Under the pieces are notes generated by a model. That model saw only the letters and a list, made by a program, of their open reading frames with translations. It was not told the origin of the DNA and ran no database searches. Positions 1 through 64,000 of a DNA stretch of 64,000 bases are shown piece after piece. The position numbers were made by a program, and so were the translations under genes. This stretch comes from Eubacteriales bacterium (GTDB taxonomy: Bacteria > Bacillota > Clostridia > Oscillospirales > UMGS1783), in contig JAZQIZ010000009.1 of NCBI GenBank assembly GCA_045541395.1, positions 20,302 to 84,301 of the forward strand, written 5' to 3'. Positions within the stretch are counted from its first letter, which is position 1. Each line of letters begins with the position of its first letter.

Positions 1-2
1 AA

Positions 3-167
3 AAGGTTGAGCCCAAGCTCTCCCACCTTGCCGTACATAGACTTGCTGAAGCTGAAGATATTGCGAATGCCGCTCTCTTCTTAGCAAGTGACGAAGCTGC
101 TTATATTACAGGTGTAGTTCTCCCTGTAGATGGCGGCCTTAATGCTGGTTACGTTAGAAGCTTCTAA
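3..167 (+). CDS. SDR family oxidoreductase, C-terminal fragment (truncated by window edge)
   Basis: Manual translation gives ...[37 protein letters not shown], a typical SDR C-terminus. Confidence 0.85.
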
Positions 168-183
168 TTAAGGGGGCTTTGAA

Positions 184-1095
184 ATGGAGATCGTAAAAAA
201 AATTGATTGCGATAGAGTTAATGACTCTTTTGAAAGCATATTTGACGGTGTTCACGGTTATAAAAAGCCATACAATCATATGGTGGCAGACTTAAACGGT
301 AAGGTTGCTATTCTTACCGGTGCTGCGGGTATGATCGGTTTTGCAACTGCAAAGCTCTTTGCAAAGTCTGGCTGTACCGTTTGCATTTGGGATATTGTTC
401 CCGATGAAGTTGGCGCAGAACGTGTTGCTGAAATTGAAGCCGAAGGCGGTAAAGCTGCATATTACAATATTAATCTTGCTGATCTTGAAGCTATTAAGGC
501 AGGCGTTGAAGATGTTGCTGAAAAGTATGGTAGAATTGACTTTCTATTCGGTAACGGTGGTGTAAACGTAGGTAATAGACAGCCTGTTTATAACTTCCCC
601 GATGAAGCATTCCCCAAGAATATCGATATTAACCTTACCGGCGGTACAGTATATATCGCTCAACAGGTTATCCCTTATATGATCAAGCAGGGCGGCGGTA
701 GCATTATGTTCACCTCCTCTGTTTGCGGCGTAACCGGTTTAAGACGTCAGTGTGGTTTTGTAGCTTCTAAGTTTGCTATTGCCGCACTTACTAAGTCTAT
801 GGCTTTGGAATACGGCAAGTATGGCATTCGCGTAAACTGCCTCGCTCCCGGATCACTGCCTCTTCCCGGTGCTAAGCTTAATTTCTTATGGGATACCGTA
901 TCCTTTGACGATTACGCAGGTAACTTCGAAAATCCCGCTTCTATGGTATTCGATATTGCTGCACGTCGTCCCGCATATCCTACAGATATGGCAGGTCTTA
1001 TCCTCTACTTTGCTTCTGACGATGCATCCTATTGTACCGGTCAGGTTGTTTGTGTAGACGGTGGTTGGACTGCCGGCTGCTCTCAGGATCTTTAA
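184..1095 (+). CDS. SDR family NAD(P)-dependent oxidoreductase (atypical FxxxK active site)
   Basis: TGAAGMIG Rossmann motif, acidic residue after beta2 (WD), SS..GFVASK, IRVNCLAPG and GQVVCVDGG. Confidence 0.9.
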   Translation: MEIVKKIDCDRVNDSFESIFDGVHGYKKPYNHMVADLNGKVAILTGAAGMIGFATAKLFAKSGCTVCIWDIVPDEVGAERVAEIEAEGGKAAYYNINLADLEAIKAGVEDVAEKYGRIDFLFGNGGVNVGNRQPVYNFPDEAFPKNIDINLTGGTVYIAQQVIPYMIKQGGGSIMFTSSVCGVTGLRRQCGFVASKFAIAALTKSMALEYGKYGIRVNCLAPGSLPLPGAKLNFLWDTVSFDDYAGNFENPASMVFDIAARRPAYPTDMAGLILYFASDDASYCTGQVVCVDGGWTAGCSQDL

Positions 1096-1138
1096 TTTAT
1101 ATAATTGTCTCCTCAAATACACAATGGAGGTGTAAATA

Positions 1139-2050
1139 ATGGCTGGAGTAACAAAAATCAATTGCGATAGAGTAAATGACCCTATCTCTAAAATATACGA
1201 AGGTGTTTACGGTTATGATAAGCCCTATAACATTATGCATGCTGACCTTAAAGGCAGAGTTGCAATCTGCACAGGCGCTGCAGGTATGATCGGCTTTGCA
1301 ACCGCAAAACTCCTTGCTCAGTCCGGCGCACACGTTTGCGTATGGGATATGGTTCCCGAAGAAGTTGGTGCTGAGCGCGTTGCTGAAATTGAAAACGAAG
1401 GCGGCAGCGCATCTTACTACAATATTAACCTTACAGATAAAGAAGCTGTTAAAGCAGGTGTTGAAGACGTTATTGCTAAGCACGGCAAAATTGATATTCT
1501 TTTTGCTAACGGTGGCGGCAACTGGGGTAACAGACAGCCTGTATATAATTTCGATGAGGAAAAATTCCCCCTCAATATCGATATTAACCTTACCGGCGGT
1601 ACTGTATATCTTTCCAAGGTTGTAATCCCTTATATGATCAAGCAGGGTGGCGGCAGCATTATGTTTACCTCTTCTGTTTGCGGTGTTACAGGCCTTAGAA
1701 AGCAGTGCGGTTTCGTAGCATCTAAGTTCGCTGTAGCTGCTCTTACCAAGTCTATGGCTCTTGAATACGGCAAGTATGGCATCCGTGTTAACTGCCTTGC
1801 TCCCGGATCCCTGCCCAGACCTGATATGAAGCTCAACCATCTTTGGGATACCGTTACATTTGATGATTATGATTCTAACTTTGAGAATCCCGCTTCTATG
1901 GTATATGATATTGCGGCTCGTCGTCCTGCATTCCCTTCCGAAATGGCAGGTATTATCCTTTACTGGGCTTCTGACGATGCTTCCTACTGTACCGGTCAGG
2001 TTGTAGCTGTTGACGGCGGCTGGACTGCAGGCTTCTCAGGAGATCTTTAA
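1139..2050 (+). CDS. SDR family oxidoreductase, tandem paralogue of 184..1095
   Basis: Same length (303 aa) and motifs, with long identical stretches; GGAGG RBS upstream. Confidence 0.9.
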   Translation: MAGVTKINCDRVNDPISKIYEGVYGYDKPYNIMHADLKGRVAICTGAAGMIGFATAKLLAQSGAHVCVWDMVPEEVGAERVAEIENEGGSASYYNINLTDKEAVKAGVEDVIAKHGKIDILFANGGGNWGNRQPVYNFDEEKFPLNIDINLTGGTVYLSKVVIPYMIKQGGGSIMFTSSVCGVTGLRKQCGFVASKFAVAALTKSMALEYGKYGIRVNCLAPGSLPRPDMKLNHLWDTVTFDDYDSNFENPASMVYDIAARRPAFPSEMAGIILYWASDDASYCTGQVVAVDGGWTAGFSGDL

Positions 2051-2075
2051 TTGATCCCTAAAAGGAGGAATTTCA

Positions 2076-2897
2076 ATGGCTTTAAAAGCTGATGTTAAGG
2101 GCAGAGTAGCTCTTATTACCGGTGGTGGCGGCGGTATAGGCGGCTGCACCGGAAGACTGTTTGCTCAGAACGGTATGCGCGTTATTCTTACTGATATAGT
2201 AAGAGAAAAAGGCGAAGCTGTTGCTAAATCTATAAGAGATGAAGGCTTTGATGCTGAATTTATGTATATGGATTGTAGCAGTAAGGAGTCTATTGATGAA
2301 TGTGTTAACGCTGTAATTGAAAAGTACGGCAGAATTGATGTACTTATGAACAATGCAGGTGTTAATACAGGTCCTGATGAAAGAAAACCTGTTTATAACT
2401 ATAAACCCGAGGTGTTTAATTGGGTTGTAGATATTAACCTTCATTACGGTATGGTTTATATTACCCAGAAGGTAGTTCCCTATATGATCAAGCAGGGCGG
2501 CGGTAACGTACTTAATACTACCTCCATAGCCGGTGTTGCAGGCCTCCGCTTACAGCATGCTTTTGTATGCTCTAAGTTTGCAATGAGCGCCCTAACCAGG
2601 TCTATGGCTCTTGAATATGCTAAGTACAACATCCGCGTAAACGCTCTTGCTCCCGGCTCCACCTGGGGCCCCGGCGGTGATAAGAAGTATAACCCCGAAA
2701 CTGACGCATCTAAGCCTTTCTATGAAAGATTTACTTTAGGCGGTCAGTTTGAAAATGTTCCAATGAACCGTCCCGCCGGCTCGGAAGAAATGGCAGGTTT
2801 AATGCTGTATCTTGCTTCTGATGACGCTTCCTATTGCACCGGTCAGGTAATTGCGGTAGACGGCGGTTGGACAGCTGGTTTTAGTAAAGATTATTAA
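2076..2897 (+). CDS. SDR family oxidoreductase
   Basis: TGGGGGIG, NNAG, AFVCSK and VDGG motifs; AAGGAGG RBS. Confidence 0.9.
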   Translation: MALKADVKGRVALITGGGGGIGGCTGRLFAQNGMRVILTDIVREKGEAVAKSIRDEGFDAEFMYMDCSSKESIDECVNAVIEKYGRIDVLMNNAGVNTGPDERKPVYNYKPEVFNWVVDINLHYGMVYITQKVVPYMIKQGGGNVLNTTSIAGVAGLRLQHAFVCSKFAMSALTRSMALEYAKYNIRVNALAPGSTWGPGGDKKYNPETDASKPFYERFTLGGQFENVPMNRPAGSEEMAGLMLYLASDDASYCTGQVIAVDGGWTAGFSKDY

Positions 2898-2917
2898 TAG
2901 AATTGGAGAGAATAACT

Positions 2918-3694
2918 ATGGCTAATTTTGCACAAAAGGTAATGAATGTACAGAACCACAACGGCGAAATCTCTATTTTCTTCGTAGGCCAGGCAGGCTA
3001 TATAATTAAGACTGCTTCCGGTAAAATCATCGGTCTTGATATGTACCTTACCGACTGCGTTGAAAGACTTTGCAACTTCAAGAGAATTAATGCAAAGATT
3101 ATGGCTCCCGATGAATTGGTATTCGATTATGTTATCGTTTCCCATAACCATCCGGATCATTTTGATGTAGATGCGCTTCCTATTATTATGGGTAACCCCT
3201 ATACCAAAATGGCTACATCCGTTTGCGGCGCTGAAGAAGCTAAAAAGGCTGGTATCACCAAAAACGTTACTGTTATGGAACGTGGCAATGAATATGATAT
3301 GGGCGATTTTAAGATCCGTGCCGTATATTGTGATCACGGTGAATTAGCTCCTTACGCTCTCGGCCTTATCATTGAGGTTGACGGCTTCAAGATCTACTAT
3401 GCAGGCGACACCGCATACAGACCTGAAGAGGTTAAGGCTTTCGCTGAAGAAAATATTGACGTTATGATCGCTCCTATCAACGGTGCTTACGGTAACCTCA
3501 ATGGCGAGCAGTGCGCTCTCTATTCTCAGCTTATTCAGCCTAAGCTTACAATGCCCTGCCATTTCTGGACTTTCATCGAACACGAAACTCCCGGCGGCGG
3601 CCCCTCTGATTTCAAGGCTGCTATGGAAAGAATCTGCCCCGAAAACAAATATGCTTTCTTAACTCAGGGCGAATATATTAAAATTACTAAGTAA
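2918..3694 (+). CDS. MBL-fold metallo-hydrolase (UlaG-like lactonase family)
   Basis: SHNHPDH (HxHxDH), GQAG, AGDT and PCHFWTF motifs; ATG at 2918 follows GGAG. Confidence 0.8.
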   Translation: MANFAQKVMNVQNHNGEISIFFVGQAGYIIKTASGKIIGLDMYLTDCVERLCNFKRINAKIMAPDELVFDYVIVSHNHPDHFDVDALPIIMGNPYTKMATSVCGAEEAKKAGITKNVTVMERGNEYDMGDFKIRAVYCDHGELAPYALGLIIEVDGFKIYYAGDTAYRPEEVKAFAEENIDVMIAPINGAYGNLNGEQCALYSQLIQPKLTMPCHFWTFIEHETPGGGPSDFKAAMERICPENKYAFLTQGEYIKITK

Positions 3695-3701
3695 TTAAAT
3701 T

Positions 3702-3732
3702 AAAAACGGTAGCATAAGCTACCGTTTTTTTT
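3702..3732 (+). terminator. Intrinsic terminator
   Basis: aaaaacggtagc-ataa-gctaccgtttttttt. Confidence 0.85.
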
Positions 3733-3829
3733 AAAATTATCTCATCCAAAATAAACCAATTAAATTTATTACCGTTTTGTCATAATTTCTATTATTTATT
3801 AAAAACAAGGCATTTTTTCCATAACCGCA

Positions 3830-3858
3830 TTGACATCGCCCCCTAATTATGGTATATT
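3830..3858 (+). promoter_or_regulatory. SigA-type promoter
   Basis: TTGACA-17 nt-TATATT with an extended TG. Confidence 0.6.
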
Positions 3859-3942
3859 TAAAACAGGAGATAAAAGAAGGTACAGTCCAATGGTTAATTT
3901 TATATCCGTTCATAGGTTTTTAAATAATGATAGGTGTTAAAG

Positions 3943-4914
3943 ATGAAATTATACAGATTTACAGCAGTTTTATGTTTATTGTTAATTATGTGCTCTTGCG
4001 CGCAGGGAACTACGCAGAATAAAGATGATATGACTCCTCCTTCTAAAGAGGGTGTATCTGTTCAGGAATCAGTATTTGAAAGCACACAGGAAAGTGCTGA
4101 GCCGGAATCAGATATTCCTGATGTAGTTTTAAAGAATTATGACGAGGAATGGAGCAATTTAAAGGAAGCGGCAGGTATTCCTTGTGAGATTTTAACCAAA
4201 GGCGATTCGGATTCTAAATATGAAGACGGTGAGTCTTCGGAAAAGCTGTATGTGGATTGCAAGACTTTAGTGGATAATGAAACTGCTTTAAGTGAATTAT
4301 TAACAAAGCACCGTAAACTAACTGCCGAAGAAACTTACCTTATTTTAAACAAGGCAACATATACTTATGGCCCTGATATGATGGGTTATATAATTCACAC
4401 AGCAATTAATTTTACTGTGCCGGCAGTTGGCCAGGAGATTGCATTTATAAGAACAACGAATAATTTTATAAATTCAGACAGCCGTTGGAGTTTAAACGGT
4501 ACAAGATGCTATACCGTATTTGAATCGGAATTAGGCGGGTATGTATATATTTTCTTTGACTGGTATCCTGAAGATACTGGGTTGAACACAAAGCTACGCA
4601 GGGTGTTTTATTGTAACGGAGAATATACCACTGACGACATTTCAACCGTTAAGGGCAGTATTAATAAATTTGTTGAGTTGTATCCCGAATTTAAAGCTTT
4701 AGAGAAAATGGATGAGGATGGTATTGTTGTAAATATAAATATTCTTTTAAAGGATGGGGCGTTTATAGCAGGTACCTACAAAGGCGCAAAGGGTGAATTT
4801 ATGTCCGACTTCCTTTTTGAAGGAAATACTGTTCCTCCTGAGAATAACAGCGATAACGAAGCAGATATATTGGATATCACAATACTGCCGCAGGACTACC
4901 CGTCCGCAAACTAA
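3943..4914 (+). CDS. Hypothetical lipoprotein
   Basis: Signal peptide MKLYRFTAVLCLLLIMCSC with lipobox-like Cys, then an acidic linker; no family recognised. Confidence 0.7.
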   Translation: MKLYRFTAVLCLLLIMCSCAQGTTQNKDDMTPPSKEGVSVQESVFESTQESAEPESDIPDVVLKNYDEEWSNLKEAAGIPCEILTKGDSDSKYEDGESSEKLYVDCKTLVDNETALSELLTKHRKLTAEETYLILNKATYTYGPDMMGYIIHTAINFTVPAVGQEIAFIRTTNNFINSDSRWSLNGTRCYTVFESELGGYVYIFFDWYPEDTGLNTKLRRVFYCNGEYTTDDISTVKGSINKFVELYPEFKALEKMDEDGIVVNINILLKDGAFIAGTYKGAKGEFMSDFLFEGNTVPPENNSDNEADILDITILPQDYPSAN

Positions 4915-4920
4915 AAAAAG

Positions 4921-4945
4921 AAAGCCCCGATTGTTCGGGGCTTTT
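4921..4945. terminator. Bidirectional terminator between convergent genes
   Basis: aaagccccga-ttgt-tcggggctttt flanked by A/T tracts. Confidence 0.8.
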
Positions 4946-4949
4946 AATT

Positions 4950-5453
4950 TTACCATTTTTCGTTGTGAACTCTTTCTTCCTTGTAACGTTCGGGTGTTTC
5001 AGGGTTAGGTTTGCCCGGTCTGCCCATAGGAATGGCGGAGTAGGGGAGTATTCCCTCGGGAATATTCAGAATTTTTCTGAACGCCTCAATTCTGTCCTCG
5101 TTGGGGTAAACACCGCACCAGCAAGCGCCATAGCCTAAGGCCTTTGCTGCATAAAGAATGTTCATTGTTGTTGCAGAGGCATCAGAATAACACTGGCCTA
5201 AAGGAGTAATTTCAGGGTCAACACAAACTATAATAACCGCAGGAGCAAATTTGGCCATGCTCATGTAAGGGTGATTCTCTGCTAAAGCAACCCTTGTTGC
5301 TTCGTCTGTAACCACAACGTAGTGCCAGGGTTGGCCGTTTTTAGAGGAAGGAGCCTGCATAGCAGTATTAAGTATCTGCTTCATATCCTCTTTGTTAACA
5401 GGTTCGTCGGTAAAACGACGCATACTTCTTCTTGTATTAAGAAATTCTAACAT
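4950..5453 (-). CDS. Nitroreductase family protein
   Basis: RRSMRRF, APSSKNGQPW and GYGACW motifs. Confidence 0.9.
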   Translation of the reverse strand: MLEFLNTRRSMRRFTDEPVNKEDMKQILNTAMQAPSSKNGQPWHYVVVTDEATRVALAENHPYMSMAKFAPAVIIVCVDPEITPLGQCYSDASATTMNILYAAKALGYGACWCGVYPNEDRIEAFRKILNIPEGILPYSAIPMGRPGKPNPETPERYKEERVHNEKW

Positions 5454-5462
5454 TTTATCACC

Positions 5463-7109
5463 TTATTCAACTGAAATAACATAGTAGTAAACAGGCTGAC
5501 CGCCACTAACAACGTTAATATCAGCGCCACTAAGCTTGTTTGCTATAATTGTCTTAACCTCTTCTGCTTCTGTTTCGTTGGCATCACAGCCGTAGAATAC
5601 GTTAACGTATGCTTCATCACCGCCAATTGCCTTATTAACAATAGCAGTAACACATTCATTAAGGCTCTGAGCAACAGTATCTACCTTGCCTTCGATCATA
5701 CCTAAATACTGGCCCTTTTCAATATGAAGACCGTCAAACTCAGAATCTCTTGCGGCATAGGTAACAGATAAAGTCTTAACCATGGAGCAAGCTTCGGTAA
5801 GTGCGGCTTCATTGGTTTCTTCGTCTGCATCAGGATCAAATGAAAGCATTGCGGTTATGCCCTGAGGGACTGTCTTGGTGGGAATAACAATAACCTTCTT
5901 TTCTGTAAGATCAACACACTGCTGAGCAGCCATTATAATATTCTTATTGTTGGGCAGAACAAATACAACCTCGGAAGGTGTTCTGTTGATTGCCTTTAAA
6001 ATATTATCGGTGCTGGGGTTCATTGTCTGACCGCCTTCGATAATATTGTCAACACAAAGATCGTTAAATACTGCCGCAAAGCCTTCGCCTGCTGCAACTG
6101 CAACAAATCCGTATTTGTTTTTTGCAGGAGCAATAATTTCTTCTTCGGTAACTTTCTGCTCAGAAGCAGCCTGTACCATATCCTCAGAAAGGGCTGTGTG
6201 CTGTTCCTTCATATTTTCGATCTTAATTTTGCTTAAGGAACCAAGCTTAACTGCAGCCTCCAGTGCAAGACCGGGGTTATTGGTGTGAACGTGGGTCTTA
6301 ACAAAATCGCCTGCGTCAACCACAACAACACAGTCACCAATAGTGTGGAGGTAAGAACGGAAATCATCAGCTTCTGTGCTAACGTCAGCCTTGTCAATAA
6401 TAAACTCGGTGCAGTATGCGAAGTTAATAGACTCTGTGTCAAATTGCTCAAAATCGGCCTTAGGAGCGGTTTCTTCTTGGTCGGTGGCTTCTATTAACTT
6501 GCCGGTCTTTAAAACTTCGTACATGCCCTCAAATGCAACCATAAAGCCCTGGCCACCGGCATCAACAACTCCGGCCTGCTTAAGAACAGGAAGTATCTCG
6601 GGAGTTTTATCAAGAGCTTTCTGTCCGTTCTTCATAAGGGCGTCAAAAACGTAATTCAACTCATTATCTTTTTCAGCAGCGGCTATTGCAGCCTGTGCTG
6701 CCAGACGTGATACTGTAAGGATAGTACCTTCGGTAGGTTTCATAACAGCTTTATATGCGGCTTCTACACCTAAGTTACAAGCGTGTGCAAAACTAACTGC
6801 ATCTGCTTCTTTCATGCCCTTAAAGCCTTTGGAAATGCCTCTGAATAACAGAGAAAGAATAACACCTGAGTTGCCGCGTGCGCCTCTGATAAGAGCATTC
6901 GCAACGCCTGCGGAAATAGCATCAAGAGATTCCTCCTTGGAGGATGCAAGATAAGTCTTAGCAGCCGCCATTGTAAGAGACATATTTGTACCTGTATCTC
7001 CGTCGGGAACAGGGAAAACGTTTAAATCATTTAACTGTTGTTTTTTATTGTTCAGGTTATTTGCAGCGGATATTACCATATCGCGCCACAGCTGTGCTGT
7101 AATATTCAC
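5463..7109 (-). CDS. fakA: DAK2-domain protein / fatty acid kinase catalytic subunit (YloV/FakA)
   Basis: LNVFPVPDGDTGTNM, GARGNSGVILS and GGQTMNPST motifs; lies downstream of an Asp23 gene. Confidence 0.9.
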   Translation of the reverse strand: MNITAQLWRDMVISAANNLNNKKQQLNDLNVFPVPDGDTGTNMSLTMAAAKTYLASSKEESLDAISAGVANALIRGARGNSGVILSLLFRGISKGFKGMKEADAVSFAHACNLGVEAAYKAVMKPTEGTILTVSRLAAQAAIAAAEKDNELNYVFDALMKNGQKALDKTPEILPVLKQAGVVDAGGQGFMVAFEGMYEVLKTGKLIEATDQEETAPKADFEQFDTESINFAYCTEFIIDKADVSTEADDFRSYLHTIGDCVVVVDAGDFVKTHVHTNNPGLALEAAVKLGSLSKIKIENMKEQHTALSEDMVQAASEQKVTEEEIIAPAKNKYGFVAVAAGEGFAAVFNDLCVDNIIEGGQTMNPSTDNILKAINRTPSEVVFVLPNNKNIIMAAQQCVDLTEKKVIVIPTKTVPQGITAMLSFDPDADEETNEAALTEACSMVKTLSVTYAARDSEFDGLHIEKGQYLGMIEGKVDTVAQSLNECVTAIVNKAIGGDEAYVNVFYGCDANETEAEEVKTIIANKLSGADINVVSGGQPVYYYVISVE

Positions 7110-7130
7110 TTTGGCTAATCTTCCTTTCGG

Positions 7131-7481
7131 TTACATCTTTAATGATTCAACGATGATGCTCACCTTTGAAACCTTGGCGCCTGTGAGTTCTTCAACGCTG
7201 TGACAAACACTGTTTCTTATACTGTCTGAAATGGCAGGAATATTAACTCCAAATGTCATAATTATATGAAGTGTAATATCAATGGTCTTGTTATCATTAC
7301 ATTTGATGTCAATACCGCGCTCCATGTTCTCCCATTTTAATAGAGAAGCAAAGCTATCGGCTGCGGTTCTTGCCGCCATACCAACGACACCGAAACAAGA
7401 AGTAGCAACTCCGCCAACTATACGTGCTATAACTGCATCAGATATTGCGATTATACCGTACTTATTCTTTAATTTAAGCAT
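7131..7481 (-). CDS. Asp23/Gls24 family protein (YloU-like)
   Basis: G.IAISDAVIA..VGG.ATSCFGVVGMA; conserved synteny with DAK2; ATG at 7481 follows GGAG. Confidence 0.85.
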   Translation of the reverse strand: MLKLKNKYGIIAISDAVIARIVGGVATSCFGVVGMAARTAADSFASLLKWENMERGIDIKCNDNKTIDITLHIIMTFGVNIPAISDSIRNSVCHSVEELTGAKVSKVSIIVESLKM

Positions 7482-7773
7482 ACTGTGCTCCATTTCTGCT
7501 GCTGCATCAGCTAAGTTGTATTGTTATATGTCTACAAAAAGTGCAGTTGAGGCAGACGTTTAATTTTGCGCATAACAATCTAAAATATAGTATAAACTAA
7601 AACTTCAAATTTTTCAATCATTTTTTCTTTTGTTCTTAAGCCGCAATAAGAATATTTAATAAAATTTTAATGTTTGACTCATAATTTTGATAAAATTATA
7701 CAATTATAATCAATTTTAATTAAAAATTACATATTAAGCCAATGAAAACATAAAAAAGTACAAAAACAACAAT

Positions 7774-7800
7774 AAAAGAGGCTGTTTAATAACAGCCTCT
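7774..7800 (-). terminator. Intrinsic terminator of MATE gene
   Basis: agaggctgtt-taat-aacagcctct with an A-tract on +. Confidence 0.7.
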
Positions 7801-7803
7801 AAG

Positions 7804-9174
7804 TTATAACGTAATTTTAACTTTGGAACGCTTTCGGTAAGCTATTATCCAAAGAGTGGTTTGCGCTATAAAGGTTATTCCCCAGGAAATACCGTAAACC
7901 AAGAATAAGCATTGATGAGTATGAAATTGAGGTAACCGGAAAATCGTGTTGACCCAAAGTATTCTGAACCCGCAAACGCCTAAAATAGATATTATCATAG
8001 GTAAGAATGAAATACCCATACCCCTTAATCCACCGGCAGAAACGTCCATTAGTCCGCAAATAAAGTAGGTGGAGCATATTACCCCTAACTTCTCAATACC
8101 TATAGTAATTGCTTCAGGGGAGTCGGGCAAATATACCTTTAGCCAGTAAGGACTTACAAGATAAATAATTCCCGATAAAACTATACAGCCAACAAACACA
8201 CAAAGCATACAGCGTATGAATACCTGTTTAACACGCTTATAGTTATTTGCACCAACGTTTTGCCCTGTAAAATTTAAGGCTGCCTGATGCATTGCACCAA
8301 CAATACAGGACATAAAACTTTCAATATTGGTAGAGGCGGTGGAGGCCGACATAAACGTACTGCCAAAGGAATTGATAGCACCTTGAATAACAACGTTGCC
8401 AATAGCAAATAAGCATGACTGTATACCCGCGGGCATACCAATTTTAAATATTTTTAAAAATGGCACCCAATGAATACAGAGCTTTGATAATTTGAGTTTG
8501 CAAGCATCTTTCCTTTTCATTAATGCTACAACTACAAGAATGGCAGAAACACCTTGAGAAATGGTCGTTGCCCAGGCAACACCGTCTGCGTCCATGTCAA
8601 ACTCTCGTATAAACAGTAAGTTCAAGCCAACGTTAATAACACCTGCTATTGCCAGGAAAATAAGCGGTGACTTGGTATCGCCCGCCGCACGTAAAATAGA
8701 AGCGCAGAAATTATACAGCATAATAAAGATGGTGCCTAAAAAGTATATTTTCATATACTTAATAGAGTAGGGAAGTACCTCAGCAGGCGTGTCGATCATA
8801 GAAAGAAAACTTTCGCTGAAAATTAGTCCTACTGCCGTAATAACAGCGCCGCAAATAATTGCAATAGGAATAGAAGTATGTACCGACTTGTGAATAGCAT
8901 CTTCGTCCTTGGCGCCAAGTGCCTGTGCAACTGTTACGCCGGCACCAACCGAAAGCCCCATAAAGAAGTTTACAATAAGTGCGATTATAGGGCCGGTGTT
9001 TCCCACACCGGCAATGGCAACGTCTTCACAGTATTGGCCTACTATCATAAGGTCCGCCGCATTAAAAGCAAGCTGCAAAAGGCTTGTAAGCATAACGGGA
9101 ATAGCATACAGAATAATATTCTTAAGTAACGGACCCTCCAACATATCCGGAGTTCGTTTCTTAGTTTTCTGCAA
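7804..9174 (-). CDS. MATE family efflux transporter
   Basis: LLQLAFNAAD, ILRAAGDTKSPL, about 12 TM helices. Confidence 0.9.
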   Translation of the reverse strand: MQKTKKRTPDMLEGPLLKNIILYAIPVMLTSLLQLAFNAADLMIVGQYCEDVAIAGVGNTGPIIALIVNFFMGLSVGAGVTVAQALGAKDEDAIHKSVHTSIPIAIICGAVITAVGLIFSESFLSMIDTPAEVLPYSIKYMKIYFLGTIFIMLYNFCASILRAAGDTKSPLIFLAIAGVINVGLNLLFIREFDMDADGVAWATTISQGVSAILVVVALMKRKDACKLKLSKLCIHWVPFLKIFKIGMPAGIQSCLFAIGNVVIQGAINSFGSTFMSASTASTNIESFMSCIVGAMHQAALNFTGQNVGANNYKRVKQVFIRCMLCVFVGCIVLSGIIYLVSPYWLKVYLPDSPEAITIGIEKLGVICSTYFICGLMDVSAGGLRGMGISFLPMIISILGVCGFRILWVNTIFRLPQFHTHQCLFLVYGISWGITFIAQTTLWIIAYRKRSKVKITL

Positions 9175-9285
9175 GATAACTCATCTGCCTTTCAAGTATT
9201 AAAGATACACAAATAATATCACCTTCAAAATAAAACTACAAGTCACAAAATCGGCCTTTTATATCCAAAAACCTAACGTATGGGT

Positions 9286-9323
9286 AAAAAAAAAGGTGTT
9301 TACTTGCGTAAACGCCTTTTTTT
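9286..9323 (-). terminator. Intrinsic terminator
   Basis: aaaaggtgtttac-ttgc-gtaaacgcctttt. Confidence 0.75.
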
Positions 9324-9332
9324 GTGAATTTA

Positions 9333-11390
9333 TTAGTCTTCTTCTTCAGCCTTTGCTTCTTCAATAACCTTCTGAGCAATGTTTGCAGGAGCTTCCTGAT
9401 AACGGGTAAACTCGAAATCAAAGTAGCCTCTGCCTCTTGTCATAGAACGAAGGTCAGTAGCATAGGTGTGCATTTCAGCCATGGGAACTTCGCCTACTAT
9501 CTCCTGAAGGTCACCGTCAACAGGGTTCATGCCGAGAACCTGACCGCGACGCTTGTTAATGTCGCCAATGATAGCGCCCATTAAGGATTCGGGAACATAG
9601 GTTTTCAGTGTGCCGATAGGCTCAAGCAGTGCTGGGCTGGCCTGAGCAAGACCTGCCTTGTAAGCAAGGGATGCTGCAACCTTGAATGCCATTTCGGAAG
9701 AGTCTACAGGGTGATAAGAACCGTCAACCAAAGTAGCCTTAAGGTTAACTACAGGGTAACCGGCAATAACGCCCTTGGAAATGCAGTCACGCAGACCCTT
9801 TTCAACTGCAGGGAAGAAGTTCTTTGGAACAGAGCCGCCGAAGATCTGCTCACAGAATTCAAGATCTTCCTGCTGGCCGGGTTCAAACTCGATCCAAACG
9901 TGACCGAACTGACCGTGACCGCCGGACTGTTTCTTATGTTTACCTTCAACCTTAACCTTCTTACGAATGGTTTCGCGGTAGGGAACCTTAGGAGTCTTAA
10001 GAGTAACGGCAGTGCCGAACTTATTCTTCAGCTTGGAAATAACAACGTCAAGGTGGTTATCGCCAACACCGGAGATGATCTGCTGGTGGGTTTCTTTATT
10101 GATGTAATATTCAAAGGTTGGATCTTCTTCAGCAAGCTTCTGTAAGCCGGAGGATATCTTCTCTTCGTCGCCCTTTGCAGCGGGAACAATAGCAAGAGAA
10201 AGAGCGGGCTTGGGGAACTGGATCTTATCAAATACAACAACTCTGGAAGCTTCACAAAGTGTGTCGCCGGTGTTGGTATTGGCAAGCTTGGTAACAACGC
10301 CTATATCGCCGGTATGAAGTCTGGGCACTTCTTCCTGCTTCTTGCCGGTTACAACGAATATACGGCCTATCTTTTCAACCTGACCGTTATTACCGTTAAC
10401 TATCTGCTTATCTGCAGAGAGGGAACCGGAAATAATGCGGAAATAAGACATCTTGCCAACAAAGGGGTCGGCAATGGTCTTAAATACAATAGCAGAGAAG
10501 GGATCGCTTTCAGAGGGAGCTATCTTAATTTCCTTTTCGTCCGCATCCTTAGCAGTAATCTCTGTATAATCAGGAGCAGGGAATACGGAAACAATTGCAT
10601 CAAGAAGGATCTCAGAAGAAGCAAGGTCGGTTGCGCTGCCTGCGAATACAGGGAAGATCTCACAGGATTCCATACCTGCCTTTAAACCCTTGTAGATTTC
10701 TTCTTTGGAGAATTCTTCGCCCTCAAAGAATTTTTCCATAAGCTCTTCATCGGTACCGGCAATAGCTTCCATAAGACGGTTTCTCATATCTTCGAGAGCG
10801 GCCTGTTCGTTAGCAGGAACGTCAATAGAGTTACCGGAAGTATCAAGTGCACGGTTTTCAATAAGGTCAATATAACCTAAAAGGTTTTCTTCACTGTCAA
10901 TAATGGGTAAGCTTGCTGGGCAAACCTTAGAGCCGAACTTTTGTGTAAGTTCGTCAAGAACTTTAAAGAAATGAGAATCTTCTTCATCAAGATGAGAGAT
11001 AATAAATGCTCTGGGCTTTTCTTTGCCGTAATCAAATACCTTTTCGGTACCAACGTTAATGCCGCTCTTACCGGAAAGCAGAATAAGTGAAGTATCGGTA
11101 GCTTTAATACCCTGGAGGGTTTCACCAACAAAGTCGAAGAAGCCCGGAGTATCAATAATATTTATCTTAAGGCCTTTCCATTCAACAGGGCAAATAGATG
11201 TGGAAATGGAAATACGTCTTTTGATTTCCTCGGTACCGTAGTCAGAGCAGGTAGTACCTGCAGCTATATTGCCCGGACGATCAATGGCTTTGGAGGTAAA
11301 AAGCAGAGCTTCAGTGAAGGTTGTCTTACCGTCAGAGCCATGGCCTGTTATACAAATATTTTTAATCATGTTTTGGGGGTATTCTTTCAT
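9333..11390 (-). CDS. Elongation factor G paralogue (EF-G2-like), stand-alone
   Basis: EF-G architecture (DTPG, EEDPTF, PKVPYRET, KQSGGHGQFG, DGSYH.VDSSEMAF); not within an rpsL-rpsG operon; G motifs are degenerate. Confidence 0.9.
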   Translation of the reverse strand: MKEYPQNMIKNICITGHGSDGKTTFTEALLFTSKAIDRPGNIAAGTTCSDYGTEEIKRRISISTSICPVEWKGLKINIIDTPGFFDFVGETLQGIKATDTSLILLSGKSGINVGTEKVFDYGKEKPRAFIISHLDEEDSHFFKVLDELTQKFGSKVCPASLPIIDSEENLLGYIDLIENRALDTSGNSIDVPANEQAALEDMRNRLMEAIAGTDEELMEKFFEGEEFSKEEIYKGLKAGMESCEIFPVFAGSATDLASSEILLDAIVSVFPAPDYTEITAKDADEKEIKIAPSESDPFSAIVFKTIADPFVGKMSYFRIISGSLSADKQIVNGNNGQVEKIGRIFVVTGKKQEEVPRLHTGDIGVVTKLANTNTGDTLCEASRVVVFDKIQFPKPALSLAIVPAAKGDEEKISSGLQKLAEEDPTFEYYINKETHQQIISGVGDNHLDVVISKLKNKFGTAVTLKTPKVPYRETIRKKVKVEGKHKKQSGGHGQFGHVWIEFEPGQQEDLEFCEQIFGGSVPKNFFPAVEKGLRDCISKGVIAGYPVVNLKATLVDGSYHPVDSSEMAFKVAASLAYKAGLAQASPALLEPIGTLKTYVPESLMGAIIGDINKRRGQVLGMNPVDGDLQEIVGEVPMAEMHTYATDLRSMTRGRGYFDFEFTRYQEAPANIAQKVIEEAKAEEED

Positions 11391-11625
11391 AAGAATATTT
11401 CTCCTTCCGAATAAATTGCTTTTTAAGCTATAATACAGCTCTTTATACCTAAACAGTATAACTCAAAATGTGAAACTTTTCAATCTTTATTTTAAATTTT
11501 GATGGATATTGTAAGTTTTGCACAATATTTTGATTTAGAAAAACCGAAATATTATGAAAAAAATATTTATTTAAGGTAATAAATATGTTAATATATAATA
11601 AAACGGAAAAGAAAAGGAGCAGGGT

Positions 11626-12453
11626 ATGTATTCCGGCTTTAAGAAAAACTTTGTAAACGGTGTTGAATTCCTCACCATTCCCTCTTTTGAAAAAACAAAT
11701 TCAGTAAAACATCTTTTCTCAACCCGTCTGGGTGGTGTGTCCGAAGGTCCGTTAAGCTCTATGAATCTGGGATTTAACCGAGGCGATAAAAGAGTCAACG
11801 TTGAGGAAAACTATCACAGGATATGCAATATACTGGGCGTTCAGTATAACAGTCTCGTGCTTTCCGCTCAGACTCACACCGCTAATGTTATTTCCGTTAA
11901 CAGAGCTCAGCGCGGTATTGGTATAAGCCGCCCTTCTTTTAATGATGTAGACGGGCTCATTACCGATAGCCCCGACGTTACCCTGGTTACTTTTTATGCC
12001 GATTGCACCCCCCTGTTTTTTCTCGATCCTGTAAAAAAAGTAGTTGCTCTTGCTCATTCCGGCTGGAAAGGCACTGTACAGAAAATAGGCAAGGTTACTG
12101 TAGAAAAAATGGTTAAAGAATACGGTTGCAAAACAGAGAACATCCTTGCGGCCATAGGGCCATGTGCAGGCCCATGCTGTTACGAGGTATCCGATGATGT
12201 TGCAATGCAACTTATGCGGGCAGGCAATAATGGTGATTGCCTCCGCTATAACAGTGTTACAGGCAAACTTCATGCCGACCTTTGGCGCACAAATTACCGT
12301 ATTATGCTAAATGCGGGCATTAAAGATGAAAATATTACGGTTGCAGGCGAGTGTACCGTATGCAACGCCGATAAATACTATTCCCACAGAAGACAAGGCC
12401 CTGAACGCGGCTCACTTGCAGCGTTTATTTCCCTTAGAGAGGAGTATAAATGA
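11626..12453 (+). CDS. pgeF: YfiH/PgeF family peptidoglycan editing factor / purine nucleoside phosphorylase
   Basis: FSTRLGGVS, QTH, ADCTP, AHSGWKG and YYSHRR motifs. Confidence 0.9.
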   Translation: MYSGFKKNFVNGVEFLTIPSFEKTNSVKHLFSTRLGGVSEGPLSSMNLGFNRGDKRVNVEENYHRICNILGVQYNSLVLSAQTHTANVISVNRAQRGIGISRPSFNDVDGLITDSPDVTLVTFYADCTPLFFLDPVKKVVALAHSGWKGTVQKIGKVTVEKMVKEYGCKTENILAAIGPCAGPCCYEVSDDVAMQLMRAGNNGDCLRYNSVTGKLHADLWRTNYRIMLNAGIKDENITVAGECTVCNADKYYSHRRQGPERGSLAAFISLREEYK

Positions 12454-13559
12454 TTAATATAATACATATTGCTGATTTACATCTCGATTCGCCAATAGGA
12501 ACTCTTCCTTCTCATATTGCAGTTTTAAGGAAAACTCAGCTCATGAGTGCCTTTCAGGATGCTCTTAATTACGCAAAAAACAATTCCACCAATATAATTC
12601 TTATTTCCGGCGATCTTTTTGATACCCCGAAGGCAGGTCAGGCGGCTATTAATAAGCTGACTTCTTTTGCCTCTTCAAATCCGGAGATACAAATATTTGT
12701 TTCTCCGGGGAACCATGATTGTGTTTTGGGAAACAATTATATTAATGCTTTTTCTCAGATGCCCAATATAAACGTGTTTACAAAAGGTGCGGTGGAAAAA
12801 GTAGATATTCCGGCTCTTAATACCTGTGTTTACGGTGTTGGATGTATTCACCCGCATTCAGAACATCGTCTTTTGGAGAATTTTTGGGTAGAAGATCCTA
12901 CTCGTATAAATTTAATGTGCTTTCACGGACTTTTGCAGGGTTATGGAGGACATGACCCGTATAATCCCATAACCAAAGAGGATATTGCCCAGAGCGGTCT
13001 CGATTATATTGCCCTGGGGCACGTTCACACTTATTCGGGTATTCAGTCTTTAGGACTTGTTAATTATGCGTATCCCGGCTGTATTTTAGGTCGTGGTTTT
13101 GATGAAACAGGTGAAAAGGGATTTATTGCGGGCACTATAGGCAAAGGGGAATGTCGGCTTGAATTAATAGAAAGCAATTATCCATCCTTTGAACGCGTAT
13201 TTGTAGACTGTACAGGCTCAAAGGATATTACGGATATTATCGAAAAAGTCAGTGAAGCAACCTCGGTTTTATCGGATACCTCTTATGTGAGCATTGTTTT
13301 AGAGGGCTATGTAAGAAGTGATATGATCATAAACCGCAGTGTAGTTTCTGAATCATTTTCAAGGTTCGCTTACGTAAAAACCTACGATAAAACCAAGCCC
13401 GTTCAGGATTACATAAGTCTTTCTAACGAGCAAAGCCTTAAGGGAATGTTTATTCGCACCGTTTTAGAATCAGGCGCCGATGAAACAGTTTTACAAAAGG
13501 CAATATCTTTAGGGCTTGCCGCCCTTTCAGGAGAGGAGCTGAATATGGATGAATATTGA
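12450..13559 (+). CDS. SbcD/Mre11-like metallophosphoesterase (YhaO-like)
   Basis: HIADLHLD, GDLFD, GNHD, ALGHVH and YPG..GRGFDE motifs. Confidence 0.85.
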   Translation: MINIIHIADLHLDSPIGTLPSHIAVLRKTQLMSAFQDALNYAKNNSTNIILISGDLFDTPKAGQAAINKLTSFASSNPEIQIFVSPGNHDCVLGNNYINAFSQMPNINVFTKGAVEKVDIPALNTCVYGVGCIHPHSEHRLLENFWVEDPTRINLMCFHGLLQGYGGHDPYNPITKEDIAQSGLDYIALGHVHTYSGIQSLGLVNYAYPGCILGRGFDETGEKGFIAGTIGKGECRLELIESNYPSFERVFVDCTGSKDITDIIEKVSEATSVLSDTSYVSIVLEGYVRSDMIINRSVVSESFSRFAYVKTYDKTKPVQDYISLSNEQSLKGMFIRTVLESGADETVLQKAISLGLAALSGEELNMDEY

Positions 13560-15486
13560 GAAGCTTAATATTAACGGTTTCGGCAAGCTTATCTCCAAAG
13601 AAATAAAGCTTAATAAAGGGCTCAATATAATATACGCCCCCAATGAAAGCGGTAAATCCACAACCGCCTCATTTATCAAGTTTATGCTTTACGGGTTTTC
13701 CAAAAAAGAGCGCGCCTCAGAGAAAAACCCTGTAACCTCCAAGCAGAAGTATATTCCATGGGAGGGTCAGCAGGCAAGCGGCAGTGTGAGATTTACCCTG
13801 AAAGGCAATGATTATACCATCTCCCGCACTGCAAAAAAGACTACCCAAACCTTCTCTGTAAATGACAGTATTACCGGAGAACAGCTGTCCGTTTATAAAG
13901 AGCCCGGTGAAGAATTTTTCGGCATAAGTCTTGAGACCTTCGAAAGCACTGCATATTTTTCTCAGGCATCCTTCTCAAGCCTTGAAATGGATGAACTTGA
14001 ATCCAAGCTGAGAAATATGGCAACAGGGGCCGACGAAGAGGTCTCCTATGAAAAGGCATCAACTAAGCTTAAAAGTTTATTTAATAAAATATCAGGTTCA
14101 AGAGCAGGCAGTCGCTCTAAAATAAGCCTTTTAACTGCAAAAAAAGAACAACTGGCTCAAAAAAAAGCGGCTATAGAAAACGTTTTGAATACTGCCGCTC
14201 CCGCTAACCTTGAAATGCTCAGAAGTAAGATCGAAAACCTTGAAACAATGCTTGAAAATAAAAAGCAGGAAATAGAGAATAATACTTTACCCCAAACCGA
14301 GAACGATCCTTCTGCTGATTCAGTATTAGCGGCAAATAAATCAAGGTTGGAGGCGTATTCCAACATTTCCGATATAACCAGAGAGGAACTTAATTCATTC
14401 ACAATAGAGTATTACCGTTGCAAAGCCGAGCTTAATAAATACTCTGATATTCCGGCCGCGCCTAAAAGATCCAATCTGGGAATATGGATGCTTATATTAT
14501 CCTTTGTTTTTGCTGTTATAGGTGCCGTCATTTGGTTTGAGGTCCGTAATATTTTTGCGTTGGTACTGACGGTTATTGCGCCTGTTCTGCTTATTACCGG
14601 CATCATTCTTATTGCAAGGGCAAATAAAAAATATCTCTCTGCTTTAAGTGCCTATGAAACCGAAAAAGAAAAGTACGGTGAATTAACGCAAAGCGTTGCT
14701 CAGGTCCGCAGGATGCTTGCAAAATACGATCTGGCGGGCGGTGAAATAAGCGAAGGCTTAAAGAGGCTTGACAATCTTGTTGAAGAAAGAGATGCCCTCA
14801 AAAAGGATATTGTTAAAGCTGAAGAGGTTATAGAAAAATGCAGGACCCAAAATAAAGAACAGCTTTTCTTAAAAACACAGACTCTCGAAAAAGAATACAG
14901 GGAGCTGGAAACCGAATACAATTCTTTGAGAATCACCATTGCTGAAAAGAAGGCTGACAGCGAGAAGATTGCTCAGGCCAAGGAAACCTTGGCCTCCATT
15001 GAAAATGAAATAGAACAAAATGAACAGGCTCTTTCTCAGTGCAGAGAGGATGCCGCTTGCGTTCTTCTGGCTATGGACTGTCTTGACAACGCCCATAATG
15101 AAATGATAAGACTTTTCGCACCGGCGCTTAATAAAGCAGCTTCCTCGTATGTGAAAGAGTTCAGTGCAGGTGAACGTACCCTTACTGTAGATGCCAAGGG
15201 CAATATAAGGGTTTGTGAAAACGGTGTTATCCGTCCGTTGGGCTATTACAGCGAAGGTACTGTAGATGCGATCTACGTTGCCGTGAGACTTGCGCTTATT
15301 GACCTTCTGTATAATGATGAAAAGCCGCCTTTGGTGTTTGATGACACCTTTGCAAACCTGGATGAAAGAAGGCTGAAAAAAATGATGGAGCTTCTCTCTT
15401 CGCTTGATTCGCAAATAATTTATTTTACCTGCAGGGATCCCCGTCCGTTTATTGAGAACAATAATTATAACCTTATTGAACTTTGA
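13549..15486 (+). CDS. SbcC/Rad50-like AAA ATPase with central TM hairpin (YhaN-like)
   Basis: GFGK, Walker A APNESGKST, coiled coil, signature YSEG, Walker B LVFDD, FTC. Confidence 0.8.
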   Translation: MNIEKLNINGFGKLISKEIKLNKGLNIIYAPNESGKSTTASFIKFMLYGFSKKERASEKNPVTSKQKYIPWEGQQASGSVRFTLKGNDYTISRTAKKTTQTFSVNDSITGEQLSVYKEPGEEFFGISLETFESTAYFSQASFSSLEMDELESKLRNMATGADEEVSYEKASTKLKSLFNKISGSRAGSRSKISLLTAKKEQLAQKKAAIENVLNTAAPANLEMLRSKIENLETMLENKKQEIENNTLPQTENDPSADSVLAANKSRLEAYSNISDITREELNSFTIEYYRCKAELNKYSDIPAAPKRSNLGIWMLILSFVFAVIGAVIWFEVRNIFALVLTVIAPVLLITGIILIARANKKYLSALSAYETEKEKYGELTQSVAQVRRMLAKYDLAGGEISEGLKRLDNLVEERDALKKDIVKAEEVIEKCRTQNKEQLFLKTQTLEKEYRELETEYNSLRITIAEKKADSEKIAQAKETLASIENEIEQNEQALSQCREDAACVLLAMDCLDNAHNEMIRLFAPALNKAASSYVKEFSAGERTLTVDAKGNIRVCENGVIRPLGYYSEGTVDAIYVAVRLALIDLLYNDEKPPLVFDDTFANLDERRLKKMMELLSSLDSQIIYFTCRDPRPFIENNNYNLIEL

Positions 15487-15530
15487 ATAAATTTATGGTA
15501 TTATATACAAAAAACTAAAGGAGATTTACT

Positions 15531-16433
15531 ATGACTCTTGTTATTTTAGCCGCAGGATTAGGCAGCCGTTACGGCGGCCTTAAGCAGATCGACCCTGTAG
15601 GTCCCAACGGTGAATTTATTATAGACTATTCTATTTTTGATGCAAAAAAGGCAGGTTTTAATAAGGTAGTATTCATTATTAAAGAAGAAAATCTTCAGGA
15701 CTTTAAAGATACTATCGGAAACCGCGTAGAAAAGCATATAAATATTGAGTATGCATTTCAGAATATTGAAGATCTTCCCGAAGGCTATAAGGTTCCCGAA
15801 GGCCGCGAGAAACCCTGGGGAACTTCTCAGGCTCTTTTGAGCGCGCAAAATGTTGTTAATGAAAACTTTGCAGTTATTAATGCCGACGATTTTTATGGCC
15901 GTGATTCCTTTGAAAAGATTTTTTCCTATCTGAAGAACTATGTTCCCGGCAACGGCAAGAAAAACTATGCTATGTGCGGCTTTGTGCTTAAGAATACACT
16001 TTCTGATCATGGTCACGTTGCAAGAGGCGTTTGTAAAACGGAAAACGGTATGCTCGTCCATATAGATGAACGCACCAAGATCCAGCGAAATAACGGTCAG
16101 GCTCAGTATTTTGAGGAGGAGACCGGCTGGACTGATGTTGATGAAAACAGCCCGGTTTCAATGAACTTCTGGGGCTTCGATCCTTCTGTTTTTGAAGAAA
16201 TCAGAAAAAGAGAACCGAATTTCCTTGATAATTTAAAAAATCCTTTAAAGGATGAGTACCTGCTGCCTGTAAGCGTACAGGATCTTATGAATGACGGCGT
16301 TTGTGATGTAACTGTTCTTCATACCGGTTCTAAATGGTATGGTGTAACCTACAAGGAAGATAAGGCGCCGGTTGTAGAATTTATTCGTAGCCAGATAGAT
16401 ACGGGTGTGTACCCTGAAAAGCTTTGGGATTAA
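15531..16433 (+). CDS. Sugar-phosphate nucleotidyltransferase family protein
   Basis: LAAGLGSRYGGLKQ, KPWGT and INADDFYG motifs. Confidence 0.85.
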   Translation: MTLVILAAGLGSRYGGLKQIDPVGPNGEFIIDYSIFDAKKAGFNKVVFIIKEENLQDFKDTIGNRVEKHINIEYAFQNIEDLPEGYKVPEGREKPWGTSQALLSAQNVVNENFAVINADDFYGRDSFEKIFSYLKNYVPGNGKKNYAMCGFVLKNTLSDHGHVARGVCKTENGMLVHIDERTKIQRNNGQAQYFEEETGWTDVDENSPVSMNFWGFDPSVFEEIRKREPNFLDNLKNPLKDEYLLPVSVQDLMNDGVCDVTVLHTGSKWYGVTYKEDKAPVVEFIRSQIDTGVYPEKLWD

Positions 16434-16434
16434 T

Positions 16435-16463
16435 AAAAAAGGCTCTTAAAAAGAGCCTTTTTT
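16435..16463 (+). terminator. Intrinsic terminator
   Basis: aaaaaaggctctt-aaa-aagagcctttttt. Confidence 0.8.
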
Positions 16464-16532
16464 ATATGGATTTTTACATAAAACTGTGTTATAATACATT
16501 GGTATGTAAATCTATTGAAAGGGGTAAGTCAG

Positions 16533-17336
16533 ATGTATAATACAGATTACCATTTTCATACCCATCTTTCTTTTGACGGCTCTTCGTCTTTAGGCGAAAT
16601 GGTTAAGGCTGCATCGAAAAAAGGCTTAAATGAGATTTGTGTTACAGATCATTATGAATGTAATCGTCCTTCTTTTATTAAACTGAATACTCCTGTTTCG
16701 GTAATGCGCAGGGAGTTTTATAATGCTGTTGCCGCTAATACTACTAACGTTAATTTGCGTTTCGGTATTGAACTGGGGCAGCCTGCAGGGAATACATATC
16801 AGGCACAAATGGCTCTTTCCGAAGGCGGGTTTGATTTTGTTATGGCCTCGGTACACGCTATTTATAACGGTACGAAATGTATCAGCAGAGTAGATTACAA
16901 TAACCCCGAAGAGGCGGACGAGGCTATTAATGCCTATTATGATATTACCGAGGAAATAATTAATTGGGGCAAATTTGATATTCTTGCTCATTTTAATATT
17001 TTTCTTCGTTATGTTGCTCGCCGGAGCGCAAATATAGATATTCGCAAATATTACAGCCGTATGGAGAAAATATTCAAAATGCTTTCTTCTGAAGGCAAGG
17101 GCCTGGAGGTAAATGCAACAAGCTTTTATCAGCCACTTAAAGAAACCTTGCCAAACCTTGAAATTTTGAAGCTCTATAAAGATTGCGGCGGTGAAATTAT
17201 TACAGTTGGCTCCGATGCTCATGAAATGAACAATATCGGCCGCGGCACCGAAATGGCCGTATCCGTTGCAAAAGATGCCGGCTTCAATAAAATAGCACTG
17301 TTTAAAGAACGTAATGTATCTTTTGTTAATATCTGA
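16533..17336 (+). CDS. PHP-family histidinol-phosphatase (HisJ/HisK-like)
   Basis: DYHFHT, TDH, GIELG, SVH, LAH and GSDAH motifs. Confidence 0.8.
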   Translation: MYNTDYHFHTHLSFDGSSSLGEMVKAASKKGLNEICVTDHYECNRPSFIKLNTPVSVMRREFYNAVAANTTNVNLRFGIELGQPAGNTYQAQMALSEGGFDFVMASVHAIYNGTKCISRVDYNNPEEADEAINAYYDITEEIINWGKFDILAHFNIFLRYVARRSANIDIRKYYSRMEKIFKMLSSEGKGLEVNATSFYQPLKETLPNLEILKLYKDCGGEIITVGSDAHEMNNIGRGTEMAVSVAKDAGFNKIALFKERNVSFVNI

Positions 17337-17351
17337 TAATCAGGTGATATT

Positions 17352-18215
17352 TTGAAAATAACCGTTAAAGCATCAGCAAAAATAAATCTGTCTTTGGATA
17401 TAGAAGGTGTACGGAAGGACGGATACCATCTTCTTAATACCGTTATGCAGTCAGTTTCTTTATATGATTATATAAATATTGATACTGACGGAAAAGGCAT
17501 AAGCCTTTCAGGTAATTTAAAATATGTGCCTTATAACGAAAAAAATATTGCTTATAAGGCAGCAAAACTATTCTTTGATCTTGTAAAAGAAGAGCCTCAT
17601 GTGAAAATCGATCTTATAAAGCATATCCCCGTTTGCGCCGGTATGGGCGGCGGAAGTTCAAATGCGGCGGCTGTTCTTTTAGGTTTAAATAAGGCTTTTG
17701 GCGATCCCATTGCAAAAGAAACTCTTTGTAAAAGTTCCGTATCTTTGGGCGCAGACGTTCCGTTCTTTTTTTACGGCGGAACCAAACAGTGCAAGGGTAT
17801 AGGAGAAAAAATAACAGATATTCCTTCAATGCCCCAATGCCCAATAGTTATTTTAAAGGATAAAACAGGAGTTTCCACGGCGGCGGCTTTCTCAGCCTTT
17901 GATAAAAACCCTAAGGCTACGTCCAATACGGAAAATATTATTGCTGCCATAGAGAATAAGGATCTTTCTTCTTTAGGCAACTCCCTTGGCAATGCTTTAT
18001 ATGATAATTCAGCAGGTCTTTGCCCTCAGATAACAAAGAATATAGAGATACTAAAGAGCTTTGGCGCTTATTCCTGTATGACGGGCAGCGGCTCGGCAGT
18101 ATTCGGCCTCTTTGAAAGTAATGAACAGGCAAATAAGGCCTTTAATGAATGTAAGGGGAATCATGATAATACTGTTCTTTGTGCTCCCACGGAAAATTCA
18201 ATATTGTTTTATTAA
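17352..18215 (+). CDS. ispE: 4-diphosphocytidyl-2-C-methyl-D-erythritol kinase
   Basis: AKINLSL, KHIPVCAGMGGGSSNAA, GADVPF and MTGSGS motifs. Confidence 0.93.
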   Translation: MKITVKASAKINLSLDIEGVRKDGYHLLNTVMQSVSLYDYINIDTDGKGISLSGNLKYVPYNEKNIAYKAAKLFFDLVKEEPHVKIDLIKHIPVCAGMGGGSSNAAAVLLGLNKAFGDPIAKETLCKSSVSLGADVPFFFYGGTKQCKGIGEKITDIPSMPQCPIVILKDKTGVSTAAAFSAFDKNPKATSNTENIIAAIENKDLSSLGNSLGNALYDNSAGLCPQITKNIEILKSFGAYSCMTGSGSAVFGLFESNEQANKAFNECKGNHDNTVLCAPTENSILFY

Positions 18216-18246
18216 GAAGCACGGTTAACAGCCTGCTTCTTTTTTT
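18214..18246 (+). terminator. Intrinsic terminator
   Basis: Imperfect aagaagca...tgcttctt stem followed by a T-tract. Confidence 0.6.
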
Positions 18247-18277
18247 ATTTAGTTAACTTAAAATTTACTTTTTATTA

Positions 18278-18306
18278 TTGAAAAAGCCGGGGTAATGAGC
18301 TATAAT
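18278..18306 (+). promoter_or_regulatory. SigA-type promoter for ychF
   Basis: TTGAAA-17 nt-TATAAT. Confidence 0.6.
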
Positions 18307-18372
18307 ATAATAGTTATATTGGGTATTTATGCCCCAATATGATAAGGTAATAAATAAGGAGAATTAAAATAT

Positions 18373-19467
18373 ATGAAATTAGGAATCGTAGGACTGCCTA
18401 ACGTAGGTAAAAGCACTCTTTTTAATGCAATAACAAACGCAGGCGCTCAGTCGGCTAACTATGCCTTCTGTACAATAGAACCAAACGTTGGCGTTGTTGA
18501 TGTTCCCGATGCAAGGCTTGATAAGCTGGCACAGATGTACAACCCCAAAAAGAAAACCCCCGCAGTTATTGAATTTGTTGATATTGCAGGTCTTGTTAAA
18601 GGCGCATCCCGCGGTGAAGGTCTTGGTAATAAATTTCTTTCTCATATAAGAGAGGTCGATGCAATAGTACACGTTGTGCGTTGTTTTGACGATATCAATA
18701 TTATTCACGTTGACGGCAGTGTAGATCCCGCAAGAGATACCGAAACTATTAATTTTGAGCTTATTTTTGCTGATATGGAAATGCTGGAGCGCAGGATCGA
18801 CCGTGTAACTAAGTCTATGAAGGGTGATAAGAGCCTTGCTACAGAGCTTAACCTTTTAAAGCGTGTTTATGAAACCCTTGAAAACGGCAAGCCGGCAAGA
18901 AGCCTTGAATATACCGATGACGAACTGAAGATTATGAAGAGCATCTCTCTTCTTACTTTGAAGCCGGTTATTTATGCTGCAAATATGGACGAAGCAACCT
19001 TTGCCGCTGGCGTTGAAAATAACCCTTACTTTAACCGCCTCTGCGAAATTGCCAAGGAAGAAAACGCCGAAGTTCTTCCCATCTGTGCTGCTCTGGAAGC
19101 AGAGATCGCTTCTATGGATGAAGAAGAAAAACAAATGTTCTTAGAGGAAATAAACCTGGATAAATCAGGTCTGGACCGTATGGTAAATGCCTGCTATAGC
19201 CTCTTAGGCTTAATAAGCTTCCTTACTGCAGGTGAGGATGAATGCCGTGCCTGGACTATTACCAAGGGTACAAAAGCCCCCGGTGCCGCCGGCAAGATAC
19301 ATTCCGATTTTGAGCGTGGTTTTATCCGCGCAGAAACTATTTCATTTAATGATCTTGTGGAGTGTGGCGATATGGCTAAGGCCCGTGAAAAGGGCTTGCT
19401 CCGCAGTGAAGGTAAAGAATATGTAGTTGAAGACGGAGATATTATTTTATTCCGTTTTAACGTATAA
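18373..19467 (+). CDS. ychF: Redox-regulated ATPase YchF
   Basis: [34 protein letters not shown] and a TGS C-terminus ending FRFNV. Confidence 0.97.
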
Positions 19468-19478
19468 GGAGAAAAACA

Positions 19479-20348
19479 ATGAAGTTTTCTGAAAAACTTA
19501 AACAGTATTTTATAAAGCAGGATCCTTCCTTGCCTCCAATGGAGCCGGCTGTTGCTCGTAAAAGAGGTGAAATAGCCCCCGGCACAGGTGAATTGACCGC
19601 CCAGGGGTACAGAGTCCCTTTTGTGGACACTCTAAGGGGCGTACTGCTGATAATCGCAGTTCTCTACGAAATCGTTTACGTTGTTTATACATATGGTTTT
19701 TTTGACGGAACCGTGATCTCCTCTTTAAGTGAAAAGGTGCTTACGGGAGAGAACCTGAATTATTGGATATTCGGTTTTCAGGCAGCGTTTGTAATAGTTT
19801 CAGGAATGTGCGTAAACTATACGAAGAATATTTTCAAGGGTGCTGTTCGTCTTGCTGTATGTGCGGTAATAATAACTGTAGGCAGTATAGTTTTCTTTGG
19901 TTTTGAATCTGCCGTTTGGTTTGGTATGGTCCATATGCTGGCTGTAAGCTGGGCTGTTTACGGTATTATAGATAAAAAGTGCGTTAAGATATATGATAAG
20001 GTAGGGGTTGCCGCCTGGATGGTGATCTTTCTGATTTTCTTCCTGCTTACTCAGTATTACGCTGTTCCCAGGCTTTATATAGGCAGTGTGGAGATCCCAT
20101 ATTATTTCCTGGGATTTACCCCCGCGGATTTTGCCCCTCTTGAATTTTTCGGAATTCTGCCCTGGATATTCATTTTCTTCTGCGGTGTAACCTTAGGTAA
20201 ATATATGCGTGACGGTTATATTGCCGAAAACACTTATAAATTCCGCATCCCCGGTGTGGATATTATCGGCCGCAACGGCAGATTCATTTATCTGCTTCAT
20301 TATCCCGTAGTTTATGGAGTAATACTCCTTGTTGATAAGTTTGTATAA
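19479..20348 (+). CDS. DUF1624 / heparan-alpha-glucosaminide N-acetyltransferase-like membrane protein
   Basis: R...VDTLRG, FG.VHML, ILPW and GR....IYLLH motifs; multiple TM helices. Confidence 0.7.
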   Translation: MKFSEKLKQYFIKQDPSLPPMEPAVARKRGEIAPGTGELTAQGYRVPFVDTLRGVLLIIAVLYEIVYVVYTYGFFDGTVISSLSEKVLTGENLNYWIFGFQAAFVIVSGMCVNYTKNIFKGAVRLAVCAVIITVGSIVFFGFESAVWFGMVHMLAVSWAVYGIIDKKCVKIYDKVGVAAWMVIFLIFFLLTQYYAVPRLYIGSVEIPYYFLGFTPADFAPLEFFGILPWIFIFFCGVTLGKYMRDGYIAENTYKFRIPGVDIIGRNGRFIYLLHYPVVYGVILLVDKFV

Positions 20349-20380
20349 AAACTGACATCCTATGAAAGAAGGTATAAGGA

Positions 20381-23300
20381 TTGAGCGAAAATAAAAATAA
20401 TCCAAACGAATTCAATAACAATGAAAATAACTCAGGTTTTTTAAGTGACGGTGAGATATCCCGTCTTAACTCTGAGGAACTGTCTTTAATGGATAACGCA
20501 AATACAGATGAGCCTTTAGAAGAAATATTACAGGCGCCCGTTGAGTCTGCATTTAACGCGGAGGATCTTGCTCTTTTCCGCGCTATCAGAGAAGAAGCCA
20601 GAAAAAATGCAAAGGAAGAACCGGAAGCTCCGGTTGAAGCTATAAATGAGGAAGATAAAACCCTTATCAATACTTTCAGCGTTAAAGAAGAGCTTACGGA
20701 AGAGGATCCTAATAATTTTGGAGAGACTATTGTAGTTGCATCCTCCGGCACCGAGGGCTCACAGGACGGGGCGGATGTGGAAAAGGCTCAAACCATTAAA
20801 ATAGATTCCCCTGAAGAAGAAAAAAAGAATAGAAAAAGAGGGAAAAAGGGTCCCAAACGTCCTTGGTGGCAGTCGATCCTGCTAGGAATATGGTCTGTAA
20901 TAAAGGTCATCTTCTGGTACGTTTGCATTGCTGCAGGCGCAGTTGCAGTTGGCCTTCTCATTTTCTCCCTTTGTATAGATCAGTTTGAGGATCCCGATCT
21001 GGATGCTCTCTTTGCTAACCGCCAGCTTGCTCAGACGACCGAGATATATGCAAAGGACCCTGAGACCGACGAATACGAACTTGTAAAAGAAGTATATCTT
21101 GATGAAAACCGTGAATGGATCAATATTGAAGATATGCCCAAGTGCCTTATAGATGCTCTTGTTTCTATAGAAGACGAACGTTTCTGGAAGCATAACGGTG
21201 TTGACTGGAAGCGTACCACAGGTGCTATTATTAAATATATTGCCGGTGTTGACGATTACGGCGGATCTACAATTACTCAGCAGCTCATTAAGAATATAAC
21301 AGGTGAGGACGATTATGCCTGGCAGAGAAAGGCCAAGGAAATTCTTCGAGCTCTGTATATAGAAAAGAAGTACGATGATAAGAATATTATTCTTGAATAC
21401 TATCTTAACACAGTATATTTCAATTACCGTGCTTACGGCGTAGGCGTTGCTTCTGAAATGTATTTCGGTAAGCACGTTTCTGAACTTAATGCCGCTGAGG
21501 CGGCAAGCCTTGTGGCAATAGTTCAGAAACCTGCTGTTTATGAGCCCTATTACAATCCCGATAATAACGCCGAAAGAAAAGAGCTCGTACTTGAAAAGAT
21601 GCTGGAGCTTGGCTATCTTACTCAGGAAGAATTTGATTATTATATTGATTACCATATCAGTTTTAATCCCAAGGGTATGGAAATGCAGTATGAAACCGAT
21701 AACAGTTATTATATAGATCAGGTTATAAACGACGTTATACGTGATATTTCCGAGCAAATGGAAATTACCCCCGAAGCTGCGGAAATTTATTTCTACAGCG
21801 CAGGTCTTAAGGTTTATTCCTGCCTTGATCAGCAGGTGCAGGACGTACTTGATCATTATTTCATTGAAGATCAGTCATGGTGGCCGGAAGGCTATATTGA
21901 TGAAGATTATCAGGCCGCTCTTTATATTATGAATCCCTTTACCGGTGAGGTTATGGGTATGGCCGGCGGGCGCGGTGAAAAAACCAACAGAGGTCTTAAC
22001 CGTGCTACACAGTCTCCCCGACAGACAGGTTCTGCCGTAAAGCCCCTCTCCGTATATGCACCCGGCATAGAGGAAGGCGTCCTTAATTTAGGTTCTATTG
22101 TGGATGATATTCCTCTTACCTTCAACGGCAACGTTCCTTATCCCCAGAACGTATCCCGTACCTTTAACGGTCTGACAACAATGTATGATGCTATAAGATA
22201 CTCCCTTAACGCAACACCCGCACAGATACTGCAGGATCTTACTTATGATACTGCCTATGAGTATCTTACAGACCGTTTGCATTTTGAACACCTTGTAGAA
22301 GAGGATATCGGAGTTGCCGCTATGGCAATGGGCGGTATGACCTACGGTGCAACCGTCGCGGAAATGACTGCAGGCTATGCTGCAATTGCAAATAAGGGCG
22401 TATATACCGAGCCTATAACTTACACCAGAGTAGAAGAGGCAAACGGTAAGGTACTCATTGAAAATACTCCTGAAACCAATCAGGCATTCTCCGAGGAAAC
22501 AGCATGGCTTATGCAAGAACTGTTGGTTGACGGTGTTCATAATGGCTTTGCTGCGTTAGATCTTAAAGATATTCCTCTTGCGGGTAAAACCGGTACTACC
22601 GATAGCGGTGTTGATAAGTGGTATATGTGTTATTCACCTTATTTTGCTGCCGGTATTTGGGTCGGCTACGATGAAAACAATATTTCCCTTGATGATGCAG
22701 GGGTAATGGCAACAGTTTCAAGATATGCGTTCAAGTACGTAATGGATGAGGTTGTTGAAGTAAAAGGCTGGGACGGTGGCTCTCTTTCCGAAAAGCCCGA
22801 CACTATCGTTAGTGGTGAATATTGTCTCGATTGCGGCGGTACTCCTACCGAAAACTGCGAAAAGGACGTTCGCGGTGACCGTATAGCCTCTACCTATTTC
22901 GTTAAGGATCAGGAGCCTCCCAAGTGTACTTGTCATACATTGGTTTACATCTGCAAATCCTCCGGTATGGTTGCCCATAACGGTTGCCCCAAGGCCGAGC
23001 AGAAAGCTCTTGTTTTAACCAACAGAAGATTACCGATGAAAATAGGATTGCAGGATGCTTATTATATGTGGATGAATATTCCGGACGGTGTTCCTGTTTC
23101 AGATGAAGGGGTTGCATTCCAGAACGTTCTCGGCCCCGGCAACAGCGTAGGTAAAGGCGATGGCAAGAAGGTAAATCATTTATGTACCGATCACAGCATT
23201 CCTACCGGTAAACAGCCTGAGCTTTATAATCCCAACACCGCGGTTAAGCCTACCTATAAGCTTACTGCAGTTGCAAATGCAAATGCAACATTCTCCTTCG

Positions 23301-23653
23301 GTAATTCCGTAAAGATCAAGGTTGGTAATGATTATACCTTTAAGGTAACGGCAAAAGAAGGTTTCCTTATTTCTTCTCTTACAGCAAACGGTGCAACGCT
23401 TGCTCCCGACAGAGGTAATGATAAGGTCAATACCTACACCGTAAAGGACGTATATGAGGAATACACCGTTGAGGTTATTCTGAAGGAAGATCCAAATTAC
23501 GTTCCTCCTGTGGTGGAAACTCCCTCAGAGCCGGAATCCTCCGAGCCTGAATCTTCTGCTCCTGAAATATCCGAGCCGGAGCTCCCTTCCCTGGATCCTA
23601 ACGATCCAAACTATATTCCACCCACAACTCCACCACCACCCGGTTTATTATAA
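20381..23653 (+). CDS. Class A penicillin-binding protein (PBP1A-like transglycosylase/transpeptidase)
   Basis: EDERFWKH.GVD, GGSTITQQL.KN, RKAKE, GSAVKP (SxxK), SLN and KTGT motifs. Confidence 0.92.
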   Translation: MSENKNNPNEFNNNENNSGFLSDGEISRLNSEELSLMDNANTDEPLEEILQAPVESAFNAEDLALFRAIREEARKNAKEEPEAPVEAINEEDKTLINTFSVKEELTEEDPNNFGETIVVASSGTEGSQDGADVEKAQTIKIDSPEEEKKNRKRGKKGPKRPWWQSILLGIWSVIKVIFWYVCIAAGAVAVGLLIFSLCIDQFEDPDLDALFANRQLAQTTEIYAKDPETDEYELVKEVYLDENREWINIEDMPKCLIDALVSIEDERFWKHNGVDWKRTTGAIIKYIAGVDDYGGSTITQQLIKNITGEDDYAWQRKAKEILRALYIEKKYDDKNIILEYYLNTVYFNYRAYGVGVASEMYFGKHVSELNAAEAASLVAIVQKPAVYEPYYNPDNNAERKELVLEKMLELGYLTQEEFDYYIDYHISFNPKGMEMQYETDNSYYIDQVINDVIRDISEQMEITPEAAEIYFYSAGLKVYSCLDQQVQDVLDHYFIEDQSWWPEGYIDEDYQAALYIMNPFTGEVMGMAGGRGEKTNRGLNRATQSPRQTGSAVKPLSVYAPGIEEGVLNLGSIVDDIPLTFNGNVPYPQNVSRTFNGLTTMYDAIRYSLNATPAQILQDLTYDTAYEYLTDRLHFEHLVEEDIGVAAMAMGGMTYGATVAEMTAGYAAIANKGVYTEPITYTRVEEANGKVLIENTPETNQAFSEETAWLMQELLVDGVHNGFAALDLKDIPLAGKTGTTDSGVDKWYMCYSPYFAAGIWVGYDENNISLDDAGVMATVSRYAFKYVMDEVVEVKGWDGGSLSEKPDTIVSGEYCLDCGGTPTENCEKDVRGDRIASTYFVKDQEPPKCTCHTLVYICKSSGMVAHNGCPKAEQKALVLTNRRLPMKIGLQDAYYMWMNIPDGVPVSDEGVAFQNVLGPGNSVGKGDGKKVNHLCTDHSIPTGKQPELYNPNTAVKPTYKLTAVANANATFSFGNSVKIKVGNDYTFKVTAKEGFLISSLTANGATLAPDRGNDKVNTYTVKDVYEEYTVEVILKEDPNYVPPVVETPSEPESSEPESSAPEISEPELPSLDPNDPNYIPPTTPPPPGLL

Positions 23654-23658
23654 AAAAC

Positions 23659-23683
23659 AGAGGCTTTGTTCTTCAAAGCCTCT
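23659..23683 (+). terminator. Hairpin after PBP gene, just 5' of tRNA
   Basis: agaggctttg-ttctt-caaagcctct with a weak U-tract. Confidence 0.5.
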
Positions 23684-23688
23684 TATAT

Positions 23689-23765
23689 CCGCCCGTAGCT
23701 CAGCTGGATAGAGTAGCAGATTCCGATTCTGATGGTCGGGGGTTCAAATCCCTTCGGGCGGGCCA
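23689..23765 (+). tRNA. tRNA-Arg(CCG)
   Basis: CCGCCCG/CGGGCGG acceptor stem, D arm AGCTCAGCTGGATAGAGT, anticodon loop TTCCGAT, GGTTCAAATCC T arm and encoded CCA; 77 nt. Confidence 0.95.
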
Positions 23766-23799
23766 GAAAAACCGACTTGTTTCGACAAGTCGGTTTTTC
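23766..23799 (+). terminator. Terminator-like hairpin directly after tRNA CCA
   Basis: Perfect 15-bp stem gaaaaaccgacttgt-ttcg-acaagtcggtttttc. Confidence 0.8.
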
Positions 23800-23801
23800 A
23801 A

Positions 23802-23973
23802 TGAAATTCGCCTTACGGCGAGTGAAATAGCTACACTATGAAATACGCTTTCGCGTATGAAATATTTGCTTCGCAAATGTTTAAGAGGCGAATTTTATTT
23901 CACTTTCTGCCTTAGCAGAAAATTTCATAATCCGTTAGGATTATTTCATATCGAGCATAAGCGAGATATTTCA
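23802..23973 (+). repeat. tRNA-associated 4xTGAAAT/4xATTTCA multi-hairpin element, copy 1
   Basis: TGAAAT at 23802, 23823, 23839 and 23858; ATTTCA at 23897, 23922, 23943 and 23968; separated by short hairpins. Confidence 0.85.
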
Positions 23974-24048
23974 TTTAATGAAAAATTTGTAGTGGTTCAA
24001 ATATATAGGTCACAAATTCAAAAAGGTTCGAAATTGTGCTCTCTTTCC

Positions 24049-24085
24049 ATAAAAACAACACCTCCTGCAGGTGTTGTTTTTTTAT
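24049..24085. terminator. Terminator-like hairpin
   Basis: aaaaacaacacct-cctgc-aggtgttgttttt. Confidence 0.6.
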
Positions 24086-24196
24086 AATTACAATAAGAAG
24101 GGATTTGTACCCTCCAACTTCTTTTTTATGCTATTTTCTTGTAATAGAAATTCAAATATGATAAAATAATCATCAAATACGAAGTAAGAGGTTTTT

Positions 24197-26749
24197 ATGA
24201 AAAAAACAGTTTTAGGAATCCTTGCTCACGTGGACGCAGGTAAAACTACTCTTGCGGAAGCAATATTGTATTCCACGGGTAAGTCCCGTTCCTTGGGCAG
24301 GGTAGACAAAGGGGATACAAATTTAGACACCCACAGACTTGAAAGGGAGCGCGGTATAACTATATTTTCCAGTCAGGCAGTATTCAATATAGGAAATATG
24401 GAAGTGTGTCTTCTTGATACGCCGGGCCATATTGATTTTTCTGCCGAAACTGAAAGAGCATTGCAGGTGCTTGACTATGCAATACTTGTTATAAGCGGAC
24501 TTGACGGTGTTCAGGCTCATACCCGTACTTTGTGGCGCCTTTTGCAGTTTTATAATGTTCCCACCTTCGTGTTTGTTACCAAAATGGATTTTGCCCGCAA
24601 TACTCAAACGGAACTTTTATCTCAACTTCAAAAAGAGCTTGACAGCGCCTGTGTAGATTTTTCTAATAAAGAGGCCCGTGATGAAGGCCTTGCCATGTGT
24701 TCTGAAAGGTTACTTGATAAATATCTTTCGGGAGAAGAAATAACTTCCGAGGATGCGGCAGGCCTAATTTTGCGCCGCAGGGCCTTCCCTTGTTATTTTG
24801 GTTCCGGTCTTAAGCTTGAAGGAATTGATTCTTTCTTGAATGGCCTTGAAACTTATACTGTTTCACAAAATTATCCCGATGTCTTTGGTGCCAAGGTGTT
24901 CAAGATCACCCGCGATAAGTCTGATCGACTGACTCATCTGAAAATTACGGGCGGTAAGCTTAAGGTCAAAGATACGGTAGACTTTGACGGTGTGCCTTCT
25001 AAAATCAATCAGATTCGAATATATTCAGGTGAAAAATATGTAACTGTTGATGAAGTTGAGGCCGGAAGTATATGTGCCGTAACAGGGCCCGGTAATACCT
25101 ATAACGGACAGGGAATAGGTTATGAGGCCAATTCTGAAAAACCTATTTTAGAACCTGTTATGAACTATAGGATAGTTCTTCCCAAGGATGTTGATGCCCG
25201 TACTATGTTGCCAAAACTGAAAATGCTTGAAGAGGAAGATCCTCAGCTGCATATTGGCTGGAATGAGTACCTGCAGGAAATTAACGTCAGTCTTATGGGA
25301 GAGGTTCAAGTTGAAATTTTTAAAAGCATAGTTGCGGATAAATTCTCTGTTGATATTGAAATAGATGAAGGCAGGGTATTGTACAAAGAAACAATATCCA
25401 ATAAAGTTGAAGGTGTTGGCCATTACGAGCCTCTGCGTCACTATGCTGAAGTCCATTTGATTTTAGAGCCACTTCCTCGGGGAAGCGGGCTTGTGTTTGG
25501 CAGCTGTTGCAGTGAAGATATTTTAGATAGAAACTGGCAAAGGCTTGTTATGGGGCACCTTTCCGAAAAAAAGCACCTAGGTGTTCTTACGGGATCACCT
25601 ATAACGGATATGAAAATAACCTTAGCCTCGGGTAGAGCCCATATAAAGCATACCGAAGGCGGGGATTTCAGACAGTCTACCTACAGAGCCGTAAGGCAAG
25701 GCCTGATGAGAGCTCAGTCTGTATTACTTGAACCTTATTACTCTTTTCGTATAGAGGTTCCAAGCGAACAGATCGGCAGAGTTATAAACGATATTCGTAT
25801 GCGCAAGGGAACCATGAACCGTCCTGAAGACTTGGGCGGTGTATCCCTTATAACAGGCAAAGCCCCCGTTGTGCAAATGAACGGCTATGCTTCCGAAGTT
25901 GCGGCATATACAGGCGGAAAGGGAAGAGTATTTTACGAGCTTGCTGGTTATGATGAATGTACTGAGACCGAAAAGGTTGTGAATGAGAAAAATTATAATC
26001 CAGAAAGTGACCTTGAAAATTCTCCCGATTCTATATTCTGTGCCCACGGAAGCGGTTTTCCCGTTAAGTGGGATCAGGTGCCTCAGTATATGCACCTTGA
26101 AAGCTGCTTGAAAAAAGAATCGGAAAAAGAGGTTCGCCGTCGTAATTTCAGTATAGATGACAAGGAACTGGAAGCAATAATGGAAAGGGAATTCGGTAAG
26201 GTTGAATATAATCTTTACCGACCTAAGCCTGTATATAAGGAAGAGGAACGGGTTGCTGTTCCGGTGGTAAGAAAGCAATACGTTATAGTTGACGGATATA
26301 ATCTTATATTTGCCTGGGATGAGCTTAATTCTATTGCAAAGGATAGTCTTGAATCAGCAAGAGAGCGGCTTATGAATATTCTTTCTAATTACAGTGCCTT
26401 TACACATATAAACGTTATTCTGGTATTTGATGCCTACCGTGTGCCCGGCGGAAAGGGTGAACGGTTTGAATACCACAATATTCATGTAGTATATACTAAG
26501 GAACACCAGTACGGCGATAACTATATTGAAATGCTGGTTGCCGAAATAGGTAAAAACGAATACGTAAGGGTTGTAACCTCCGACAGGCTTATTCAGCTTT
26601 CCGCTATCCGTTCAGGTGTTCTTCGTACATCCTCCCGTGAATTTATAGGTGAAATAAATAACGTGGAAGGCCAAATTGCAAACGTACTGTCAGATCTCGA
26701 AAAGCAAACCCCTAAAACAACCATAGGCGGTATGTTAAAAATCGAATAA
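24197..26749 (+). CDS. TetM/EF-G-like translational GTPase fused to C-terminal NYN (YacP/Rae1-like) RNase domain
   Basis: AHVDAGKTT, RGITI, DTPGHIDF, TKMD and EEDPQL; C-terminal IVDGYNLIF, VFDA and VVTSD. Confidence 0.85.
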   Translation: MKKTVLGILAHVDAGKTTLAEAILYSTGKSRSLGRVDKGDTNLDTHRLERERGITIFSSQAVFNIGNMEVCLLDTPGHIDFSAETERALQVLDYAILVISGLDGVQAHTRTLWRLLQFYNVPTFVFVTKMDFARNTQTELLSQLQKELDSACVDFSNKEARDEGLAMCSERLLDKYLSGEEITSEDAAGLILRRRAFPCYFGSGLKLEGIDSFLNGLETYTVSQNYPDVFGAKVFKITRDKSDRLTHLKITGGKLKVKDTVDFDGVPSKINQIRIYSGEKYVTVDEVEAGSICAVTGPGNTYNGQGIGYEANSEKPILEPVMNYRIVLPKDVDARTMLPKLKMLEEEDPQLHIGWNEYLQEINVSLMGEVQVEIFKSIVADKFSVDIEIDEGRVLYKETISNKVEGVGHYEPLRHYAEVHLILEPLPRGSGLVFGSCCSEDILDRNWQRLVMGHLSEKKHLGVLTGSPITDMKITLASGRAHIKHTEGGDFRQSTYRAVRQGLMRAQSVLLEPYYSFRIEVPSEQIGRVINDIRMRKGTMNRPEDLGGVSLITGKAPVVQMNGYASEVAAYTGGKGRVFYELAGYDECTETEKVVNEKNYNPESDLENSPDSIFCAHGSGFPVKWDQVPQYMHLESCLKKESEKEVRRRNFSIDDKELEAIMEREFGKVEYNLYRPKPVYKEEERVAVPVVRKQYVIVDGYNLIFAWDELNSIAKDSLESARERLMNILSNYSAFTHINVILVFDAYRVPGGKGERFEYHNIHVVYTKEHQYGDNYIEMLVAEIGKNEYVRVVTSDRLIQLSAIRSGVLRTSSREFIGEINNVEGQIANVLSDLEKQTPKTTIGGMLKIE

Positions 26750-26751
26750 AG

Positions 26752-26785
26752 TAAAAATTGTGCAGAAAAATCTGCACAATTTTTA
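26752..26785. terminator. Bidirectional terminator
   Basis: taaaaattgtgcaga-aaaa-tctgcacaattttta between convergent genes. Confidence 0.8.
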
Positions 26786-27721
26786 TATATTCCAATATTT
26801 TTTGCCGAAATCATCTAGTTCCTTTAAATAGCGTTTCTGGTCTTTCGGAAAGCTTAATCCATGGTCTGCTCCATCAACAATAACCAACCGTTTTTCATTA
26901 GAGCAGTTGTTGTAGTTCTCAACACTCATTGTGTATGGCACAAAACCATCGGATCTACCGTGAAAGAATATTGCAGGTACAGTACAGTGTTTAACCGCCT
27001 CGGAAGGGGAATCTGCCTCAAGATCAAAACCGCCGTACAGCCTTGCACCAAGCTTAATAAAAGGATAAACAAGCTTCTGAGGGAGCTTCATTTCAACAAT
27101 TATTTTTTTAATAATTTCTTTTGCGCTTGTGTATCCGCAGTCTGCAAGTACTCCTACAACGTTCTCGGGAAGTTCGTTTTGTGCCGCCATAAGCACGGTG
27201 GCGGCCCCCATGGAAATTCCTGTTATAATAATTTTGGTTTCTTTGCCGAATTTCTTAATGGCAAGGTCTATCCATTTTAAGCAGTCTTTGCTTTCCTTTA
27301 TTCCAAAAGTAATTGTATGCCCCTGGCTCTTTCCTGCACCGCGCTGGTCAACAAGCAGAGCGTTTCTGTTAAGTGCAAAACATCTTTGCACTCCACCGGC
27401 AAGATCTCTTTGTGCGCTGCCCTTATAGCCGTGAAACATAATTTCAATGGGCCCTCCGGGGTTACATTCATAGTATTTGCCGTACAAAGTAAGTCCGTCA
27501 TAGGAAGTAACCGAGAGCTCCTTGTTTGGTAGGGCGGCGGTTTGCTTTTGCCATTCAATCATAAGTTCTCTGTATTCCTCGTATTCTTTTCCGGGCGGAA
27601 TATCGTATTCAGATGTAGCCTTGCGCTTGAATGCGTAAAAAACTTTAAAATAACAGAATAACGAAATAATAAGTATGAGTATAATAAGCGCTCCTGAAAT
27701 TACAAATACCATTTTCATCAC
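26783..27721 (-). CDS. Alpha/beta hydrolase with N-terminal membrane anchor
   Basis: FHGY, GISMG nucleophile elbow, ADCGY, HG..D.FVP and GADHG; exact start uncertain. Confidence 0.85.
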   Translation of the reverse strand: MMKMVFVISGALIILILIISLFCYFKVFYAFKRKATSEYDIPPGKEYEEYRELMIEWQKQTAALPNKELSVTSYDGLTLYGKYYECNPGGPIEIMFHGYKGSAQRDLAGGVQRCFALNRNALLVDQRGAGKSQGHTITFGIKESKDCLKWIDLAIKKFGKETKIIITGISMGAATVLMAAQNELPENVVGVLADCGYTSAKEIIKKIIVEMKLPQKLVYPFIKLGARLYGGFDLEADSPSEAVKHCTVPAIFFHGRSDGFVPYTMSVENYNNCSNEKRLVIVDGADHGLSFPKDQKRYLKELDDFGKKYWNI

Positions 27722-27820
27722 CTAACAGTATTTTATCATCATTTTCTTCTGTTTTCAATTATAATTATCTTGCTTTTTATGAGCCTTTCCTTTACAATAT
27801 AAAAGACGAATTTAAAGGAG

Positions 27821-29095
27821 ATGCTAATGGAAGTAAATTATAAAAATAAAAAACGTTACAATACAGCAAAATATCCTATAAGACAGCCGGTCATAATCGT
27901 TTGGCTTATTTGGCTTTTATCTAAAATAATGCTTTTGAATAAAAAATATAAGGTTGAAAAGATTAATATGGATGGTTTGAAGCCTCCTTATATGATGCTT
28001 AGCAATCATATGTATTTTATTGATTTTGAACTTGCTGCTATGGGTACCTTGCCTTACCGCGTAAGCAACGTTGTCAGTATAGACGGTTATTACCGTCGCC
28101 CTTGGCTTTTGGAACTTATAGGCGCAATTTGTACCCGTAAGTTTACTATGGATCTTCATTTAATAAAATCTATAAACCGCGTTCTGAAAAAAGGCGATAT
28201 TCTTTCTATGTACCCCGAAGCAAGATATTCCCCTTGCGGTATAGAATCTTATATTCCTGAGGCCGTGGGTAAGCTTATTAAAATGAATAAGGTGCCTGTT
28301 GTTGCTGTGGTGCATCACGGAAACCATATCCATTCTCCGTTTTGGAACTTCCGTAAAAAGCGCAAGGCGCCTCTTTATACTACTATGACACAAATACTTA
28401 CTGCAGAGCAGGTTTCCCGAATGTCTGCGCAGGAAATTCATAATACCGTTGTTGAAGCCCTGCGTTATGATGATTATAAATATCAGAAGGAAAATAGTAT
28501 TCTTATAAAAGAACCATTTCGCGCCGAAGGCCTGCATAAAGTTCTTTATCAGTGCCCCCATTGTCTTACAGAATCCAAAATGGCTTCCGAAGGCACCGAA
28601 CTTTTCTGCAAAGAATGCGGCATGCGTTACAATATGAATGAGGATGGTACTCTTACCTGTCTTAACGGTGAAACGGTCTTTTCTCATATTCCTGATTGGT
28701 TCAGATGGGAAAGGGAGCAGGTAAGACAGCAGATCGATAACGGAACCTATTCTTTTGAGGATGAAGTTGAGGTTTATTCCTTGCCGCGCTGTTGGCGTTT
28801 TGTTCCCTTGGGAAAAGCTCATTTAAAACATGATCCGGAGAATGGTTTTGTGCTTGAGGGTAATTACAGAAACAGCGATTACCGGATTCAAAGAAAACCA
28901 TTGCAAACCAACAGCTTACATATAGAGTATGATTATTGCTATATCAAGCCCTTTGACTGTCTTGATATTTCCACCGAAAACGATTCTTTTTATTGCTATC
29001 CTACAAAGGAAAACGTTGTAACAAAGCTTGGCTTTGCAACCGAAATAATATACGAACAAAACCGAACCAAGAACAAACAAAAGACCATATCTTAG
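27821..29095 (+). CDS. Lysophospholipid acyltransferase family protein with C-terminal Zn-ribbon
   Basis: SNHMYFID (HX4D), YPEAR, and CPHC...CKEC. Confidence 0.75.
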   Translation: MLMEVNYKNKKRYNTAKYPIRQPVIIVWLIWLLSKIMLLNKKYKVEKINMDGLKPPYMMLSNHMYFIDFELAAMGTLPYRVSNVVSIDGYYRRPWLLELIGAICTRKFTMDLHLIKSINRVLKKGDILSMYPEARYSPCGIESYIPEAVGKLIKMNKVPVVAVVHHGNHIHSPFWNFRKKRKAPLYTTMTQILTAEQVSRMSAQEIHNTVVEALRYDDYKYQKENSILIKEPFRAEGLHKVLYQCPHCLTESKMASEGTELFCKECGMRYNMNEDGTLTCLNGETVFSHIPDWFRWEREQVRQQIDNGTYSFEDEVEVYSLPRCWRFVPLGKAHLKHDPENGFVLEGNYRNSDYRIQRKPLQTNSLHIEYDYCYIKPFDCLDISTENDSFYCYPTKENVVTKLGFATEIIYEQNRTKNKQKTIS

Positions 29096-29838
29096 ATATG
29101 GTCTTTTATAAATTTTTCTATAATTTGGCCGAATACACTTACTCCGTTTTCGTCTACAGCGTCATCGTGCTCACAGTGCCCGCCGTGGAGTACTTTAGAA
29201 AAAATTTTATTATCGTCATATTTAAAGTGTTTCAGGGTAGATAGTGTAAGCATTGTTTGTTCAAAGCGGTTTTCCATATCGTTATCGGAAACCAAGAATA
29301 TCATAGAGGAAGAATCATTTCCATCCGCACCTATAAAGTACAAAGGAGCGGTTTCGTCTACTATAAGACGTCTTGAATCGTACCCACGCTCTTTCAACAC
29401 ATTAAAATGAGCGGTAGGCTGTCCCGCATTGTGAACATAACCCTGAATGTCGATAGGTTTAAGTCCGTTTTTAGCAAGATAATTTTTATCGAAACACAGC
29501 ATCATAGAGATATATCCGCCGGCAGAAGAGCCGCCTACAAATATTTTATCGCAGTTGCAATAGTTCTTTATATTATTAAATACCCAAGCAACTGCGTCGG
29601 AGGCATCTTCTATAAAGTCGGGGAATTTTGCCTCAGGGTACATTCTGTAATTTGCGCTTGCAACAGCAATATTTTTGCTTGTAAGGTATTCGAAGGGAAC
29701 ACGGTTCCATTCCTTGCACCCCTCTACAATACCGCCGCCGTGAAAGAATACAAGTACTGCGGATACATCATTTTCGGGCAACAGCAGATCTAAAAGTTGG
29801 TCTTTGTCGTTATAACAAATGTCCTTTATTATTTTCAT
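29092..29838 (-). CDS. Alpha/beta hydrolase (HSL-like esterase)
   Basis: FFHGGG, ANYRMYP and GSSAGG motifs. Confidence 0.85.
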   Translation of the reverse strand: MKIIKDICYNDKDQLLDLLLPENDVSAVLVFFHGGGIVEGCKEWNRVPFEYLTSKNIAVASANYRMYPEAKFPDFIEDASDAVAWVFNNIKNYCNCDKIFVGGSSAGGYISMMLCFDKNYLAKNGLKPIDIQGYVHNAGQPTAHFNVLKERGYDSRRLIVDETAPLYFIGADGNDSSSMIFLVSDNDMENRFEQTMLTLSTLKHFKYDDNKIFSKVLHGGHCEHDDAVDENGVSVFGQIIEKFIKDHI

Positions 29839-29995
29839 AATAATACCTCCTTATATGTATTGTATCATTAAAGTGTTTCTGTTGCAAATATGAAAACTAT
29901 GAATGCTTATAGTTTTAAAGCTATAGGATATGAGTGTTTTAGTATTTCTAATTCAGGAGTGCCGGTGTTATAATGGTAGCAAAGGAGTTGATGTA

Positions 29996-30916
29996 ATGGC
30001 AGGAATAATTTTAAATCGTCTGGCGGTTATGTTTGTGTATTTGATTCCCGGATTTATTCTGTATAAGAAAAAAATAATTACTGATGCAGGCGCAAAGGAT
30101 ATAGGCAAGTTGCTTATATATATGATCCTTCCTGCGGCTATTATAAACTCTTATAATATTGAATATTCAAAAGAAAAGGTAATCGGCCTGCTTATTTCTT
30201 TTACCGTGGCTTTGGTGGCTGTAGTTATTTCGGTTGTTTTGTCAAGGTTGTTGTTTAAGAAAGATAAGCCTATTGAAATATTCGGCGCATCTTTCTCTAA
30301 TGCAGGCTTTATGGGTATTCCTCTTGTAGCAGCCGTTGTTGGGGCGGATGCGGTATATTACTGCGCGGCTTTTGTTGCTATTCTCAATATACTGCAATGG
30401 TCCTATGGTGTGTTTTTAATGACCGGTAATAAGACAAATATTTCTCCCAAAAAAATCATTTTTAATCCTATTTTGCTAAGCTTTGTTATCGGTATATGCC
30501 TGTTCTTTTTCCCGGTTAAGTTGCCCGAATTTTTCGGCGGCATACTAAGTACCGTAGCTTCAATGAACGCCCCTGTTGCAATGCTCGGTGTGGGAATCTA
30601 TCTTGCTCAGGTTTCTTTCAAAGAGCTGTTTTATGAGAAAATAAGCTATAAGGTTTCTCTTATAAGACTTCTTGTTATTCCGCTTATTACCGCTATAGTG
30701 ATAGCTTTGCTTCCTATGGGGGATTATACATTAAAGCAAACCCTTGTCATTGTAGCTTCGGCGCCTATCGGCTCGAATGTTGCGGTTTATGCTCAAATCT
30801 ATGGGTGTGACTATAAACAAGCAGTAAAGGAAGTAGTATTAAGCACTTTGCTTTGTATAGCTTCAATGCCTCTCATTATCGGAATCTCCGATTATATTCT
30901 TCAAAATATTCGGTAA
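29996..30916 (+). CDS. AEC family (auxin efflux carrier-like) transporter
   Basis: FSNAGFMGIP and NP motifs, about 10 TM helices; AAGGAG RBS before ATG 29996. Confidence 0.85.
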   Translation: MAGIILNRLAVMFVYLIPGFILYKKKIITDAGAKDIGKLLIYMILPAAIINSYNIEYSKEKVIGLLISFTVALVAVVISVVLSRLLFKKDKPIEIFGASFSNAGFMGIPLVAAVVGADAVYYCAAFVAILNILQWSYGVFLMTGNKTNISPKKIIFNPILLSFVIGICLFFFPVKLPEFFGGILSTVASMNAPVAMLGVGIYLAQVSFKELFYEKISYKVSLIRLLVIPLITAIVIALLPMGDYTLKQTLVIVASAPIGSNVAVYAQIYGCDYKQAVKEVVLSTLLCIASMPLIIGISDYILQNIR

Positions 30917-31739
30917 TTACTATTTTACAGCATCTTGCAGCTTTCGTAAGGTGCTTCTTGTTGTTAAGCTGCAGTTGAACGTACCGTTTCATGGGCATAT
31001 CCGAAACGATTCTGAATTCAAGCCCGTCATCAATAAATGGTTTCCAGGTGATTTCGGGTATAAATGCAATTCCTAAATTCATTTTTACAAGATCCCTAAG
31101 CATAGCAGGAGAGTCTACCGTCATAACCGTATTAATGGGAAAACTATGTGTTTTGCATAGTTCTTTTGTTATCCTGTGCAAATTGTGTGACGGACCAAGC
31201 TCAATAAATCCGTATTTGAAAAGATCCTTTGCAAATATCCGTTCCTTTTCTCTTAAAGGATGATTCTTGGGTAAAACCACACCTATCCGTTCTTCGGAAA
31301 GTAAAATAGAGTGGGGTTGAGGTGTGTAATCGGAATAAATCTTCAGGTCCCAATCGTCACATATGTCCTGAAAAATACGCGGCATGATTTTCGGGTAACT
31401 CTCTCTTATGTTATGAATAATATCAGGAATAAGAAGTGAGGCAGAATCCACGGCAATATTAATATTGGAAACAAGAGAGCCTTTGTATTCGTCAATTTCA
31501 GTACGGGCATTATCAATATCCTGAAGTATTCTTTCGCAATATCTTAATAGTATTCTTCCGGCATCGTTAAGAATGATCTTCTTTCCGATGCGATCAAACA
31601 GGGGAGTTCCAAGCTCCTCTTCCAGTCTTTTAAGCATCTGGCTTAAAGAAGGTTGAGCAACAAATAAAAGCTGTGAAGCTTTGGTTATGTTCTCCGTCTG
31701 TGCAAGAACTTTAAAATATTTTAACTGCAGTAATTCCAT
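30876..31739 (-). CDS. LysR family transcriptional regulator
   Basis: MELLQLKYF...NITKAS..LFVAQPSLSQMLKRLEEELG.PLFDR. Confidence 0.92.
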   Translation of the reverse strand: MELLQLKYFKVLAQTENITKASQLLFVAQPSLSQMLKRLEEELGTPLFDRIGKKIILNDAGRILLRYCERILQDIDNARTEIDEYKGSLVSNINIAVDSASLLIPDIIHNIRESYPKIMPRIFQDICDDWDLKIYSDYTPQPHSILLSEERIGVVLPKNHPLREKERIFAKDLFKYGFIELGPSHNLHRITKELCKTHSFPINTVMTVDSPAMLRDLVKMNLGIAFIPEITWKPFIDDGLEFRIVSDMPMKRYVQLQLNNKKHLTKAARCCKIVITEYFEEYNRRFR

Positions 31740-31829
31740 ATATAACTCCAATACTATAGATATGTACAATAATTATAGTTCAAAAACTATAAAAAGTCAA
31801 TAATGATATGGAAAACCGGCCGGTTTTTA

Positions 31830-31858
31830 TTGACATCCCCGTAAATTATTAATATAAT
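31830..31858 (+). promoter_or_regulatory. SigA promoter (perfect consensus)
   Basis: TTGACA-17 nt-TATAAT. Confidence 0.75.
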
Positions 31859-31894
31859 TTATAATAATGAATTAATTTTTTTCAGGAGGATATT

Positions 31895-32377
31895 ATGAAA
31901 AACGATCTTTTAAAGCTTTTAGCACGTAATGCCCGTTATTCATTGGAGGATCTGGCAGCAATGCTCGGTACCGATGAAAAAACCGTAGAGACTAAAATCA
32001 AGGCACTTGAAAAGGAAGGTCTTATTTGCGGCTACAAGGCGGTTGTAGACTGGGAAAAGCTTGACGATGCTTTTGTTTCCGCCATTATAGAAATTAAAGT
32101 GGTTCCCAAGGCAGGCTTAGGCTTTGAAGAGGTTGCTGAAAAAATTATGTCCTACCGCGAAGTTGAGTCTGTATACCTTATGTCGGGCGGGTATGACCTT
32201 AACGTAGTAGTAAAGGGGAGGACCTTACAGGACGTTGCCCGTTTCGTATCAAAAGAGCTTGCTCTTATAGATTCCGTTACTTCTACTGCAACTCACTTTG
32301 TGCTTCGCAGATACAAGGAAATGGATGTTAAGCTTTATAACGGTAACGATGATGACAGGGGGCACGTTCTTATATGA
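31895..32377 (+). CDS. Lrp/AsnC family regulator (YugG/AlaR-like)
   Basis: N-terminal HTH, VYLMSGGYDL and TATHFVL; coupled to an aminotransferase. Confidence 0.9.
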   Translation: MKNDLLKLLARNARYSLEDLAAMLGTDEKTVETKIKALEKEGLICGYKAVVDWEKLDDAFVSAIIEIKVVPKAGLGFEEVAEKIMSYREVESVYLMSGGYDLNVVVKGRTLQDVARFVSKELALIDSVTSTATHFVLRRYKEMDVKLYNGNDDDRGHVLI

Positions 32378-33540
32378 TGGATTATTCAAAGCTTGTTAAT
32401 TCTACAGTATCAAATATGAAACCTTCGGGTATCCGAAAGTTTTTCGATATTGCTGCTACAATGGATGACGTTATTTCATTGGGCGTAGGCGAGCCTGACT
32501 TTCCAACCCCATGGCAGGTAAGAAAAGCAGGTATTTCATCCCTTGAAAGAGGTAGAACCAAATATACCTCCAACTGGGGTCTTGCTCAGCTTCGCGAAGA
32601 AATTGCAAACTGGCTTGAGCGTAAATATAATGTAAAGTACCGCCCGGAAACCGAAGTACTTGTATCGGTTGGCGGCAGTGAGGCTATAGACCTTGCTATA
32701 CGCGCGTTTATCGAGCCCGGTGACGAGGTTATTATTCCTCAGCCCAGCTATGTGTGCTATGATCCCATAACTCAGCTTGCGGGCGGCGTTCCCGTTATTG
32801 TTGAAACAAAAGCAGAGGATGATTTTAAACTTACACCCAAACAGTTAAGAGCCGCTATAACTCCCAAAACCAAGGCGCTTATTCTTCCGTACCCCTGTAA
32901 CCCTACTGGTGCAATTATGGAAAGGGAGGATATTGAAAAGCTTGTTGAGGTTCTGAAGGATACCAATATAATCGTTATTTCCGATGAAATATATTCCGAG
33001 CTTACCTTCGGTGTGCCTCATACCTGCGCCGCTTCTGTAGAAGGTATGTATGAACGTACGATCGTTGTAAACGGATTTTCCAAGGCCTTCTCTATGACCG
33101 GCTGGCGGTTAGGCTATGCCTGCGGCCCTAAGGAACTTATTGCTCCTATGATAAAAATACATCAGTATGCAATTATGTGTGCTCCTACCACCTCCCAGTA
33201 TGCCGCTATTGAAGCGCTGCGTACCTGCGATGAGGACGTTGAATATATGGTCAAGGAATATGATCGCCGTAGAAGGCTTATAGTTTCTTCTTATAATAAA
33301 ATGGGTCTTACTTGCCGTGAGCCTAAGGGCGCATTTTATGCTTTTCCTTGCATTTCATCAACAGGGCTTACAAGCGAGGAATTTTGTGAAAAACTCCTGG
33401 ACTCAAAGCATGTTGCCGTAGTACCGGGCACTGCATTCGGTGACAGCGGCGAAGGCTTCGTTCGCTCCTCGTATTGCTATTCTCCCGAGCATATTATAGA
33501 AGCAATGCGCAGAATAAAAGAATTTCTTGAGGAACTTTAA
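32374..33540 (+). CDS. PLP-dependent aminotransferase class I/II (YugH/AlaT-like)
   Basis: GVGEPDF, NPTG, DEIY, SKAFSMTGWRLG and PGTAFG motifs. Confidence 0.92.
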   Translation: MMDYSKLVNSTVSNMKPSGIRKFFDIAATMDDVISLGVGEPDFPTPWQVRKAGISSLERGRTKYTSNWGLAQLREEIANWLERKYNVKYRPETEVLVSVGGSEAIDLAIRAFIEPGDEVIIPQPSYVCYDPITQLAGGVPVIVETKAEDDFKLTPKQLRAAITPKTKALILPYPCNPTGAIMEREDIEKLVEVLKDTNIIVISDEIYSELTFGVPHTCAASVEGMYERTIVVNGFSKAFSMTGWRLGYACGPKELIAPMIKIHQYAIMCAPTTSQYAAIEALRTCDEDVEYMVKEYDRRRRLIVSSYNKMGLTCREPKGAFYAFPCISSTGLTSEEFCEKLLDSKHVAVVPGTAFGDSGEGFVRSSYCYSPEHIIEAMRRIKEFLEEL

Positions 33541-33544
33541 TTTT

Positions 33545-33569
33545 AAGGCCGATTTTATCGGCCTTTTTT
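33545..33569 (+). terminator. Intrinsic terminator
   Basis: aaggccgat-ttt-atcggcctttttt. Confidence 0.8.
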
Positions 33570-33570
33570 A

Positions 33571-33599
33571 TTGATAAATTGTAAAATAGTTGGTATAAT
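33571..33599 (+). promoter_or_regulatory. SigA-type promoter
   Basis: TTGATA-17 nt-TATAAT with an extended TG. Confidence 0.6.
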
Positions 33600-33631
33600 C
33601 TTTTTAAGAACTTTATAAAAGGAGTTTTATT

Positions 33632-35047
33632 ATGTTTGAAAAAATATGGGAATGGATAAATAATGCTATCGGATTGGCAAACAATGCCCTCTATAGCTAT
33701 ATCCTTATAATCATTCTTGTTTTGGGCGGCCTTTGGTTTACTGTAAGAACCAAGTTCGTTCAATTCAGACTGCTCAAGGATCAGATAAAGTCTGTAACCG
33801 AAAAAAGTGAAAAAGGCAAGGTTTCTTCTTTTCAGGCCCTTATGGTATCAACCGCCTCTCGTGTAGGTACAGGCAATATCGTAGGTGTTTCCACTGCCCT
33901 TTGTTTGGGCGGTTTTGGTTCTGTATTCTGGATGTGGGTTATTGCAATTATCGGCGGCGCATCTGCCTTTGTTGAAAGTACCCTTTCTCAGATATATAAA
34001 AAAAGAACCCCTCATGGCAGTATAGGCGGTCCTGCTTATTATATTGAAGCAGGAATAAAAAGCAAGGTGCTTGCTGTAGTTTTCTCAATATTGCTTATTC
34101 TTACTTACGGCGTAGGCTTTAATATGCTTGCTTCTTACAATCTACAGTCAACCTTCGCTGAATACGGCTTTTATAATCAGGCATATACTCCCTGGATCAT
34201 TGGCGGTATAGTTGCTTTGGCTGTTGGTTATTGCTTATTCGGCGGCGGAAAGCGCGTGTTAAAAATAACAGGCATTCTTGTCCCAATAATGGGAGTTGCC
34301 TATATTCTTCTTGCGTTAGTTATTGTTCTTCTTAACGTAAAGGCGCTTCCCGGATTATTTGCAAGAATTTTTACCGAAGCCTTTGATTTTAAGGCAATAT
34401 TCGGCGGTTTTGCAGGTTCCTGTGTTATGCTTGGTGTTAAGCGTGGCCTGTTCAGTAACGAAGCCGGTGTAGGCTCTGCTCCCAATGCTTCAGCTTCTGC
34501 CGAAGTAAGCCATCCTGTAAAGCAAGGTCTCGTTCAGGTTTTATCTGTGTTTATTGATACGATTCTTGTATGCTCGGCAACTGCATTTATGTGCATGAGC
34601 TCCGGTGTAGAACCTTCCGAAGCAATGGCAGGAGCACCTTATGTTCAGTCCTCCTTGAGCGCTGTTCTCGGTCAGTTCGGTCCTATATTTATTACCGTGG
34701 CCATGATACTCTTTGCCTTTACGACCCTCGTAGGCAATTTGTATTACGTTGATAAATGTATAGTTTATATTAAAGGCAAAAATCCGGGCAAAACATTCTG
34801 GTATGTTTATTATATAATCGCGTCCCTTATAATTTTCTTAGGGGCAGGTCTCAGTGCAGATTTCCTTTGGAACGTGGCAGACGTAACTATGGGGCTTATG
34901 ACCTTAATCAATATTCCCGTTATATTTATTCTGGGCAAATATGCTTACAGGGCTCTCGACGATTACTGTAAACAGAAAAAAGAAGGAAAGGACCCTGTAT
35001 TTAAAGCAGAAAGCATAGGCCTTAACAATACTGACTACTGGAGATAA
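33632..35047 (+). CDS. Alanine/glycine:cation symporter (AGCS family)
   Basis: SSFQAL..ASRVGTGNI, GGPAYY and RGLFSNEAGVGSAP motifs. Confidence 0.92.
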   Translation: MFEKIWEWINNAIGLANNALYSYILIIILVLGGLWFTVRTKFVQFRLLKDQIKSVTEKSEKGKVSSFQALMVSTASRVGTGNIVGVSTALCLGGFGSVFWMWVIAIIGGASAFVESTLSQIYKKRTPHGSIGGPAYYIEAGIKSKVLAVVFSILLILTYGVGFNMLASYNLQSTFAEYGFYNQAYTPWIIGGIVALAVGYCLFGGGKRVLKITGILVPIMGVAYILLALVIVLLNVKALPGLFARIFTEAFDFKAIFGGFAGSCVMLGVKRGLFSNEAGVGSAPNASASAEVSHPVKQGLVQVLSVFIDTILVCSATAFMCMSSGVEPSEAMAGAPYVQSSLSAVLGQFGPIFITVAMILFAFTTLVGNLYYVDKCIVYIKGKNPGKTFWYVYYIIASLIIFLGAGLSADFLWNVADVTMGLMTLINIPVIFILGKYAYRALDDYCKQKKEGKDPVFKAESIGLNNTDYWR

Positions 35048-35154
35048 AATTTAAGAATATAAAAGAAAGCATTTTTCTGAGCATTCTTGTTTCAGACGGT
35101 ATTGATACGGTTTATGTGCTTCCTTTTGAACAGTATTAGGTTGAAAACAATCAA

Positions 35155-35183
35155 TTGACTTTATTAACAAACTGTGATAGAAT
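35155..35183 (+). promoter_or_regulatory. SigA-type promoter
   Basis: TTGACT-17 nt-TAGAAT. Confidence 0.55.
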
Positions 35184-35240
35184 TAAAACAAATTTATGAA
35201 CATGCGGGCCACCGTTGTGTTTAGTTTAGGAGAAATTATT

Positions 35241-36596
35241 ATGGAACAAAAAAGAAGTAATTTTACCGGCAAAATAGGTTTTGTCCTTGCAGCAGCCGGT
35301 TCCGCTGTTGGTTTGGGTAATATTTGGCGTTTCCCATACCTTGCTGCAAAGTATGGCGGCGGTATTTTCCTGCTCGTCTACATAGTTTTAGCTGTTACAT
35401 TCGGCTTTGCCCTTATGTGCGGTGAAATCGCATTAGGTAGAAAAACAGGCAAGAGTGCAATTGCTGCATTTTCCACTATCAGCAAAAAGCATACTTTTAT
35501 AGGCGTTCTTGCTTCAATAGTACCTGCCATTATCCTGCCCTACTATTCCGTTATCGGCGGTTGGGTTACTAAATATTTGGCAGCTTATGTTACCGGTCAG
35601 GGCTCTTTAGCAGCTTCCGATACTTATTTTACAGATTTCATTACTGCTGTAGGTGAACCTATCGTTTGGTTTGCCGTATTCATTGGTTTAACCGCTATAG
35701 TAGTTCTGTTTGGCGTTGAAAAGGGTATTGAAAAGGTAAGTAAGGTTATGATGCCCGTTCTGGTTGTTTTAACCTTAGGTATCGCTATTTACTCATGTAC
35801 CCGCCCCGGCGCTTGGGAAGGCGTTCTTTATTACATTACTCCCGATTTTTCTAAGTTCTCTGCAACTACCGTACTTGCTGCTATGGGTCAGCTGTTCTAT
35901 TCTATGTCCTTGGCAATGGGCATTATGATCACATACGGCTCCTATATGAAGAAGGACGTTAGCCTTGATTCGTCTGCAAGACAGATTTCTATTTTTGATA
36001 CCGGTATTGCTTTCTTAGCAGGTCTTATGATCATCCCTGCAGTATTCGTATTCTCCGGTGGTGATGAAGCTGCTCTTGGCAAGGGTCCCTCTCTTATGTT
36101 CGTAACTCTGCCTAAGGTATTTGAAAGCATGCCCGGCGGCGATATTGTAGGCGCTCTGTTCTTCTTACTGGTACTCTTTGCTGCTCTTACTTCCTCTATC
36201 TCCCTTATGGAAACCGTTGTTTCCGTATTAAGAGATAAGTTTGGCTGGAAGCGTAGATTTACCTGTATCGTAGTCCTCATATTCTGCATTCTGTTAGGTC
36301 TTCCTTCCTCCTTAGGCTTCGGCGTTTGGAGCGGCGTTTCTGTTTTAGGTATGACCTTCCTTGATATGTTTGACTTTTTAAGCAACAGCGTTCTTATGCC
36401 TATAGTTGCATTACTTACTTGCTGGTATATCGGTTATGTTCTTAAGCCTAAGACTCTTATTGAAGAGATCCAGCTTTCCTCTAAGTTTAAGGCAAGAAAG
36501 ATGTTTGAGATAATCATTAAGTATATTGCTCCTATCTGCATCATCCTTATTCTTATCTCATCTGTACTTGACGTTCTTGGTATTGCTAAAATATAA
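35241..36596 (+). CDS. Sodium-dependent transporter, NSS/SNF family
   Basis: GSAVGLGNIWRFPY, GGG.FL and GQLFYSMS motifs; AGGAG RBS. Confidence 0.92.
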   Translation: MEQKRSNFTGKIGFVLAAAGSAVGLGNIWRFPYLAAKYGGGIFLLVYIVLAVTFGFALMCGEIALGRKTGKSAIAAFSTISKKHTFIGVLASIVPAIILPYYSVIGGWVTKYLAAYVTGQGSLAASDTYFTDFITAVGEPIVWFAVFIGLTAIVVLFGVEKGIEKVSKVMMPVLVVLTLGIAIYSCTRPGAWEGVLYYITPDFSKFSATTVLAAMGQLFYSMSLAMGIMITYGSYMKKDVSLDSSARQISIFDTGIAFLAGLMIIPAVFVFSGGDEAALGKGPSLMFVTLPKVFESMPGGDIVGALFFLLVLFAALTSSISLMETVVSVLRDKFGWKRRFTCIVVLIFCILLGLPSSLGFGVWSGVSVLGMTFLDMFDFLSNSVLMPIVALLTCWYIGYVLKPKTLIEEIQLSSKFKARKMFEIIIKYIAPICIILILISSVLDVLGIAKI

Positions 36597-36606
36597 TCAG
36601 TTTATT

Positions 36607-36635
36607 AAAAAGGCTTCGTATGAAGCCTTTTTTTT
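36607..36635 (+). terminator. Intrinsic terminator
   Basis: aaaaaggcttc-gtat-gaagcctttttttt. Confidence 0.8.
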
Positions 36636-36717
36636 ATGAAAAATTACAATTATGTATTTTAAATTTACCGCATATGTTGTATAATATATCTATTAATTAT
36701 AGAAACCCGGTGAATGT

Positions 36718-38061
36718 ATGAAAAAAGTAAAAGTATTTTTAGCAATATGTTTTTGCAAATGTGTTCGCTTTGCGGCAAAACTTCTGGGGAGAGGAAGCAG
36801 CCTTCCCGGCGCCCTTACCTTAAAGCTTTTTCCCGGTATTTTAGGGGATATAACCTTGCCCGATAAAGTAATTGCTGTTACCGGCTCCAACGGAAAAACC
36901 TCAACTGTTGAGATGATTGCTCACGTCCTTATTTCTTCAGGTAAAAAGGTTGCTTATAATAAAGAAGGCTCCAATCAGATCGAGGGCGTTACAACCTTCC
37001 TTCTTAATGACTGTAGTCTTTCAGGCAAGGTTAAAAGCGAAATTGTATTAATGGAATCAGATGAGCGTTTTGCCCGTCATACCTTTAAATATTTCAAGCC
37101 TAACTATTTCGTTATTACTAATCTTTACAGAGATCAGCTTACCCGCAACGGGCACCCCGAATGGGTATATAATGTAATTTCCGAAGCAGTAAGCGAAAAT
37201 ATGACTCTCGTTTTAAATGCTGATGATCCTCTTGTTTCTCTCTTTGGCCATAACAGAGAAAAGGTTTTGTACTTCGGTGCAGATAACCTGCCTTTTGATG
37301 AAAAGGAGAACTCCTCAGTATATAATGACGGCAAATATTGTCCTGTATGCAAGTCCTCTTTGAAATATGATTATTATCATTACAACCATATAGGTGCCTA
37401 CAATTGCACAAAATGCGGCTATAAAAAGCCGGAAACCAGATGGACGTTAACAAATGCCGATCTTGAAAACGGAGAGATCACCGTTAACGGTAATTATAAA
37501 ATTCAGCTTTCCTTTTCCGGTATTTATCATTGCTATAATACCCTTGCGGCCCTTGCCGTTGCAGATATAGCAGGTATTCCTCTTGAAAATGCCGCAGAGG
37601 TCTTAAGTAATTATAATCTTCATTCAGGCAGAATTCTTGATTTTAACTTGGGCACAAAGCAGGGAAGATTACTTACATCCAAACACGAAAATTCTGTTTC
37701 CTACGATCAGTCAATAAAAGTAGCCTGTGCCCATAAAGGTGAATGCTCTGTCCTCGTAATTGTAGATGCCGTTAGCCGTAAATACTTTACAAGTGAAACG
37801 TCATGGCTGTGGGATATAGATTTTGAACTTCTTAATAACAGTAATATAAAACAGGTGGTACTGGCAGGTCGATATTGCAACGATCTTGCTTCCCGTTTTT
37901 CTTTTACTGATATCCCTCAGGATAAAATAAAAGTATTTGAATCAATAAATTCTGCTGCAGAGCATCTTAAGAGTACCGAAACAGGATATATTTACGTTAT
38001 AACCTGTTTTTCTGATAAAGGCAAATTTATGTCACTTGCAAATAAGGAGGCTAAGGTATGA
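36718..38061 (+). CDS. murT: Lipid II isoglutaminyl synthase subunit MurT
   Basis: GSSLPG, VTGSNGKT, TNLYRDQL.R, CPVC..CTKC and SWLWDIDFE motifs. Confidence 0.88.
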   Translation: MKKVKVFLAICFCKCVRFAAKLLGRGSSLPGALTLKLFPGILGDITLPDKVIAVTGSNGKTSTVEMIAHVLISSGKKVAYNKEGSNQIEGVTTFLLNDCSLSGKVKSEIVLMESDERFARHTFKYFKPNYFVITNLYRDQLTRNGHPEWVYNVISEAVSENMTLVLNADDPLVSLFGHNREKVLYFGADNLPFDEKENSSVYNDGKYCPVCKSSLKYDYYHYNHIGAYNCTKCGYKKPETRWTLTNADLENGEITVNGNYKIQLSFSGIYHCYNTLAALAVADIAGIPLENAAEVLSNYNLHSGRILDFNLGTKQGRLLTSKHENSVSYDQSIKVACAHKGECSVLVIVDAVSRKYFTSETSWLWDIDFELLNNSNIKQVVLAGRYCNDLASRFSFTDIPQDKIKVFESINSAAEHLKSTETGYIYVITCFSDKGKFMSLANKEAKV

Positions 38062-38783
38062 CTGTAAAGGTTCTTCATCTTTATTATGATATTATGAATC
38101 TCTACGGGGAAAACGGCAATGTTCGCATGCTATGCCGCCGCCTTGAAGATCAGGGAATTACCGTAGAACTTCATAAAAAAACAATAACCGATAATATTTA
38201 CTTTATGTCTTATGATGTAATTTATTGCGGTGCCGGAATAGAATCCTCCCGAAATGCCTGTCTTGAACATCTTAATTCTTTGGGTAATAATTTAAAAGAT
38301 GCTTTTAATGCAGGTAAGGTTATGCTTTTTACCGGCAATTCTTTTGAGATGCTTGGTACATCCCTTTCAGATCCCGAAGGCAAGGAATTCAAGGGACAGG
38401 GCCTTTTTGATTTTAAAACTATAGAACAGCGTAAAGACAGATATACCGGAGACGTGATCCTTAACTGCAGCTTTTTAAATAAGCCTCTTGTAGGATTTAT
38501 TAATAAATGCAGCCGTCTTGAAGGTTTGAAAAACAGCCTTTTTACAGTAGAAAAGGTTATCGGCACCGTAAATGATAAGGAAGAGGGAGTTTATAAAAAC
38601 AACCTTTTCGGAACCCAGCTTACAGGTCCTATTCTGGTCAAAAACCCTCACTTTGCAGAGTATTTTGTAAAGCTTATTTTGAAAACAAAGGGTATTACTT
38701 CATATATCCCCAAGGAATACACCTATGAAGAAGCAGGTTACTCTATTACCGTAGCCGAGCTTATGGGCAGTAAAAATGTTTGA
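38058..38783 (+). CDS. gatD: GatD/CobQ-like glutamine amidotransferase subunit (catalytic residues degenerate)
   Basis: LYYDIMNLYGENGN, GF.N, EG and GPILVKNP; coupled to murT. Confidence 0.85.
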   Translation: MTVKVLHLYYDIMNLYGENGNVRMLCRRLEDQGITVELHKKTITDNIYFMSYDVIYCGAGIESSRNACLEHLNSLGNNLKDAFNAGKVMLFTGNSFEMLGTSLSDPEGKEFKGQGLFDFKTIEQRKDRYTGDVILNCSFLNKPLVGFINKCSRLEGLKNSLFTVEKVIGTVNDKEEGVYKNNLFGTQLTGPILVKNPHFAEYFVKLILKTKGITSYIPKEYTYEEAGYSITVAELMGSKNV

Positions 38784-39021
38784 ATCTGTAATTGAGATAG
38801 ATGTTCACGGCCTAAACAGCTTTCAGGCAAAAACCCTTATAGATTCTAAAATAAAAAAATCCAAAGGCGCTTACCGTATCCGCGTGATTCACGGCTATAA
38901 TAACGGTACAGCTTTAAGAGATATGATCCGCAATGAATACGGCGGTAATCACAAACATGTAAAGCGTATTGAGATCGGTTTCAATCAAGGGCAGACCGAC
39001 CTGATTTTAAAGGAGATGTAA
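38776..39021 (+). CDS. Stand-alone Smr/MutS2 domain protein
   Basis: IDVHG, VIHGY..GT and N.G.T motifs. Confidence 0.8.
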   Translation: MFESVIEIDVHGLNSFQAKTLIDSKIKKSKGAYRIRVIHGYNNGTALRDMIRNEYGGNHKHVKRIEIGFNQGQTDLILKEM

Positions 39022-39024
39022 ATA

Positions 39025-40047
39025 ATGCAAAAAGTAAATGCATTTTTTGAACGTAAGAAAATTAAAATCAGCTTTAAAAGGTACTTTATTGATGCTATGG
39101 GAGCTATGGCAATGGGTCTTTTTGCTTCATTGCTTATCGGTACAATATTTGATACTATTGCCGATCATTTGGGATTAGAGTGGCTTGCTCAGGTAGCGCA
39201 ATACTGTACGAGCGCAACGGGCGCCGCAATGGCTGTAGCCATCGGTGCGGCTCTTGAGGCTCCTGCCTTGGTGCTTTTGTCATTATGCGCCGTTGGTGTT
39301 GGGGCCAATGCTGTTGGCGGTCCTTTGGGTACCCTGTTTGCGGTTATTGTTGCTGCAGAATTCGGTAAGGCTGTTTCCAAAGAAACCAAGGTGGATATTC
39401 TTGTTACTCCCACTGTTACGATCCTAACAGGTCTTGGAATTACGGCTCTTATAGGCCCCGGTATTTCTTACATAATGACCTCTCTTGGTAATCTTATAAT
39501 GGAAGCAACCACCCTCCAACCCTTCTGGATGGGCGTTGTAATTTCCGTTTTAATGGGTATGATTCTTACTTTGCCTATTTCTTCTGCAGCTATATGCGCC
39601 TCATTGGGTCTCGTTGGGCTTGCGGGTGGTGCGGCAACAGCAGGCTGCTGCGCTCAGATGATAGGCTTTGCAATAATGAGTTTTAAGGAAAATAAATGGA
39701 GCGGTCTTGCGGCTCAGGGTATCGGCACCTCAATGCTGCAAATGGGTAATATTATGAAAAACCCCCGTATCTGGATCCCTCCAACACTTGCCGCTGCAGT
39801 AACAGGCCCCATAGCAACCTGCGTTTTTAAGCTGGAAAACAGTATTGCAGTTGCTTCAGGTATGGGTACCTGCGGTCTTGTCGGCCCAATAGGTATTATA
39901 ACAGGTGAAAGCTTTGGCTCCGGTGCTGACTGGCTTGGCCTTGTGCTTGTTTGTATAGTTTTACCGGCGATCCTTACCTGGCTTTTTGCCTTACCAATGC
40001 GTAAGCTTGGCTGGATAAAAGAAAATGATTTAAAACTTGATCTGTAA
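39025..40047 (+). CDS. PTS EIIC-like / PfoR family membrane protein
   Basis: AMAMGLFASLLIG, LPISSAA, QGIGTSMLQ and SGMGTCGLVG motifs. Confidence 0.8.
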   Translation: MQKVNAFFERKKIKISFKRYFIDAMGAMAMGLFASLLIGTIFDTIADHLGLEWLAQVAQYCTSATGAAMAVAIGAALEAPALVLLSLCAVGVGANAVGGPLGTLFAVIVAAEFGKAVSKETKVDILVTPTVTILTGLGITALIGPGISYIMTSLGNLIMEATTLQPFWMGVVISVLMGMILTLPISSAAICASLGLVGLAGGAATAGCCAQMIGFAIMSFKENKWSGLAAQGIGTSMLQMGNIMKNPRIWIPPTLAAAVTGPIATCVFKLENSIAVASGMGTCGLVGPIGIITGESFGSGADWLGLVLVCIVLPAILTWLFALPMRKLGWIKENDLKLDL

Positions 40048-40051
40048 AATT

Positions 40052-40083
40052 AAAATCGGTATCTTCGGATACCGATTTTTTTT
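40052..40083 (+). terminator. Intrinsic terminator
   Basis: aaaatcggtatc-ttcg-gataccgatttttttt. Confidence 0.85.
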
Positions 40084-40120
40084 GTTCTAAAACTAACTTT
40101 CCCGTAATAAACTTTATCAG

Positions 40121-41110
40121 GTGATGAATATGCAAAGGATAAATTCAATTATAAATTTTCTTGCTCCTAATATAGCGCTTTTAGTTTCGTCAATAAATTA
40201 TAAATATAAAAGCTTAATAAACGAACTGCGTATAAGAAAAGGACAGCCTTTATGCGCTGTGATCAATTCAAAAAACTATTATATTTCAAATTCAGGTTCT
40301 CTTTTAGAAGGCTGTGATAACGCTTATATTTGTACCGGTCAAGATGTTGACGACACTTTTCTTAATTTAACCAATCATTCTGTTTATGCCTATGAGGATC
40401 AGATATCTCTTGGATATTTGCCCCTGCCGTTCGGTAACAGGGCTGGGCTAAGCGGTAATCTTAATTTTGTCGACGGGAATTACCGACTTTTAAATCCTTA
40501 CGGAATATGTATCAGAATTGCAAGGGAGCATAAAGGTTGTGCTAAAGAGCTTATTCCCGTTTTTTATAATGAAGATAGTATTTGCTCAGGAGTGTTGATC
40601 TCTCCTCCCGGCGGCGGCAAAACCTCAATGCTGAGAGAATTAGCTCGGTGTCTGTCGGTTTTGGGAAAAAGGGTATGTGTTATAGATGAAAGAGGCGAAA
40701 TAGCAGGTCTTCATAAGGGTGTTCTGGCAATGGAATTAGGGCCTAATACTGATGTGATATCCGGTTCTAAAAAAGAAGACGGTATTCTAATGGCAGTAAG
40801 GAGCCTTAGCCCTGACGTTCTGATATTTGATGAATTAACTACCTCAAAACAAGCCCAAGCAGTTAATGATGCCCTTAACTGCGGTGTTGCCGCAATTATG
40901 TCTGTCCATTCAAACAGTATAGAAAAAGCTCTGAAGCGCCCACAGTTAACCCCGCTTGTTTTATCCGGTGCTTTGGACGTGGCAGTACTTCTCAAGGGTG
41001 CTGTTGAGCCGGGCAGAATTATTGAAATAAGCAATCTGAAGGATGATAAAAATGAAAATAACAATTCTCATAATGGTGTTCCTTTCGCTGACAGCTGCGG
41101 GATTTTTTAA
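40121..41110 (+). CDS. spoIIIAA: Stage III sporulation protein AA (ATPase)
   Basis: ELRIR, SPPGGGKTSMLRE, IDERGEIA and RSLSPDVLIFDE; first gene of an 8-gene operon. Confidence 0.9.
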   Translation: MMNMQRINSIINFLAPNIALLVSSINYKYKSLINELRIRKGQPLCAVINSKNYYISNSGSLLEGCDNAYICTGQDVDDTFLNLTNHSVYAYEDQISLGYLPLPFGNRAGLSGNLNFVDGNYRLLNPYGICIRIAREHKGCAKELIPVFYNEDSICSGVLISPPGGGKTSMLRELARCLSVLGKRVCVIDERGEIAGLHKGVLAMELGPNTDVISGSKKEDGILMAVRSLSPDVLIFDELTTSKQAQAVNDALNCGVAAIMSVHSNSIEKALKRPQLTPLVLSGALDVAVLLKGAVEPGRIIEISNLKDDKNENNNSHNGVPFADSCGIF

Positions 41111-41543
41111 GGCTGCCTCTGTCAAACAAAATTTATATGAAACCCAGGGTTTGATTTTACTTATTGAGCAAATAAAAGAGCGCCTTCGCTATTATAAGGC
41201 TCCCATTCATAATACTCTTGTATCGGTTTGTTCTTCTCTTTCTAAATATCAGTTGTGCCAAGGCCTTCTATTAGCTTTAAAAACCAATACAACTCCCTTT
41301 GAGGCCTGGAAAACGGCCGATGCTCAGAAATTCTTCAGCGAGGAAACCCTTTCAATAGCAAATGAATTCTTTTCTCTTTTGGGAACAAGCGGAATCGAAG
41401 GCCAGGAAAGTCTATGCAACGGTTGTCTTCAAAGACTCAATAGATTATATTTTTCTGCAAAGGAAGAGGCAAGCGGAAAAATGAAAATATACAAAAGTAT
41501 GGGGCTTCTTTCCGGAATCTTAACGGTAATTGTATTTATTTAG
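41043..41543 (+). CDS. spoIIIAB: Stage III sporulation protein AB
   Basis: Operon position; LG.S..EGQ and K.YKSMG.L.G motifs. Confidence 0.8.
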   Translation: MIKMKITILIMVFLSLTAAGFFKAASVKQNLYETQGLILLIEQIKERLRYYKAPIHNTLVSVCSSLSKYQLCQGLLLALKTNTTPFEAWKTADAQKFFSEETLSIANEFFSLLGTSGIEGQESLCNGCLQRLNRLYFSAKEEASGKMKIYKSMGLLSGILTVIVFI

Positions 41544-41554
41544 GGTGAAAAATA

Positions 41555-41749
41555 ATGGATGTGGATCTTATTTTCAAAATCGCCGCCGTTGGCATTGTTG
41601 TAACGGTATTAAATCAAGTGCTTGTACGCTCAGGCAGAGAAGATCAGGCAATGCTTACCGCTCTTGCAGGGGTAATAGTAGTGTTGCTTATGCTGGTACA
41701 GCAGATACATACCTTGTTTGAAACCGTAAAGTCGGTGTTTAACTTATGA
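41555..41749 (+). CDS. spoIIIAC: Stage III sporulation protein AC
   Basis: MDVDLIFKIAAVGIVV.VLNQVL.RSGREDQA. Confidence 0.95.
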   Translation: MDVDLIFKIAAVGIVVTVLNQVLVRSGREDQAMLTALAGVIVVLLMLVQQIHTLFETVKSVFNL

Positions 41750-42126
41750 TATTCAGGGTTATAGGAGCTGTTATAACTGCATGTATTATTACTGTGGTGC
41801 TTCGCTCTTATAGGGCGGAATACGGTATGCTGGTTTCATTGTGCAGTACAGCCGTTATATTTATTTGGTTTGCAGATTATATTGAACAGGGAATAAATCA
41901 CTTGAACTCTATTATAGAAAGCTTCGCAATTCCTTCACAGTCCTTCGGAGTTCTGATAAAGTGTCTTGGAATAACCGTAATATCCAAAATATCCTCAGAT
42001 ATCTGCCTGGATTGCAATCAGCAGGCAATGGCGTCTAAAATAGAAATATGTTCAAAAATTGCCGTTCTTATAACCGCCACACCGATATTTGCCGAGGTCC
42101 TCAATACCATAACGGCTTTTTTATAA
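41746..42126 (+). CDS. spoIIIAD: Stage III sporulation protein AD
   Basis: Operon position; LIKCLGI..SDICLD..ASKIE motif. Confidence 0.85.
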   Translation: MIFRVIGAVITACIITVVLRSYRAEYGMLVSLCSTAVIFIWFADYIEQGINHLNSIIESFAIPSQSFGVLIKCLGITVISKISSDICLDCNQQAMASKIEICSKIAVLITATPIFAEVLNTITAFL

Positions 42127-42129
42127 ATT

Positions 42130-43200
42130 ATGAAAAAAATAGTTTGTTTTATAATAGCTCTGCTCATGCTGACAGTAGGTGCGCTTGCTTCTGATATTTC
42201 TGTAGACGAGCTTTTGGATAACGCACCTGATGAGGTAACAAATAAAATATCTACCCCTGACGAGGCAGGAAAACTTTTGGATGCGGAAGAAATAATAAAT
42301 TTTCTGACAGATAATCTTCTTGATTCCGTAAAAGGTAATCTCAAAATAATCGGATGTATGATTGGCGTAGTGATAATAATGGGTATATACGAGGCCATGG
42401 CGGATTCCTTTTCGGCCGGCTCACGTATTGGGGATTTTGCCTGTGTGACCCTCGTTGCCCTTCTGGTTTGCAATCCGCTGTTTGTATTAATAGATGAGAT
42501 CCGTATTGCCGTAGAGGACACCGCTCATTACGTTTGCCTGTCGGTTCCGGTTTTTGCAGGGCTTCTTACTGCGCAGGGAAACGTAACCTCTGCTACAATA
42601 TTTAATTTACTGCTTTATAACGGAGCGTCAATAATTGCTCAGTTATTTTCATCTGTTGCAATGCCCCTATGCCATGGCTACGTTGCCATAGGGCTTGCCT
42701 CTCAGATGGGAGAAATGACTGCCCTTAAAAATATTACCTCGGGAATAAAGGCTACGGTTAACCGTGTTATAGTCACCGTTTCAATGGCCTTTACGGGGCT
42801 TCTCTCCTTGCAGAATATGCTTGGCAGATCGGGTGACGCACTTTCCAAAAAGGCCTTGAAGATCGCCGTAGGTTCCGCTTTGCCTGTTGGTGGTTCAGTC
42901 CTTTCCGATTCAGTAGACGCCTTTTGGGAAAGCTTGGGGCTTATAAAATCTGCAGGCGGTATAATTGCTGTTGCCGCAATTTTTTATCTTATTGCAATTC
43001 CTGTGATAAAAGCTCTGGCTGCAAGCCTTTGTGTTCGTCTTTGCAGCTTGATTGCTTCACTTGTAGGTTCAACGAGGGCAGTAGGGATGCTTACAGTGGT
43101 TGAAAATGCTTACAGTATGATGCTTACCGCCGCATTTGCCGTTTTGGTAATATTCGTTGTATCTATAGGTATTCTGTTATCAACAGGAGGAGCCGTATGA
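42130..43200 (+). CDS. spoIIIAE: Stage III sporulation protein AE
   Basis: Operon position, multi-TM protein, PV.G..LSD motif. Confidence 0.85.
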   Translation: MKKIVCFIIALLMLTVGALASDISVDELLDNAPDEVTNKISTPDEAGKLLDAEEIINFLTDNLLDSVKGNLKIIGCMIGVVIIMGIYEAMADSFSAGSRIGDFACVTLVALLVCNPLFVLIDEIRIAVEDTAHYVCLSVPVFAGLLTAQGNVTSATIFNLLLYNGASIIAQLFSSVAMPLCHGYVAIGLASQMGEMTALKNITSGIKATVNRVIVTVSMAFTGLLSLQNMLGRSGDALSKKALKIAVGSALPVGGSVLSDSVDAFWESLGLIKSAGGIIAVAAIFYLIAIPVIKALAASLCVRLCSLIASLVGSTRAVGMLTVVENAYSMMLTAAFAVLVIFVVSIGILLSTGGAV

Positions 43201-43652
43201 ATTCAGTTGGAGAATATTTGAAATCAGTTATAACAGTATCTCTCATTAGTGGTGTGATCTCCATGATCGCACCGAGAGGTTATAATAAAAAGGTGTTCAG
43301 GTTTATCTGCGGCATTTTCATGCTTCTTTGTGTTATAGCGCCAATTAAAGATATTGTTTTTGATTTTAAGCTTGATCTGAATTCAGACAATAAAGAGTAT
43401 TCCTTTGAAAAAACAGAAGAGTATATAACAGAAACCTCTGAAAACCAAATTAAAAGCCTTGTAAACGGCTGCGTAAAACAGGTAACAGGTACCAATGCTT
43501 CTGACATTACGGTTACATTGCGCAAGGAAGATCAAGAGTATGTGGCAGAAAATATAACCGTGATTTTAGATGAAAGCTATGCTAATAAAGCTGACGCTGT
43601 AAAAGATTTGATTTTTTCAAAATATGGACTTAAGGTACAGGTCATAACCTGA
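43197..43652 (+). CDS. spoIIIAF: Stage III sporulation protein AF
   Basis: Operon position; two N-terminal TM helices with P...KK..RFICG. Confidence 0.75.
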   Translation: MNSVGEYLKSVITVSLISGVISMIAPRGYNKKVFRFICGIFMLLCVIAPIKDIVFDFKLDLNSDNKEYSFEKTEEYITETSENQIKSLVNGCVKQVTGTNASDITVTLRKEDQEYVAENITVILDESYANKADAVKDLIFSKYGLKVQVIT

Positions 43653-43659
43653 AAGAAGG

Positions 43660-44199
43660 GTGAATATAATGGGAAACGTAAGAACAAATAGCCTGAAAAC
43701 CGTACTGAATAAAATAAAAAAAAGTAACCTTCTTATAATTGTAGCAGCCGTGTTGGTCCTTATGCTGGTTTTTGCTTCATTTACAGCAGAAAAAGGGGAT
43801 ATTACTCCTGAGAAAGCTATTGATCTTTATAATAAACAGTACTGTATCAGCCTTGAAGAAAAGCTGGAAACAGTGGTTTATGCCGTAAACGGAATAGAGA
43901 AATGCGTTGCTATGGTGACATTAAAGGGCGGCGTAGAATACATTTACGCTTCGGATAACCAGCAAAGCCATACAAGCGGTGATAAGGAAAGTATGGAAGA
44001 GAAAAGCAACGTTACGGTGTTGTCGGATAAACAGCAGGGAGAAAAGGCGGTTGTTATTAAGGAGTTATACCCTGAAATAAACGGTGTTGCTCTTGTTTGC
44101 AAAGGTAATAACAGCCCTTCAGTTATCCTCGCAGTAAAAAATGCGGCCGCAACAGCTCTTGGTATCAGTACGGATAAAGTGTGCGTAATAATTGAATAA
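43660..44199 (+). CDS. spoIIIAG: Stage III sporulation protein AG
   Basis: LEEKLE..V..V.G and P.INGVALVC.G motifs. Confidence 0.8.
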   Translation: MNIMGNVRTNSLKTVLNKIKKSNLLIIVAAVLVLMLVFASFTAEKGDITPEKAIDLYNKQYCISLEEKLETVVYAVNGIEKCVAMVTLKGGVEYIYASDNQQSHTSGDKESMEEKSNVTVLSDKQQGEKAVVIKELYPEINGVALVCKGNNSPSVILAVKNAAATALGISTDKVCVIIE

Positions 44200-44205
44200 A
44201 GGAGT

Positions 44206-44748
44206 ATGTTTATGAAAATGCTAAAAAAACACTTTTTACTTATTACTCTTTGCGGCATAATTTGTGTTGCTTTGTTTTTGGGAGCCACTATGAACAAGGA
44301 AAATGCCGATGACGTGCTGGATGCAAAAGAGGCAAATGCAACAGAGGAACAATTGGAGGATGATAAGGTCTTGGGTAAGGCGGAATTCGTAAGCGCAACC
44401 AATGAGTATTTTGACAGCGCCCGACTGAATCGTCAGGAAACAAGAGCTGAAGCCACCGGCATACTTCAGGGTATAATAGATTCCGAAACTGCCACAGAAG
44501 AGGAAAGGGAAGAGGCACAGAGTAAAATAATCGATCTGTCGGAAGCGGCTGACGCCGAAGGCCGTATAGAAAACCTTGTGAAGGCAAAAGGTTATACCGA
44601 ATGTATCGCAATTATAGGCGAGGAAAGTGTTAACGTAATAGTGCAATCCGACGGTCTTGAAAGCGCAGACGTTGCAATAATCAAAGATATAGCAACCGGA
44701 GAAAGTCTTAAGAATCCGTCCGATATAAAAATAATTGAGAGTAAATAG
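44206..44748 (+). CDS. spoIIIAH: Stage III sporulation protein AH
   Basis: YF..ARL.R..TR and E..IENLVKAKGY motifs. Confidence 0.85.
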   Translation: MFMKMLKKHFLLITLCGIICVALFLGATMNKENADDVLDAKEANATEEQLEDDKVLGKAEFVSATNEYFDSARLNRQETRAEATGILQGIIDSETATEEEREEAQSKIIDLSEAADAEGRIENLVKAKGYTECIAIIGEESVNVIVQSDGLESADVAIIKDIATGESLKNPSDIKIIESK

Positions 44749-44832
44749 TTGTTTTTTTGAAAATTTATGCTATAATATCAGTATATGTACGTGTTTGCAG
44801 TGTATTTTTCGTTAGAAAAAGGAGATGTTTAA

Positions 44833-45198
44833 ATGAGCAAATTTTTCACAAATAATGAATTACAGAACATTGAAATATCTGATGACGTTATAGTTTCTAT
44901 TGTTGCTATTACCGCCTCTGAAGTAGACGGTGTTGTGCCTAACGGCAAGCCCGTTGCTATGGATCTTAAAGAGCTGATCACAAAAAAGAGCTTCGGTAAA
45001 AACGTTGTTGTTACCGAAGAAGGCGGAAAGATTTCTATTACTATTTCCATTACCGTAGAATACGGTAAGCCTATTACAGAGATATGCCAGAACGTTCAGA
45101 AAGCTGTTTACGAAGCGGTTACGAACTATACCAGCCTTGACGTTACAAGTGTTGACGTTCAGGTTGGCGGCATTTATTTTCCCAAGGCCGCAAAATAA
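44833..45198 (+). CDS. Asp23/Gls24 family protein (YqhY-like)
   Basis: ISDDVI..I..I.A.EVDGV, VEYG; conserved position before nusB. Confidence 0.85.
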   Translation: MSKFFTNNELQNIEISDDVIVSIVAITASEVDGVVPNGKPVAMDLKELITKKSFGKNVVVTEEGGKISITISITVEYGKPITEICQNVQKAVYEAVTNYTSLDVTSVDVQVGGIYFPKAAK

Positions 45199-45204
45199 TT
45201 TTTC

Positions 45205-45245
45205 AAATAACCCCTTGTTTTTTTAACAAGGGGTTTATTTTTTTT
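45205..45245 (+). terminator. Intrinsic terminator
   Basis: aaccccttgtt...aacaaggggtt followed by a T-tract. Confidence 0.7.
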
Positions 45246-45301
45246 CATTTTTATAGTATAATTATAAATAAATAAAAATGGGGAAGTAGGACTATTTTAT
45301 T

Positions 45302-45715
45302 ATGGACAGAAGAAAAGCAAGAAAAGAAGCCTTTTGCGCTATATATGAATACTATTTCAACGAAGGCGATACAAAAATAGAAGACATTATTTTAAGAGAA
45401 CAGCAACAGCGCGGTCTGGAACAGGACGATTATCTGGATAGTGTTTGTCTCGGAGTTACAAGTAACACCGAGAAACTGGACTTGGTTATAGAAAAATATC
45501 TAAAGGGCTGGAAATTAAACCGTATTTCCAAGGTAGCCAAAGCCATCCTTCGTCTTGCTATTTATGAAATTATGTTTGTGGAGGAAATTCCCGTTAACGT
45601 ATCCATAAACGAAGCTATTGAGCTTGCAAAGCTTTACGGTGAAGATGCTGCTCCCGGCTTTATAAACGGTGTTTTAGGTGCATATATCCGCGAAACAGAA
45701 ACAACGGAGCAGTAA
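45302..45715 (+). CDS. nusB: Transcription antitermination factor NusB
   Basis: RRKAR, W.L.RI, ILRLAIYE, VSINEAIELAK.YG and FINGVL motifs. Confidence 0.95.
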   Translation: MDRRKARKEAFCAIYEYYFNEGDTKIEDIILREQQQRGLEQDDYLDSVCLGVTSNTEKLDLVIEKYLKGWKLNRISKVAKAILRLAIYEIMFVEEIPVNVSINEAIELAKLYGEDAAPGFINGVLGAYIRETETTEQ

Positions 45716-45716
45716 T

Positions 45717-46925
45717 ATGGAGCCTATTACCGTAAAACAGCTCAATACTTATATTAAGTCAATTATAGAAAGTAATGCGCTGCTTTATAACGTGGCTGTT
45801 AAGGGCGAAATATCAAACTTTACAAATCATTATAAAACAGGCCATTTCTATTTCAGCTTAAAATACGATAATGCCCTTGTTCGTTGCGTTATGTTCAGAA
45901 CCAGCGCGTCTCGTATTAACTTTATTCCAAAGGACGGTATGCTGGTAACCGCAAAAGGTAGGGTAAGCGTATTTGAAAGAGACGGCCAGTATCAGCTTTA
46001 CGTTGAAAATATGCAGCCTGAAGGAGCAGGGGATTTAAACCTGGCCTTTGAAATGCTTAAAGAAAAGCTGCGTTTGCAGGGGCTTTTTGATAAGGAAAGA
46101 AAAAAGCCTTTGCCTAAGATCCCTTTGCGTATAGGCGTTGTCACGTCTCCTACAGGTGCTGCTGTCAGAGATATTATAAACGTTTTAGGAAGAAGATTTC
46201 CCGCGGCAAAGGTTATTCTTTACCCTGTTCTTGTTCAGGGTGAATTCGCGGCAGATTCTATTTGCAAAGCGTTAAAATACTTTGATGATACAAACGGTGC
46301 TGATGTTATAATCGCAGGGCGTGGCGGCGGTTCAATTGAAGATCTGTGGGCCTTTAATGAGGAAAAGGTGGCTTTAACCATTTCGGAGATGCGTATTCCT
46401 GTTATTTCCGCCGTGGGTCACGAAACTGATTTTACCATAGCGGATTTTGTTGCGGATCTAAGGGCTCCAACTCCTTCTGCGGCGGCAGAACTTGCTGTAC
46501 CCAGCACTGCCGAGCTTATAACAAAGTTCAATAATGTTCAAAACAGACTTAAATTACTTCTATCCAATAACTTAAAATACAAAAAACAGCAAATAGACTA
46601 TATAAACAACAGTGTTGCTTTTTCCGATCCTTTGCGGTTTATAAATGAGCGCAGAATGGTGCTGGATCACATAGTTGCGGCCCTTAATTCCGGCATGAAG
46701 CTTAAAACTGCCAATGCCAGTGGGGCCTTTTCGGTGCTTGTTGGCAAGCTTGACTCCTTGAGCCCTCTTGCGGTACTGAATCGCGGTTATTCAGTTATGA
46801 AAAGCAAAGAAGGTAAGGTTATTAATAAGGCGGCTGTATTGACTGTAGGCCAGAGATTGACAGCTTCGTTTGGTGATGGTAGTGCCGAAGTTACGGTAGA
46901 AGAAGTGAATTTAAAGGGAGAATAA
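45717..46925 (+). CDS. xseA: Exodeoxyribonuclease VII large subunit
   Basis: GEISNF, GHFYFSLK, GRGGGSIEDLWAFN and GHETD motifs. Confidence 0.95.
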   Translation: MEPITVKQLNTYIKSIIESNALLYNVAVKGEISNFTNHYKTGHFYFSLKYDNALVRCVMFRTSASRINFIPKDGMLVTAKGRVSVFERDGQYQLYVENMQPEGAGDLNLAFEMLKEKLRLQGLFDKERKKPLPKIPLRIGVVTSPTGAAVRDIINVLGRRFPAAKVILYPVLVQGEFAADSICKALKYFDDTNGADVIIAGRGGGSIEDLWAFNEEKVALTISEMRIPVISAVGHETDFTIADFVADLRAPTPSAAAELAVPSTAELITKFNNVQNRLKLLLSNNLKYKKQQIDYINNSVAFSDPLRFINERRMVLDHIVAALNSGMKLKTANASGAFSVLVGKLDSLSPLAVLNRGYSVMKSKEGKVINKAAVLTVGQRLTASFGDGSAEVTVEEVNLKGE

Positions 46926-46927
46926 CA

Positions 46928-47158
46928 ATGGCTGAAACAAAAAGCTTTGAAGAATCCATAAAAAGACTGGAAGAAATAGTTAAATTATTAGAAAACGGTG
47001 ATACCCCTTTGGAAACATCTATAGGGCTTTTTGAAGAGGGTGTTGCCCTTTCAGGCTATTGCAATAAACTGCTTGAAAGTGCCAATCAGAAGGTAGTTAT
47101 GCTAACACAGCAGAACGGTGAAATGGTTGAGCAGGAATTTAAGGGGATGGAAGAATGA
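46928..47158 (+). CDS. xseB: Exodeoxyribonuclease VII small subunit
   Basis: FEESIKRLEEIV..LE.G..PLE.SI.LFEEG. Confidence 0.95.
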   Translation: MAETKSFEESIKRLEEIVKLLENGDTPLETSIGLFEEGVALSGYCNKLLESANQKVVMLTQQNGEMVEQEFKGMEE

Positions 47159-48036
47159 GTGCTTTCAAGGAAGAACTTAACGTCCGTGCGCTGGAAGTGG
47201 AATCAAATCTTACCTTCCTTATGCCTCCGTTTTCAGGCACAGAAGAAATAATATATGAATCTGCAAGATATAGTCTTCTTGCCGGCGGAAAGAGACTGCG
47301 CCCTATTTTGTTTTTGGAATTTGCAAAAATATTCGGCGCAGATAAAGAAAGTGCTATGCCCTATGCCTGCGCCCTTGAAATGATCCATACCTATTCGCTT
47401 ATTCACGATGATCTGCCCTGTATGGATAATGACGAATTCCGTCGTGGAATGAAAACTAACCATATGGTTTACGGTGAAGCTATAGCGCTTCTGGCAGGAG
47501 ATGCTCTTTTGAACCGCGCTTATGAAATTATGCTCAGAGCGTCGGTCAACAAGGGATCAAATGCAGTTAACGCAATGTACTGTATTGCTTCAAATTCAGG
47601 TATTGAAGGTATGGTTGGCGGCCAGGTAATAGATCTTGTAAGTGAAGGTATCGACATTGTCGGTGAAACTCTTATCGATATGTACAGTAAAAAAACCTGC
47701 GGTCTTTTGCGGGCGGCATGTGAAGGCGGCGCCGCTTTTGCAGGTGCCGATCATACTGTACTGCAAACAGTAAGAGAATATGCAACTCAGCTTGGTATTG
47801 CATTTCAGATAAGAGACGATATTCTTGACGTTATTGGTGATGAAAAGCTTTTAGGTAAGCCCGTTGGCAGTGACGATTCCAACAGTAAATCTACTGCAGT
47901 TCATATTTATGGACTGGAAAAGGCTAAGGAGCTTGCAAATTATCACACCCGGAAAGCTCTTTCTCTGCTTGAAGGTATCCCCAATAACAAATTTTTAAAG
48001 GAACTTACAAATTATCTTTTAACAAGAGAAAACTAA
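47155..48036 (+). CDS. ispA: Geranyltranstransferase / polyprenyl diphosphate synthase
   Basis: GGKRLRP, HDDLPCMD, RRG and FQIRDDILD motifs. Confidence 0.93.
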   Translation: MSAFKEELNVRALEVESNLTFLMPPFSGTEEIIYESARYSLLAGGKRLRPILFLEFAKIFGADKESAMPYACALEMIHTYSLIHDDLPCMDNDEFRRGMKTNHMVYGEAIALLAGDALLNRAYEIMLRASVNKGSNAVNAMYCIASNSGIEGMVGGQVIDLVSEGIDIVGETLIDMYSKKTCGLLRAACEGGAAFAGADHTVLQTVREYATQLGIAFQIRDDILDVIGDEKLLGKPVGSDDSNSKSTAVHIYGLEKAKELANYHTRKALSLLEGIPNNKFLKELTNYLLTREN

Positions 48037-48037
48037 T

Positions 48038-49849
48038 ATGAGTATTTTAGATAAAGTTAATTCTATTGAGGACGTTAAAAATTTAAGAAGCGATGAGCTT
48101 GCTCCTCTTGCTGCGGATATACGCTCTTTTTTGATCAAAAGCGTTTCGCAAACCGGCGGTCACCTGGCTTCCAATTTAGGCGTTGTAGAGCTTACAATTG
48201 CAATACACCGTGTTTTTAACCTGCCTCAGGATAAGCTTGTTTTTGATGTTGGCCATCAATGCTACGTTCATAAGATCCTTACCGGCAGAAAGGATAAAAT
48301 GCCGACCCTCAGGAAATTCAAGGGCTTAAGTGGATTTCCAAAGCCTTATGAAAGTGAAACTGACTGTTTTATAGCAGGTCATGCAAGTAATTCAATTTCT
48401 GTTGGTCTCGGATTCGCTAAAGCAGAACAGCTGCAAAACACAAAAAACAGCACTGTCGTTATTATTGGTGACGGTGCAATGACCGGCGGCTTAGCTTATG
48501 AAGGCTTTTGTAACGGCGGTAAAAGCGGCACCCGCCTAATTGTTTGTTATAATGATAACGGAATGTCCATTTCCAAAACCGTAGGCAGCGGTTCAAAAGC
48601 CATAACCAAAATAAGAAGCTCCCGCAAATATTTTAAAGTAAAAAACAGAACCAACAGGCTTCTGGGAAAACTTCCTCTTATTGGCGCCCCTTTGCAGAAG
48701 GCAATTAAAAAATCGGTTAAATTCTTTAAGAATATGATCTATAAAACCAATTTCATAGAGGATATGGGCTACTCCTATTTAGGTCCTGTAAACGGTCACG
48801 ATACCGAAGCTCTGGAGGTTATCCTTGCCAGAGCAAAAGAAATGGAAACACCCTGTTTTGTGCATATCGTTACAACTAAGGGTAAGGGCTTTGAAGCCGC
48901 AGAGAATGACCCTGAAACCTTCCACGGCGCACCTAAATTTGATGAAAATACCGGCGAATTTCTGAATCCTTCAGTTAAAGATTTTTCCGCGGTATTTGGT
49001 GAGACCCTTTGTAATATGGCAAAGGAAGATAATAAGATATGTGCGGTCACTGCCGCTATGGAATCAGGCTGCGGACTTTCTGAATTTGCCAAGCTGTACC
49101 CAAAGAGATTTTTCGACGTGGGAATTGCCGAAGGTCACGGTGTAGCATTCAGTTCTGCAATGGCCGTTGGCGGTATGACACCGGTTTTTGCGGTGTATTC
49201 CTCGTTTTTACAAAGAACTTACGATCAGCTCATTCATGACGTTGCCCTTATGAATTCCCACACGGTTTTAGCTATAGACCGTGCCGGTATCGTCGGCGCT
49301 GACGGGGAGACACATAACGGTCTTTTTGACGTAAATATTCTTAAAACAGTTCCCGGTATCACCGTATTTTCGCCCGCAAACTTTAATGAGCTTAAAACCG
49401 CTCTTCATAAGGCAGTTTATGAAGAAAAAGGACCTGTTGCCGTAAGATATCCAAGAGGTACTGAGCCGGAAAATTTAAAAGATTTAAACTGTATGAATGA
49501 AGATGTTTCATTCCTAATAAATAATAACAGTAAAAAGCTTGTAATAACCTATGGTATTCAAACTTCTCTATGTATGGAAGCCTGCAGGCAAGCAGGAGCG
49601 GATCTTCTTAAAATTAACCGTATTTGCCCTATCAACGAAAGCTTAAAGATGCTTGCCAATAATTATGAGGATATACTTGTGGTTGAAGAGACCTTCCGAA
49701 AAGGCGGCTTAGGGGAAGAAATAGCCGCAATGCTTTCAGGTAAGCAAATAAAAATAAAGGCAATTAACGGCTTTGTGGAGCACGGCTCTTATGAGCAGCT
49801 TACAAGCCTTTTAGGCCTTGATGAAAACGGCATAATTAAGGAGTTATAA
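48038..49849 (+). CDS. dxs: 1-deoxy-D-xylulose-5-phosphate synthase
   Basis: GGHLASNLG, DVGHQ, GDGA..GG, DVGIAE and RYPRG motifs. Confidence 0.95.
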   Translation: MSILDKVNSIEDVKNLRSDELAPLAADIRSFLIKSVSQTGGHLASNLGVVELTIAIHRVFNLPQDKLVFDVGHQCYVHKILTGRKDKMPTLRKFKGLSGFPKPYESETDCFIAGHASNSISVGLGFAKAEQLQNTKNSTVVIIGDGAMTGGLAYEGFCNGGKSGTRLIVCYNDNGMSISKTVGSGSKAITKIRSSRKYFKVKNRTNRLLGKLPLIGAPLQKAIKKSVKFFKNMIYKTNFIEDMGYSYLGPVNGHDTEALEVILARAKEMETPCFVHIVTTKGKGFEAAENDPETFHGAPKFDENTGEFLNPSVKDFSAVFGETLCNMAKEDNKICAVTAAMESGCGLSEFAKLYPKRFFDVGIAEGHGVAFSSAMAVGGMTPVFAVYSSFLQRTYDQLIHDVALMNSHTVLAIDRAGIVGADGETHNGLFDVNILKTVPGITVFSPANFNELKTALHKAVYEEKGPVAVRYPRGTEPENLKDLNCMNEDVSFLINNNSKKLVITYGIQTSLCMEACRQAGADLLKINRICPINESLKMLANNYEDILVVEETFRKGGLGEEIAAMLSGKQIKIKAINGFVEHGSYEQLTSLLGLDENGIIKEL

Positions 49850-49851
49850 AT

Positions 49852-50652
49852 ATGGCTCAGAAAGAAAGAATAGACGTTCTGCTGTGTAAAACAGGTCTTT
49901 GCGAAAGCCGTCAGAAAGCCCAGCAACTCATTATGGCAGGTGAGGTTTTTGTTAACGGTCAACGTGTAGATAAAGCAGGTACTCAGGTTACAGAGGATGC
50001 AAATATTGAAATTAAGGGTGACGTTTGCCCCTTTGTTAGCAGAGGCGGATATAAACTTGCAAAGGCTATCCCAACCTTTAATATAAATCTGGAAAACTGT
50101 GTTTGTATGGACGTAGGTGCTTCTACCGGCGGTTTTACCGACTGCATGCTTCAAAACGGCGCAAAAAAGGTTTATTGTATTGACGTCGGCTACGGTCAGC
50201 TTGCATGGAAGCTTAGATGCGATGAGCGTGTGGTTAATTATGAAAGGACCAACGTTCGTAATTTAACAAAAGAACAGGTTCCTGATGAGATCGACTTTAT
50301 TAGTATAGATGTTTCATTTATTTCATTAAAAATAGTTTTGCCTGTACTTAAGCAGTTTATGAACCCTGATACCCGTCTTGTTGCTCTTATTAAACCTCAA
50401 TTTGAGGCAGGGAAGGGGCAAGTCGGTAAAAACGGTGTTGTAAGAGAAAGGGAAATCCACTTAAGCGTTATAAAAGGTGTTCTTGAATTTTGCAAACAGG
50501 AAGATTTTTTGGTTACAGGGCTTGATTTTTCTCCCGTCAAAGGCCCCAAGGGCAATATAGAATTTCTTTTATATCTCGGCGGTCAAAGTGTGGAGATAGA
50601 CCCTGAATCAGTTGTTGATAATGCACATAATTTGCTGAACGGAGTTGTCTGA
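49852..50652 (+). CDS. tlyA: TlyA family rRNA methyltransferase
   Basis: S4 domain, VSRGGYKL, DVGASTGGFTD and KPQFE motifs. Confidence 0.95.
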   Translation: MAQKERIDVLLCKTGLCESRQKAQQLIMAGEVFVNGQRVDKAGTQVTEDANIEIKGDVCPFVSRGGYKLAKAIPTFNINLENCVCMDVGASTGGFTDCMLQNGAKKVYCIDVGYGQLAWKLRCDERVVNYERTNVRNLTKEQVPDEIDFISIDVSFISLKIVLPVLKQFMNPDTRLVALIKPQFEAGKGQVGKNGVVREREIHLSVIKGVLEFCKQEDFLVTGLDFSPVKGPKGNIEFLLYLGGQSVEIDPESVVDNAHNLLNGVV

Positions 50653-50653
50653 T

Positions 50654-51514
50654 ATGAAAAAGTTAGGAATACTTCCAAACCCGGAAAAGGATCCGCGCCT
50701 TAAAAGCAGTAAAAAAATATGTTCAACCTTAAAAAAGCTCGGCGCTGATGTTTATACTCTTCCTGAGTATGGCGATTTGGCCAAGGACATTAATATAGTC
50801 GATAAGGAAACTCTTTATAAGGAGGTCGAATGTATTATTGCCATTGGCGGTGACGGTACAATGCTTCGGGTGTCTCATGACGCCGCTAAAGCAAAAAAGC
50901 CAATTCTGGGTATTAACTTCGGTAAGGTGGGCTATATGGCCGAGCTGGAGTTTTCGGAAATAGAAATGCTAGCTGCTCTTATTGAGGATAATTATACCTA
51001 TGATAAGCGTAGTATGCTTGACGTAATTGTAATGCGAAACAGTAAAGAGCTTTACCGTTCTATCGCCCTTAATGATGCAGTCGTTACAAAGGGTATCGTA
51101 TCCAGGCTTGTGGATATTGAAATTTACACTGAAAAAGGCTTTATAACCTCTTATAAGGCCGACGGTATTATTGCATCAACTCCTACCGGTTCAACAGGCT
51201 ATTCTTTAGCCGCCGGCGGCCCTATAATCGAGCCTTCAAGCCGATCTATAATAGTATCTCCCATAGCACCTCATTCTTTGGTTAACCGTTCCATAGTATT
51301 TGACGATGAAGCCAAAATAACCATTATTGCAAAAAATATTGCCAGCAAGGACGCGTATCTTGATGTTGACGGCTTTGAAAACGTGCGTCTTCAGGAAGGT
51401 GATGAGGTTGTTGTTACCCGCTCCAGAAAGTATATCAACCTTATAAAGATCAAAAATCTTAATTTCTATGAAATACTTAACAGCAAACTTGGTAACGGAG
51501 GAACACGCAAATGA
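50654..51514 (+). CDS. nadK: NAD kinase
   Basis: GGDGTML, GIN.G..G, ALND and TPTGSTGYSLAAGGP motifs. Confidence 0.95.
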   Translation: MKKLGILPNPEKDPRLKSSKKICSTLKKLGADVYTLPEYGDLAKDINIVDKETLYKEVECIIAIGGDGTMLRVSHDAAKAKKPILGINFGKVGYMAELEFSEIEMLAALIEDNYTYDKRSMLDVIVMRNSKELYRSIALNDAVVTKGIVSRLVDIEIYTEKGFITSYKADGIIASTPTGSTGYSLAAGGPIIEPSSRSIIVSPIAPHSLVNRSIVFDDEAKITIIAKNIASKDAYLDVDGFENVRLQEGDEVVVTRSRKYINLIKIKNLNFYEILNSKLGNGGTRK

Positions 51515-51966
51515 AATATCAAAGACATCTGAAGATATTGGAGCTGGTGCAGTCTGAAGTGATAGAAACCCAAGAACAGCTTCTGGACAGACTCAGACAA
51601 GCAGGTTTTGATATTACACAGGCAACAGTATCCCGCGATATAAAAGAGCTTCGTCTTTTTAAAAAGGTAGACCGAAACGGTAATACCCGATATGATATAG
51701 AAGGCAATACAACTGAGCACGATAAGGGCAGTGAGCGTTACCAGAGCATTCTGCGCCATAATATTCGTAACATTGATTATGCCGGTAATCTTGTTGTTAT
51801 TAAGTGCTTTTCCGGTATGGCGCAGGCAGTTTGTGCAGCTATAGATTCAATGCATTTTGATAATACCGTAGGCACTATAGCCGGTGACGATACGATTTTT
51901 ATGGCAGTTCGTACCGAAGAAGCAGTAAAAACAATAATTTCCGACTTAAATAAAATTCTTCAGTAA
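51511..51966 (+). CDS. argR: Arginine repressor
   Basis: TQATVSRDIKEL and GTIAGDDTIF motifs. Confidence 0.95.
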   Translation: MKYQRHLKILELVQSEVIETQEQLLDRLRQAGFDITQATVSRDIKELRLFKKVDRNGNTRYDIEGNTTEHDKGSERYQSILRHNIRNIDYAGNLVVIKCFSGMAQAVCAAIDSMHFDNTVGTIAGDDTIFMAVRTEEAVKTIISDLNKILQ

Positions 51967-51981
51967 AAAGGGTGAAACGCT

Positions 51982-53652
51982 GTGCTGGAACGTTTGTATA
52001 TTGAAAATGTTGCAGTAATTGAAAAATCTGAAATTGAATTTACCGATGGGTTGAATATTCTCACCGGTCAGACAGGTGCGGGTAAATCCATTATTATAGA
52101 TTCACTTTCTCTGCTTTTGGGGCAGCGCGCATCTAAGGAGCTTATACGAACAGGCAGTAATAAGGCTTACGTAAGTGCGGTTTTTTCTGAAGTAGGCCCT
52201 CGAGTAGAAGCCAAGCTCAATGAATGTGATATACCTATGCAGGATGATAACACTCTCTTTATAGAAAGACAGTTGTTGGCTGACGGGAAAAGCAGCTCTA
52301 AGATCAACGGTCGCCCCGTTTCTTTGATGACCTTAAAGGAAATAGCAGAGCCTCTTGTAAATATTCACGGTCAGCATATGAATCAGCGTATTTTAGATCC
52401 GGCTCTTCATATAGAATTTTTAGATTCCTTTGCAGAAAATGAAACTGAAAGAAACACGTATTACGAGCTTTATAAAAAAACAATGGAGGCTCGAAGGGAG
52501 CTTATTCGCCTTCAGAATGCCGCAAAGGACGCTCAGGATAAGTCCGATGTAAACGATTATCGCATCAATGAGCTTACAAATGCTAAGCTTAGTTTAGGTG
52601 AAGAAGAAGCCCTTACGGAAAAGCGCAATATAATGGTCAATTCCGAAAAGTTAAGCGTAGCCGTAGAAGAATCGGTATCGTTGCTTTGTGAAACCCAGGG
52701 TAATGCATTGGAGAATATATCTCAGGTCGCAGGAGTTCTGTTAAAAGCAGGGCAGTTTTCTTCCAGGCTCTCAGATCTTTCCGCAAAGTTAAATAATCTT
52801 TTACCTGAGCTTGAGGATATATGCATAGCCTTAAAGGATATGCGTTCGGAGATAGACTTTGAGCCCAGAGAATTAGATAATATAGAATCCAGATTAAGTC
52901 AGCTTTCATTAATAAAGAAAAAATACGGCGGTACTATTGAATCTGCAATAGAACTGCTTGAAAAATACGTTTCGGAAAAAGAACTTTTTGAAAACTCTGA
53001 TGAGAAAATAGCAAAACAAACAGAGGTGTTCAATAGCCTGGCTCAGGAGCTTGTGGGAGTTAGCGCAAAACTTACAGAATCCCGTAAAAAAGCGGCAGAG
53101 CGTCTTTGTAAGGTTGTAATGGAAAAGCTCAGCTTTCTTGATATGGAGAAATGTCTGTTTGAGGTAAAGATTTCTCCCCTTGAGAAATTTGCTCCTTCGG
53201 GCAGGGATAATGTTGAATTTTATATCAGCGCTAATATCGGTGAGGAAACTAAGCCTCTTGCTAAAATTGCTTCCGGCGGTGAGCTTTCACGTATTATGCT
53301 GGCAATTATAAATGCCCTCAGTGAAAAGAATATGCCGGATACGCTTATTTTTGATGAAGTTGATACCGGCGTAAGCGGGAAAACCGCTCAAAAAATCGGT
53401 GTGCTTATTAAAAGTGTTTCAAGAAACACTCAGGTTCTCTGCGTTACCCATCTTGCACAGATTGCAGCAATGGCTCACAGGCATCTGTTTATTAGCAAGA
53501 GTACCGATGGAGTTAAAACCTATACTAAGGTTACTCCTCTTTCAGAAAATGAAAGAAGAGAAGAGCTTGCCCGTATTATTGGCGGTGCAAATATATCGCA
53601 GGCTGCCCTTAATATGGCTGAAGATCTTATTTTACAGAGTGATCAATATTAA
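51982..53652 (+). CDS. recN: DNA repair protein RecN
   Basis: TGQTGAGKS, IHGQH, ASGGELSR, FDEVDTG and THL motifs. Confidence 0.95.
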   Translation: MLERLYIENVAVIEKSEIEFTDGLNILTGQTGAGKSIIIDSLSLLLGQRASKELIRTGSNKAYVSAVFSEVGPRVEAKLNECDIPMQDDNTLFIERQLLADGKSSSKINGRPVSLMTLKEIAEPLVNIHGQHMNQRILDPALHIEFLDSFAENETERNTYYELYKKTMEARRELIRLQNAAKDAQDKSDVNDYRINELTNAKLSLGEEEALTEKRNIMVNSEKLSVAVEESVSLLCETQGNALENISQVAGVLLKAGQFSSRLSDLSAKLNNLLPELEDICIALKDMRSEIDFEPRELDNIESRLSQLSLIKKKYGGTIESAIELLEKYVSEKELFENSDEKIAKQTEVFNSLAQELVGVSAKLTESRKKAAERLCKVVMEKLSFLDMEKCLFEVKISPLEKFAPSGRDNVEFYISANIGEETKPLAKIASGGELSRIMLAIINALSEKNMPDTLIFDEVDTGVSGKTAQKIGVLIKSVSRNTQVLCVTHLAQIAAMAHRHLFISKSTDGVKTYTKVTPLSENERREELARIIGGANISQAALNMAEDLILQSDQY

Positions 53653-53685
53653 AAAAGAAGATAGACGTTTGGTCTATCTTCTTTT
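53651..53685. terminator. Bidirectional terminator
   Basis: aaaagaagatagac-gtttg-gtctatcttctttt. Confidence 0.8.
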
Positions 53686-53688
53686 ATT

Positions 53689-54102
53689 TTACTTTTCTTT
53701 AATGGTATCAAGTATTTCCTGTAAAAGCTCTGCTTCCTTAGAAGGCTTGGGAGGTTCGGGCTTGGGCTCCTCCTTCTTTTTACGGAACTTGTTCATAATC
53801 TTAACTACTGTGAAAATCACAACTGCAATTACAAGGAAATTTACTATCGCCTGAATGAAATTACCGTAGTTAATAGCGGCCTCCGCTGTAGTTTCGGTTG
53901 CTTCTCTTATAACAAGACGAAGGGTGGTAAAATTAACACCGCCGAATATCCAGCCAATAAAGGGCAGTACGATATCGTTTACAATAGAATTAACAATAGC
54001 CGTAAAAGAACTACCCATTACAACGCCGACAGCAAGGTCAATAACGTTACCTCTGGAAATAAACTCTTTAAATTCTGCAATAATGCCTTTCTTTTTCTCC
54101 AT
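53689..54102 (-). CDS. mscL: Large-conductance mechanosensitive channel
   Basis: EFKEFISRGNVIDLAVGVV, INYGNFI and LLQEILD; AAGGAG RBS before ATG 54102. Confidence 0.95.
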   Translation of the reverse strand: MEKKKGIIAEFKEFISRGNVIDLAVGVVMGSSFTAIVNSIVNDIVLPFIGWIFGGVNFTTLRLVIREATETTAEAAINYGNFIQAIVNFLVIAVVIFTVVKIMNKFRKKKEEPKPEPPKPSKEAELLQEILDTIKEK

Positions 54103-54118
54103 TTTCAAAGCTCCTTTA

Positions 54119-54805
54119 TTATAAATAAAATTCTTCAAGATCATCAAGTCTGAGAAGTGAAGGTTTAAGCCCTGTATCAATGTCTATCCAGGTCCCTGTT
54201 TTAAGTATTTTCCCGCTATATTCCTCTCCGTAATATTCGGTAGGTGTGTGGCCAAAAACCGTAGTAATGTCGTCAAAATACCGTGTAGTTATTTCAGGTC
54301 TGTTCCAAATAAGCTCATCTGCCGAATAATCGGATATCTTTCTGTCAGGGCTGAAATTCTCAAGCCCACTGTGAACCAATAAGAAATCTCTGTGGTTTAC
54401 AGTAATACATTCGTAAAGGGGCGCCTCTTTTAAATACTCTAAGATATCCTGAGTATTTTCCTTGTCTGTTTGCCTTAAGGCCTTTAAGGTAACGTCGCCG
54501 CCATTATTCATCCAACCTGATAGTAGCCTTAATTTATCGTAGGAAAGAGACCATATAAATTCCTCGCTGACTTCATTGAAAATGAAGTTGCAAACCATCA
54601 TCATTGCCTCATGGTTGCCAAGTATAAGCTGCATGTTTGCCTGTTTTAGTATATAAAGCAAAAGTTCAATACCGTGCTCTCTACGGTCTATAACGTCACC
54701 GAGAATATATAAAAAATCATTATCATTGAAATTAGCCCTGCTCAGTAGTTTTTTGAACTCATAAAGAGATATTCCGTGCAGGTCAGAAGTAACGTATGTC
54801 ATCAA
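54119..54805 (-). CDS. Calcineurin-like metallophosphoesterase (PrpA/lambda-type Ser/Thr phosphatase)
   Basis: SDLHG, LGDVIDR, GNHE, VHSG, FGHTP and IDTG motifs. Confidence 0.85.
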   Translation of the reverse strand: MMTYVTSDLHGISLYEFKKLLSRANFNDNDFLYILGDVIDRREHGIELLLYILKQANMQLILGNHEAMMMVCNFIFNEVSEEFIWSLSYDKLRLLSGWMNNGGDVTLKALRQTDKENTQDILEYLKEAPLYECITVNHRDFLLVHSGLENFSPDRKISDYSADELIWNRPEITTRYFDDITTVFGHTPTEYYGEEYSGKILKTGTWIDIDTGLKPSLLRLDDLEEFYL

Positions 54806-54854
54806 TTGATCACCAATGTTTATTATACAAAATTCTTTTGCTTTTTACAAGTGG

Positions 54855-56411
54855 TTAATCTTCTTTATAACATTCAAATATTTCGTCAACACGTTGCTGC
54901 TCTTTTTCTTTGTTTTTGGTTAACGCACTTATAGCCGGAACAACTATCATCGAAACCGCCATTGCACATACGCCCATTTCAGGTGACTTAGATGCCGCAG
55001 TGGCAAAGTCTGAAGTAAGGGTTATAGCAAGTGTTGAAATACCAATAGTAAGCAAACCTGCTATCATGCCTGAAATTGCACCTATTTTTGTGGTCTTTTT
55101 CGAAATAATGCCCCAAATGTACGGGCCAATAAAGCAACCGGAAACAACACCCCAGGAAAAGGACATAAGACTTACTATAATAGGTATGTTCTGTGTTGCA
55201 AATATAAATGAACAGGCAATAAAAGCCAAACAAAGCAGTCTTGTTATCATAACCTGAGAATCGGGCTTTATGGGCTTTTTCCTTAAGGAAGGAATAAGGT
55301 CAATAGAAACTGCCGATGCAGAGGTAAGAACAACCGCCTCTAATGTAGACATAGAAGCCGCAAGAAGCAGTATCATCATGATTGCAAATAAAATCATTCC
55401 AAACGTCTGATTGCCCAATACCTTAATAAGTAAAGCCGGAATAACCGAGTCAATTCCGCCTTCGGGAAGCTGCCCGCCAAGTATAAGCCTGGATGTGCTG
55501 CCAATAAGGTATGCACCGCAACCTATGATCGCGCAGAAAATAGTTGAAATAACAGTGCCGCGCTTTATTGCTGCGGTATCTTTAATGGCGTAGAATTTGC
55601 CTAACATCTGAGGCAGCCCCCAGGTGCCAAAGCTTGTAAGCATAATATTGAAGCAAAGGAACTTAAAGGAGGAACCACCGAAAATGCTGGTTAACTGTTT
55701 TCCTGTAGTAGGCATAGGATCGTTGGGAAGTGGTTCAAAGTTTCTAAGGTTCTCTATAAGTCCTCCAATACCGCCAACACTTTCGTGGTTAAGCACAGTT
55801 ACAATAAGGCAAATAACGCCTACTATCATAATAATGCCCTGTACAAGATCTGCGTAAGCAGAAGCAACGTAGCCGCCTATTACAAGGTATATGGCAGTTA
55901 AACAAGCAATAATAAGCATCCATACCCAGGTCTCAACACTGGGAAATACAGAGCTGAATAATGCGCCGAGTCCCTTATATACTGCGGCAGAGTAGGGAAC
56001 AAGGAATACGAAAATAATAATTGCCGCGCCTATTTTCATTGCCTTGGAATTGTATCTCTTTTCAAAAAATTCGGGCATAGTCTTAGTGTTAAGTTTTTTT
56101 GTTATCTTTCTTGTACGGTTTGCAAATAACAGCCAGGATAGTAAGCAGCCAAGCACTGCATTGCCAATGCCGATCCATATTGCGCCAATGCCTATATTCC
56201 ATCCGTGCTGACCTGCATATCCAACAAAAACAACCGCTGAAAAATAGGTGGTTCCGTATGCAAATGCTGTCATCCAGGCACCAATGTTCCGTCCGCCAAT
56301 AAGAAACCCGTCTAAGGTTTTGGATCTTCCGTAGCTGATACAGCCAAGAAACGCCATTACAACGGCGTATGCACATAGTGCAATAATTGTGTAAAGTTGT
56401 ACGTTGTTCAT
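54855..56411 (-). CDS. Sodium:solute symporter (PutP/SSS family)
   Basis: F.IGGR, WIGIGN, GG..A....D.VQG, GLPQ and AASMST motifs; about 13 TM helices. Confidence 0.9.
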   Translation of the reverse strand: MNNVQLYTIIALCAYAVVMAFLGCISYGRSKTLDGFLIGGRNIGAWMTAFAYGTTYFSAVVFVGYAGQHGWNIGIGAIWIGIGNAVLGCLLSWLLFANRTRKITKKLNTKTMPEFFEKRYNSKAMKIGAAIIIFVFLVPYSAAVYKGLGALFSSVFPSVETWVWMLIIACLTAIYLVIGGYVASAYADLVQGIIMIVGVICLIVTVLNHESVGGIGGLIENLRNFEPLPNDPMPTTGKQLTSIFGGSSFKFLCFNIMLTSFGTWGLPQMLGKFYAIKDTAAIKRGTVISTIFCAIIGCGAYLIGSTSRLILGGQLPEGGIDSVIPALLIKVLGNQTFGMILFAIMMILLLAASMSTLEAVVLTSASAVSIDLIPSLRKKPIKPDSQVMITRLLCLAFIACSFIFATQNIPIIVSLMSFSWGVVSGCFIGPYIWGIISKKTTKIGAISGMIAGLLTIGISTLAITLTSDFATAASKSPEMGVCAMAVSMIVVPAISALTKNKEKEQQRVDEIFECYKED

Positions 56412-56449
56412 TTCTTTTACCTCCTGAAATGCTGTGGAAAACAGAGTTT

Positions 56450-56728
56450 AAAATAAAAAAACTCTGTATTCCTATAATGAATACAGAGGACGATCTTAGC
56501 CGTGGTACCACCTCAGTTTACCGCGCCTTCACAGGTGCGGCCTTTTCAAGTGTCTAACAACACTCTTGTTCTGTTACGGGAACTCCCGTTGCAGCCTACT
56601 TAATTATTTGTTCGGTGCACTGCTAACAGGATGTATTCAGAATTAAACTCCCCATTGCCTTTCACCAGCCGGCAACTCTCTGAAGGCTCGTTTAAAACCT
56701 ACTTGTTCCTGCTCAAACGCATTTCATG
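56450..56728 (-). promoter_or_regulatory. T-box riboswitch leader, probable Tyr (UAC) specifier
   Basis: On the minus strand: AGTA, AGAGA and GGTGAA stem I motifs, GAA-TAC-A specifier (56633-56635), T-box AGGTGGTACCACGG (56500-56513) and terminator 56455-56488. Confidence 0.9.
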
Positions 56729-56734
56729 TTCAAT

Positions 56735-56763
56735 ATATTAGCACTTTAACGCAGCAAAGTCAA
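56735..56763 (-). promoter_or_regulatory. SigA promoter of T-box leader
   Basis: Minus-strand TTGACT-17 nt-TAATAT. Confidence 0.65.
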
Positions 56764-56771
56764 TATTATTT

Positions 56772-57083
56772 TTAAAATTTTTTGCCGAATTTATCAAGGT
56801 CGACTCTATAGTCAATTACCTCAATTCCTTCATTTTCAAGCCGTCTCTTTTGCTCTTCTATACCACCGAAGGCATAATTTCGGCTTAAATTACCGTTTCG
56901 GTCAACCACCTTATAGCAGGGGAATTTATCACCGTCAGGGTTAAGGTGTAAAGTATTTCCTACAGCACGGGAATAATTCTTATTCCCCAAAAACCTTGCC
57001 AGTTCCCCGTATGTCACAACTTTTCCGTAAGGTATCTCAGTTAAAAGCCTGTATAATTCTTCTTTAAAAAAACCGTTTCCCAT
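56772..57083 (-). CDS. MGMT/Ogt family DNA alkyltransferase, single domain
   Basis: IPYGKVVTYGELA, RAVG, PCYKVV and LENEG motifs. Confidence 0.85.
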   Translation of the reverse strand: MGNGFFKEELYRLLTEIPYGKVVTYGELARFLGNKNYSRAVGNTLHLNPDGDKFPCYKVVDRNGNLSRNYAFGGIEEQKRRLENEGIEVIDYRVDLDKFGKKF

Positions 57084-57202
57084 TTTTTAACCCTTCTTTC
57101 AAAAGAAAAGATATTGTATTGTGACAAGGTCTTTCTTGCGAAAGACTGACCAAACGGAGCAGAATCGAGGTAAGAGTAAGCAAAAGTAGCGTACATAGCA
57201 GA

Positions 57203-57751
57203 TTATCTCTTAACAATTGGAATCGTGAACGAAGACCCTAGTTTATCTTCAAAAAACAGCAAAGATAAATCTTCACTTGCGCCATACAAATACAAATCAG
57301 AATACATTGATTGCCATTTTTCTCGTTGTAACTCCGTCGTTTGCATAAGAAGATTATATGCTTTGTCACATCGGCTTATCCACAAATCATGATACAGGGA
57401 ATTTGATATAATCCTATTCTTCAAGTCAGACACAGAATGTATTTTGAAACGCTCACACCATACTATATCATTTTTATATAGCATTTGACCGGTTGCAGAA
57501 GTAACGATGTCGTCTAAATCGTATACAATAGGTACCATATTAACCCCCATCGTATATGCAAGAAATGCTCTGCTGTGACCATCAGTTAATGTCAGGCTAT
57601 CGTTCCCGAAATCGTGGACGGGTAAAGGATCAAAATTACTTAAATCGGAAGGGTTAAACCAACTTCTAATATTAGTTAACTTATCTTCGTTTAAAAAGAT
57701 TTGGCTCACACCTAAATCAGCAACAGGAAAATATTGTATCCCGTTAAACAT
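57203..57751 (-). CDS. Hypothetical protein with ParB/sulfiredoxin-like N-terminal motif
   Basis: L..SQ.FL...K, PLPV and LTDGHSRAF motifs; ATG overlaps the upstream stop (TAATG at 57749-57753). Confidence 0.6.
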   Translation of the reverse strand: MFNGIQYFPVADLGVSQIFLNEDKLTNIRSWFNPSDLSNFDPLPVHDFGNDSLTLTDGHSRAFLAYTMGVNMVPIVYDLDDIVTSATGQMLYKNDIVWCERFKIHSVSDLKNRIISNSLYHDLWISRCDKAYNLLMQTTELQREKWQSMYSDLYLYGASEDLSLLFFEDKLGSSFTIPIVKR

Positions 57752-58095
57752 TATTTGTTCTCCTTTGCGGTGTTGATGGAGGCAATCAAAATGCGGCGGA
57801 TTGTACCGCATTGGTTGAAAAGGTCAACAGCGGTTTCTCTGTCCAAAATATCGGATTTTACAAACAGTTCCAACCAATATTCCGTTTCGTAGCATTCCTT
57901 CAAGGCAATCTGCAGTTTTGCAATGAAGTCAGGCTTTCCGTGAGCATAGTTTGCTTCGTGGATGTTTGCGCCAACGGAGGTTGCAGAGCGTTCCAACTGA
58001 TTAACGAGGGAATAATGGCCTTTGATATTTTCGCAAAGTTTGATAATTTTAACTGCAAAGTCTGTTGAAAGTTTCCGAAGTTTAGATTCTGCCAT
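57751..58095 (-). CDS. Four-helix-bundle protein (23S rRNA-IVP / Avd-like family)
   Basis: QLERSATSVGANIHEA and FIAKLQIALKECYETEYWLEL family signatures; AAGGTGG RBS. Confidence 0.9.
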   Translation of the reverse strand: MAESKLRKLSTDFAVKIIKLCENIKGHYSLVNQLERSATSVGANIHEANYAHGKPDFIAKLQIALKECYETEYWLELFVKSDILDRETAVDLFNQCGTIRRILIASINTAKENK

Positions 58096-58119
58096 ATAAG
58101 CACCACCTTGCTTATTGCA

Positions 58120-58147
58120 ATTATACCATATCGATTAGAATATTCAA
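58120..58147 (-). promoter_or_regulatory. SigA-type promoter for four-helix-bundle gene
   Basis: Minus-strand TTGAAT-16 nt-TATAAT with an extended TG; the -35 lies 2 bp from the last box of the hairpin element. Confidence 0.6.
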
Positions 58148-58149
58148 AG

Positions 58150-58319
58150 TGAAATATCCTTTGGATGTGAAATAATGACCTGCGGTCATTGTGAAATATT
58201 GCGTCTTTGCCGCAATGTGAAATGAAATTTGCCTACATTCGCGTCAGCGAATATTTCACATGTACGAAGTAAATATTTCACAGCGGAGCTGTTTCACTTG
58301 CCCGTCAGGGCAAATTTCG
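58150..58319 (-). repeat. tRNA-associated 4xTGAAAT/4xATTTCA multi-hairpin element, copy 2
   Basis: On +: TGAAAT at 58150, 58168, 58192 and 58218; ATTTCA at 58253 and 58275, GTTTCA at 58291, ATTTCG at 58314; hairpins between boxes. Confidence 0.85.
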
Positions 58320-58321
58320 TT

Positions 58322-58364
58322 GAAAAGAACCCACACTTGTCGTAGACAAATGTGGGTTCTTTTC
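58322..58364 (-). terminator. Terminator-like hairpin directly after tRNA CCA
   Basis: On the minus strand: gaaaagaacccacatttgtc-tac-gacaagtgtgggttcttttc. Confidence 0.8.
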
Positions 58365-58441
58365 TGGTCGGAGTGGCGGGATTTGAACCCGCGGCCTCTT
58401 GGTCCCGAACCAAGCACTCATACCAACTGAGCTACACCCCG
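58365..58441 (-). tRNA. tRNA-Pro(CGG)
   Basis: Minus strand CGGGGTG...CTTGG-TTCGGGA-CCAAG...GGTTCAAATCC...CACTCCGACCA; 77 nt. Confidence 0.95.
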
Positions 58442-58473
58442 TAATATTTGCGCCAAACACAGGCGCAAAATAT

Positions 58474-58502
58474 ATTATACTAATTTTACTGTTTACTGTC
58501 AA
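58474..58502 (-). promoter_or_regulatory. Consensus SigA promoter of tRNA-Pro
   Basis: Minus-strand TTGACA-17 nt-TATAAT. Confidence 0.8.
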
Positions 58503-58515
58503 GCAAATTGACGGT

Positions 58516-58725
58516 CTATTTTCGGAAAAGTCTATTAAGGCGATTGGAAAGAGCGGCCTTGCGCTGCTCAGTTGCATTGATATCTACAGCAATATGTTCA
58601 CCGTCAATTATCAGCACATCGCCTTCCTTTGCATCGGCAGGAAGCATATCTCTTGAAAGTGTAATGATACCGTTTTCGGTTTCAATAATTGCGGCCAGGC
58701 CTTCAAATCTGTCTAAAATATTCAT
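58516..58725 (-). CDS. DUF3006 family protein
   Basis: LDRFEG..A.IE and LP..AKEGDVL motifs; usual neighbour of the ComEC-like MBL gene. Confidence 0.85.
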   Translation of the reverse strand: MNILDRFEGLAAIIETENGIITLSRDMLPADAKEGDVLIIDGEHIAVDINATEQRKAALSNRLNRLFRK

Positions 58726-58727
58726 GA

Positions 58728-59624
58728 TTAATACTCCGTTTTAACGTCTATGATCTTACCGTCGGATGTAACAGTAACCGTTCCCTGTTCGTCGGTACGG
58801 TATATCTTTGCGTTGGCATTCTCAAATCTGGACATTGCCTCCCAATGAGGGTGACCGTAATCATTATCAACACCGCAGGAAATAACAACTATTTTGGGGT
58901 TAACCCTACCCATAAATTCCTCGCAGGAGGAGGTACTACTTCCGTGATGGCCTGCTTTAAGAACATCGGCACTTATATCTCCCTCAATAAGAAGTTCCGA
59001 TTCCTTTTCGGCATCTCCTGTAAACAGGAATGAGTTATTCCCGTAAGTAAGCTTACAAACTACCGACCACGCATTATGATCGTCACCATACTCTTCTGCA
59101 TATTCGGCAATAGGGGAAAGGACAGTCATTTCAAGGCCTTCCTCATTAATTATTTCCACACCGGCTTCTGCCTTGAAAACCTCCGCTCCGTTCAATTCAA
59201 GAGCATCAAGCATCTTTTCAAAGGTTTTTGTGGTTGCGGTATCTTCAGGCAAATAAAAGTTTTTTACAGGGAATGTGTTAAGTACACCATCCATACCGCC
59301 AATATGGTCCTCATGGGGGTGAGTTGCGATCACGTAATCAATTTCTTTATAACCAAGCTCCGCTATGTAATCAATAACCGTTTGCTCTTGTGAGTTGGTA
59401 CTTGCATCAATAAGCATTGTGCGTTTTTGGGGTAATTCAATAAAAATGGCATCACCCTGATCTGCATTTATATAATGGACCGCAAGGGTATCTGTTAAAC
59501 CCTGAGCAACCTCATTTTTCTCGTTTTCCTCAATTTGAGTCATAACGTATGAAGCGATCGCAAGTATTATTACAAGTATTATAGATAATATTTTTTTCTT
59601 TTGAGCTTTAGTTAACTGAGCCAT
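58728..59624 (-). CDS. ComEC/Rec2-type MBL-fold hydrolase, membrane anchored
   Basis: QGDA, THPHEDHIGG, FTGDAE, GHHGS, NDYGHPH and RTD..GT motifs. Confidence 0.88.
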   Translation of the reverse strand: MAQLTKAQKKKILSIILVIILAIASYVMTQIEENEKNEVAQGLTDTLAVHYINADQGDAIFIELPQKRTMLIDASTNSQEQTVIDYIAELGYKEIDYVIATHPHEDHIGGMDGVLNTFPVKNFYLPEDTATTKTFEKMLDALELNGAEVFKAEAGVEIINEEGLEMTVLSPIAEYAEEYGDDHNAWSVVCKLTYGNNSFLFTGDAEKESELLIEGDISADVLKAGHHGSSTSSCEEFMGRVNPKIVVISCGVDNDYGHPHWEAMSRFENANAKIYRTDEQGTVTVTSDGKIIDVKTEY

Positions 59625-59699
59625 TTTTAACCTCCGGAAGTTTAGTGTATTTAGTTTACAATATTTTTATGTTTTTTTCAATATTCAAAAAGTTTTTTA

Positions 59700-59728
59700 T
59701 TGCAAAGGGTGTAGGGTAGTGTTATAAT
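59700..59728 (+). promoter_or_regulatory. SigA-type promoter
   Basis: TTGCAA-17 nt-TATAAT with an extended TG. Confidence 0.6.
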
Positions 59729-59758
59729 CAACCTATAACCCTTTAAGGAGGAATCAAA

Positions 59759-60289
59759 ATGTTTTGTTCATCTTGCGGTAATGAAATATCCGAAAATTCA
59801 AAATTTTGCCCTAATTGCGGCGCTCCCGTAGAAGTTGCAACAGAAGAAGTTGTTTATTCTGAGCCTGTACAGGAAGGGGCTCCTGTTTATGAAGAAGCTC
59901 CTCAGCCCGCTCCCGTTTACTCTGCCCCTCAGCCTACATATACAGCTCCTCAAAAGCCTGCAAGCAAAGGCTTGGGTATCGGTGCTATAATCTGTAGTGC
60001 ACTGGCCCTTGTGTTTGCGGCAACCTGTTGCTTAACCCCTGTTGCTGTTATACTCGGTAGCGTTGGTCTTATTCTAGGTATATGTGCTGCTTGTAAAGCT
60101 CATACCAAAACCTTAGGTATAGTTTCTATTATCCTGGGCGTTGCCTCCGTTATCCTCAGTGTACTTATCTTTATATTATCTGCAGGTGTGGCCGGAGAAA
60201 TGGAATCCGAAGGTTTCTATGATGATTTTTATAACAGCTTTGAAGAAGGATTCAATGAAGGATTCAATGAATTTAACGAATTCTATTAA
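59759..60289 (+). CDS. Zinc-ribbon domain membrane protein (DUF4190-like)
   Basis: CSSC...CPNC, Pro-rich linker and TM helices. Confidence 0.75.
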   Translation: MFCSSCGNEISENSKFCPNCGAPVEVATEEVVYSEPVQEGAPVYEEAPQPAPVYSAPQPTYTAPQKPASKGLGIGAIICSALALVFAATCCLTPVAVILGSVGLILGICAACKAHTKTLGIVSIILGVASVILSVLIFILSAGVAGEMESEGFYDDFYNSFEEGFNEGFNEFNEFY

Positions 60290-60290
60290 T

Positions 60291-60319
60291 AAAAAAGCAG
60301 GTGAAAGCCTGCTTTTTTT
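60291..60319 (+). terminator. Intrinsic terminator
   Basis: aaaaaagcagg-tgaaag-cctgctttttt. Confidence 0.8.
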
Positions 60320-60320
60320 A

Positions 60321-60349
60321 TTGACTTTAAACATTTATCAAAGTATACT
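60321..60349 (+). promoter_or_regulatory. SigA-type promoter
   Basis: TTGACT-17 nt-TATACT. Confidence 0.6.
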
Positions 60350-60378
60350 TATCCATAGTAAAATTTCTTGGTGGAGCT

Positions 60379-61215
60379 ATGGAAAGATATAAGCAGATAG
60401 AACGAAGTATTATAACAAAATACCGCAAAACCATATGGAACCGTTTTATAGAAGGCGTGAAAAAATATAAAATGGTAAACGAGGGTGATAAAATAGCCGT
60501 TTGCATTTCCGGCGGCAAGGACTCAATGCTCCTTGCAAAGCTTATGCAGGAATTACAACGCCACGGAGACGCGAAATTTGAACTTGAGTTTATTGTTATG
60601 GACCCCGGATATAACCCTCAAAACCGTCAACGAATAATAGATAATGCGGCTCTTTTGCAGGTGCCTGTAAAGGTGTTTGACAGCCCAATATTCAACACGG
60701 TTGTGAACATTGAAAAGAACCCATGTTATCTCTGCGCCCGTATGCGAAGAGGTTATCTATATGCAAAAGCAAAGGAACTGGGTTGTAACAAAATTGCTTT
60801 AGGTCATCATTTTTCCGATGTTATAGAAACTATAGTTATGGGTATGTTCTATGGAGCTCAGGTTCAAACTATGATGCCCAAGCTTCATTCCACAAACTTT
60901 GAGGGTATGGAACTCATTCGGCCGATGTACTGTGTACATGAGGACCATATAATTGCCTGGAAAAATTATAACAAGCTTGAATTCTTGCAATGCGCCTGCC
61001 GCTTCACCGAAGGTATAGACCAAAGTGGAGACGGAATAGGTGAGTCTAAGCGTCAGCTTGTTAAGGAGCTTATCAGGGAGCTGAGAAAAACTGATAAGCA
61101 AATAGAAATAAATATATTTCGCAGTGTAGAGGACGTAAACCTTTCAACAATTATAGGTTACCACTCAAAGGATAAAGCTTATTGCTTTTTGGATGATTAC
61201 GATGAAAAAATATAA
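60379..61215 (+). CDS. ttcA: TtcA family tRNA thiolation PP-loop ATPase
   Basis: SGGKDS, CYLCARMRRG, ALGHH..D and LIRP motifs. Confidence 0.8.
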   Translation: MERYKQIERSIITKYRKTIWNRFIEGVKKYKMVNEGDKIAVCISGGKDSMLLAKLMQELQRHGDAKFELEFIVMDPGYNPQNRQRIIDNAALLQVPVKVFDSPIFNTVVNIEKNPCYLCARMRRGYLYAKAKELGCNKIALGHHFSDVIETIVMGMFYGAQVQTMMPKLHSTNFEGMELIRPMYCVHEDHIIAWKNYNKLEFLQCACRFTEGIDQSGDGIGESKRQLVKELIRELRKTDKQIEINIFRSVEDVNLSTIIGYHSKDKAYCFLDDYDEKI

Positions 61216-62548
61216 CGATCTTACCGTAGGAAATATAAAAAAGAATATTATTATATTTGCCCTGCCTCTCATTGTCTCAAACATACTGCAGAACCTTTAT
61301 AATGCTGTGGATATGTACTTCGCGGGAAAGTTTTTAGGCACAAATGCCCTTGCGGCGGTTTCGGTCAGCGGTCCTATAATTAACCTCCTTCTCGGTATAA
61401 TTGCAGGTATGTCAATAGGCGTTACCATTATGATAAGCACTTATGTTGGCCATCATGATGAAACTAAGTTGAAAAAAGGGCTTTCCACTGCCATAACGGT
61501 TTATATTATTGCTGCTATTCTTATAACACTTATAGGGTATTTCGGGGCGCCTCTTATGCTGAAATGGACAAATACGCCTACAGAAGCCTACAGAGATGCC
61601 CTTGCTTATATGCGAATTTTATTCTTAGGTATTGTTTTTACTTTGGGCTATAACCTTATCGGGGCAATGCATCGCGGTTTCGGAGATTCTAAGTCCTCTA
61701 TGTTGTTTGTTGTTATTGCCACCTTAATAAACGGTGTGTTGGACTATGTGCTGCTTAAATATACCGATCTTGAAGTAAAGGGTACCGCTATCGCAACTAT
61801 TATTGCGCAGGCTGTTTCCTTTATTATGGGGCTGTTTGTATTTGTTAGAAACGGCCACGGAAAGGGTGTACTTAACCATCTTGGCATAAATAAAGAGGCG
61901 TTAAAGCTTTTGTTTAAAACGGGTTTGCCGGGCGTGCTTCATCAGCTGTGCGTCACCTTCTCAAGTGTTCTCGTTAGCGGTATGGTAAATATCGGCGGTG
62001 TTGCTTCAAGCGCGGCATACGGTATAGGCTTAAAGATACATAGCTTTGCAACCCTGCCTTCCTCTGCTGTATGCGATGCCGAATCCTGCATAGTTTCTCA
62101 AAATTTAGGTGCAGGAAGAATAGACCGAGCCCAAGATGCCATAAAGCACGGAAGAGTTATTTGTGCATGTTGTAATGTTGTAATAACCATAGTGGTGTTC
62201 TCATTAGCAAAGATTTTGGCAGGAATTATGGATTCGAATCCTGAAGTAATAGAAAAGTCAGTAATGTTTATACGTATTATGGCGTTCCAGAGTATAGGTG
62301 AAATAATAGTTCACTCCTATCTTGGTTTCTTCAGAGGAACAAGTAATTCTGTCATAATTCTTGGCAACAGCCTGATCACCCAGTACGTTTTCCGTCAGCC
62401 GGTAACTATGCTGTTTACTTACGTTTTCGGTATGCCTCTCGAGGGCGCTGCAGTTGCCGCTCTCGCTGCTACAGGCGGTACCGCGCTGTTCTACTGGATG
62501 TACTACCGCTCAGGAAGATGGAAAAAGCATCTGCCTGTAATTGAATAA
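61202..62548 (+). CDS. MATE family efflux transporter
   Basis: LQNLYNAVD, RGFGDSK and SQNLGAG motifs. Confidence 0.9.
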   Translation: MKKYNDLTVGNIKKNIIIFALPLIVSNILQNLYNAVDMYFAGKFLGTNALAAVSVSGPIINLLLGIIAGMSIGVTIMISTYVGHHDETKLKKGLSTAITVYIIAAILITLIGYFGAPLMLKWTNTPTEAYRDALAYMRILFLGIVFTLGYNLIGAMHRGFGDSKSSMLFVVIATLINGVLDYVLLKYTDLEVKGTAIATIIAQAVSFIMGLFVFVRNGHGKGVLNHLGINKEALKLLFKTGLPGVLHQLCVTFSSVLVSGMVNIGGVASSAAYGIGLKIHSFATLPSSAVCDAESCIVSQNLGAGRIDRAQDAIKHGRVICACCNVVITIVVFSLAKILAGIMDSNPEVIEKSVMFIRIMAFQSIGEIIVHSYLGFFRGTSNSVIILGNSLITQYVFRQPVTMLFTYVFGMPLEGAAVAALAATGGTALFYWMYYRSGRWKKHLPVIE

Positions 62549-62591
62549 AATTATATCCCTCCGTTAATTATAAAGATGGAGGGATTTATTC

Positions 62592-62747
62592 ATGGAAATA
62601 ATTTTCAATAAGGATCAAGAGGGAAATACTTATAATATTGAAATGACTCAGCAGGCTTTTGAGGAGTATGAAAAATACGTAGAATTCGAAAAAGCTCAAA
62701 ATGAGGAATTTGATGAATTCTTGAATTCCAGGGGAATAAAAATATAA
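62592..62747 (+). CDS. Small acidic hypothetical protein (51 aa), below ORF-track cutoff
   Basis: GGAGG RBS, ATG; MEIIFNKDQEGNTYNIEMTQQAFEEYEKYVEFEKAQNEEFDEFLNSRGIKI*; stop runs into a terminator hairpin. Confidence 0.6.
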   Translation: MEIIFNKDQEGNTYNIEMTQQAFEEYEKYVEFEKAQNEEFDEFLNSRGIKI

Positions 62748-62775
62748 AGCCGCTAACTTGCGGCTTTATGTTTTT
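62744..62775. terminator. Bidirectional terminator
   Basis: ataaagccgc-taactt-gcggctttat between convergent genes. Confidence 0.7.
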
Positions 62776-63070
62776 ATATAAAATATTCAACGCAAAATTG
62801 CGCTATCGCCATGCCTAAGGAGAAAAAGAACATTATAAACATAAGTAAAAGTGAAAGCCAATCGTAGTTTATTTTCTCCCCCTTTGAAATAAAAGCGCCA
62901 ATAAGTAATTCAACACCTATAAGCATCAGTATTACGGGCCAGAACTTGATAATATCGTGCAGTGTTATCAGGTTAAATAAAGAAGCTAAATAAGCCGCTC
63001 CCGCTCCAATAAGAGTAAAGCCCGCAGAGTATCGTCCAACGTAGTATTTTTTAGTTGTCTGTGCTGTCAG
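62774..63070 (-). CDS. Small membrane protein (LiaF/DUF5668-like), probable CTG start
   Basis: 98-aa frame with VGRYSAGFTLIG..., KFWPVILMLIGVELL and three TM helices; AAGGAG 10 nt before CTG; in-frame stop just upstream. Confidence 0.7.
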   Translation of the reverse strand: MTAQTTKKYYVGRYSAGFTLIGAGAAYLASLFNLITLHDIIKFWPVILMLIGVELLIGAFISKGEKINYDWLSLLLMFIMFFFSLGMAIAQFCVEYFI

Positions 63071-63584
63071 TTTTATTTATCTCCTTTTTCTTTTTGCGAA
63101 TAAGGCAAATGCCAACTATAATTACCGTAATAGAAATCGCAATTTTAGGCAAGGCACCAAGAATGTCCACTGCAAAATACGTAAAGTCGCTGTAAGTATG
63201 AGATGTATCGTAAATTATTCCCCACATTCGGTTATATATTTCGCTCCAGAATGAGAAGGCCCCTGCGGCAATAAGTATTATAGCCGCGATCTTTGTTAAC
63301 GAAGAGTTTTTGAACAGATCCGATTTAAAGGGAATAGTGTCCTTCAGCTTGTAGAATTCCTCATCGGAATGATTCATTTTGTTAAGTGAATCAAAGAAAG
63401 AGTAGCACCAAACTACAGGTAATGCAAGATTGATAATATGCAGATCAAATAATGCTCCAAAGAAAATTATCCCGAAAAATGCACCTAAAAATAATAAACC
63501 CGAATTCATGAATCCTTGAAACATTTGCCCTGCTCCGGGACAAATAGAAATAATTACTGTTAATGCTTTATTGCGTCTTTTCAT
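63051..63584 (-). CDS. Membrane protein, probably in an ECF sigma/anti-sigma operon
   Basis: S.CPGAGQMFQG and W.YSFFD motifs, several TM helices. Confidence 0.7.
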   Translation of the reverse strand: MKRRNKALTVIISICPGAGQMFQGFMNSGLLFLGAFFGIIFFGALFDLHIINLALPVVWCYSFFDSLNKMNHSDEEFYKLKDTIPFKSDLFKNSSLTKIAAIILIAAGAFSFWSEIYNRMWGIIYDTSHTYSDFTYFAVDILGALPKIAISITVIIVGICLIRKKKKEINKTDSTDN

Positions 63585-63972
63585 TATTAGCGTCCTCCTT
63601 AAAGGTGAAAAAATCTTTTAATTCGTTTGTGGCCTGATTTATTTTAATTACTGTTGGTATAGTGCCTGTCTTTGGCTCCTTTTTAGGTTTGGGGTTAAGA
63701 ATATTGGTTGTAGCCAGTAAGGTAATTGCTCCAAGGCAGGATAAGCCTATTTTTAAACAATATCTTCTGTATTCCTGTTGTTTCTTGTATTTCGGTGAAT
63801 AAATTACAGCTTTTTTCAGTATTTTCTCACGGGCAGGCAAGGGCAGAGGTAAACTGTACTCTACGCAAATTTGTCCGAAATGCTCGGCGCAAAAGTCGCA
63901 TTGGGAAATATGCTCAAGCTCGGCTGCCGTCAGGCAGGCACTTTTTAGTCTTTCGACAGATACGTGTGTCAT
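63568..63972 (-). CDS. Putative zinc-binding anti-sigma factor (zf-HC2)
   Basis: N-terminal H, HISQCDFC (HxxxCxxC), one TM helix. Confidence 0.65.
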   Translation of the reverse strand: MTHVSVERLKSACLTAAELEHISQCDFCAEHFGQICVEYSLPLPLPAREKILKKAVIYSPKYKKQQEYRRYCLKIGLSCLGAITLLATTNILNPKPKKEPKTGTIPTVIKINQATNELKDFFTFKEDANNEKTQ

Positions 63973-64000
63973 AACTCATCCTCCTTCCATAATTTTTGTA

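Follow-up and report, generated by a model that had tools for sequence, protein, structure and literature searches.

Two Gut-1 arrays behind tRNA genes of a gut Clostridia genome are the front ends of bounded cassettes

Introduction

Several described systems come close to the locus analysed here. Integron gene cassettes with attC sites are small stackable units with variable passengers, of which the newest lies beside a fixed site. Our cassettes are similar in their stackable units, their variable passengers (GNATs, lipoproteins), their putative single-stranded DNA (ssDNA) hairpin sites and the position of the newest unit beside the fixed site. They are not classed as integrons, as no integron integrase with attI lies beside the array or stack. 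In addition, every unit is equipped with a promoter and a terminator of its own, the 3' end of any tRNA serves as the fixed site, and the hairpins form short multi-module arrays. tRNA-targeted integrative islands insert at the 3' ends of tRNA and tmRNA genes and accumulate in tandem, as do the cassettes, but the latter have no integrase inside and no end duplication of at least 10 nt, and they occupy many tRNAs per lineage. Finally, in REP/REPIN/BIME repeats with RAYT, gene-less palindromic doublets outnumber gene-bearing copies. The same is true here, and the repeated word tracks the clade of the cognate protein. However, this cognate gene is the non-catalytic PF05635, there is no GTAG tag, tRNA ends are strongly targeted and passengers are present.

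Two long-standing orphans are involved. The Gut-1 motif (RF01706) was catalogued by Weinberg et al. (2010, PMC2864571). In the main text of that paper it has neither function nor context, although Additional files 1 and 3 may remark on the latter, and a table grades it as certainly RNA. The Rfam model spans three hairpins of a single arm, on one strand. Each arm described here matches it along its whole length, but is half of a mirrored pair in a bounded cassette, with a loop signature that indicates DNA and the opposite strand. The PF05635 protein is related to Avd, the accessory protein of diversity-generating retroelements, in PMC10053308, and Avd is described as positively charged, with an RNA stem-loop bound by all five protomers (bioRxiv 2023.10.23.563531). 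Our protein falls in the same PF05635/TIGR02436 family above the cut-off. Yet the locus lacks a reverse transcriptase, a template and a variable repeat, and is not classed as such a retroelement, given that the genome has no RVT_1 match. The gene is not located in an rRNA intervening sequence; it follows a repeat array and drives a passenger.

We analysed a window of 64,000 nucleotides (contig JAZQIZ010000009.1 of an Eubacteriales bacterium). What is new here is that both copies of the element are front ends of bounded cassettes, the Gut-1 motif itself being already catalogued and unexplained. A literature search found no description of this cassette.

Results

Layout of the two elements

Both elements are present as a sequence-only reading of the window had described them (Table 1). 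The unit-by-unit layout, the 16-nt second unit and the start directly after the tRNA agree in the two copies, which are 71% identical. All eight boxes of the proposed 4+4 arrangement are found in each, but copy 2 has a fifth, overlapping ATTTCA at 58228 that had been counted within the centre. We found 11 strict box-hairpin arms in the genome and none in 8 of 8 genomes simulated with a third-order Markov model. Hence, the arrays are not chance. The folding z-scores were -7.4 and -8.2, for sequences that included the tRNA and the terminator together with the element.

Table 1. Features of the two cassettes and their target tRNA genes in the window.
Feature	Position	Strand	Evidence or remark
tRNA-Arg(CCG), target of cassette 1	23689..23765	+	ARAGORN, Rfam
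Cassette 1, first hairpin, terminator-like, A-tract/T-tract	23766..23799	+	first base directly after CCA
Cassette 1, left arm, four TGAAAT boxes and mini-hairpins, Gut-1, 58 bits	23802..23879	+	Rfam
Copy 1 TGAAAT boxes	23802, 23823, 23839, 23858	+	
Cassette 1, centre	23880..23896	+	complementary to unit 1 5' strand
Cassette 1, right arm, four boxes, second Gut-1, 43 bits	23897..23973	-	
Copy 1 ATTTCA boxes	23897, 23922, 23943, 23968	+	
Tail A, 67-nt conserved cassette end, terminates in CCA	23983..24049	+	
Terminator after tail A	24051..24081	+	
Decayed terminator-like hairpin past tail C	57101..57136	-	read from sequence
Tail C, 57-nt conserved cassette end, pyrimidine-rich, last bases GCA	57137..57193	-	
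Passenger gene, 182 aa	57203..57751	-	start overlaps PF05635 stop
Four-helix-bundle gene, PF05635/TIGR02436, 114 aa, Avd-like	57751..58095	-	profile search
Promoter-like site and ribosome-binding site	58103..58147	-	consensus match only
Cassette 2, right arm, second Gut-1, 48 bits	58150..58228	+	
Copy 2 ATTTCA boxes	58223, 58197, 58173, 58155	-	
Cassette 2, left arm, Gut-1, 61 bits	58235..58319	-	Rfam
Copy 2 left boxes	58319 (CGAAAT), 58296 (TGAAAC), 58280, 58258	-	
Cassette 2, first hairpin, terminator-like	58322..58364	-	first base directly after CCA
tRNA-Pro(CGG), target of cassette 2	58365..58441	-	ARAGORN

The earlier reading had recognised no named family. The Rfam scan, one of the tests it had set for its own refutation, places both left arms above the gathering threshold of Gut-1 (58 bits in copy 1 and 61.1 in copy 2; threshold 50). 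The right arms are a second Gut-1 on the opposite strand, below this threshold (43.2 and 48.1 bits). Nor did its nested trunk, in which left boxes pair with right boxes, survive: covariation, counted by script over 53 distinct full 4+4 elements, showed no compensatory change in 43 deviant left/right box pairs. In 39 of the 53 elements the centre matches unit 1 as the complement of its 5' strand (shuffled partners: mean 11, maximum 19), and the two could form an alternative closing helix. The earlier reading was right to propose a structured, mobile family that occurs in several copies, is linked to tRNAs and consists of equivalent modules. It had missed the PF05635 gene, the promoter, the passenger gene and the conserved tails, through which the arrays become the front of a larger cassette, as well as the loop signature, which points to ssDNA on the opposite strands.

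Contents of the cassettes

Cassette 1 is gene-less. It shares 91% identity with a full cassette that lies at tRNA-Gln (contig C28) and has a near-identical first hairpin; cassette 1 is likely a deletion derivative that lost its genes. Tail A has a T-loop-like word 16 nt before its end, and the terminator beyond it would be the tRNA's own, displaced by the cassette.

Cassette 2 spans 58364-57137 and comprises terminator, arrays, promoter, PF05635 gene, passenger gene and a tail ending in CA, the latter with a weak 10-nt periodicity. Its target tRNA-Pro(CGG) has a perfect sigma-70 promoter at 58502-58474. The promoter-like site of the cassette itself, a consensus match, has its -35 two bases from the last box and an extended -10. 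The encoded protein scores 88.6 bits against PF05635 (cut-off 33.8) and 99 against TIGR02436 (cut-off 24), matches PDB 2RLD (five chains) with an E-value of 1e-21 and is near neutral (pI 7.7). The 3' end of its gene contains the ribosome-binding site of the passenger gene.

Passengers are variable. Their start lies at the PF05635 stop in 12 of 34 loci, with 12 different N-termini. The 182-aa passenger of the window has no Pfam or NCBIfam match; atlas features suggest, as a lead only, that it may be ParB-N-like. In the DNA runs of one study the passenger gene had no coverage in 4 of 4, contigs over the PF05635 gene cease to fit at 57757, and one contig fuses the tail end to a cassette start. 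This is suggestive, though not proof, of other passengers and tandems, and the source may be other organisms.

Insertion behind tRNAs

The first base of each element is the base that follows the CCA of its tRNA. Seven of the 29 terminal tRNA/tmRNA ends in this genome bear the arm, and all seven left arms found in it sit behind a tRNA. Two further tRNAs show the same design with a different word. Among 150 arms parsed, the 31 linked to a tRNA or tmRNA all begin their hairpin within ~3 bases of CCA, and the tmRNA too has the insertion exactly at CCA. None of these 31, three of which had little downstream DNA, shows a duplication of the tRNA end of at least 10 nt, and we therefore rejected a duplication of the integrase-island type. 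Many arrays sit behind protein genes instead of tRNAs, and in some cases arrays lie on both sides of the gene.

Tails, stacking and mobility

We found tail C in 22 of 301 genomes. Among its 29 distinct copies, 25 end in CA, 20 are directly followed by a hairpin and 10 by another array. When tail A was sought by its 5' part alone, four of six metagenome loci had the TTCCA end, one was cut by a contig end and one lacked the end. Sequences after tails align from their first bases with those after tRNA CCA ends; for example, the post-tail sequence of locus L473 and that of tRNA-Gly in L262 are 98% identical over 144 nt. Hence, cassettes stack, because a tail, like the CCA end of a tRNA, can be directly followed by the start of a further cassette. 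Direct tandem units occur at L287 and L025, the tandem junctions being known from contigs, where a circle and a tandem look alike. Tail A or C was seen at only 20 of 62 PF05635 loci, of which 12 had been fetched via the tail only. We considered that the tails may be relics of a coding 3' end.

Occupancy of orthologous sites is patchy: the PBP-tRNA-Arg(CCG) and tRNA-Pro sites of the family carry other words or nothing. No exact pair of empty and filled alleles was found among 41 post-tail and 233 post-tRNA sequences, and no circle was found either. Near-identical copies lie at different tRNAs and in different families. Three other families have genes that match the window protein with 90, 89 and 88% identity, each at a different tRNA, against 84% for its own paralogue and 75-77% within the same genus. 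In a viral collection, two relatives of the protein were found, and real arrays in 3 of 121 pattern loci; thus, phages do not appear as the principal vehicle in this sample.

No RVT_1, Y1_Tnp or IS110 (PF01548) match was found in this genome (97.5% complete), and reverse transcriptase, Y1 and IS110 were thus rejected as mobilisers. RVT_1 is found in none of 12 family genomes, and Y1_Tnp in one of 11 family relatives. Neither cassette has an integrase ORF or a catalytic mobiliser. The genome encodes three tyrosine recombinases, located on C1 and C15, but no cassette lies close to any of them. A large serine recombinase on C2 was rejected: it adjoins a different repeat family and its end is unlike the tails.

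Association between word and protein

PF05635 occurs in all 16 genomes with at least four Gut-1 matches versus 3 of 18 with none, although kin in these sets are not independent. The word follows the protein clade: among protein-selected genes, those with at least 62% identity have it upstream in 23 of 26 cases, and those below this value in 1 of 30.

Strand of the hairpin loops

Of 301 distinct units, 182 have a GNA/GNNA loop when read on the ATTTCA strand (106 triloops, 38 GNRA and 38 GNYA) and 6 on the other strand. Some loci from other phyla that arose by chance or are plain tandem repeats are included in this set, from which none were dropped. In copy 1, the left arm has these loops on the minus strand and the right arm a hairpin with tandem GA/AG mismatch on the plus strand; across units, most tandem mismatches (13 of 17) read GA/AG on the ATTTCA strand. 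The loop polarity is present in both arms (81/121 and 50/66) versus 14 of 295 control terminator hairpins. It reaches 95 of 104 in loci selected by protein only, and is weaker in arrays with other words (41/66). Mini-hairpins of this type are described as extraordinarily stable in DNA and much less so in RNA (PMC13037366). By RNA nearest-neighbour energies, the TGAAAT (Rfam) strand is favoured by ~4 kcal/mol in 52 of 53 left arms and in 46 of 53 on the right, a bias that stems from a U-G pair at the hairpin bases. DNA parameters are neutral between strands. We regard it as quite probable that the arrays fold as ssDNA.

Discussion

On balance, we favour an explanation in which the mirrored Gut-1 front and the CA-ending tail delimit a cassette that moves as a unit by means of ssDNA arrays, an Avd-like binder and an enzyme acting in trans. 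The cassette would start on the base after the tRNA CCA, end in the conserved CA tail and likely move as one piece. Its arrays would likely fold as ssDNA mini-hairpins, to which its Avd-like four-helix-bundle protein would bind, and the trans-acting enzyme would insert it at CA ends. The PF05635 ring probably does bind the arrays. Still, the agreement between word and protein can arise through simple linkage, and the near-neutral window protein is unlike the positively charged Avd. The -35 of the cassette promoter directly adjoins the last box, so that a bound protein would at the same time regulate its own gene. We can only tentatively suggest that the exchange is a precise CA-core recombination rather than a homologous one.

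A more far-reaching reading, which we consider somewhat unlikely, is an integron-like gene capture in gut Clostridia, with any tRNA CCA end as the attachment site. A pentameric four-helix-bundle protein would read 7-base words between ssDNA mini-hairpins and pair the cassette front with the tail. Together with a host enzyme, it would excise and reinsert cassettes at CA, building stacks of passengers. Gut-1 would then act as DNA, as a site of recombination, instead of as an RNA, and Avd would have been recruited from PF05635, a sequence-specific ssDNA adaptor.

Alternatively, cassettes could spread through transformation or the homologous recombination of the host, between short conserved flanks (tRNA T-arm/CCA and terminator to the left, a tail or an array to the right), as in the minimal mobile elements of Neisseria, the arrays being an operator for the four-helix-bundle protein and the tails hitch-hiking relics. 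This would fit a cassette without a dedicated recombinase in a genome that also lacks three recombinase families, the presence of the tail in only part of the cassettes, the sharing of terminator and tail by L025 arrays of different words, and, for the operator, the last box adjoining the -35. We nevertheless hold it to be unlikely, because tails stop sharply at CA before unrelated terminators and new cassettes start at that very base. The same tail is found at unrelated tRNAs, and its first arrival therefore needs a non-homologous step. Furthermore, a duplex-DNA operator needs no strand-biased mini-hairpin loops.

It is improbable that Gut-1 is a true RNA. In this reading, transcription would continue from the tRNA into the left arm, the right arm would be antisense, and an Avd-like ring would bind the RNA modules and possibly pass them to a reverse transcriptase primed at tRNA CCA ends. 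The published table (PMC2864571) rates it so, the RNA energies prefer the Rfam strand, Avd binds an RNA stem-loop (bioRxiv 2023.10.23.563531) and insertion is exactly at CCA, tmRNA included. Yet a terminator-like hairpin separates tRNA and array, the family genomes lack RVT_1, and Rfam-strand loops are GNRA or UNCG in just 2 of 301 units, while their complements are of DNA type, GNYA and GNRA being equally common. ssDNA hairpins are used by Y1 enzymes, and the dispersed palindromic modules, clustered with other palindromic repeats at gene ends, recall REP/BIME-like non-autonomous repeats moved by a RAYT/Y1 HUH transposase of some strains only, but this is very improbable with Y1_Tnp in 1 of 12 family genomes versus arrays in 9 of 12, and with PF05635 rather than a transposase tied to the arrays.

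Under the cassette explanation that we favour, the Gut-1 motif and the PF05635 protein are joined in one unit with named ends. Both orphans can therefore be tested by means of the 114-aa protein and short oligonucleotides. The Rfam 'RNA' may have been modelled on the wrong strand and the wrong molecule. If the cassettes capture and stack passengers, they would be a widespread and unrecognised route of gene exchange in gut bacteria, as relatives of PF05635 are present in 123 of the 301 genomes that represent the order in our sample.

Head-to-head Gut-1 arrays behind tRNA genes

Both elements described in the sequence-only reading were located: copy 1 starts at the base directly after the CCA of tRNA-Arg(CCG), and copy 2 likewise after tRNA-Pro(CGG). 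They are 71% identical. Each has four TGAAAT-type and four ATTTCA boxes, as had been described, and copy 2 carries a fifth, overlapping one. The same reading recognised no named RNA or repeat family, which the Rfam comparison refutes, as both left arms match Gut-1 over the cut-off. The right arms match it on the opposite strand, with scores just under the cut-off. Hence, each element consists of two Gut-1 motifs head to head. Strict box-hairpin arms number 11 in the genome versus 0 in eight simulated genomes, and 7 of 29 tRNA/tmRNA terminal ends carry this arm.

Two further tRNAs of the genome (tRNA-Asn and tRNA-Leu) are followed by the same design with an 11-base word, and two elements with the sibling word GTGATAT lie behind protein genes. 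Named records with this design are mostly gut Clostridia. Outside Clostridia, three Akkermansia records (L065, L071, L129) have TGAAAT hairpin arms, which are single.

Coordinates of the features (window positions, or contig C-numbers of the source genome)
Feature	Location	Strand	Remark
Tail A	23983-24049	plus	end of copy 1
Tail C	57193-57137	minus	end of cassette 2
Other-word mirrored hairpin arrays	C14:17300-17530, C26:23-210, C17:42145-42320, C25:16036-16200
Second tRNA-downstream repeat family	C2:26409-27150, C8:21971-22700		also in L207, L224
TetM/EF-G-like GTPase fused to YacP-like NYN nuclease domain	24197-26749	plus	850 aa; 421 bits, below the 775 cut-off of the tetracycline-protection family
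T-box leader	56483-56726	minus	109 bits; downstream of cassette 2, ahead of a sodium:solute symporter gene
Stand-alone methylguanine-methyltransferase DNA-binding domain gene	56772-57083	minus	immediately outside tail C
ComEC-like metallo-beta-lactamase-fold gene	58728-59624	minus	upstream of tRNA-Pro; position kept in relatives

A bounded, stackable cassette

The arrays belong to a bounded, stackable cassette that runs from CCA to tail-CA and is mobile between tRNAs and families. Tail A also terminates cassettes in other genomes and a full one at tRNA-Gln on contig C28 (array 91% identical to copy 1, PF05635 gene, acetyltransferase-like passenger). Tail C is present in 22 of 301 genomes; among its 29 distinct copies, 25 end in CA, 20 precede a hairpin and 10 precede another array. 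Tails A and C were detected in just 20 of 62 gene loci, 12 of them retrieved solely via the tail, and a third tail type is present. Post-tail sequence aligns from its first bases with the sequence beyond the CCA of tRNAs, across families and at best at 98% over 144 nt. Loci L287 and L025 hold direct tandem cassettes.

The passenger behind the PF05635 gene of cassette 2 is translationally coupled to it. Coupled passengers occur in 12 of 34 loci, with 12 different N-termini. A homologue of the window passenger (50% identity) lies elsewhere behind a distant PF05635 gene; three further homologues are not so placed.

Within the family, orthologous tRNA sites have different words or are empty. The closest relatives of the window protein (90, 89 and 88%) come from three other families, at other tRNAs; its paralogue (84%) and proteins of the same genus (75-77%) are both below these.

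The PF05635 protein and the word

The 114-aa gene behind copy 2 belongs to PF05635/TIGR02436, and its product is related to structure 2RLD, which has five chains. A passage of PMC10053308 connects this family to Avd, and part of the Avd structure paper (bioRxiv 2023.10.23.563531) describes one RNA stem-loop held by all five protomers.

The source genome has two PF05635 genes, each behind an array. Across 41 genomes, the gene was found in 16/16 with at least four Gut-1 matches, in 5/7 with one or two and in 3/18 with none. Among genes selected by protein, this word lies upstream in 23/26 at 62% identity or more (omitting the genome's own two genes and one without upstream DNA) and in 1/30 below 62% (omitting seven rows that were duplicates or lacked upstream DNA). 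Other PF05635 clades have 7-base words of their own; these may or may not come with hairpins and in some cases stand on both sides of the gene. In L032, L033 and L036, PF05635 genes are bracketed by plain, hairpin-free tandem repeats of 7 bases in inverted orientation, resembling transposon ends.

We infer that the PF05635 protein binds the array; the agreement between word and protein could come from linkage alone. A promoter-like site follows copy 2, its -35 directly adjoining the last box. That cassettes spread by homologous exchange, with the arrays in an operator role, is a possible but rather doubtful alternative.

Folding and strand

The nested trunk of left with right boxes, proposed earlier, did not hold: 0 of 43 deviant box pairs are compensated among 53 distinct full elements. 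An alternative long-range helix is supported, since the centre contains a perfect 7-nt complement of the unit 1 5' strand in 39/53 elements, spanning seven sequence types (1000 partner shuffles: mean 11, maximum 19).

GNA/GNNA loops occur on the ATTTCA strand in 182 of 301 distinct units (106 triloops, 38 GNRA, 38 GNYA) and on the opposite strand in 6. Tandem mismatches read GA/AG on the ATTTCA strand in 13/17. This polarity is present in both oppositely facing arms (81/121 and 50/66) and in loci picked by protein alone (95/104), and is weaker in arrays with other words (41/66); control terminator hairpins show the loop signature in 14/295. Part of a review (PMC13037366) describes such mini-hairpins as extraordinarily stable as DNA and much less so as RNA. 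The arrays probably fold as single-stranded DNA. RNA energies count against this, preferring Rfam's strand in 52/53 left and 46/53 right arms; DNA parameters are neutral between strands. Weinberg 2010 (PMC2864571) lists Gut-1 as a gut-only RNA, with no function given; that it is a true RNA seems to us improbable.

Mobilisation

In none of 31 cases was 10 nt or more of the tRNA end duplicated, and searches of the genome gave no reverse transcriptase, no Y1 transposase and no IS110 enzyme. Tyrosine and serine recombinases are present in the genome, none at the cassettes. A second tRNA-downstream repeat family has a different palindrome, a duplicated tRNA 3' half and tandem stacks; its C2 copy adjoins a large serine recombinase. 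Genomes of genus g3 without Gut-1 (L184, L203, L208, L222) carry another long palindromic element directly after the tRNA CCA.

We lean slightly towards a joint reading in which single-stranded DNA mini-hairpins would be the modules, a PF05635 ring would read them and an enzyme acting in trans would insert the cassette at CA. Spread of the RAYT type is very improbable. Integron cassettes and REP/RAYT pairs are the closest systems in their working, but the cassette does not qualify as either: neither an integron integrase nor attI lies beside the arrays, and the genome yielded no Y1 transposase.

We found no description of the cassette in the literature searched; the supplements to PMC2864571 may bear on the context of Gut-1. 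The Gut-1 motif is already known, and the cassette is new among tRNA-targeted small mobile elements.

Follow-up and report, generated by a model that had tools for sequence, protein, structure and literature searches.

Comparison of related sequences indicates that Gut-1 (RF01706), a known motif catalogued since 2010 without a function, contains a real long-range helix that had not been modelled previously. One strand, X, has two possible partners. We refer to its local pairing with X' as P1 and to the long-range pairing of B1-X with X'' and the adjoining centre as P0. P0 is missing from the Rfam model and kept across unrelated box types, and its three strands can be mutated separately and rescued in pairs. 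The motif itself was already known; the helix and the evidence for DNA are new, not the whole system. In the literature, with subscription journals mostly outside the coverage of the search, no description of the full element or of P0 was found, the 2010 Gut-1 paper (PMC2864571) being the one relevant hit. Our preferred reading, held with slightly less than even confidence, is that X adopts a two-state fold as single-stranded DNA within a tRNA-targeted mobile cassette and that P0 and P1 are both selected.

Anatomy of the element and covariation of its three strands

The window, i.e. the whole stretch of 64,000 nucleotides that was analysed, holds two copies of the element (Table 1). The full element spans ∼175 nt and follows a fixed order: the tRNA, a terminator-like hairpin, a left arm of 7-mer boxes and mini-hairpins (B1, hairpin 1 consisting of X, loop and X', boxes B2-B4 and a linker), a centre (X'' and the complement of B1) and a mirrored right arm with four inverted boxes. 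Both copies exceed the gathering score of the Gut-1 covariance model in Rfam, which is 50 bits. This model comprises three left-arm hairpins joined by UGAAAU linkers, and because it stops before the centre the long-range pairing is absent from the catalogued motif. Across the source genome the 16 Gut-1 matches on both strands resolve into 9 elements: 7 follow tRNAs, 2 belong to a GTKATAT box type and follow other hairpins, and P0 is present in all 9.

Table 1. Coordinates of the two copies of the element and of adjacent features in the window
Feature	Position	Strand	Remark
tRNA-Arg(CCG)	23689..23765	+	copy 1 starts directly after its CCA end
Terminator-like hairpin, copy 1	23766..23799	+	15 bp, with A-run and T-run; outside both alternative helices
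Gut-1 (RF01706) match, copy 1	23799..23868	+	58.0 bits; left arm only, ends before centre
P0 5' strand, copy 1	23800..23813	+	B1 23801-23807, X 23808-23812, first loop base
Hairpin P1 (local), copy 1	23808..23821	+	X, 4-nt loop, X'
Left arm, copy 1	23822..23885	+	B2 23822, B3 23838, B4 23857; mini-hairpins 2-4; short linker
Centre, P0 3' strand, copy 1	23886..23899	+	X'' and B1 complement; 14 pairs, one G.T
Right arm, copy 1	23897..23974	+	inverted boxes R1-R4 (23897, 23922, 23943, 23968), mini-hairpins 5-7
tRNA-Pro(CGG)	58365..58441	-	5' of copy 2
Terminator-like hairpin, copy 2	58322..58365	-	
B1 and hairpin P1, copy 2	58298..58320	-	B1 58320-58314, P1 58313-58298
Gut-1 match, copy 2	58248-58322	-	61.1 bits
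Left arm, copy 2	58235..58297	-	boxes B2-B4, mini-hairpins 2-4
Centre X'', P0 3' strand, copy 2	58224..58234	-	
Right arm, copy 2	58149..58223	-	boxes R1-R4
Sigma-70-like promoter match	58120..58147	-	10 of 12, extended -10; directly 3' of copy 2; consensus match only
Four-helix-bundle gene	57751..58095	-	114 aa; PF05635 23S_rRNA_IVP, TIGR02436

An earlier note on this DNA had described two pairs of complementary 10-mers, one pair in each copy. All four words lie where it had placed them and are exact complements. The interval that it singled out in copy 1 corresponds to the left half and centre of the element. For copy 2 the order of the strands had to be reversed: this copy is on the minus strand, behind tRNA-Pro(CGG), and thus 58309-58318 is the 5' strand and 58224-58233 the centre, the opposite of the order in copy 1. 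The linked change from C/G to T/A at X, X' and X'' is real.

The boxes and mini-hairpins vary in ways of their own. Among the 120 listed elements introduced below, the first letters of the boxes tend to change jointly across the whole element (A-type versus G-type), both types are found inside one X class, and mini-hairpins are reused at differing positions while their number stays constant. Elsewhere in the window, 24197-26749 (+) encodes an 850-aa EF-G/TetM-like GTPase fused to a YacP-like NYN domain, which falls below all resistance-model cut-offs, and 56483-56726 (-) is a T-box leader 5' of a sodium:solute symporter gene.

For the covariation analysis we used 121 elements from Clostridia genomes among the matches listed. 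The search pattern fixes only the flanks and leaves X, X' and X'' free. One element failed to parse, and counts out of 120 refer to the remaining listed elements. A helix was considered intact if its first 5 pairs were all Watson-Crick. P1 is intact in 108 of the 120, P0 in 104 and both in 97; breaks were observed in 12 cases for the local and in 16 for the long-range helix. When the centres were randomly reassigned 2000 times, P0 was intact in 24.8 elements on average with a maximum of 40. The P0 match is beyond chance, and the covariation of the three sites that had been proposed from two copies holds in the wider alignment. A centre varying independently of hairpin 1, named in the earlier note as evidence against its proposal, is not the overall pattern among these elements, and single breaks occur. 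A match between the centre and the 5' arms of hairpins 2-4 occurs in 1 of 111 listed elements.

There are at least 10 X classes with lengths of 5-8 nt, and several differ by single changes repeated at all three sites. As the 120 copies fall into few classes, the number of independent changes is about ten rather than 120. In the chimera L172, X belongs to one class and X' = X'' to another, and neither helix forms. Pairs that are formed in P0 and not in P1 covary as well. For the GTKATAT subtype (n = 22) we observed A:T in 13 cases, T:A in 7, C:G in 1 and a mismatch in 1. For the GTGAAAT subtype we observed T:A in 26, G:C in 40, G.T in 54 and no other combination among the 120, where the letters were limited by a pattern that allowed G or T alone at the first position and A, C or T at the second. 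X'' departs from its class consensus at 2.8% of positions compared to 38% in the adjoining linker, a comparison that is partly circular because the classes were defined on these same strands. The complement of X'' to X is longer than that of X' in 50 of the 120 elements and shorter in 23.

A matched X'' could also be a by-product of copying, kept matched as the polymerase slips or switches template among the repeats, with an alternative fold that is functionless. Template switching is described in the accessible part of PMC8604942 as making the arms of inverted repeats uniform and inverting the spacers, and it would explain whole-block class changes. The basis of this explanation are the rare collapsed or flipped forms (L304, L292, L376 and L111) and the triplication in L133, which show that the repeats do slip and switch template. 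However, the same part of PMC8604942 ties switching to short spacers and the spacer here measures ∼60 nt. P0 is also nearly as intact as P1, collapsed forms are rare, and the layout recurs with unrelated X sequences. Furthermore, in 118 of the 120 elements one or more pairs of the B1/centre extension are not Watson-Crick, and correction should have removed these. We consider a functionless by-product unlikely.

Predicted folds and the strand involved

Two folds are predicted because X is matched to two partners across many relatives. When copy 1 was folded under constraint as full-length RNA, the energies of the two folds were -55.3 and -54.3 kcal/mol. The mutually exclusive pairings suggested in the earlier note (X with X' or with X'') are thus predicted, and with similar stability, as expected of an attenuator or riboswitch; the left half alone favours P0. 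With the left half and the centre single-stranded (tRNA strand), the probability of P0 is above 0.5 in 100 of the 120 listed elements as DNA and in 110 as RNA. For the full element, P1 is above 0.5 in 91 (DNA) and 59 (RNA), and P0 wins in 14 and 27, respectively. These results are equilibrium predictions. In a length scan of copy 1 the predicted order is P1, then P0 at 4-36 nt past X'' and then P1 again. The range in which P0 dominates varies with the point at which the strand is cut, and in copy 2 it is narrow (RNA 0.74, DNA 0.46, at one point only).

A termination switch, which the note had implied, found no support. The element lies 3' of the T-run of the terminator, and there is no overlap between the terminator and either helix. 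A match of X or X' to the terminator region (the 45 nt upstream) is present in 2 of the 120 listed elements, the same terminator types are found with several X classes, and copy 2 is followed by a separate promoter-like site (a consensus match) for its downstream gene. Taken together these observations leave the attenuator reading unsupported, and we rejected a terminator/antiterminator coupling, as X varies independently of the terminator. The element may still have a role in read-through RNA.

The loops carry information on the strand. Nearly all mini-hairpins have a C-G closing pair. Read on the tRNA strand, the complement of GNA accounts for 123 of the 153 distinct triloops in the left arm and GNA for 0, whereas of the 78 distinct right-arm triloops 41 are GNA and 1 is the complement. 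The 4-nt loops of the right arm follow GNNA in 61 of 97 cases, among them GNRA in just 32. Stem wobbles exhibit the same strand swap, with 15 A.C versus 5 G.T on the left and 19 G.T versus 7 A.C on the right. GCGNAGC and GCGNNAGC are exceptionally stable as DNA mini-hairpins and the stability of the tested RNA counterpart was much lower, as described in the text available from PMC13037366. A preferred strand that flips at the centre is possible for DNA at one locus and not for a single transcript. The loop and wobble statistics point to single-stranded DNA in which the two halves use different strands. Two observations count against this: around 20 loops of the left arm can be read as C(UGCG)G on the tRNA strand, which is an RNA-type UNCG loop, and P0 has no strand preference (G.T 5 versus A.C 4 among the 120 listed elements). 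We also considered kissing between the loops of the two arms and rejected it, since 11 of 12 pairings of left and right loops within elements were at chance level and the remaining one reached p = 0.03 uncorrected.

An alternative explanation is an RNA switch. Read-through RNA from the strong tRNA promoter would fold such that P0 together with a U-rich run, or a box-to-box pairing of the two arms, decides on termination or processing, and a ring protein would bind the repeats and autoregulate. TRAP is a parallel for a ring protein that regulates its own expression. The predicted path from P1 to P0 and back to P1 on the tRNA strand would be in line with such a switch, as would the UNCG-type loops and the G.T at the B1/centre pair in 54 of the 120. 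In several copies consisting of plain heptamers we noticed by eye no obvious promoter between repeat and gene, and X'' can cover the tRNA CCA there. Rfam files Gut-1 as an sRNA, in keeping with the part of PMC2864571 available to us. However, the element is located 3' of the terminator and is independent of it, the hairpin-type copies are followed by a promoter match of their own, the loops of the two arms show no complementarity within an element, and the gene is absent from most copies. The change of loop type at the centre would also not be explained by a single transcript. We give the RNA switch a small chance. On our preferred reading as DNA, the element offers a testable case in which a motif filed as RNA would act as single-stranded DNA with a strand swap in mid-element.

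tRNA ends, rearranged forms and the four-helix-bundle gene

In relatives, the orthologous tRNA-Arg(CCG) and tRNA-Pro(CGG) loci have a different box type or a heptamer remnant after the CCA, or lack an element there. In one case the tRNA 3' end that precedes the copy is duplicated, and 76 of 112 copies are situated within 80 nt of a tRNA or tmRNA. The 8 loci on viral contigs are ordinary full elements, mostly behind tRNA ends. It is likely that the cassette moves between tRNA 3' ends. We found no mobilising enzyme. For reverse transcriptase there were 0 PF00078 matches in the source genome, and across 41 genomes it was present in 4 of 23 Gut-1-positive and 3 of 18 negative genomes; dependence on it was rejected given this lack of association.

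Several observations concern the surroundings of the element. Two tRNA T-loop-like words lie 3' of copy 1 (window ∼23985-24050, +) and are possibly attachment-site remnants; such words occur 170-330 nt downstream of 18 of 111 copies, a count without control. In L415 and L431 a different hairpin-rich repeat occupies the position after the CCA, and the L415 genome has neither Gut-1 nor the TIGR02436 protein.

Rearranged forms are rare. A fully inverted left arm was found neither among 120 metagenome matches to an alternative-form pattern nor in 301 genomes, and we rejected an invertible left arm, the metagenome matches being nearly all due to chance. From the 42 loci that passed the fold or box filter only L292, L304 and L376 are real and none is a full inversion. 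In 41 genomes there are 0 collapsed compared to 29 full forms, and the 301 genomes yielded 2 pattern matches, 1 of them real. The collapsed or flipped products are L304, L292 (loop inverted), L376 and L111, with L304 and L111 representing 'empty' hairpins.

These forms are relevant for a further explanation, namely double-stranded recombination sites, in which X and X'' would flank an invertible segment as its inverted sites, or X' and X'' would be a target-site duplication around an inserted left arm. X' and X'' are direct repeats, 5/5 identical in 101 of the 120 listed elements, and travel together in the chimera L172; the 'empty' hairpins would fit as well. The missing full inversion speaks against it, as does X'' often fitting X further than X' does, or reaching into the loop or CCA in plain-heptamer copies. 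The box spacings of 16-26 nt also do not keep helical phase. We regard recombination sites as very unlikely.

Larger rearrangements were noticed in individual loci. L133 contains a tandem triplication of the unit of X' plus heptamer (arm), and L075 and L384 are tandem duplications of the whole element. In L106 (reverse strand, 1-640) the four-helix-bundle gene lies between direct duplicates of the left arm plus centre, joined at the centre, which tandem amplification or an assembly effect could explain. L111 (reverse strand, ∼1360-2150) reads collapsed hairpin and right arm, gene, terminator-like hairpin and an array resembling a left arm, which gives the impression of a circular permutation.

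Copy 2 and one other copy in the source genome are directly upstream of a four-helix-bundle gene (PF05635, TIGR02436); the other copies have varied downstream genes. PF05635 is a large uncharacterised Avd-like family for which pentamers are known, and the closest solved relative of the 114-aa protein is 2RLD, an entry with 5 chains. Element and protein co-occur: across 41 genomes of the order, whose kin are not independent, Gut-1 and TIGR02436 were found together in 21, Gut-1 only in 2, the protein only in 3 and neither in 15. The protein gene follows directly downstream in just 13 of 74 copies, which counts against our preferred reading.

We also searched upstream of four-helix-bundle genes, using 59 loci; the query was matched by 55 of these, and the DNA upstream was long enough in 53. 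A triple, i.e. a hairpin with a further partner at a distance that pairs over at least 11 bp, was present in 24 of the 53. The controls gave none in 530 shuffles, none in 300 random windows and 3 in 32 windows downstream of tRNAs that lack the element. Two of the 24 come from the source genome, and in one (L115) a different pairing was scored though it has P0. The triple finder misses hairpins with long loops: five plain-heptamer copies scored none, yet they show a P0 of 11-16 bp. The box word varies upstream of these genes and some copies are plain tandem heptamers without mini-hairpins. In these, the terminator-like hairpin serves as hairpin 1, X'' is found ∼40 nt further on, and P0 often extends into the loop or the tRNA CCA. 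Box types whose X sequences are unrelated also exhibit the three-copy layout. The automatic heptamer count gave 3-6 per left arm and is window-dependent, so a value of about five rests partly on reading by eye.

Proposed mechanism and comparison with known systems

According to our preferred reading, DNA opening from the tRNA side would form hairpin P1 first. Once the centre is exposed, X'' would displace X' with the B1 box as a toehold, and P0 would then close the left arm into a ring with unpaired boxes. As the right arm opens, box-to-box pairing of the arms (a 'ladder') would restore P1. The P0 ring may be the shape read by the four-helix-bundle ring protein during copying or movement of the cassette, in which case protein binding would have a role in movement, and the ladder may be a masked resting state. 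With no linked reverse transcriptase, the mover would be a host or separately encoded recombinase.

A more specific version seems improbable to us as it stands. It describes a transposase-free mobile cassette with a programmed DNA strand-displacement switch, in which X'' would capture the tRNA-proximal strand (including the CCA in plain-heptamer copies) and loop out about five 7-mers for a five-subunit ring that directs integration at tRNA 3' ends. If this were true, PF05635 would gain a function and Gut-1 would be a single-stranded DNA device and no longer an orphan RNA.

We compared the element to several known systems. PF05635 resembles Avd of the diversity-generating retroelements (DGRs) of the BPP-1 type, as far as the accessible text of PMC10053308 describes it. 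DGR targets carry a DNA hairpin or cruciform with a variable stem and a sequence-dependent loop in the portion of PMC3240598 consulted, and GRA triloops are found in the target hairpin of archaeal DGRs in that of PMC4372165. The element here differs by its array of seven hairpins and the three-copy helix; the Avd-like accessory protein (PF05635 / TIGR02436) is present and the genome lacks a reverse transcriptase, and we rejected a DGR. A retron, with an ncRNA closed by a1/a2, was rejected as there is no adjacent reverse transcriptase.

REP/RAYT elements are dispersed palindromic single-stranded DNA repeats that are multi-copy, intergenic, hairpin-forming, patchy and tied to one small gene. Our element is likewise made of multi-copy intergenic hairpins with a patchy distribution and a linked small gene. 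However, this gene encodes a four-helix bundle with no known catalytic motif rather than an HUH (Y1) enzyme, and insertion is at the tRNA CCA. A MITE would have terminal inverted repeats and a target-site duplication; here the inverted pair bounds the left half only, the occupants change at the tRNA CCA and X'' often fits X better than an X' copy would, and we rejected this class as well.

In attenuators and riboswitch expression platforms one strand has two exclusive partners. Here neither helix overlaps or precedes a sense-strand terminator and there is no covariation with the terminator. There is also no consistent class of downstream gene, the four-helix-bundle gene following the 13 of 74 copies mentioned above, and we rejected such a platform.

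The closest system is Gut-1 itself, of which both copies are members by score. The element of ∼175 nt, which yields matches on both strands, contrasts with a model of 77 nt without the centre or the long-range helix. Gut-1 was judged an RNA and probably not a switch in the available part of Weinberg et al. 2010 (PMC2864571), whereas the evidence presented here points to single-stranded DNA.

Follow-up and report, generated by a model that had tools for sequence, protein, structure and literature searches.

A candidate recombinase-less cassette that joins an inverted Gut-1 hairpin array to an Avd-like four-helix gene at the CCA end of a tRNA gene in a gut Clostridium

The DNA analyzed here is a 64-kb stretch (the window, to which all coordinates refer unless another contig is named) of the genome of an uncultured gut Clostridium (Eubacteriales), which is 97.5% complete. 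Beginning exactly at the CCA end of a proline tRNA gene it contains what, by its sequence, is a 1.2-kb recombinase-less cassette composed of a terminator, a hairpin array, a promoter, a four-helix-bundle gene, a cargo gene and a tail. A second array (copy 1) is found elsewhere in the window. The features are:

58365..58441 (−), tRNA-Pro(CGG), the docking site; the unit begins right after the tRNA CCA
58323..58364 (−), terminator (A-tract, hairpin, T-tract), immediately 3′ of the CCA
58149-58322 (−), whole array: four forward and four or five reverse 7-base boxes with hairpins between them
58248..58322 (−), left arm of the array, Rfam Gut-1 (RF01706); boxes 58314-20, 58291-97, 58275-81 and 58253-59, hairpins in between
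58149..58228 (−), right arm of the array, inverted; boxes 58222-28/58217-23, 58191-97, 58167-73 and 58149-55
58103..58147 (−), promoter-like site (consensus match only) and Shine-Dalgarno sequence (58109-58103)
57751..58095 (−), four-helix-bundle gene, 114 aa, PF05635/TIGR02436
57760..57768 (−), GCAAAGGAG word in the last codons of the four-helix gene; cargo ribosome-binding site and apparent cargo exchange point
57203..57751 (−), cargo gene, 182 aa; predicted N-terminal ParB/Srx fold, conserved TDGH motif
57137..57188 (−), tail A, a conserved, unstructured right end of 52 nt finishing in CGCA; begins 14 nt past the cargo stop
23799..23974 (+), array copy 1, behind tRNA-Arg(CCG) and its terminator
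23986..24081 (+), tail B (ending CTTTCCA at 24049) and terminator, closing copy 1

The promoter-like site matches the sigma-70 consensus, with TTGAAT (58147-58142) as the −35 region, a 16-nt spacer and a TG-extended TATAAT (58125-58120), and the cargo gene overlaps the stop of the four-helix gene by one base. These two genes are the only ones in the 1.2 kb; neither a recombinase nor transfer genes are present. Four fixed joints can be recognized from the sequence: between CCA and terminator, terminator and array, Shine-Dalgarno word and cargo, and cargo stop and tail. The terminator is likely part of the unit, because the same hairpin is found behind other tRNAs in other genomes and, at locus L085, as a direct repeat flanking a whole unit. 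An earlier, sequence-only reading had bounded the unit at 57203..58364 and had correctly placed the element, the promoter, the two genes and the tRNA-Pro, 3′ of which the unit indeed lies; the right end at 57137-57188 falls outside those bounds. That reading also put the array next to the −35 region, as is the case, the gap being one base rather than two (the last box ends at 58149).

The repeated-box pattern occurs four times in the window, all inside the element, against 0.05 expected, and the element folds strongly with its terminator included (z = −9.7 as DNA, −8.6 as RNA). The Rfam Gut-1 model (gathering cut-off 50 bits) scores the left arm at 61.1 bits and copy 1, at 23799, at 58 bits; the right arm gives a weaker match of 48 bits on the opposite strand. 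By these scores the hairpin element consists of two inverted copies of Gut-1, an orphan motif of Rfam with which the earlier reading had not connected it. Gut-1 was described in 2010 as a non-coding RNA candidate from the human gut, without an assigned function, and Table 1 of that paper rates its RNA structure as certain (Weinberg et al. 2010, PMC2864571). Sixteen Gut-1 matches occur in the genome; they form inverted pairs at nine loci, of which seven come immediately after a tRNA terminator and two do not follow tRNAs. Among 150 other genomes sampled across the phylum, two contain Gut-1. Two further arrays, with the word GATGATAT and divergent arms, are missed by the model; they lie behind tRNA-Asn and tRNA-Leu terminators on contigs C14 (near 17373) and C26 (near 78).

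Examination of the spacers between boxes reveals that 302 of 367 pair from first to last base (4.6 in shuffles), or 180 of the 238 distinct spacers. Looping out the hairpins leaves four 7-base boxes in direct succession in each arm; in duplex the boxes are 16-31 bp apart with no helical phase. Read on the strand that gives the reverse box, 225 of the 302 loops have G as their first base and A as their last. That strand differs between the two arms, so that each strand carries such loops in its 3′ arm. Seventy-one left-arm loops are GCTNCGC, which cannot be the c(UNCG)g RNA loop and is the complement of the GCGNAGC mini-hairpin, a structure that is very stable in DNA. Against a DNA reading, 56 of 141 left-arm loops are also compatible with c(UNCG)g, and stem mismatches favor the sense strand (nine G-T, two A-C). 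The 5′ stem is also able to pair with the array center in 62 of 65 elements. On balance the array looks like folded DNA, with a strand-symmetric, DNA-like loop preference, and quite probably folds as single-stranded or extruded DNA from which the hairpins loop out, leaving four contiguous 7-base boxes per arm.

The four-helix protein exceeds the cut-offs of both family profiles (TIGR02436/PF05635: 99 bits against 24 and 88.6 against 33.8; E values of 2e-28 for TIGR02436 and 4e-25 for PF05635), which bears out its earlier assignment to the four-helix-bundle family. It is 40% identical to Bacteroides thetaiotaomicron BT_0352 (2RLD), which consists of five chains, and 2RLD is also the top structural match of a poor single-sequence model (pLDDT 67). 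The protein is not clearly basic (16 K/R, 15 D/E) and its gene is under purifying selection (median pN 0.10, pS 0.83, uncorrected, over 79 pairs). Avd, the accessory protein of diversity-generating retroelements (DGRs), is described as a structural relative of PF05635 (PMC10053308), and all five of its protomers are reported to contact an RNA stem-loop and hold flipped-out bases (10.1101/2023.10.23.563531). By analogy with 2RLD and Avd, the four-helix protein is likely a ring of five subunits and is predicted to bind nucleic acid.

This precedent also invites the view that Gut-1 is a true RNA after all, a read-through or promoter-driven transcript that would bind the Avd-like ring as DGR spacer RNA binds Avd, with movement and gene capture through a reverse transcriptase acting in trans. 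Its listing as a certain RNA structure, the protomer contacts of Avd, the sense-strand bias of the stem mismatches and the gene-precise borders of the cargo would all fit. We consider it very unlikely, as there is no reverse transcriptase in the genome or among the 88 of 152 large downstream open reading frames (ORFs) scanned beside homologues, the array sits downstream of a terminator and upstream of a promoter, and the loop preference is the same on both strands. Nor was a template/variable repeat pair, as in a DGR, found among the 20 largest repeat families listed for the window.

Enrichment of the element near four-helix genes had been proposed from the sequence and is now seen at two levels. 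In the genome itself an array immediately precedes each of the two TIGR02436 genes (2/2), and, among the best 80 of 555 homologues (79-93% identical), an array is found upstream of all 73 that are assessable, 70 full and three partial, seven having too little upstream DNA. A tRNA lies within 450 nt in 53 of these best 80, and 25 different tRNA species are represented. In 31 related genomes, which are kin and not independent, TIGR02436 is present in all 14 with at least five Gut-1 matches, absent from ten of the 12 without Gut-1, and mixed in the five with one or two matches.

A family survey covered 122 loci across the order, 120 of them with a match; the box words were chosen with the loci already in view, and the tree was built by a quick method. 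In 74 loci the array is of the hairpin type and uses one of five words; in 34 it consists of plain 7-base tandem repeats, placed upstream of the four-helix gene or flanking it, and 12 loci are unassigned. On the tree of the 74 genes the box word changes six times, against 37 or more in 200 shuffles, and the host family 46 times; on the quick tree of four-helix loci array architecture (hairpin versus plain tandem) changes twice. The box word, by this measure, follows the clade of the four-helix protein. Since array and gene are inherited together, the tree shows one lineage moving between hosts and not binding. The tandem-heptamer members sit between ordinary genes, with neither tRNA nor tail, and the protein-array pair thus does not need the recombinase route considered below. 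Looped out, the hairpin array would have the geometry of these plain tandem arrays; from this shared 7-base geometry and the Avd precedent we predict that the Avd-like protein binds the boxes, probably with a clade-specific preference. A box-bound ring may act as a helper for transfer or recombination of the unit and is probably also its own repressor, given that the last box abuts the −35 region.

The cargo protein matches no Pfam family at cut-off. Its predicted structure (pLDDT 96) gives Z 9.9 to Atu1540 (rmsd 3.8, 106 residues aligned) and Z 8.1 to sulfiredoxin; the top eight of 48161 chains are ParB/Srx-fold proteins (Z 9.9 to 5.8), and the next row scores 4.1. The best Foldseek E value is only 1e-3, and feature matches in the Atlas are to ParB_N. 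As modeled, the protein has a ParB/Srx core fold. The earlier description of a coupled ParB/Srx-like gene holds in its fold and its stop overlap; as a fixed partner of the head, that is, the array, promoter and four-helix gene, it had to be abandoned, for its family follows none of the best 80 of 555 homologues. The converse, a cargo family tied to the four-helix gene, was likewise rejected. The family has 120 relatives among 177 candidates, and only one of 19 other loci has a four-helix gene upstream, a distant one with a four-base overlap; four lie behind tRNA-Tyr without such a gene, and three near-identical ones behind a serine recombinase. At loci L201-L205 and L209 the ParB/Srx-like domain is the C-terminal part of longer proteins (240-367 aa) with an extra N-terminal domain.

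What follows the four-helix gene is variable. Among the best 80 of 555 homologues, 54 have a downstream ORF (one a parsing artefact), and these fall into 48 families; the stop overlap is four bases in 30, one in four and eight in two. Where the last codons hold AAGGAG a coupled gene follows in 35 of 43 loci, and where they do not, none follows in 31 of 36. Seven pairs share cargo among 203 four-helix genes with enough downstream DNA, and in three of the seven, representing two cargo families, the cargo genes are 93-94% identical behind heads that are 60-61% identical. The identity begins at the GCAAAGGAG word, and near-identical cargo also occurs behind different tRNAs. From these comparisons the GCAAAGGAG Shine-Dalgarno word is the apparent point of cargo exchange. 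The small mobile unit with variable cargo, as first proposed, is supported by the 48 families and the swaps between heads. The evidence leans toward cargo being swapped by recombination between short shared anchors, namely the Shine-Dalgarno word and the tail, and expressed by translational coupling.

Variation at the tRNA-Pro locus itself had also been anticipated, and was found. The tRNA-Pro was located in three of five relatives searched, one of which has other inserts and half an array of another word, and two no array. In public metagenome contigs, the four-helix gene and the flanks are matched at 98-99% in two runs whose depth falls to 0 over 57312-57613; two others contain joints from 57188-57189 to 57754-57758, that is, at both cassette borders. 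The sides of these joints are 22-28 letters long and may stem from other organisms, and a hole in contigs alone proves little. One further run has the cargo and tail at 98% with different DNA beyond.

The position of the last box and the short shared word at which cargo swaps start would also suit a simpler scheme, in which the array is an operator, the unit an expression platform and the four-helix protein a repressor or tuner of its own promoter; spread would be by host homologous recombination between resident copies only, and recombinase islands would merely share the tRNA hotspot. Among the 73 assessable homologues (best 80 of 555), 68 have a −10-like word after the array, and TTG directly follows the last box in 19. 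This scheme appears unlikely: box spacing without helical phase suits looped-out DNA better than a duplex operator, many units consist of array and tail without promoter or gene, and homology does not explain the first arrival at 25 tRNAs at a fixed joint.

The right end was recognized through high metagenome depth at 57130-57190, which pointed to tail A. This sequence occurs in 24 of 301 genomes of the order, and all 23 others carry TIGR02436, compared with a base rate of 138 in 300; across the class a variant appears weakly in three of 349 genomes. It starts no more than 17 nt past a stop in 22 of 28 measurable cases (40 tails), is followed by a terminator in about 21 of 29 loci read by eye, often with another array after that, and in 11 of the 29 has a four-helix gene upstream within the DNA retrieved. 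Tail A has no Rfam match and does not fold on either strand, its mean DNA fold energy being about −1 kcal/mol. The idea that it is the cut-off coding end of a recombinase was not supported, the pN/pS being 0.6-1.3 across six frames with no codon periodicity.

The genome has three tails that end in CA before a terminator (A, B and C), alignable only at their last bases. Tail B stands at the end of copy 1, of the C27 array and of the C28 unit, the last with a four-helix gene and GNAT cargo, while tail C closes the array at tRNA-Ser. Copy 1 had been described as a solo form. It does lack a four-helix gene and is not a bare array: the array is followed by tail B and a terminator, which makes it an empty array-plus-tail unit. 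Truncated four-helix genes also occur before tails. Tails B and C share a TTCGAA-centered word. In tail B copies (L344, L347, L130 and window 23986-24049) one antisense frame is open in most, with synonymous-looking changes, and looks more protein-like than the frames of tail A. A recurring short motif, about TTCCAATTTGTC.AACAG, lies between cargo stop and tail at L287, L295, L297, L027 and L335, and possibly marks another cassette pool.

A link to recombinases was found through tail C, whose pattern occurs in 42 of 251 genomes, 33 of them with TIGR02436. Among the 31 loci examined, the feature directly inside the tail is a hairpin array in 14 and a tandem array in two; one has a four-helix gene with cargo, seven have other genes, and in three a tRNA lies there with little between. 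In the remaining four a large serine recombinase is found at the tail: as triplets in G104, about 70 nt before the end of the tail, and in G077, as one visible gene in G227, and in G188 as the same gene end, cut by the contig. These four genomes gave no TIGR02436 match. In some tail C islands the recombinase and the tail are separated by cargo. The contigs stop short of the left ends of the recombinase islands. At L386 a single recombinase gene ends in CCA, followed by terminator, array, tail C and terminator. At L085 the recombinase frame continues across CCA and terminator to a stop codon within the first box, and a full unit with tail A follows; a second copy of the terminator, 43/44 identical, forms a direct repeat around the whole unit. 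It may be that the recombinase genes at L085 and L386 did no more than insert ahead of a unit that was already there. Among the loci examined no recombinase gene stands directly before tail A, to which the link runs via tail C and the CCA joint. The only large serine recombinase of the genome shares just 22-28% identity with the recombinases found at the tails.

A serine recombinase requires no more than two bases in common at its crossover site, which fits the CA that tails and tRNA ends share. In our preferred reading the unit is a recombinase-less cassette, likely moved at the tRNA CCA by large serine recombinases acting in trans, with a four-helix protein predicted to bind the boxes; we give this a probability of roughly 0.55. 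Tail and terminator would probably form the attachment site of an excised circle that recombines at the CA shared by all tRNA ends, by which units could reach many tRNAs and stack. We infer the enzyme from recombinase genes that end at the same joints in relatives; no excised circle or exact empty site was observed in the sequences examined, and no mobility genes occur in the 88 of 152 downstream ORFs of at least 200 aa scanned (downstream only; best 80 of 555 homologues).

The units might also be decay products (CIMEs) of larger serine-recombinase islands, in which case array and gene would be a selfish insert in their own right, settling behind terminators and hitchhiking, and the cassette would have lost its mobility as a unit. 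That tail C forms the end of full islands, in some of which cargo separates it from the recombinase, would agree with this, as would the truncated four-helix genes before tails, the two arrays of the genome that are not behind tRNAs, and the heptamer-flanked family members without tails. The same minimal layout is nevertheless met repeatedly in many host families, in combination with three tails and five box words, the genes are intact and under purifying selection, and near-identical cargo stands behind different heads and tRNAs; decay is therefore an improbable account.

Among known systems the closest to the preferred cassette are serine-recombinase islands at the 3′ ends of RNA genes. The Dehalococcoides ssrA islands are reported to have a DsiB gene overlapping its site and to stack when module-less (PMC3146451), the streptococcal ICEs to have triplet serine integrases and repeats of 2-8 bp (PMC4701971), and CIMEs offer a parallel for module-less integrative elements (PMC5704250). 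As those accounts describe them, the islands share with our loci stacking, module-less members, a recombinase frame crossing the joint and very short direct repeats. They differ in repeating a 20-bp tRNA fragment where only CA is repeated here, in using one target where here many tRNAs and tmRNA are used, and in lacking the stereotyped head and gene-precise cargo slot. CIMEs are similar in having no recombinase or transfer genes of their own. Our unit has fixed CA/terminator joints at both ends and ends that also occur on recombinase islands, with no repeated tRNA fragment and no recombinase assigned to tail A. Integron cassettes resemble it in their single promoterless genes, borders at the ribosome-binding site and just past the stop, and a fixed promoter, with the GNAT cargo on C28 as a further likeness. 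They differ in that no integron integrase lies beside any unit examined or among the ORFs scanned, tail A is not a palindromic attC, and there is one cargo slot instead of an attC array. The three tyrosine recombinases of the genome are far from the arrays, two of them being adjacent, convergent genes on contig C1 (238745-239879). Unlike REP/BIME elements with RAYT, the genome has no Y1 transposase (PF01797). MITEs are defined by terminal inverted repeats and a target-site duplication; the array here is an inverted pair, with no exact empty site among the sequences examined.

The relationship to Gut-1 rests on a left arm above the gathering cut-off, gut origin and the lack of a known function, whereas the model describes three hairpins of one arm and the array here is two-armed, 174 nt long and placed after terminators. 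It also has sister words that the model does not detect, loops of the DNA type and an associated gene family. By both profiles the four-helix protein belongs with the stand-alone PF05635/TIGR02436 proteins such as BT_0352 and the 23S rRNA intervening-sequence ORFs. Unlike them and DGR Avd, the protein here is paired with a 7-base array whose word follows its clade; unlike the 23S rRNA intervening sequence, the window has no rRNA match and the site is a tRNA 3′ end. A search of the open-access literature, with subscription journals outside its scope, found no paper on a Gut-1/PF05635 array-gene pairing or on such cassettes. Taken as a whole, the unit is a variant form of the recombinase-less islands known from tRNA ends, and no counterpart of its head has been described.

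A bolder extension, which we offer tentatively, is that this is an undescribed gene-capture and delivery system of gut Clostridia: a minimal satellite that uses borrowed serine recombinases to dock at any tRNA CCA, exchanges its cargo with gene precision behind a promoter and ribosome site of its own, in the manner of an integron, and places a sequence-specific Avd-like ring on a folded-DNA array of 7-base boxes. Three orphans would meet in it, namely Gut-1, function-less since 2010, a widespread family known from structures only, and the excess of 7-base repeats in bacteria, which has been called little studied (PMC4692102). If true, it would give a first function to Gut-1, to stand-alone PF05635 proteins and perhaps to that excess. 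The unit offers a short, named candidate ligand for the four-helix protein, and five words against five clades make specificity testable crosswise. The array data are a reason to reclassify Gut-1 as DNA, and the unit also supplies candidate enzymes for the joints. It may be a common route for small accessory genes without a mobility gene of their own among uncultured gut Clostridia, and a recombinase that accepts many tRNA ends would interest genome engineers.

Searches beyond cellular genomes gave no match to the unit in plasmids and none to the tails in viral contigs with five exact patterns. RNA sequencing runs contain only 5-11% of the sequence words of the window. The viral contigs gave 12 array-pattern matches, four of them chance by eye; in two the array adjoins a tyrosine integrase and a fragment of a tRNA, as would be expected of host DNA bordering a prophage. 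A k-mer count in the 2.5 kb downstream of the homologues (best 80 of 555) found nothing general by way of a shared motif.

Several neighbors deserve mention. Immediately past tail A, at a place where only a short hairpin is left of the usual terminator, window 56772-57083 (−) encodes a stand-alone methylguanine-methyltransferase DNA-binding domain (PF01035); it is probably outside the cassette, since it is covered in the runs that lack the cargo. Next to it a T-box leader (56483-56726, −; 108.9 bits) precedes a 518-aa transporter-like gene (54855-56411, −). Upstream of tRNA-Pro, 58516-59624 (−) holds a ComEC/Rec2-like metallo-beta-lactamase-fold gene and DUF3006, in the same order as in relative G003, and three tandem paralogous genes with long direct repeats occupy 193-2900. 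Other repeated modules, some with partial tRNA copies, lie behind tRNAs on contigs C2 (26330-28830), C8, C14 and C24; those on C2 adjoin the only large serine recombinase of the genome.
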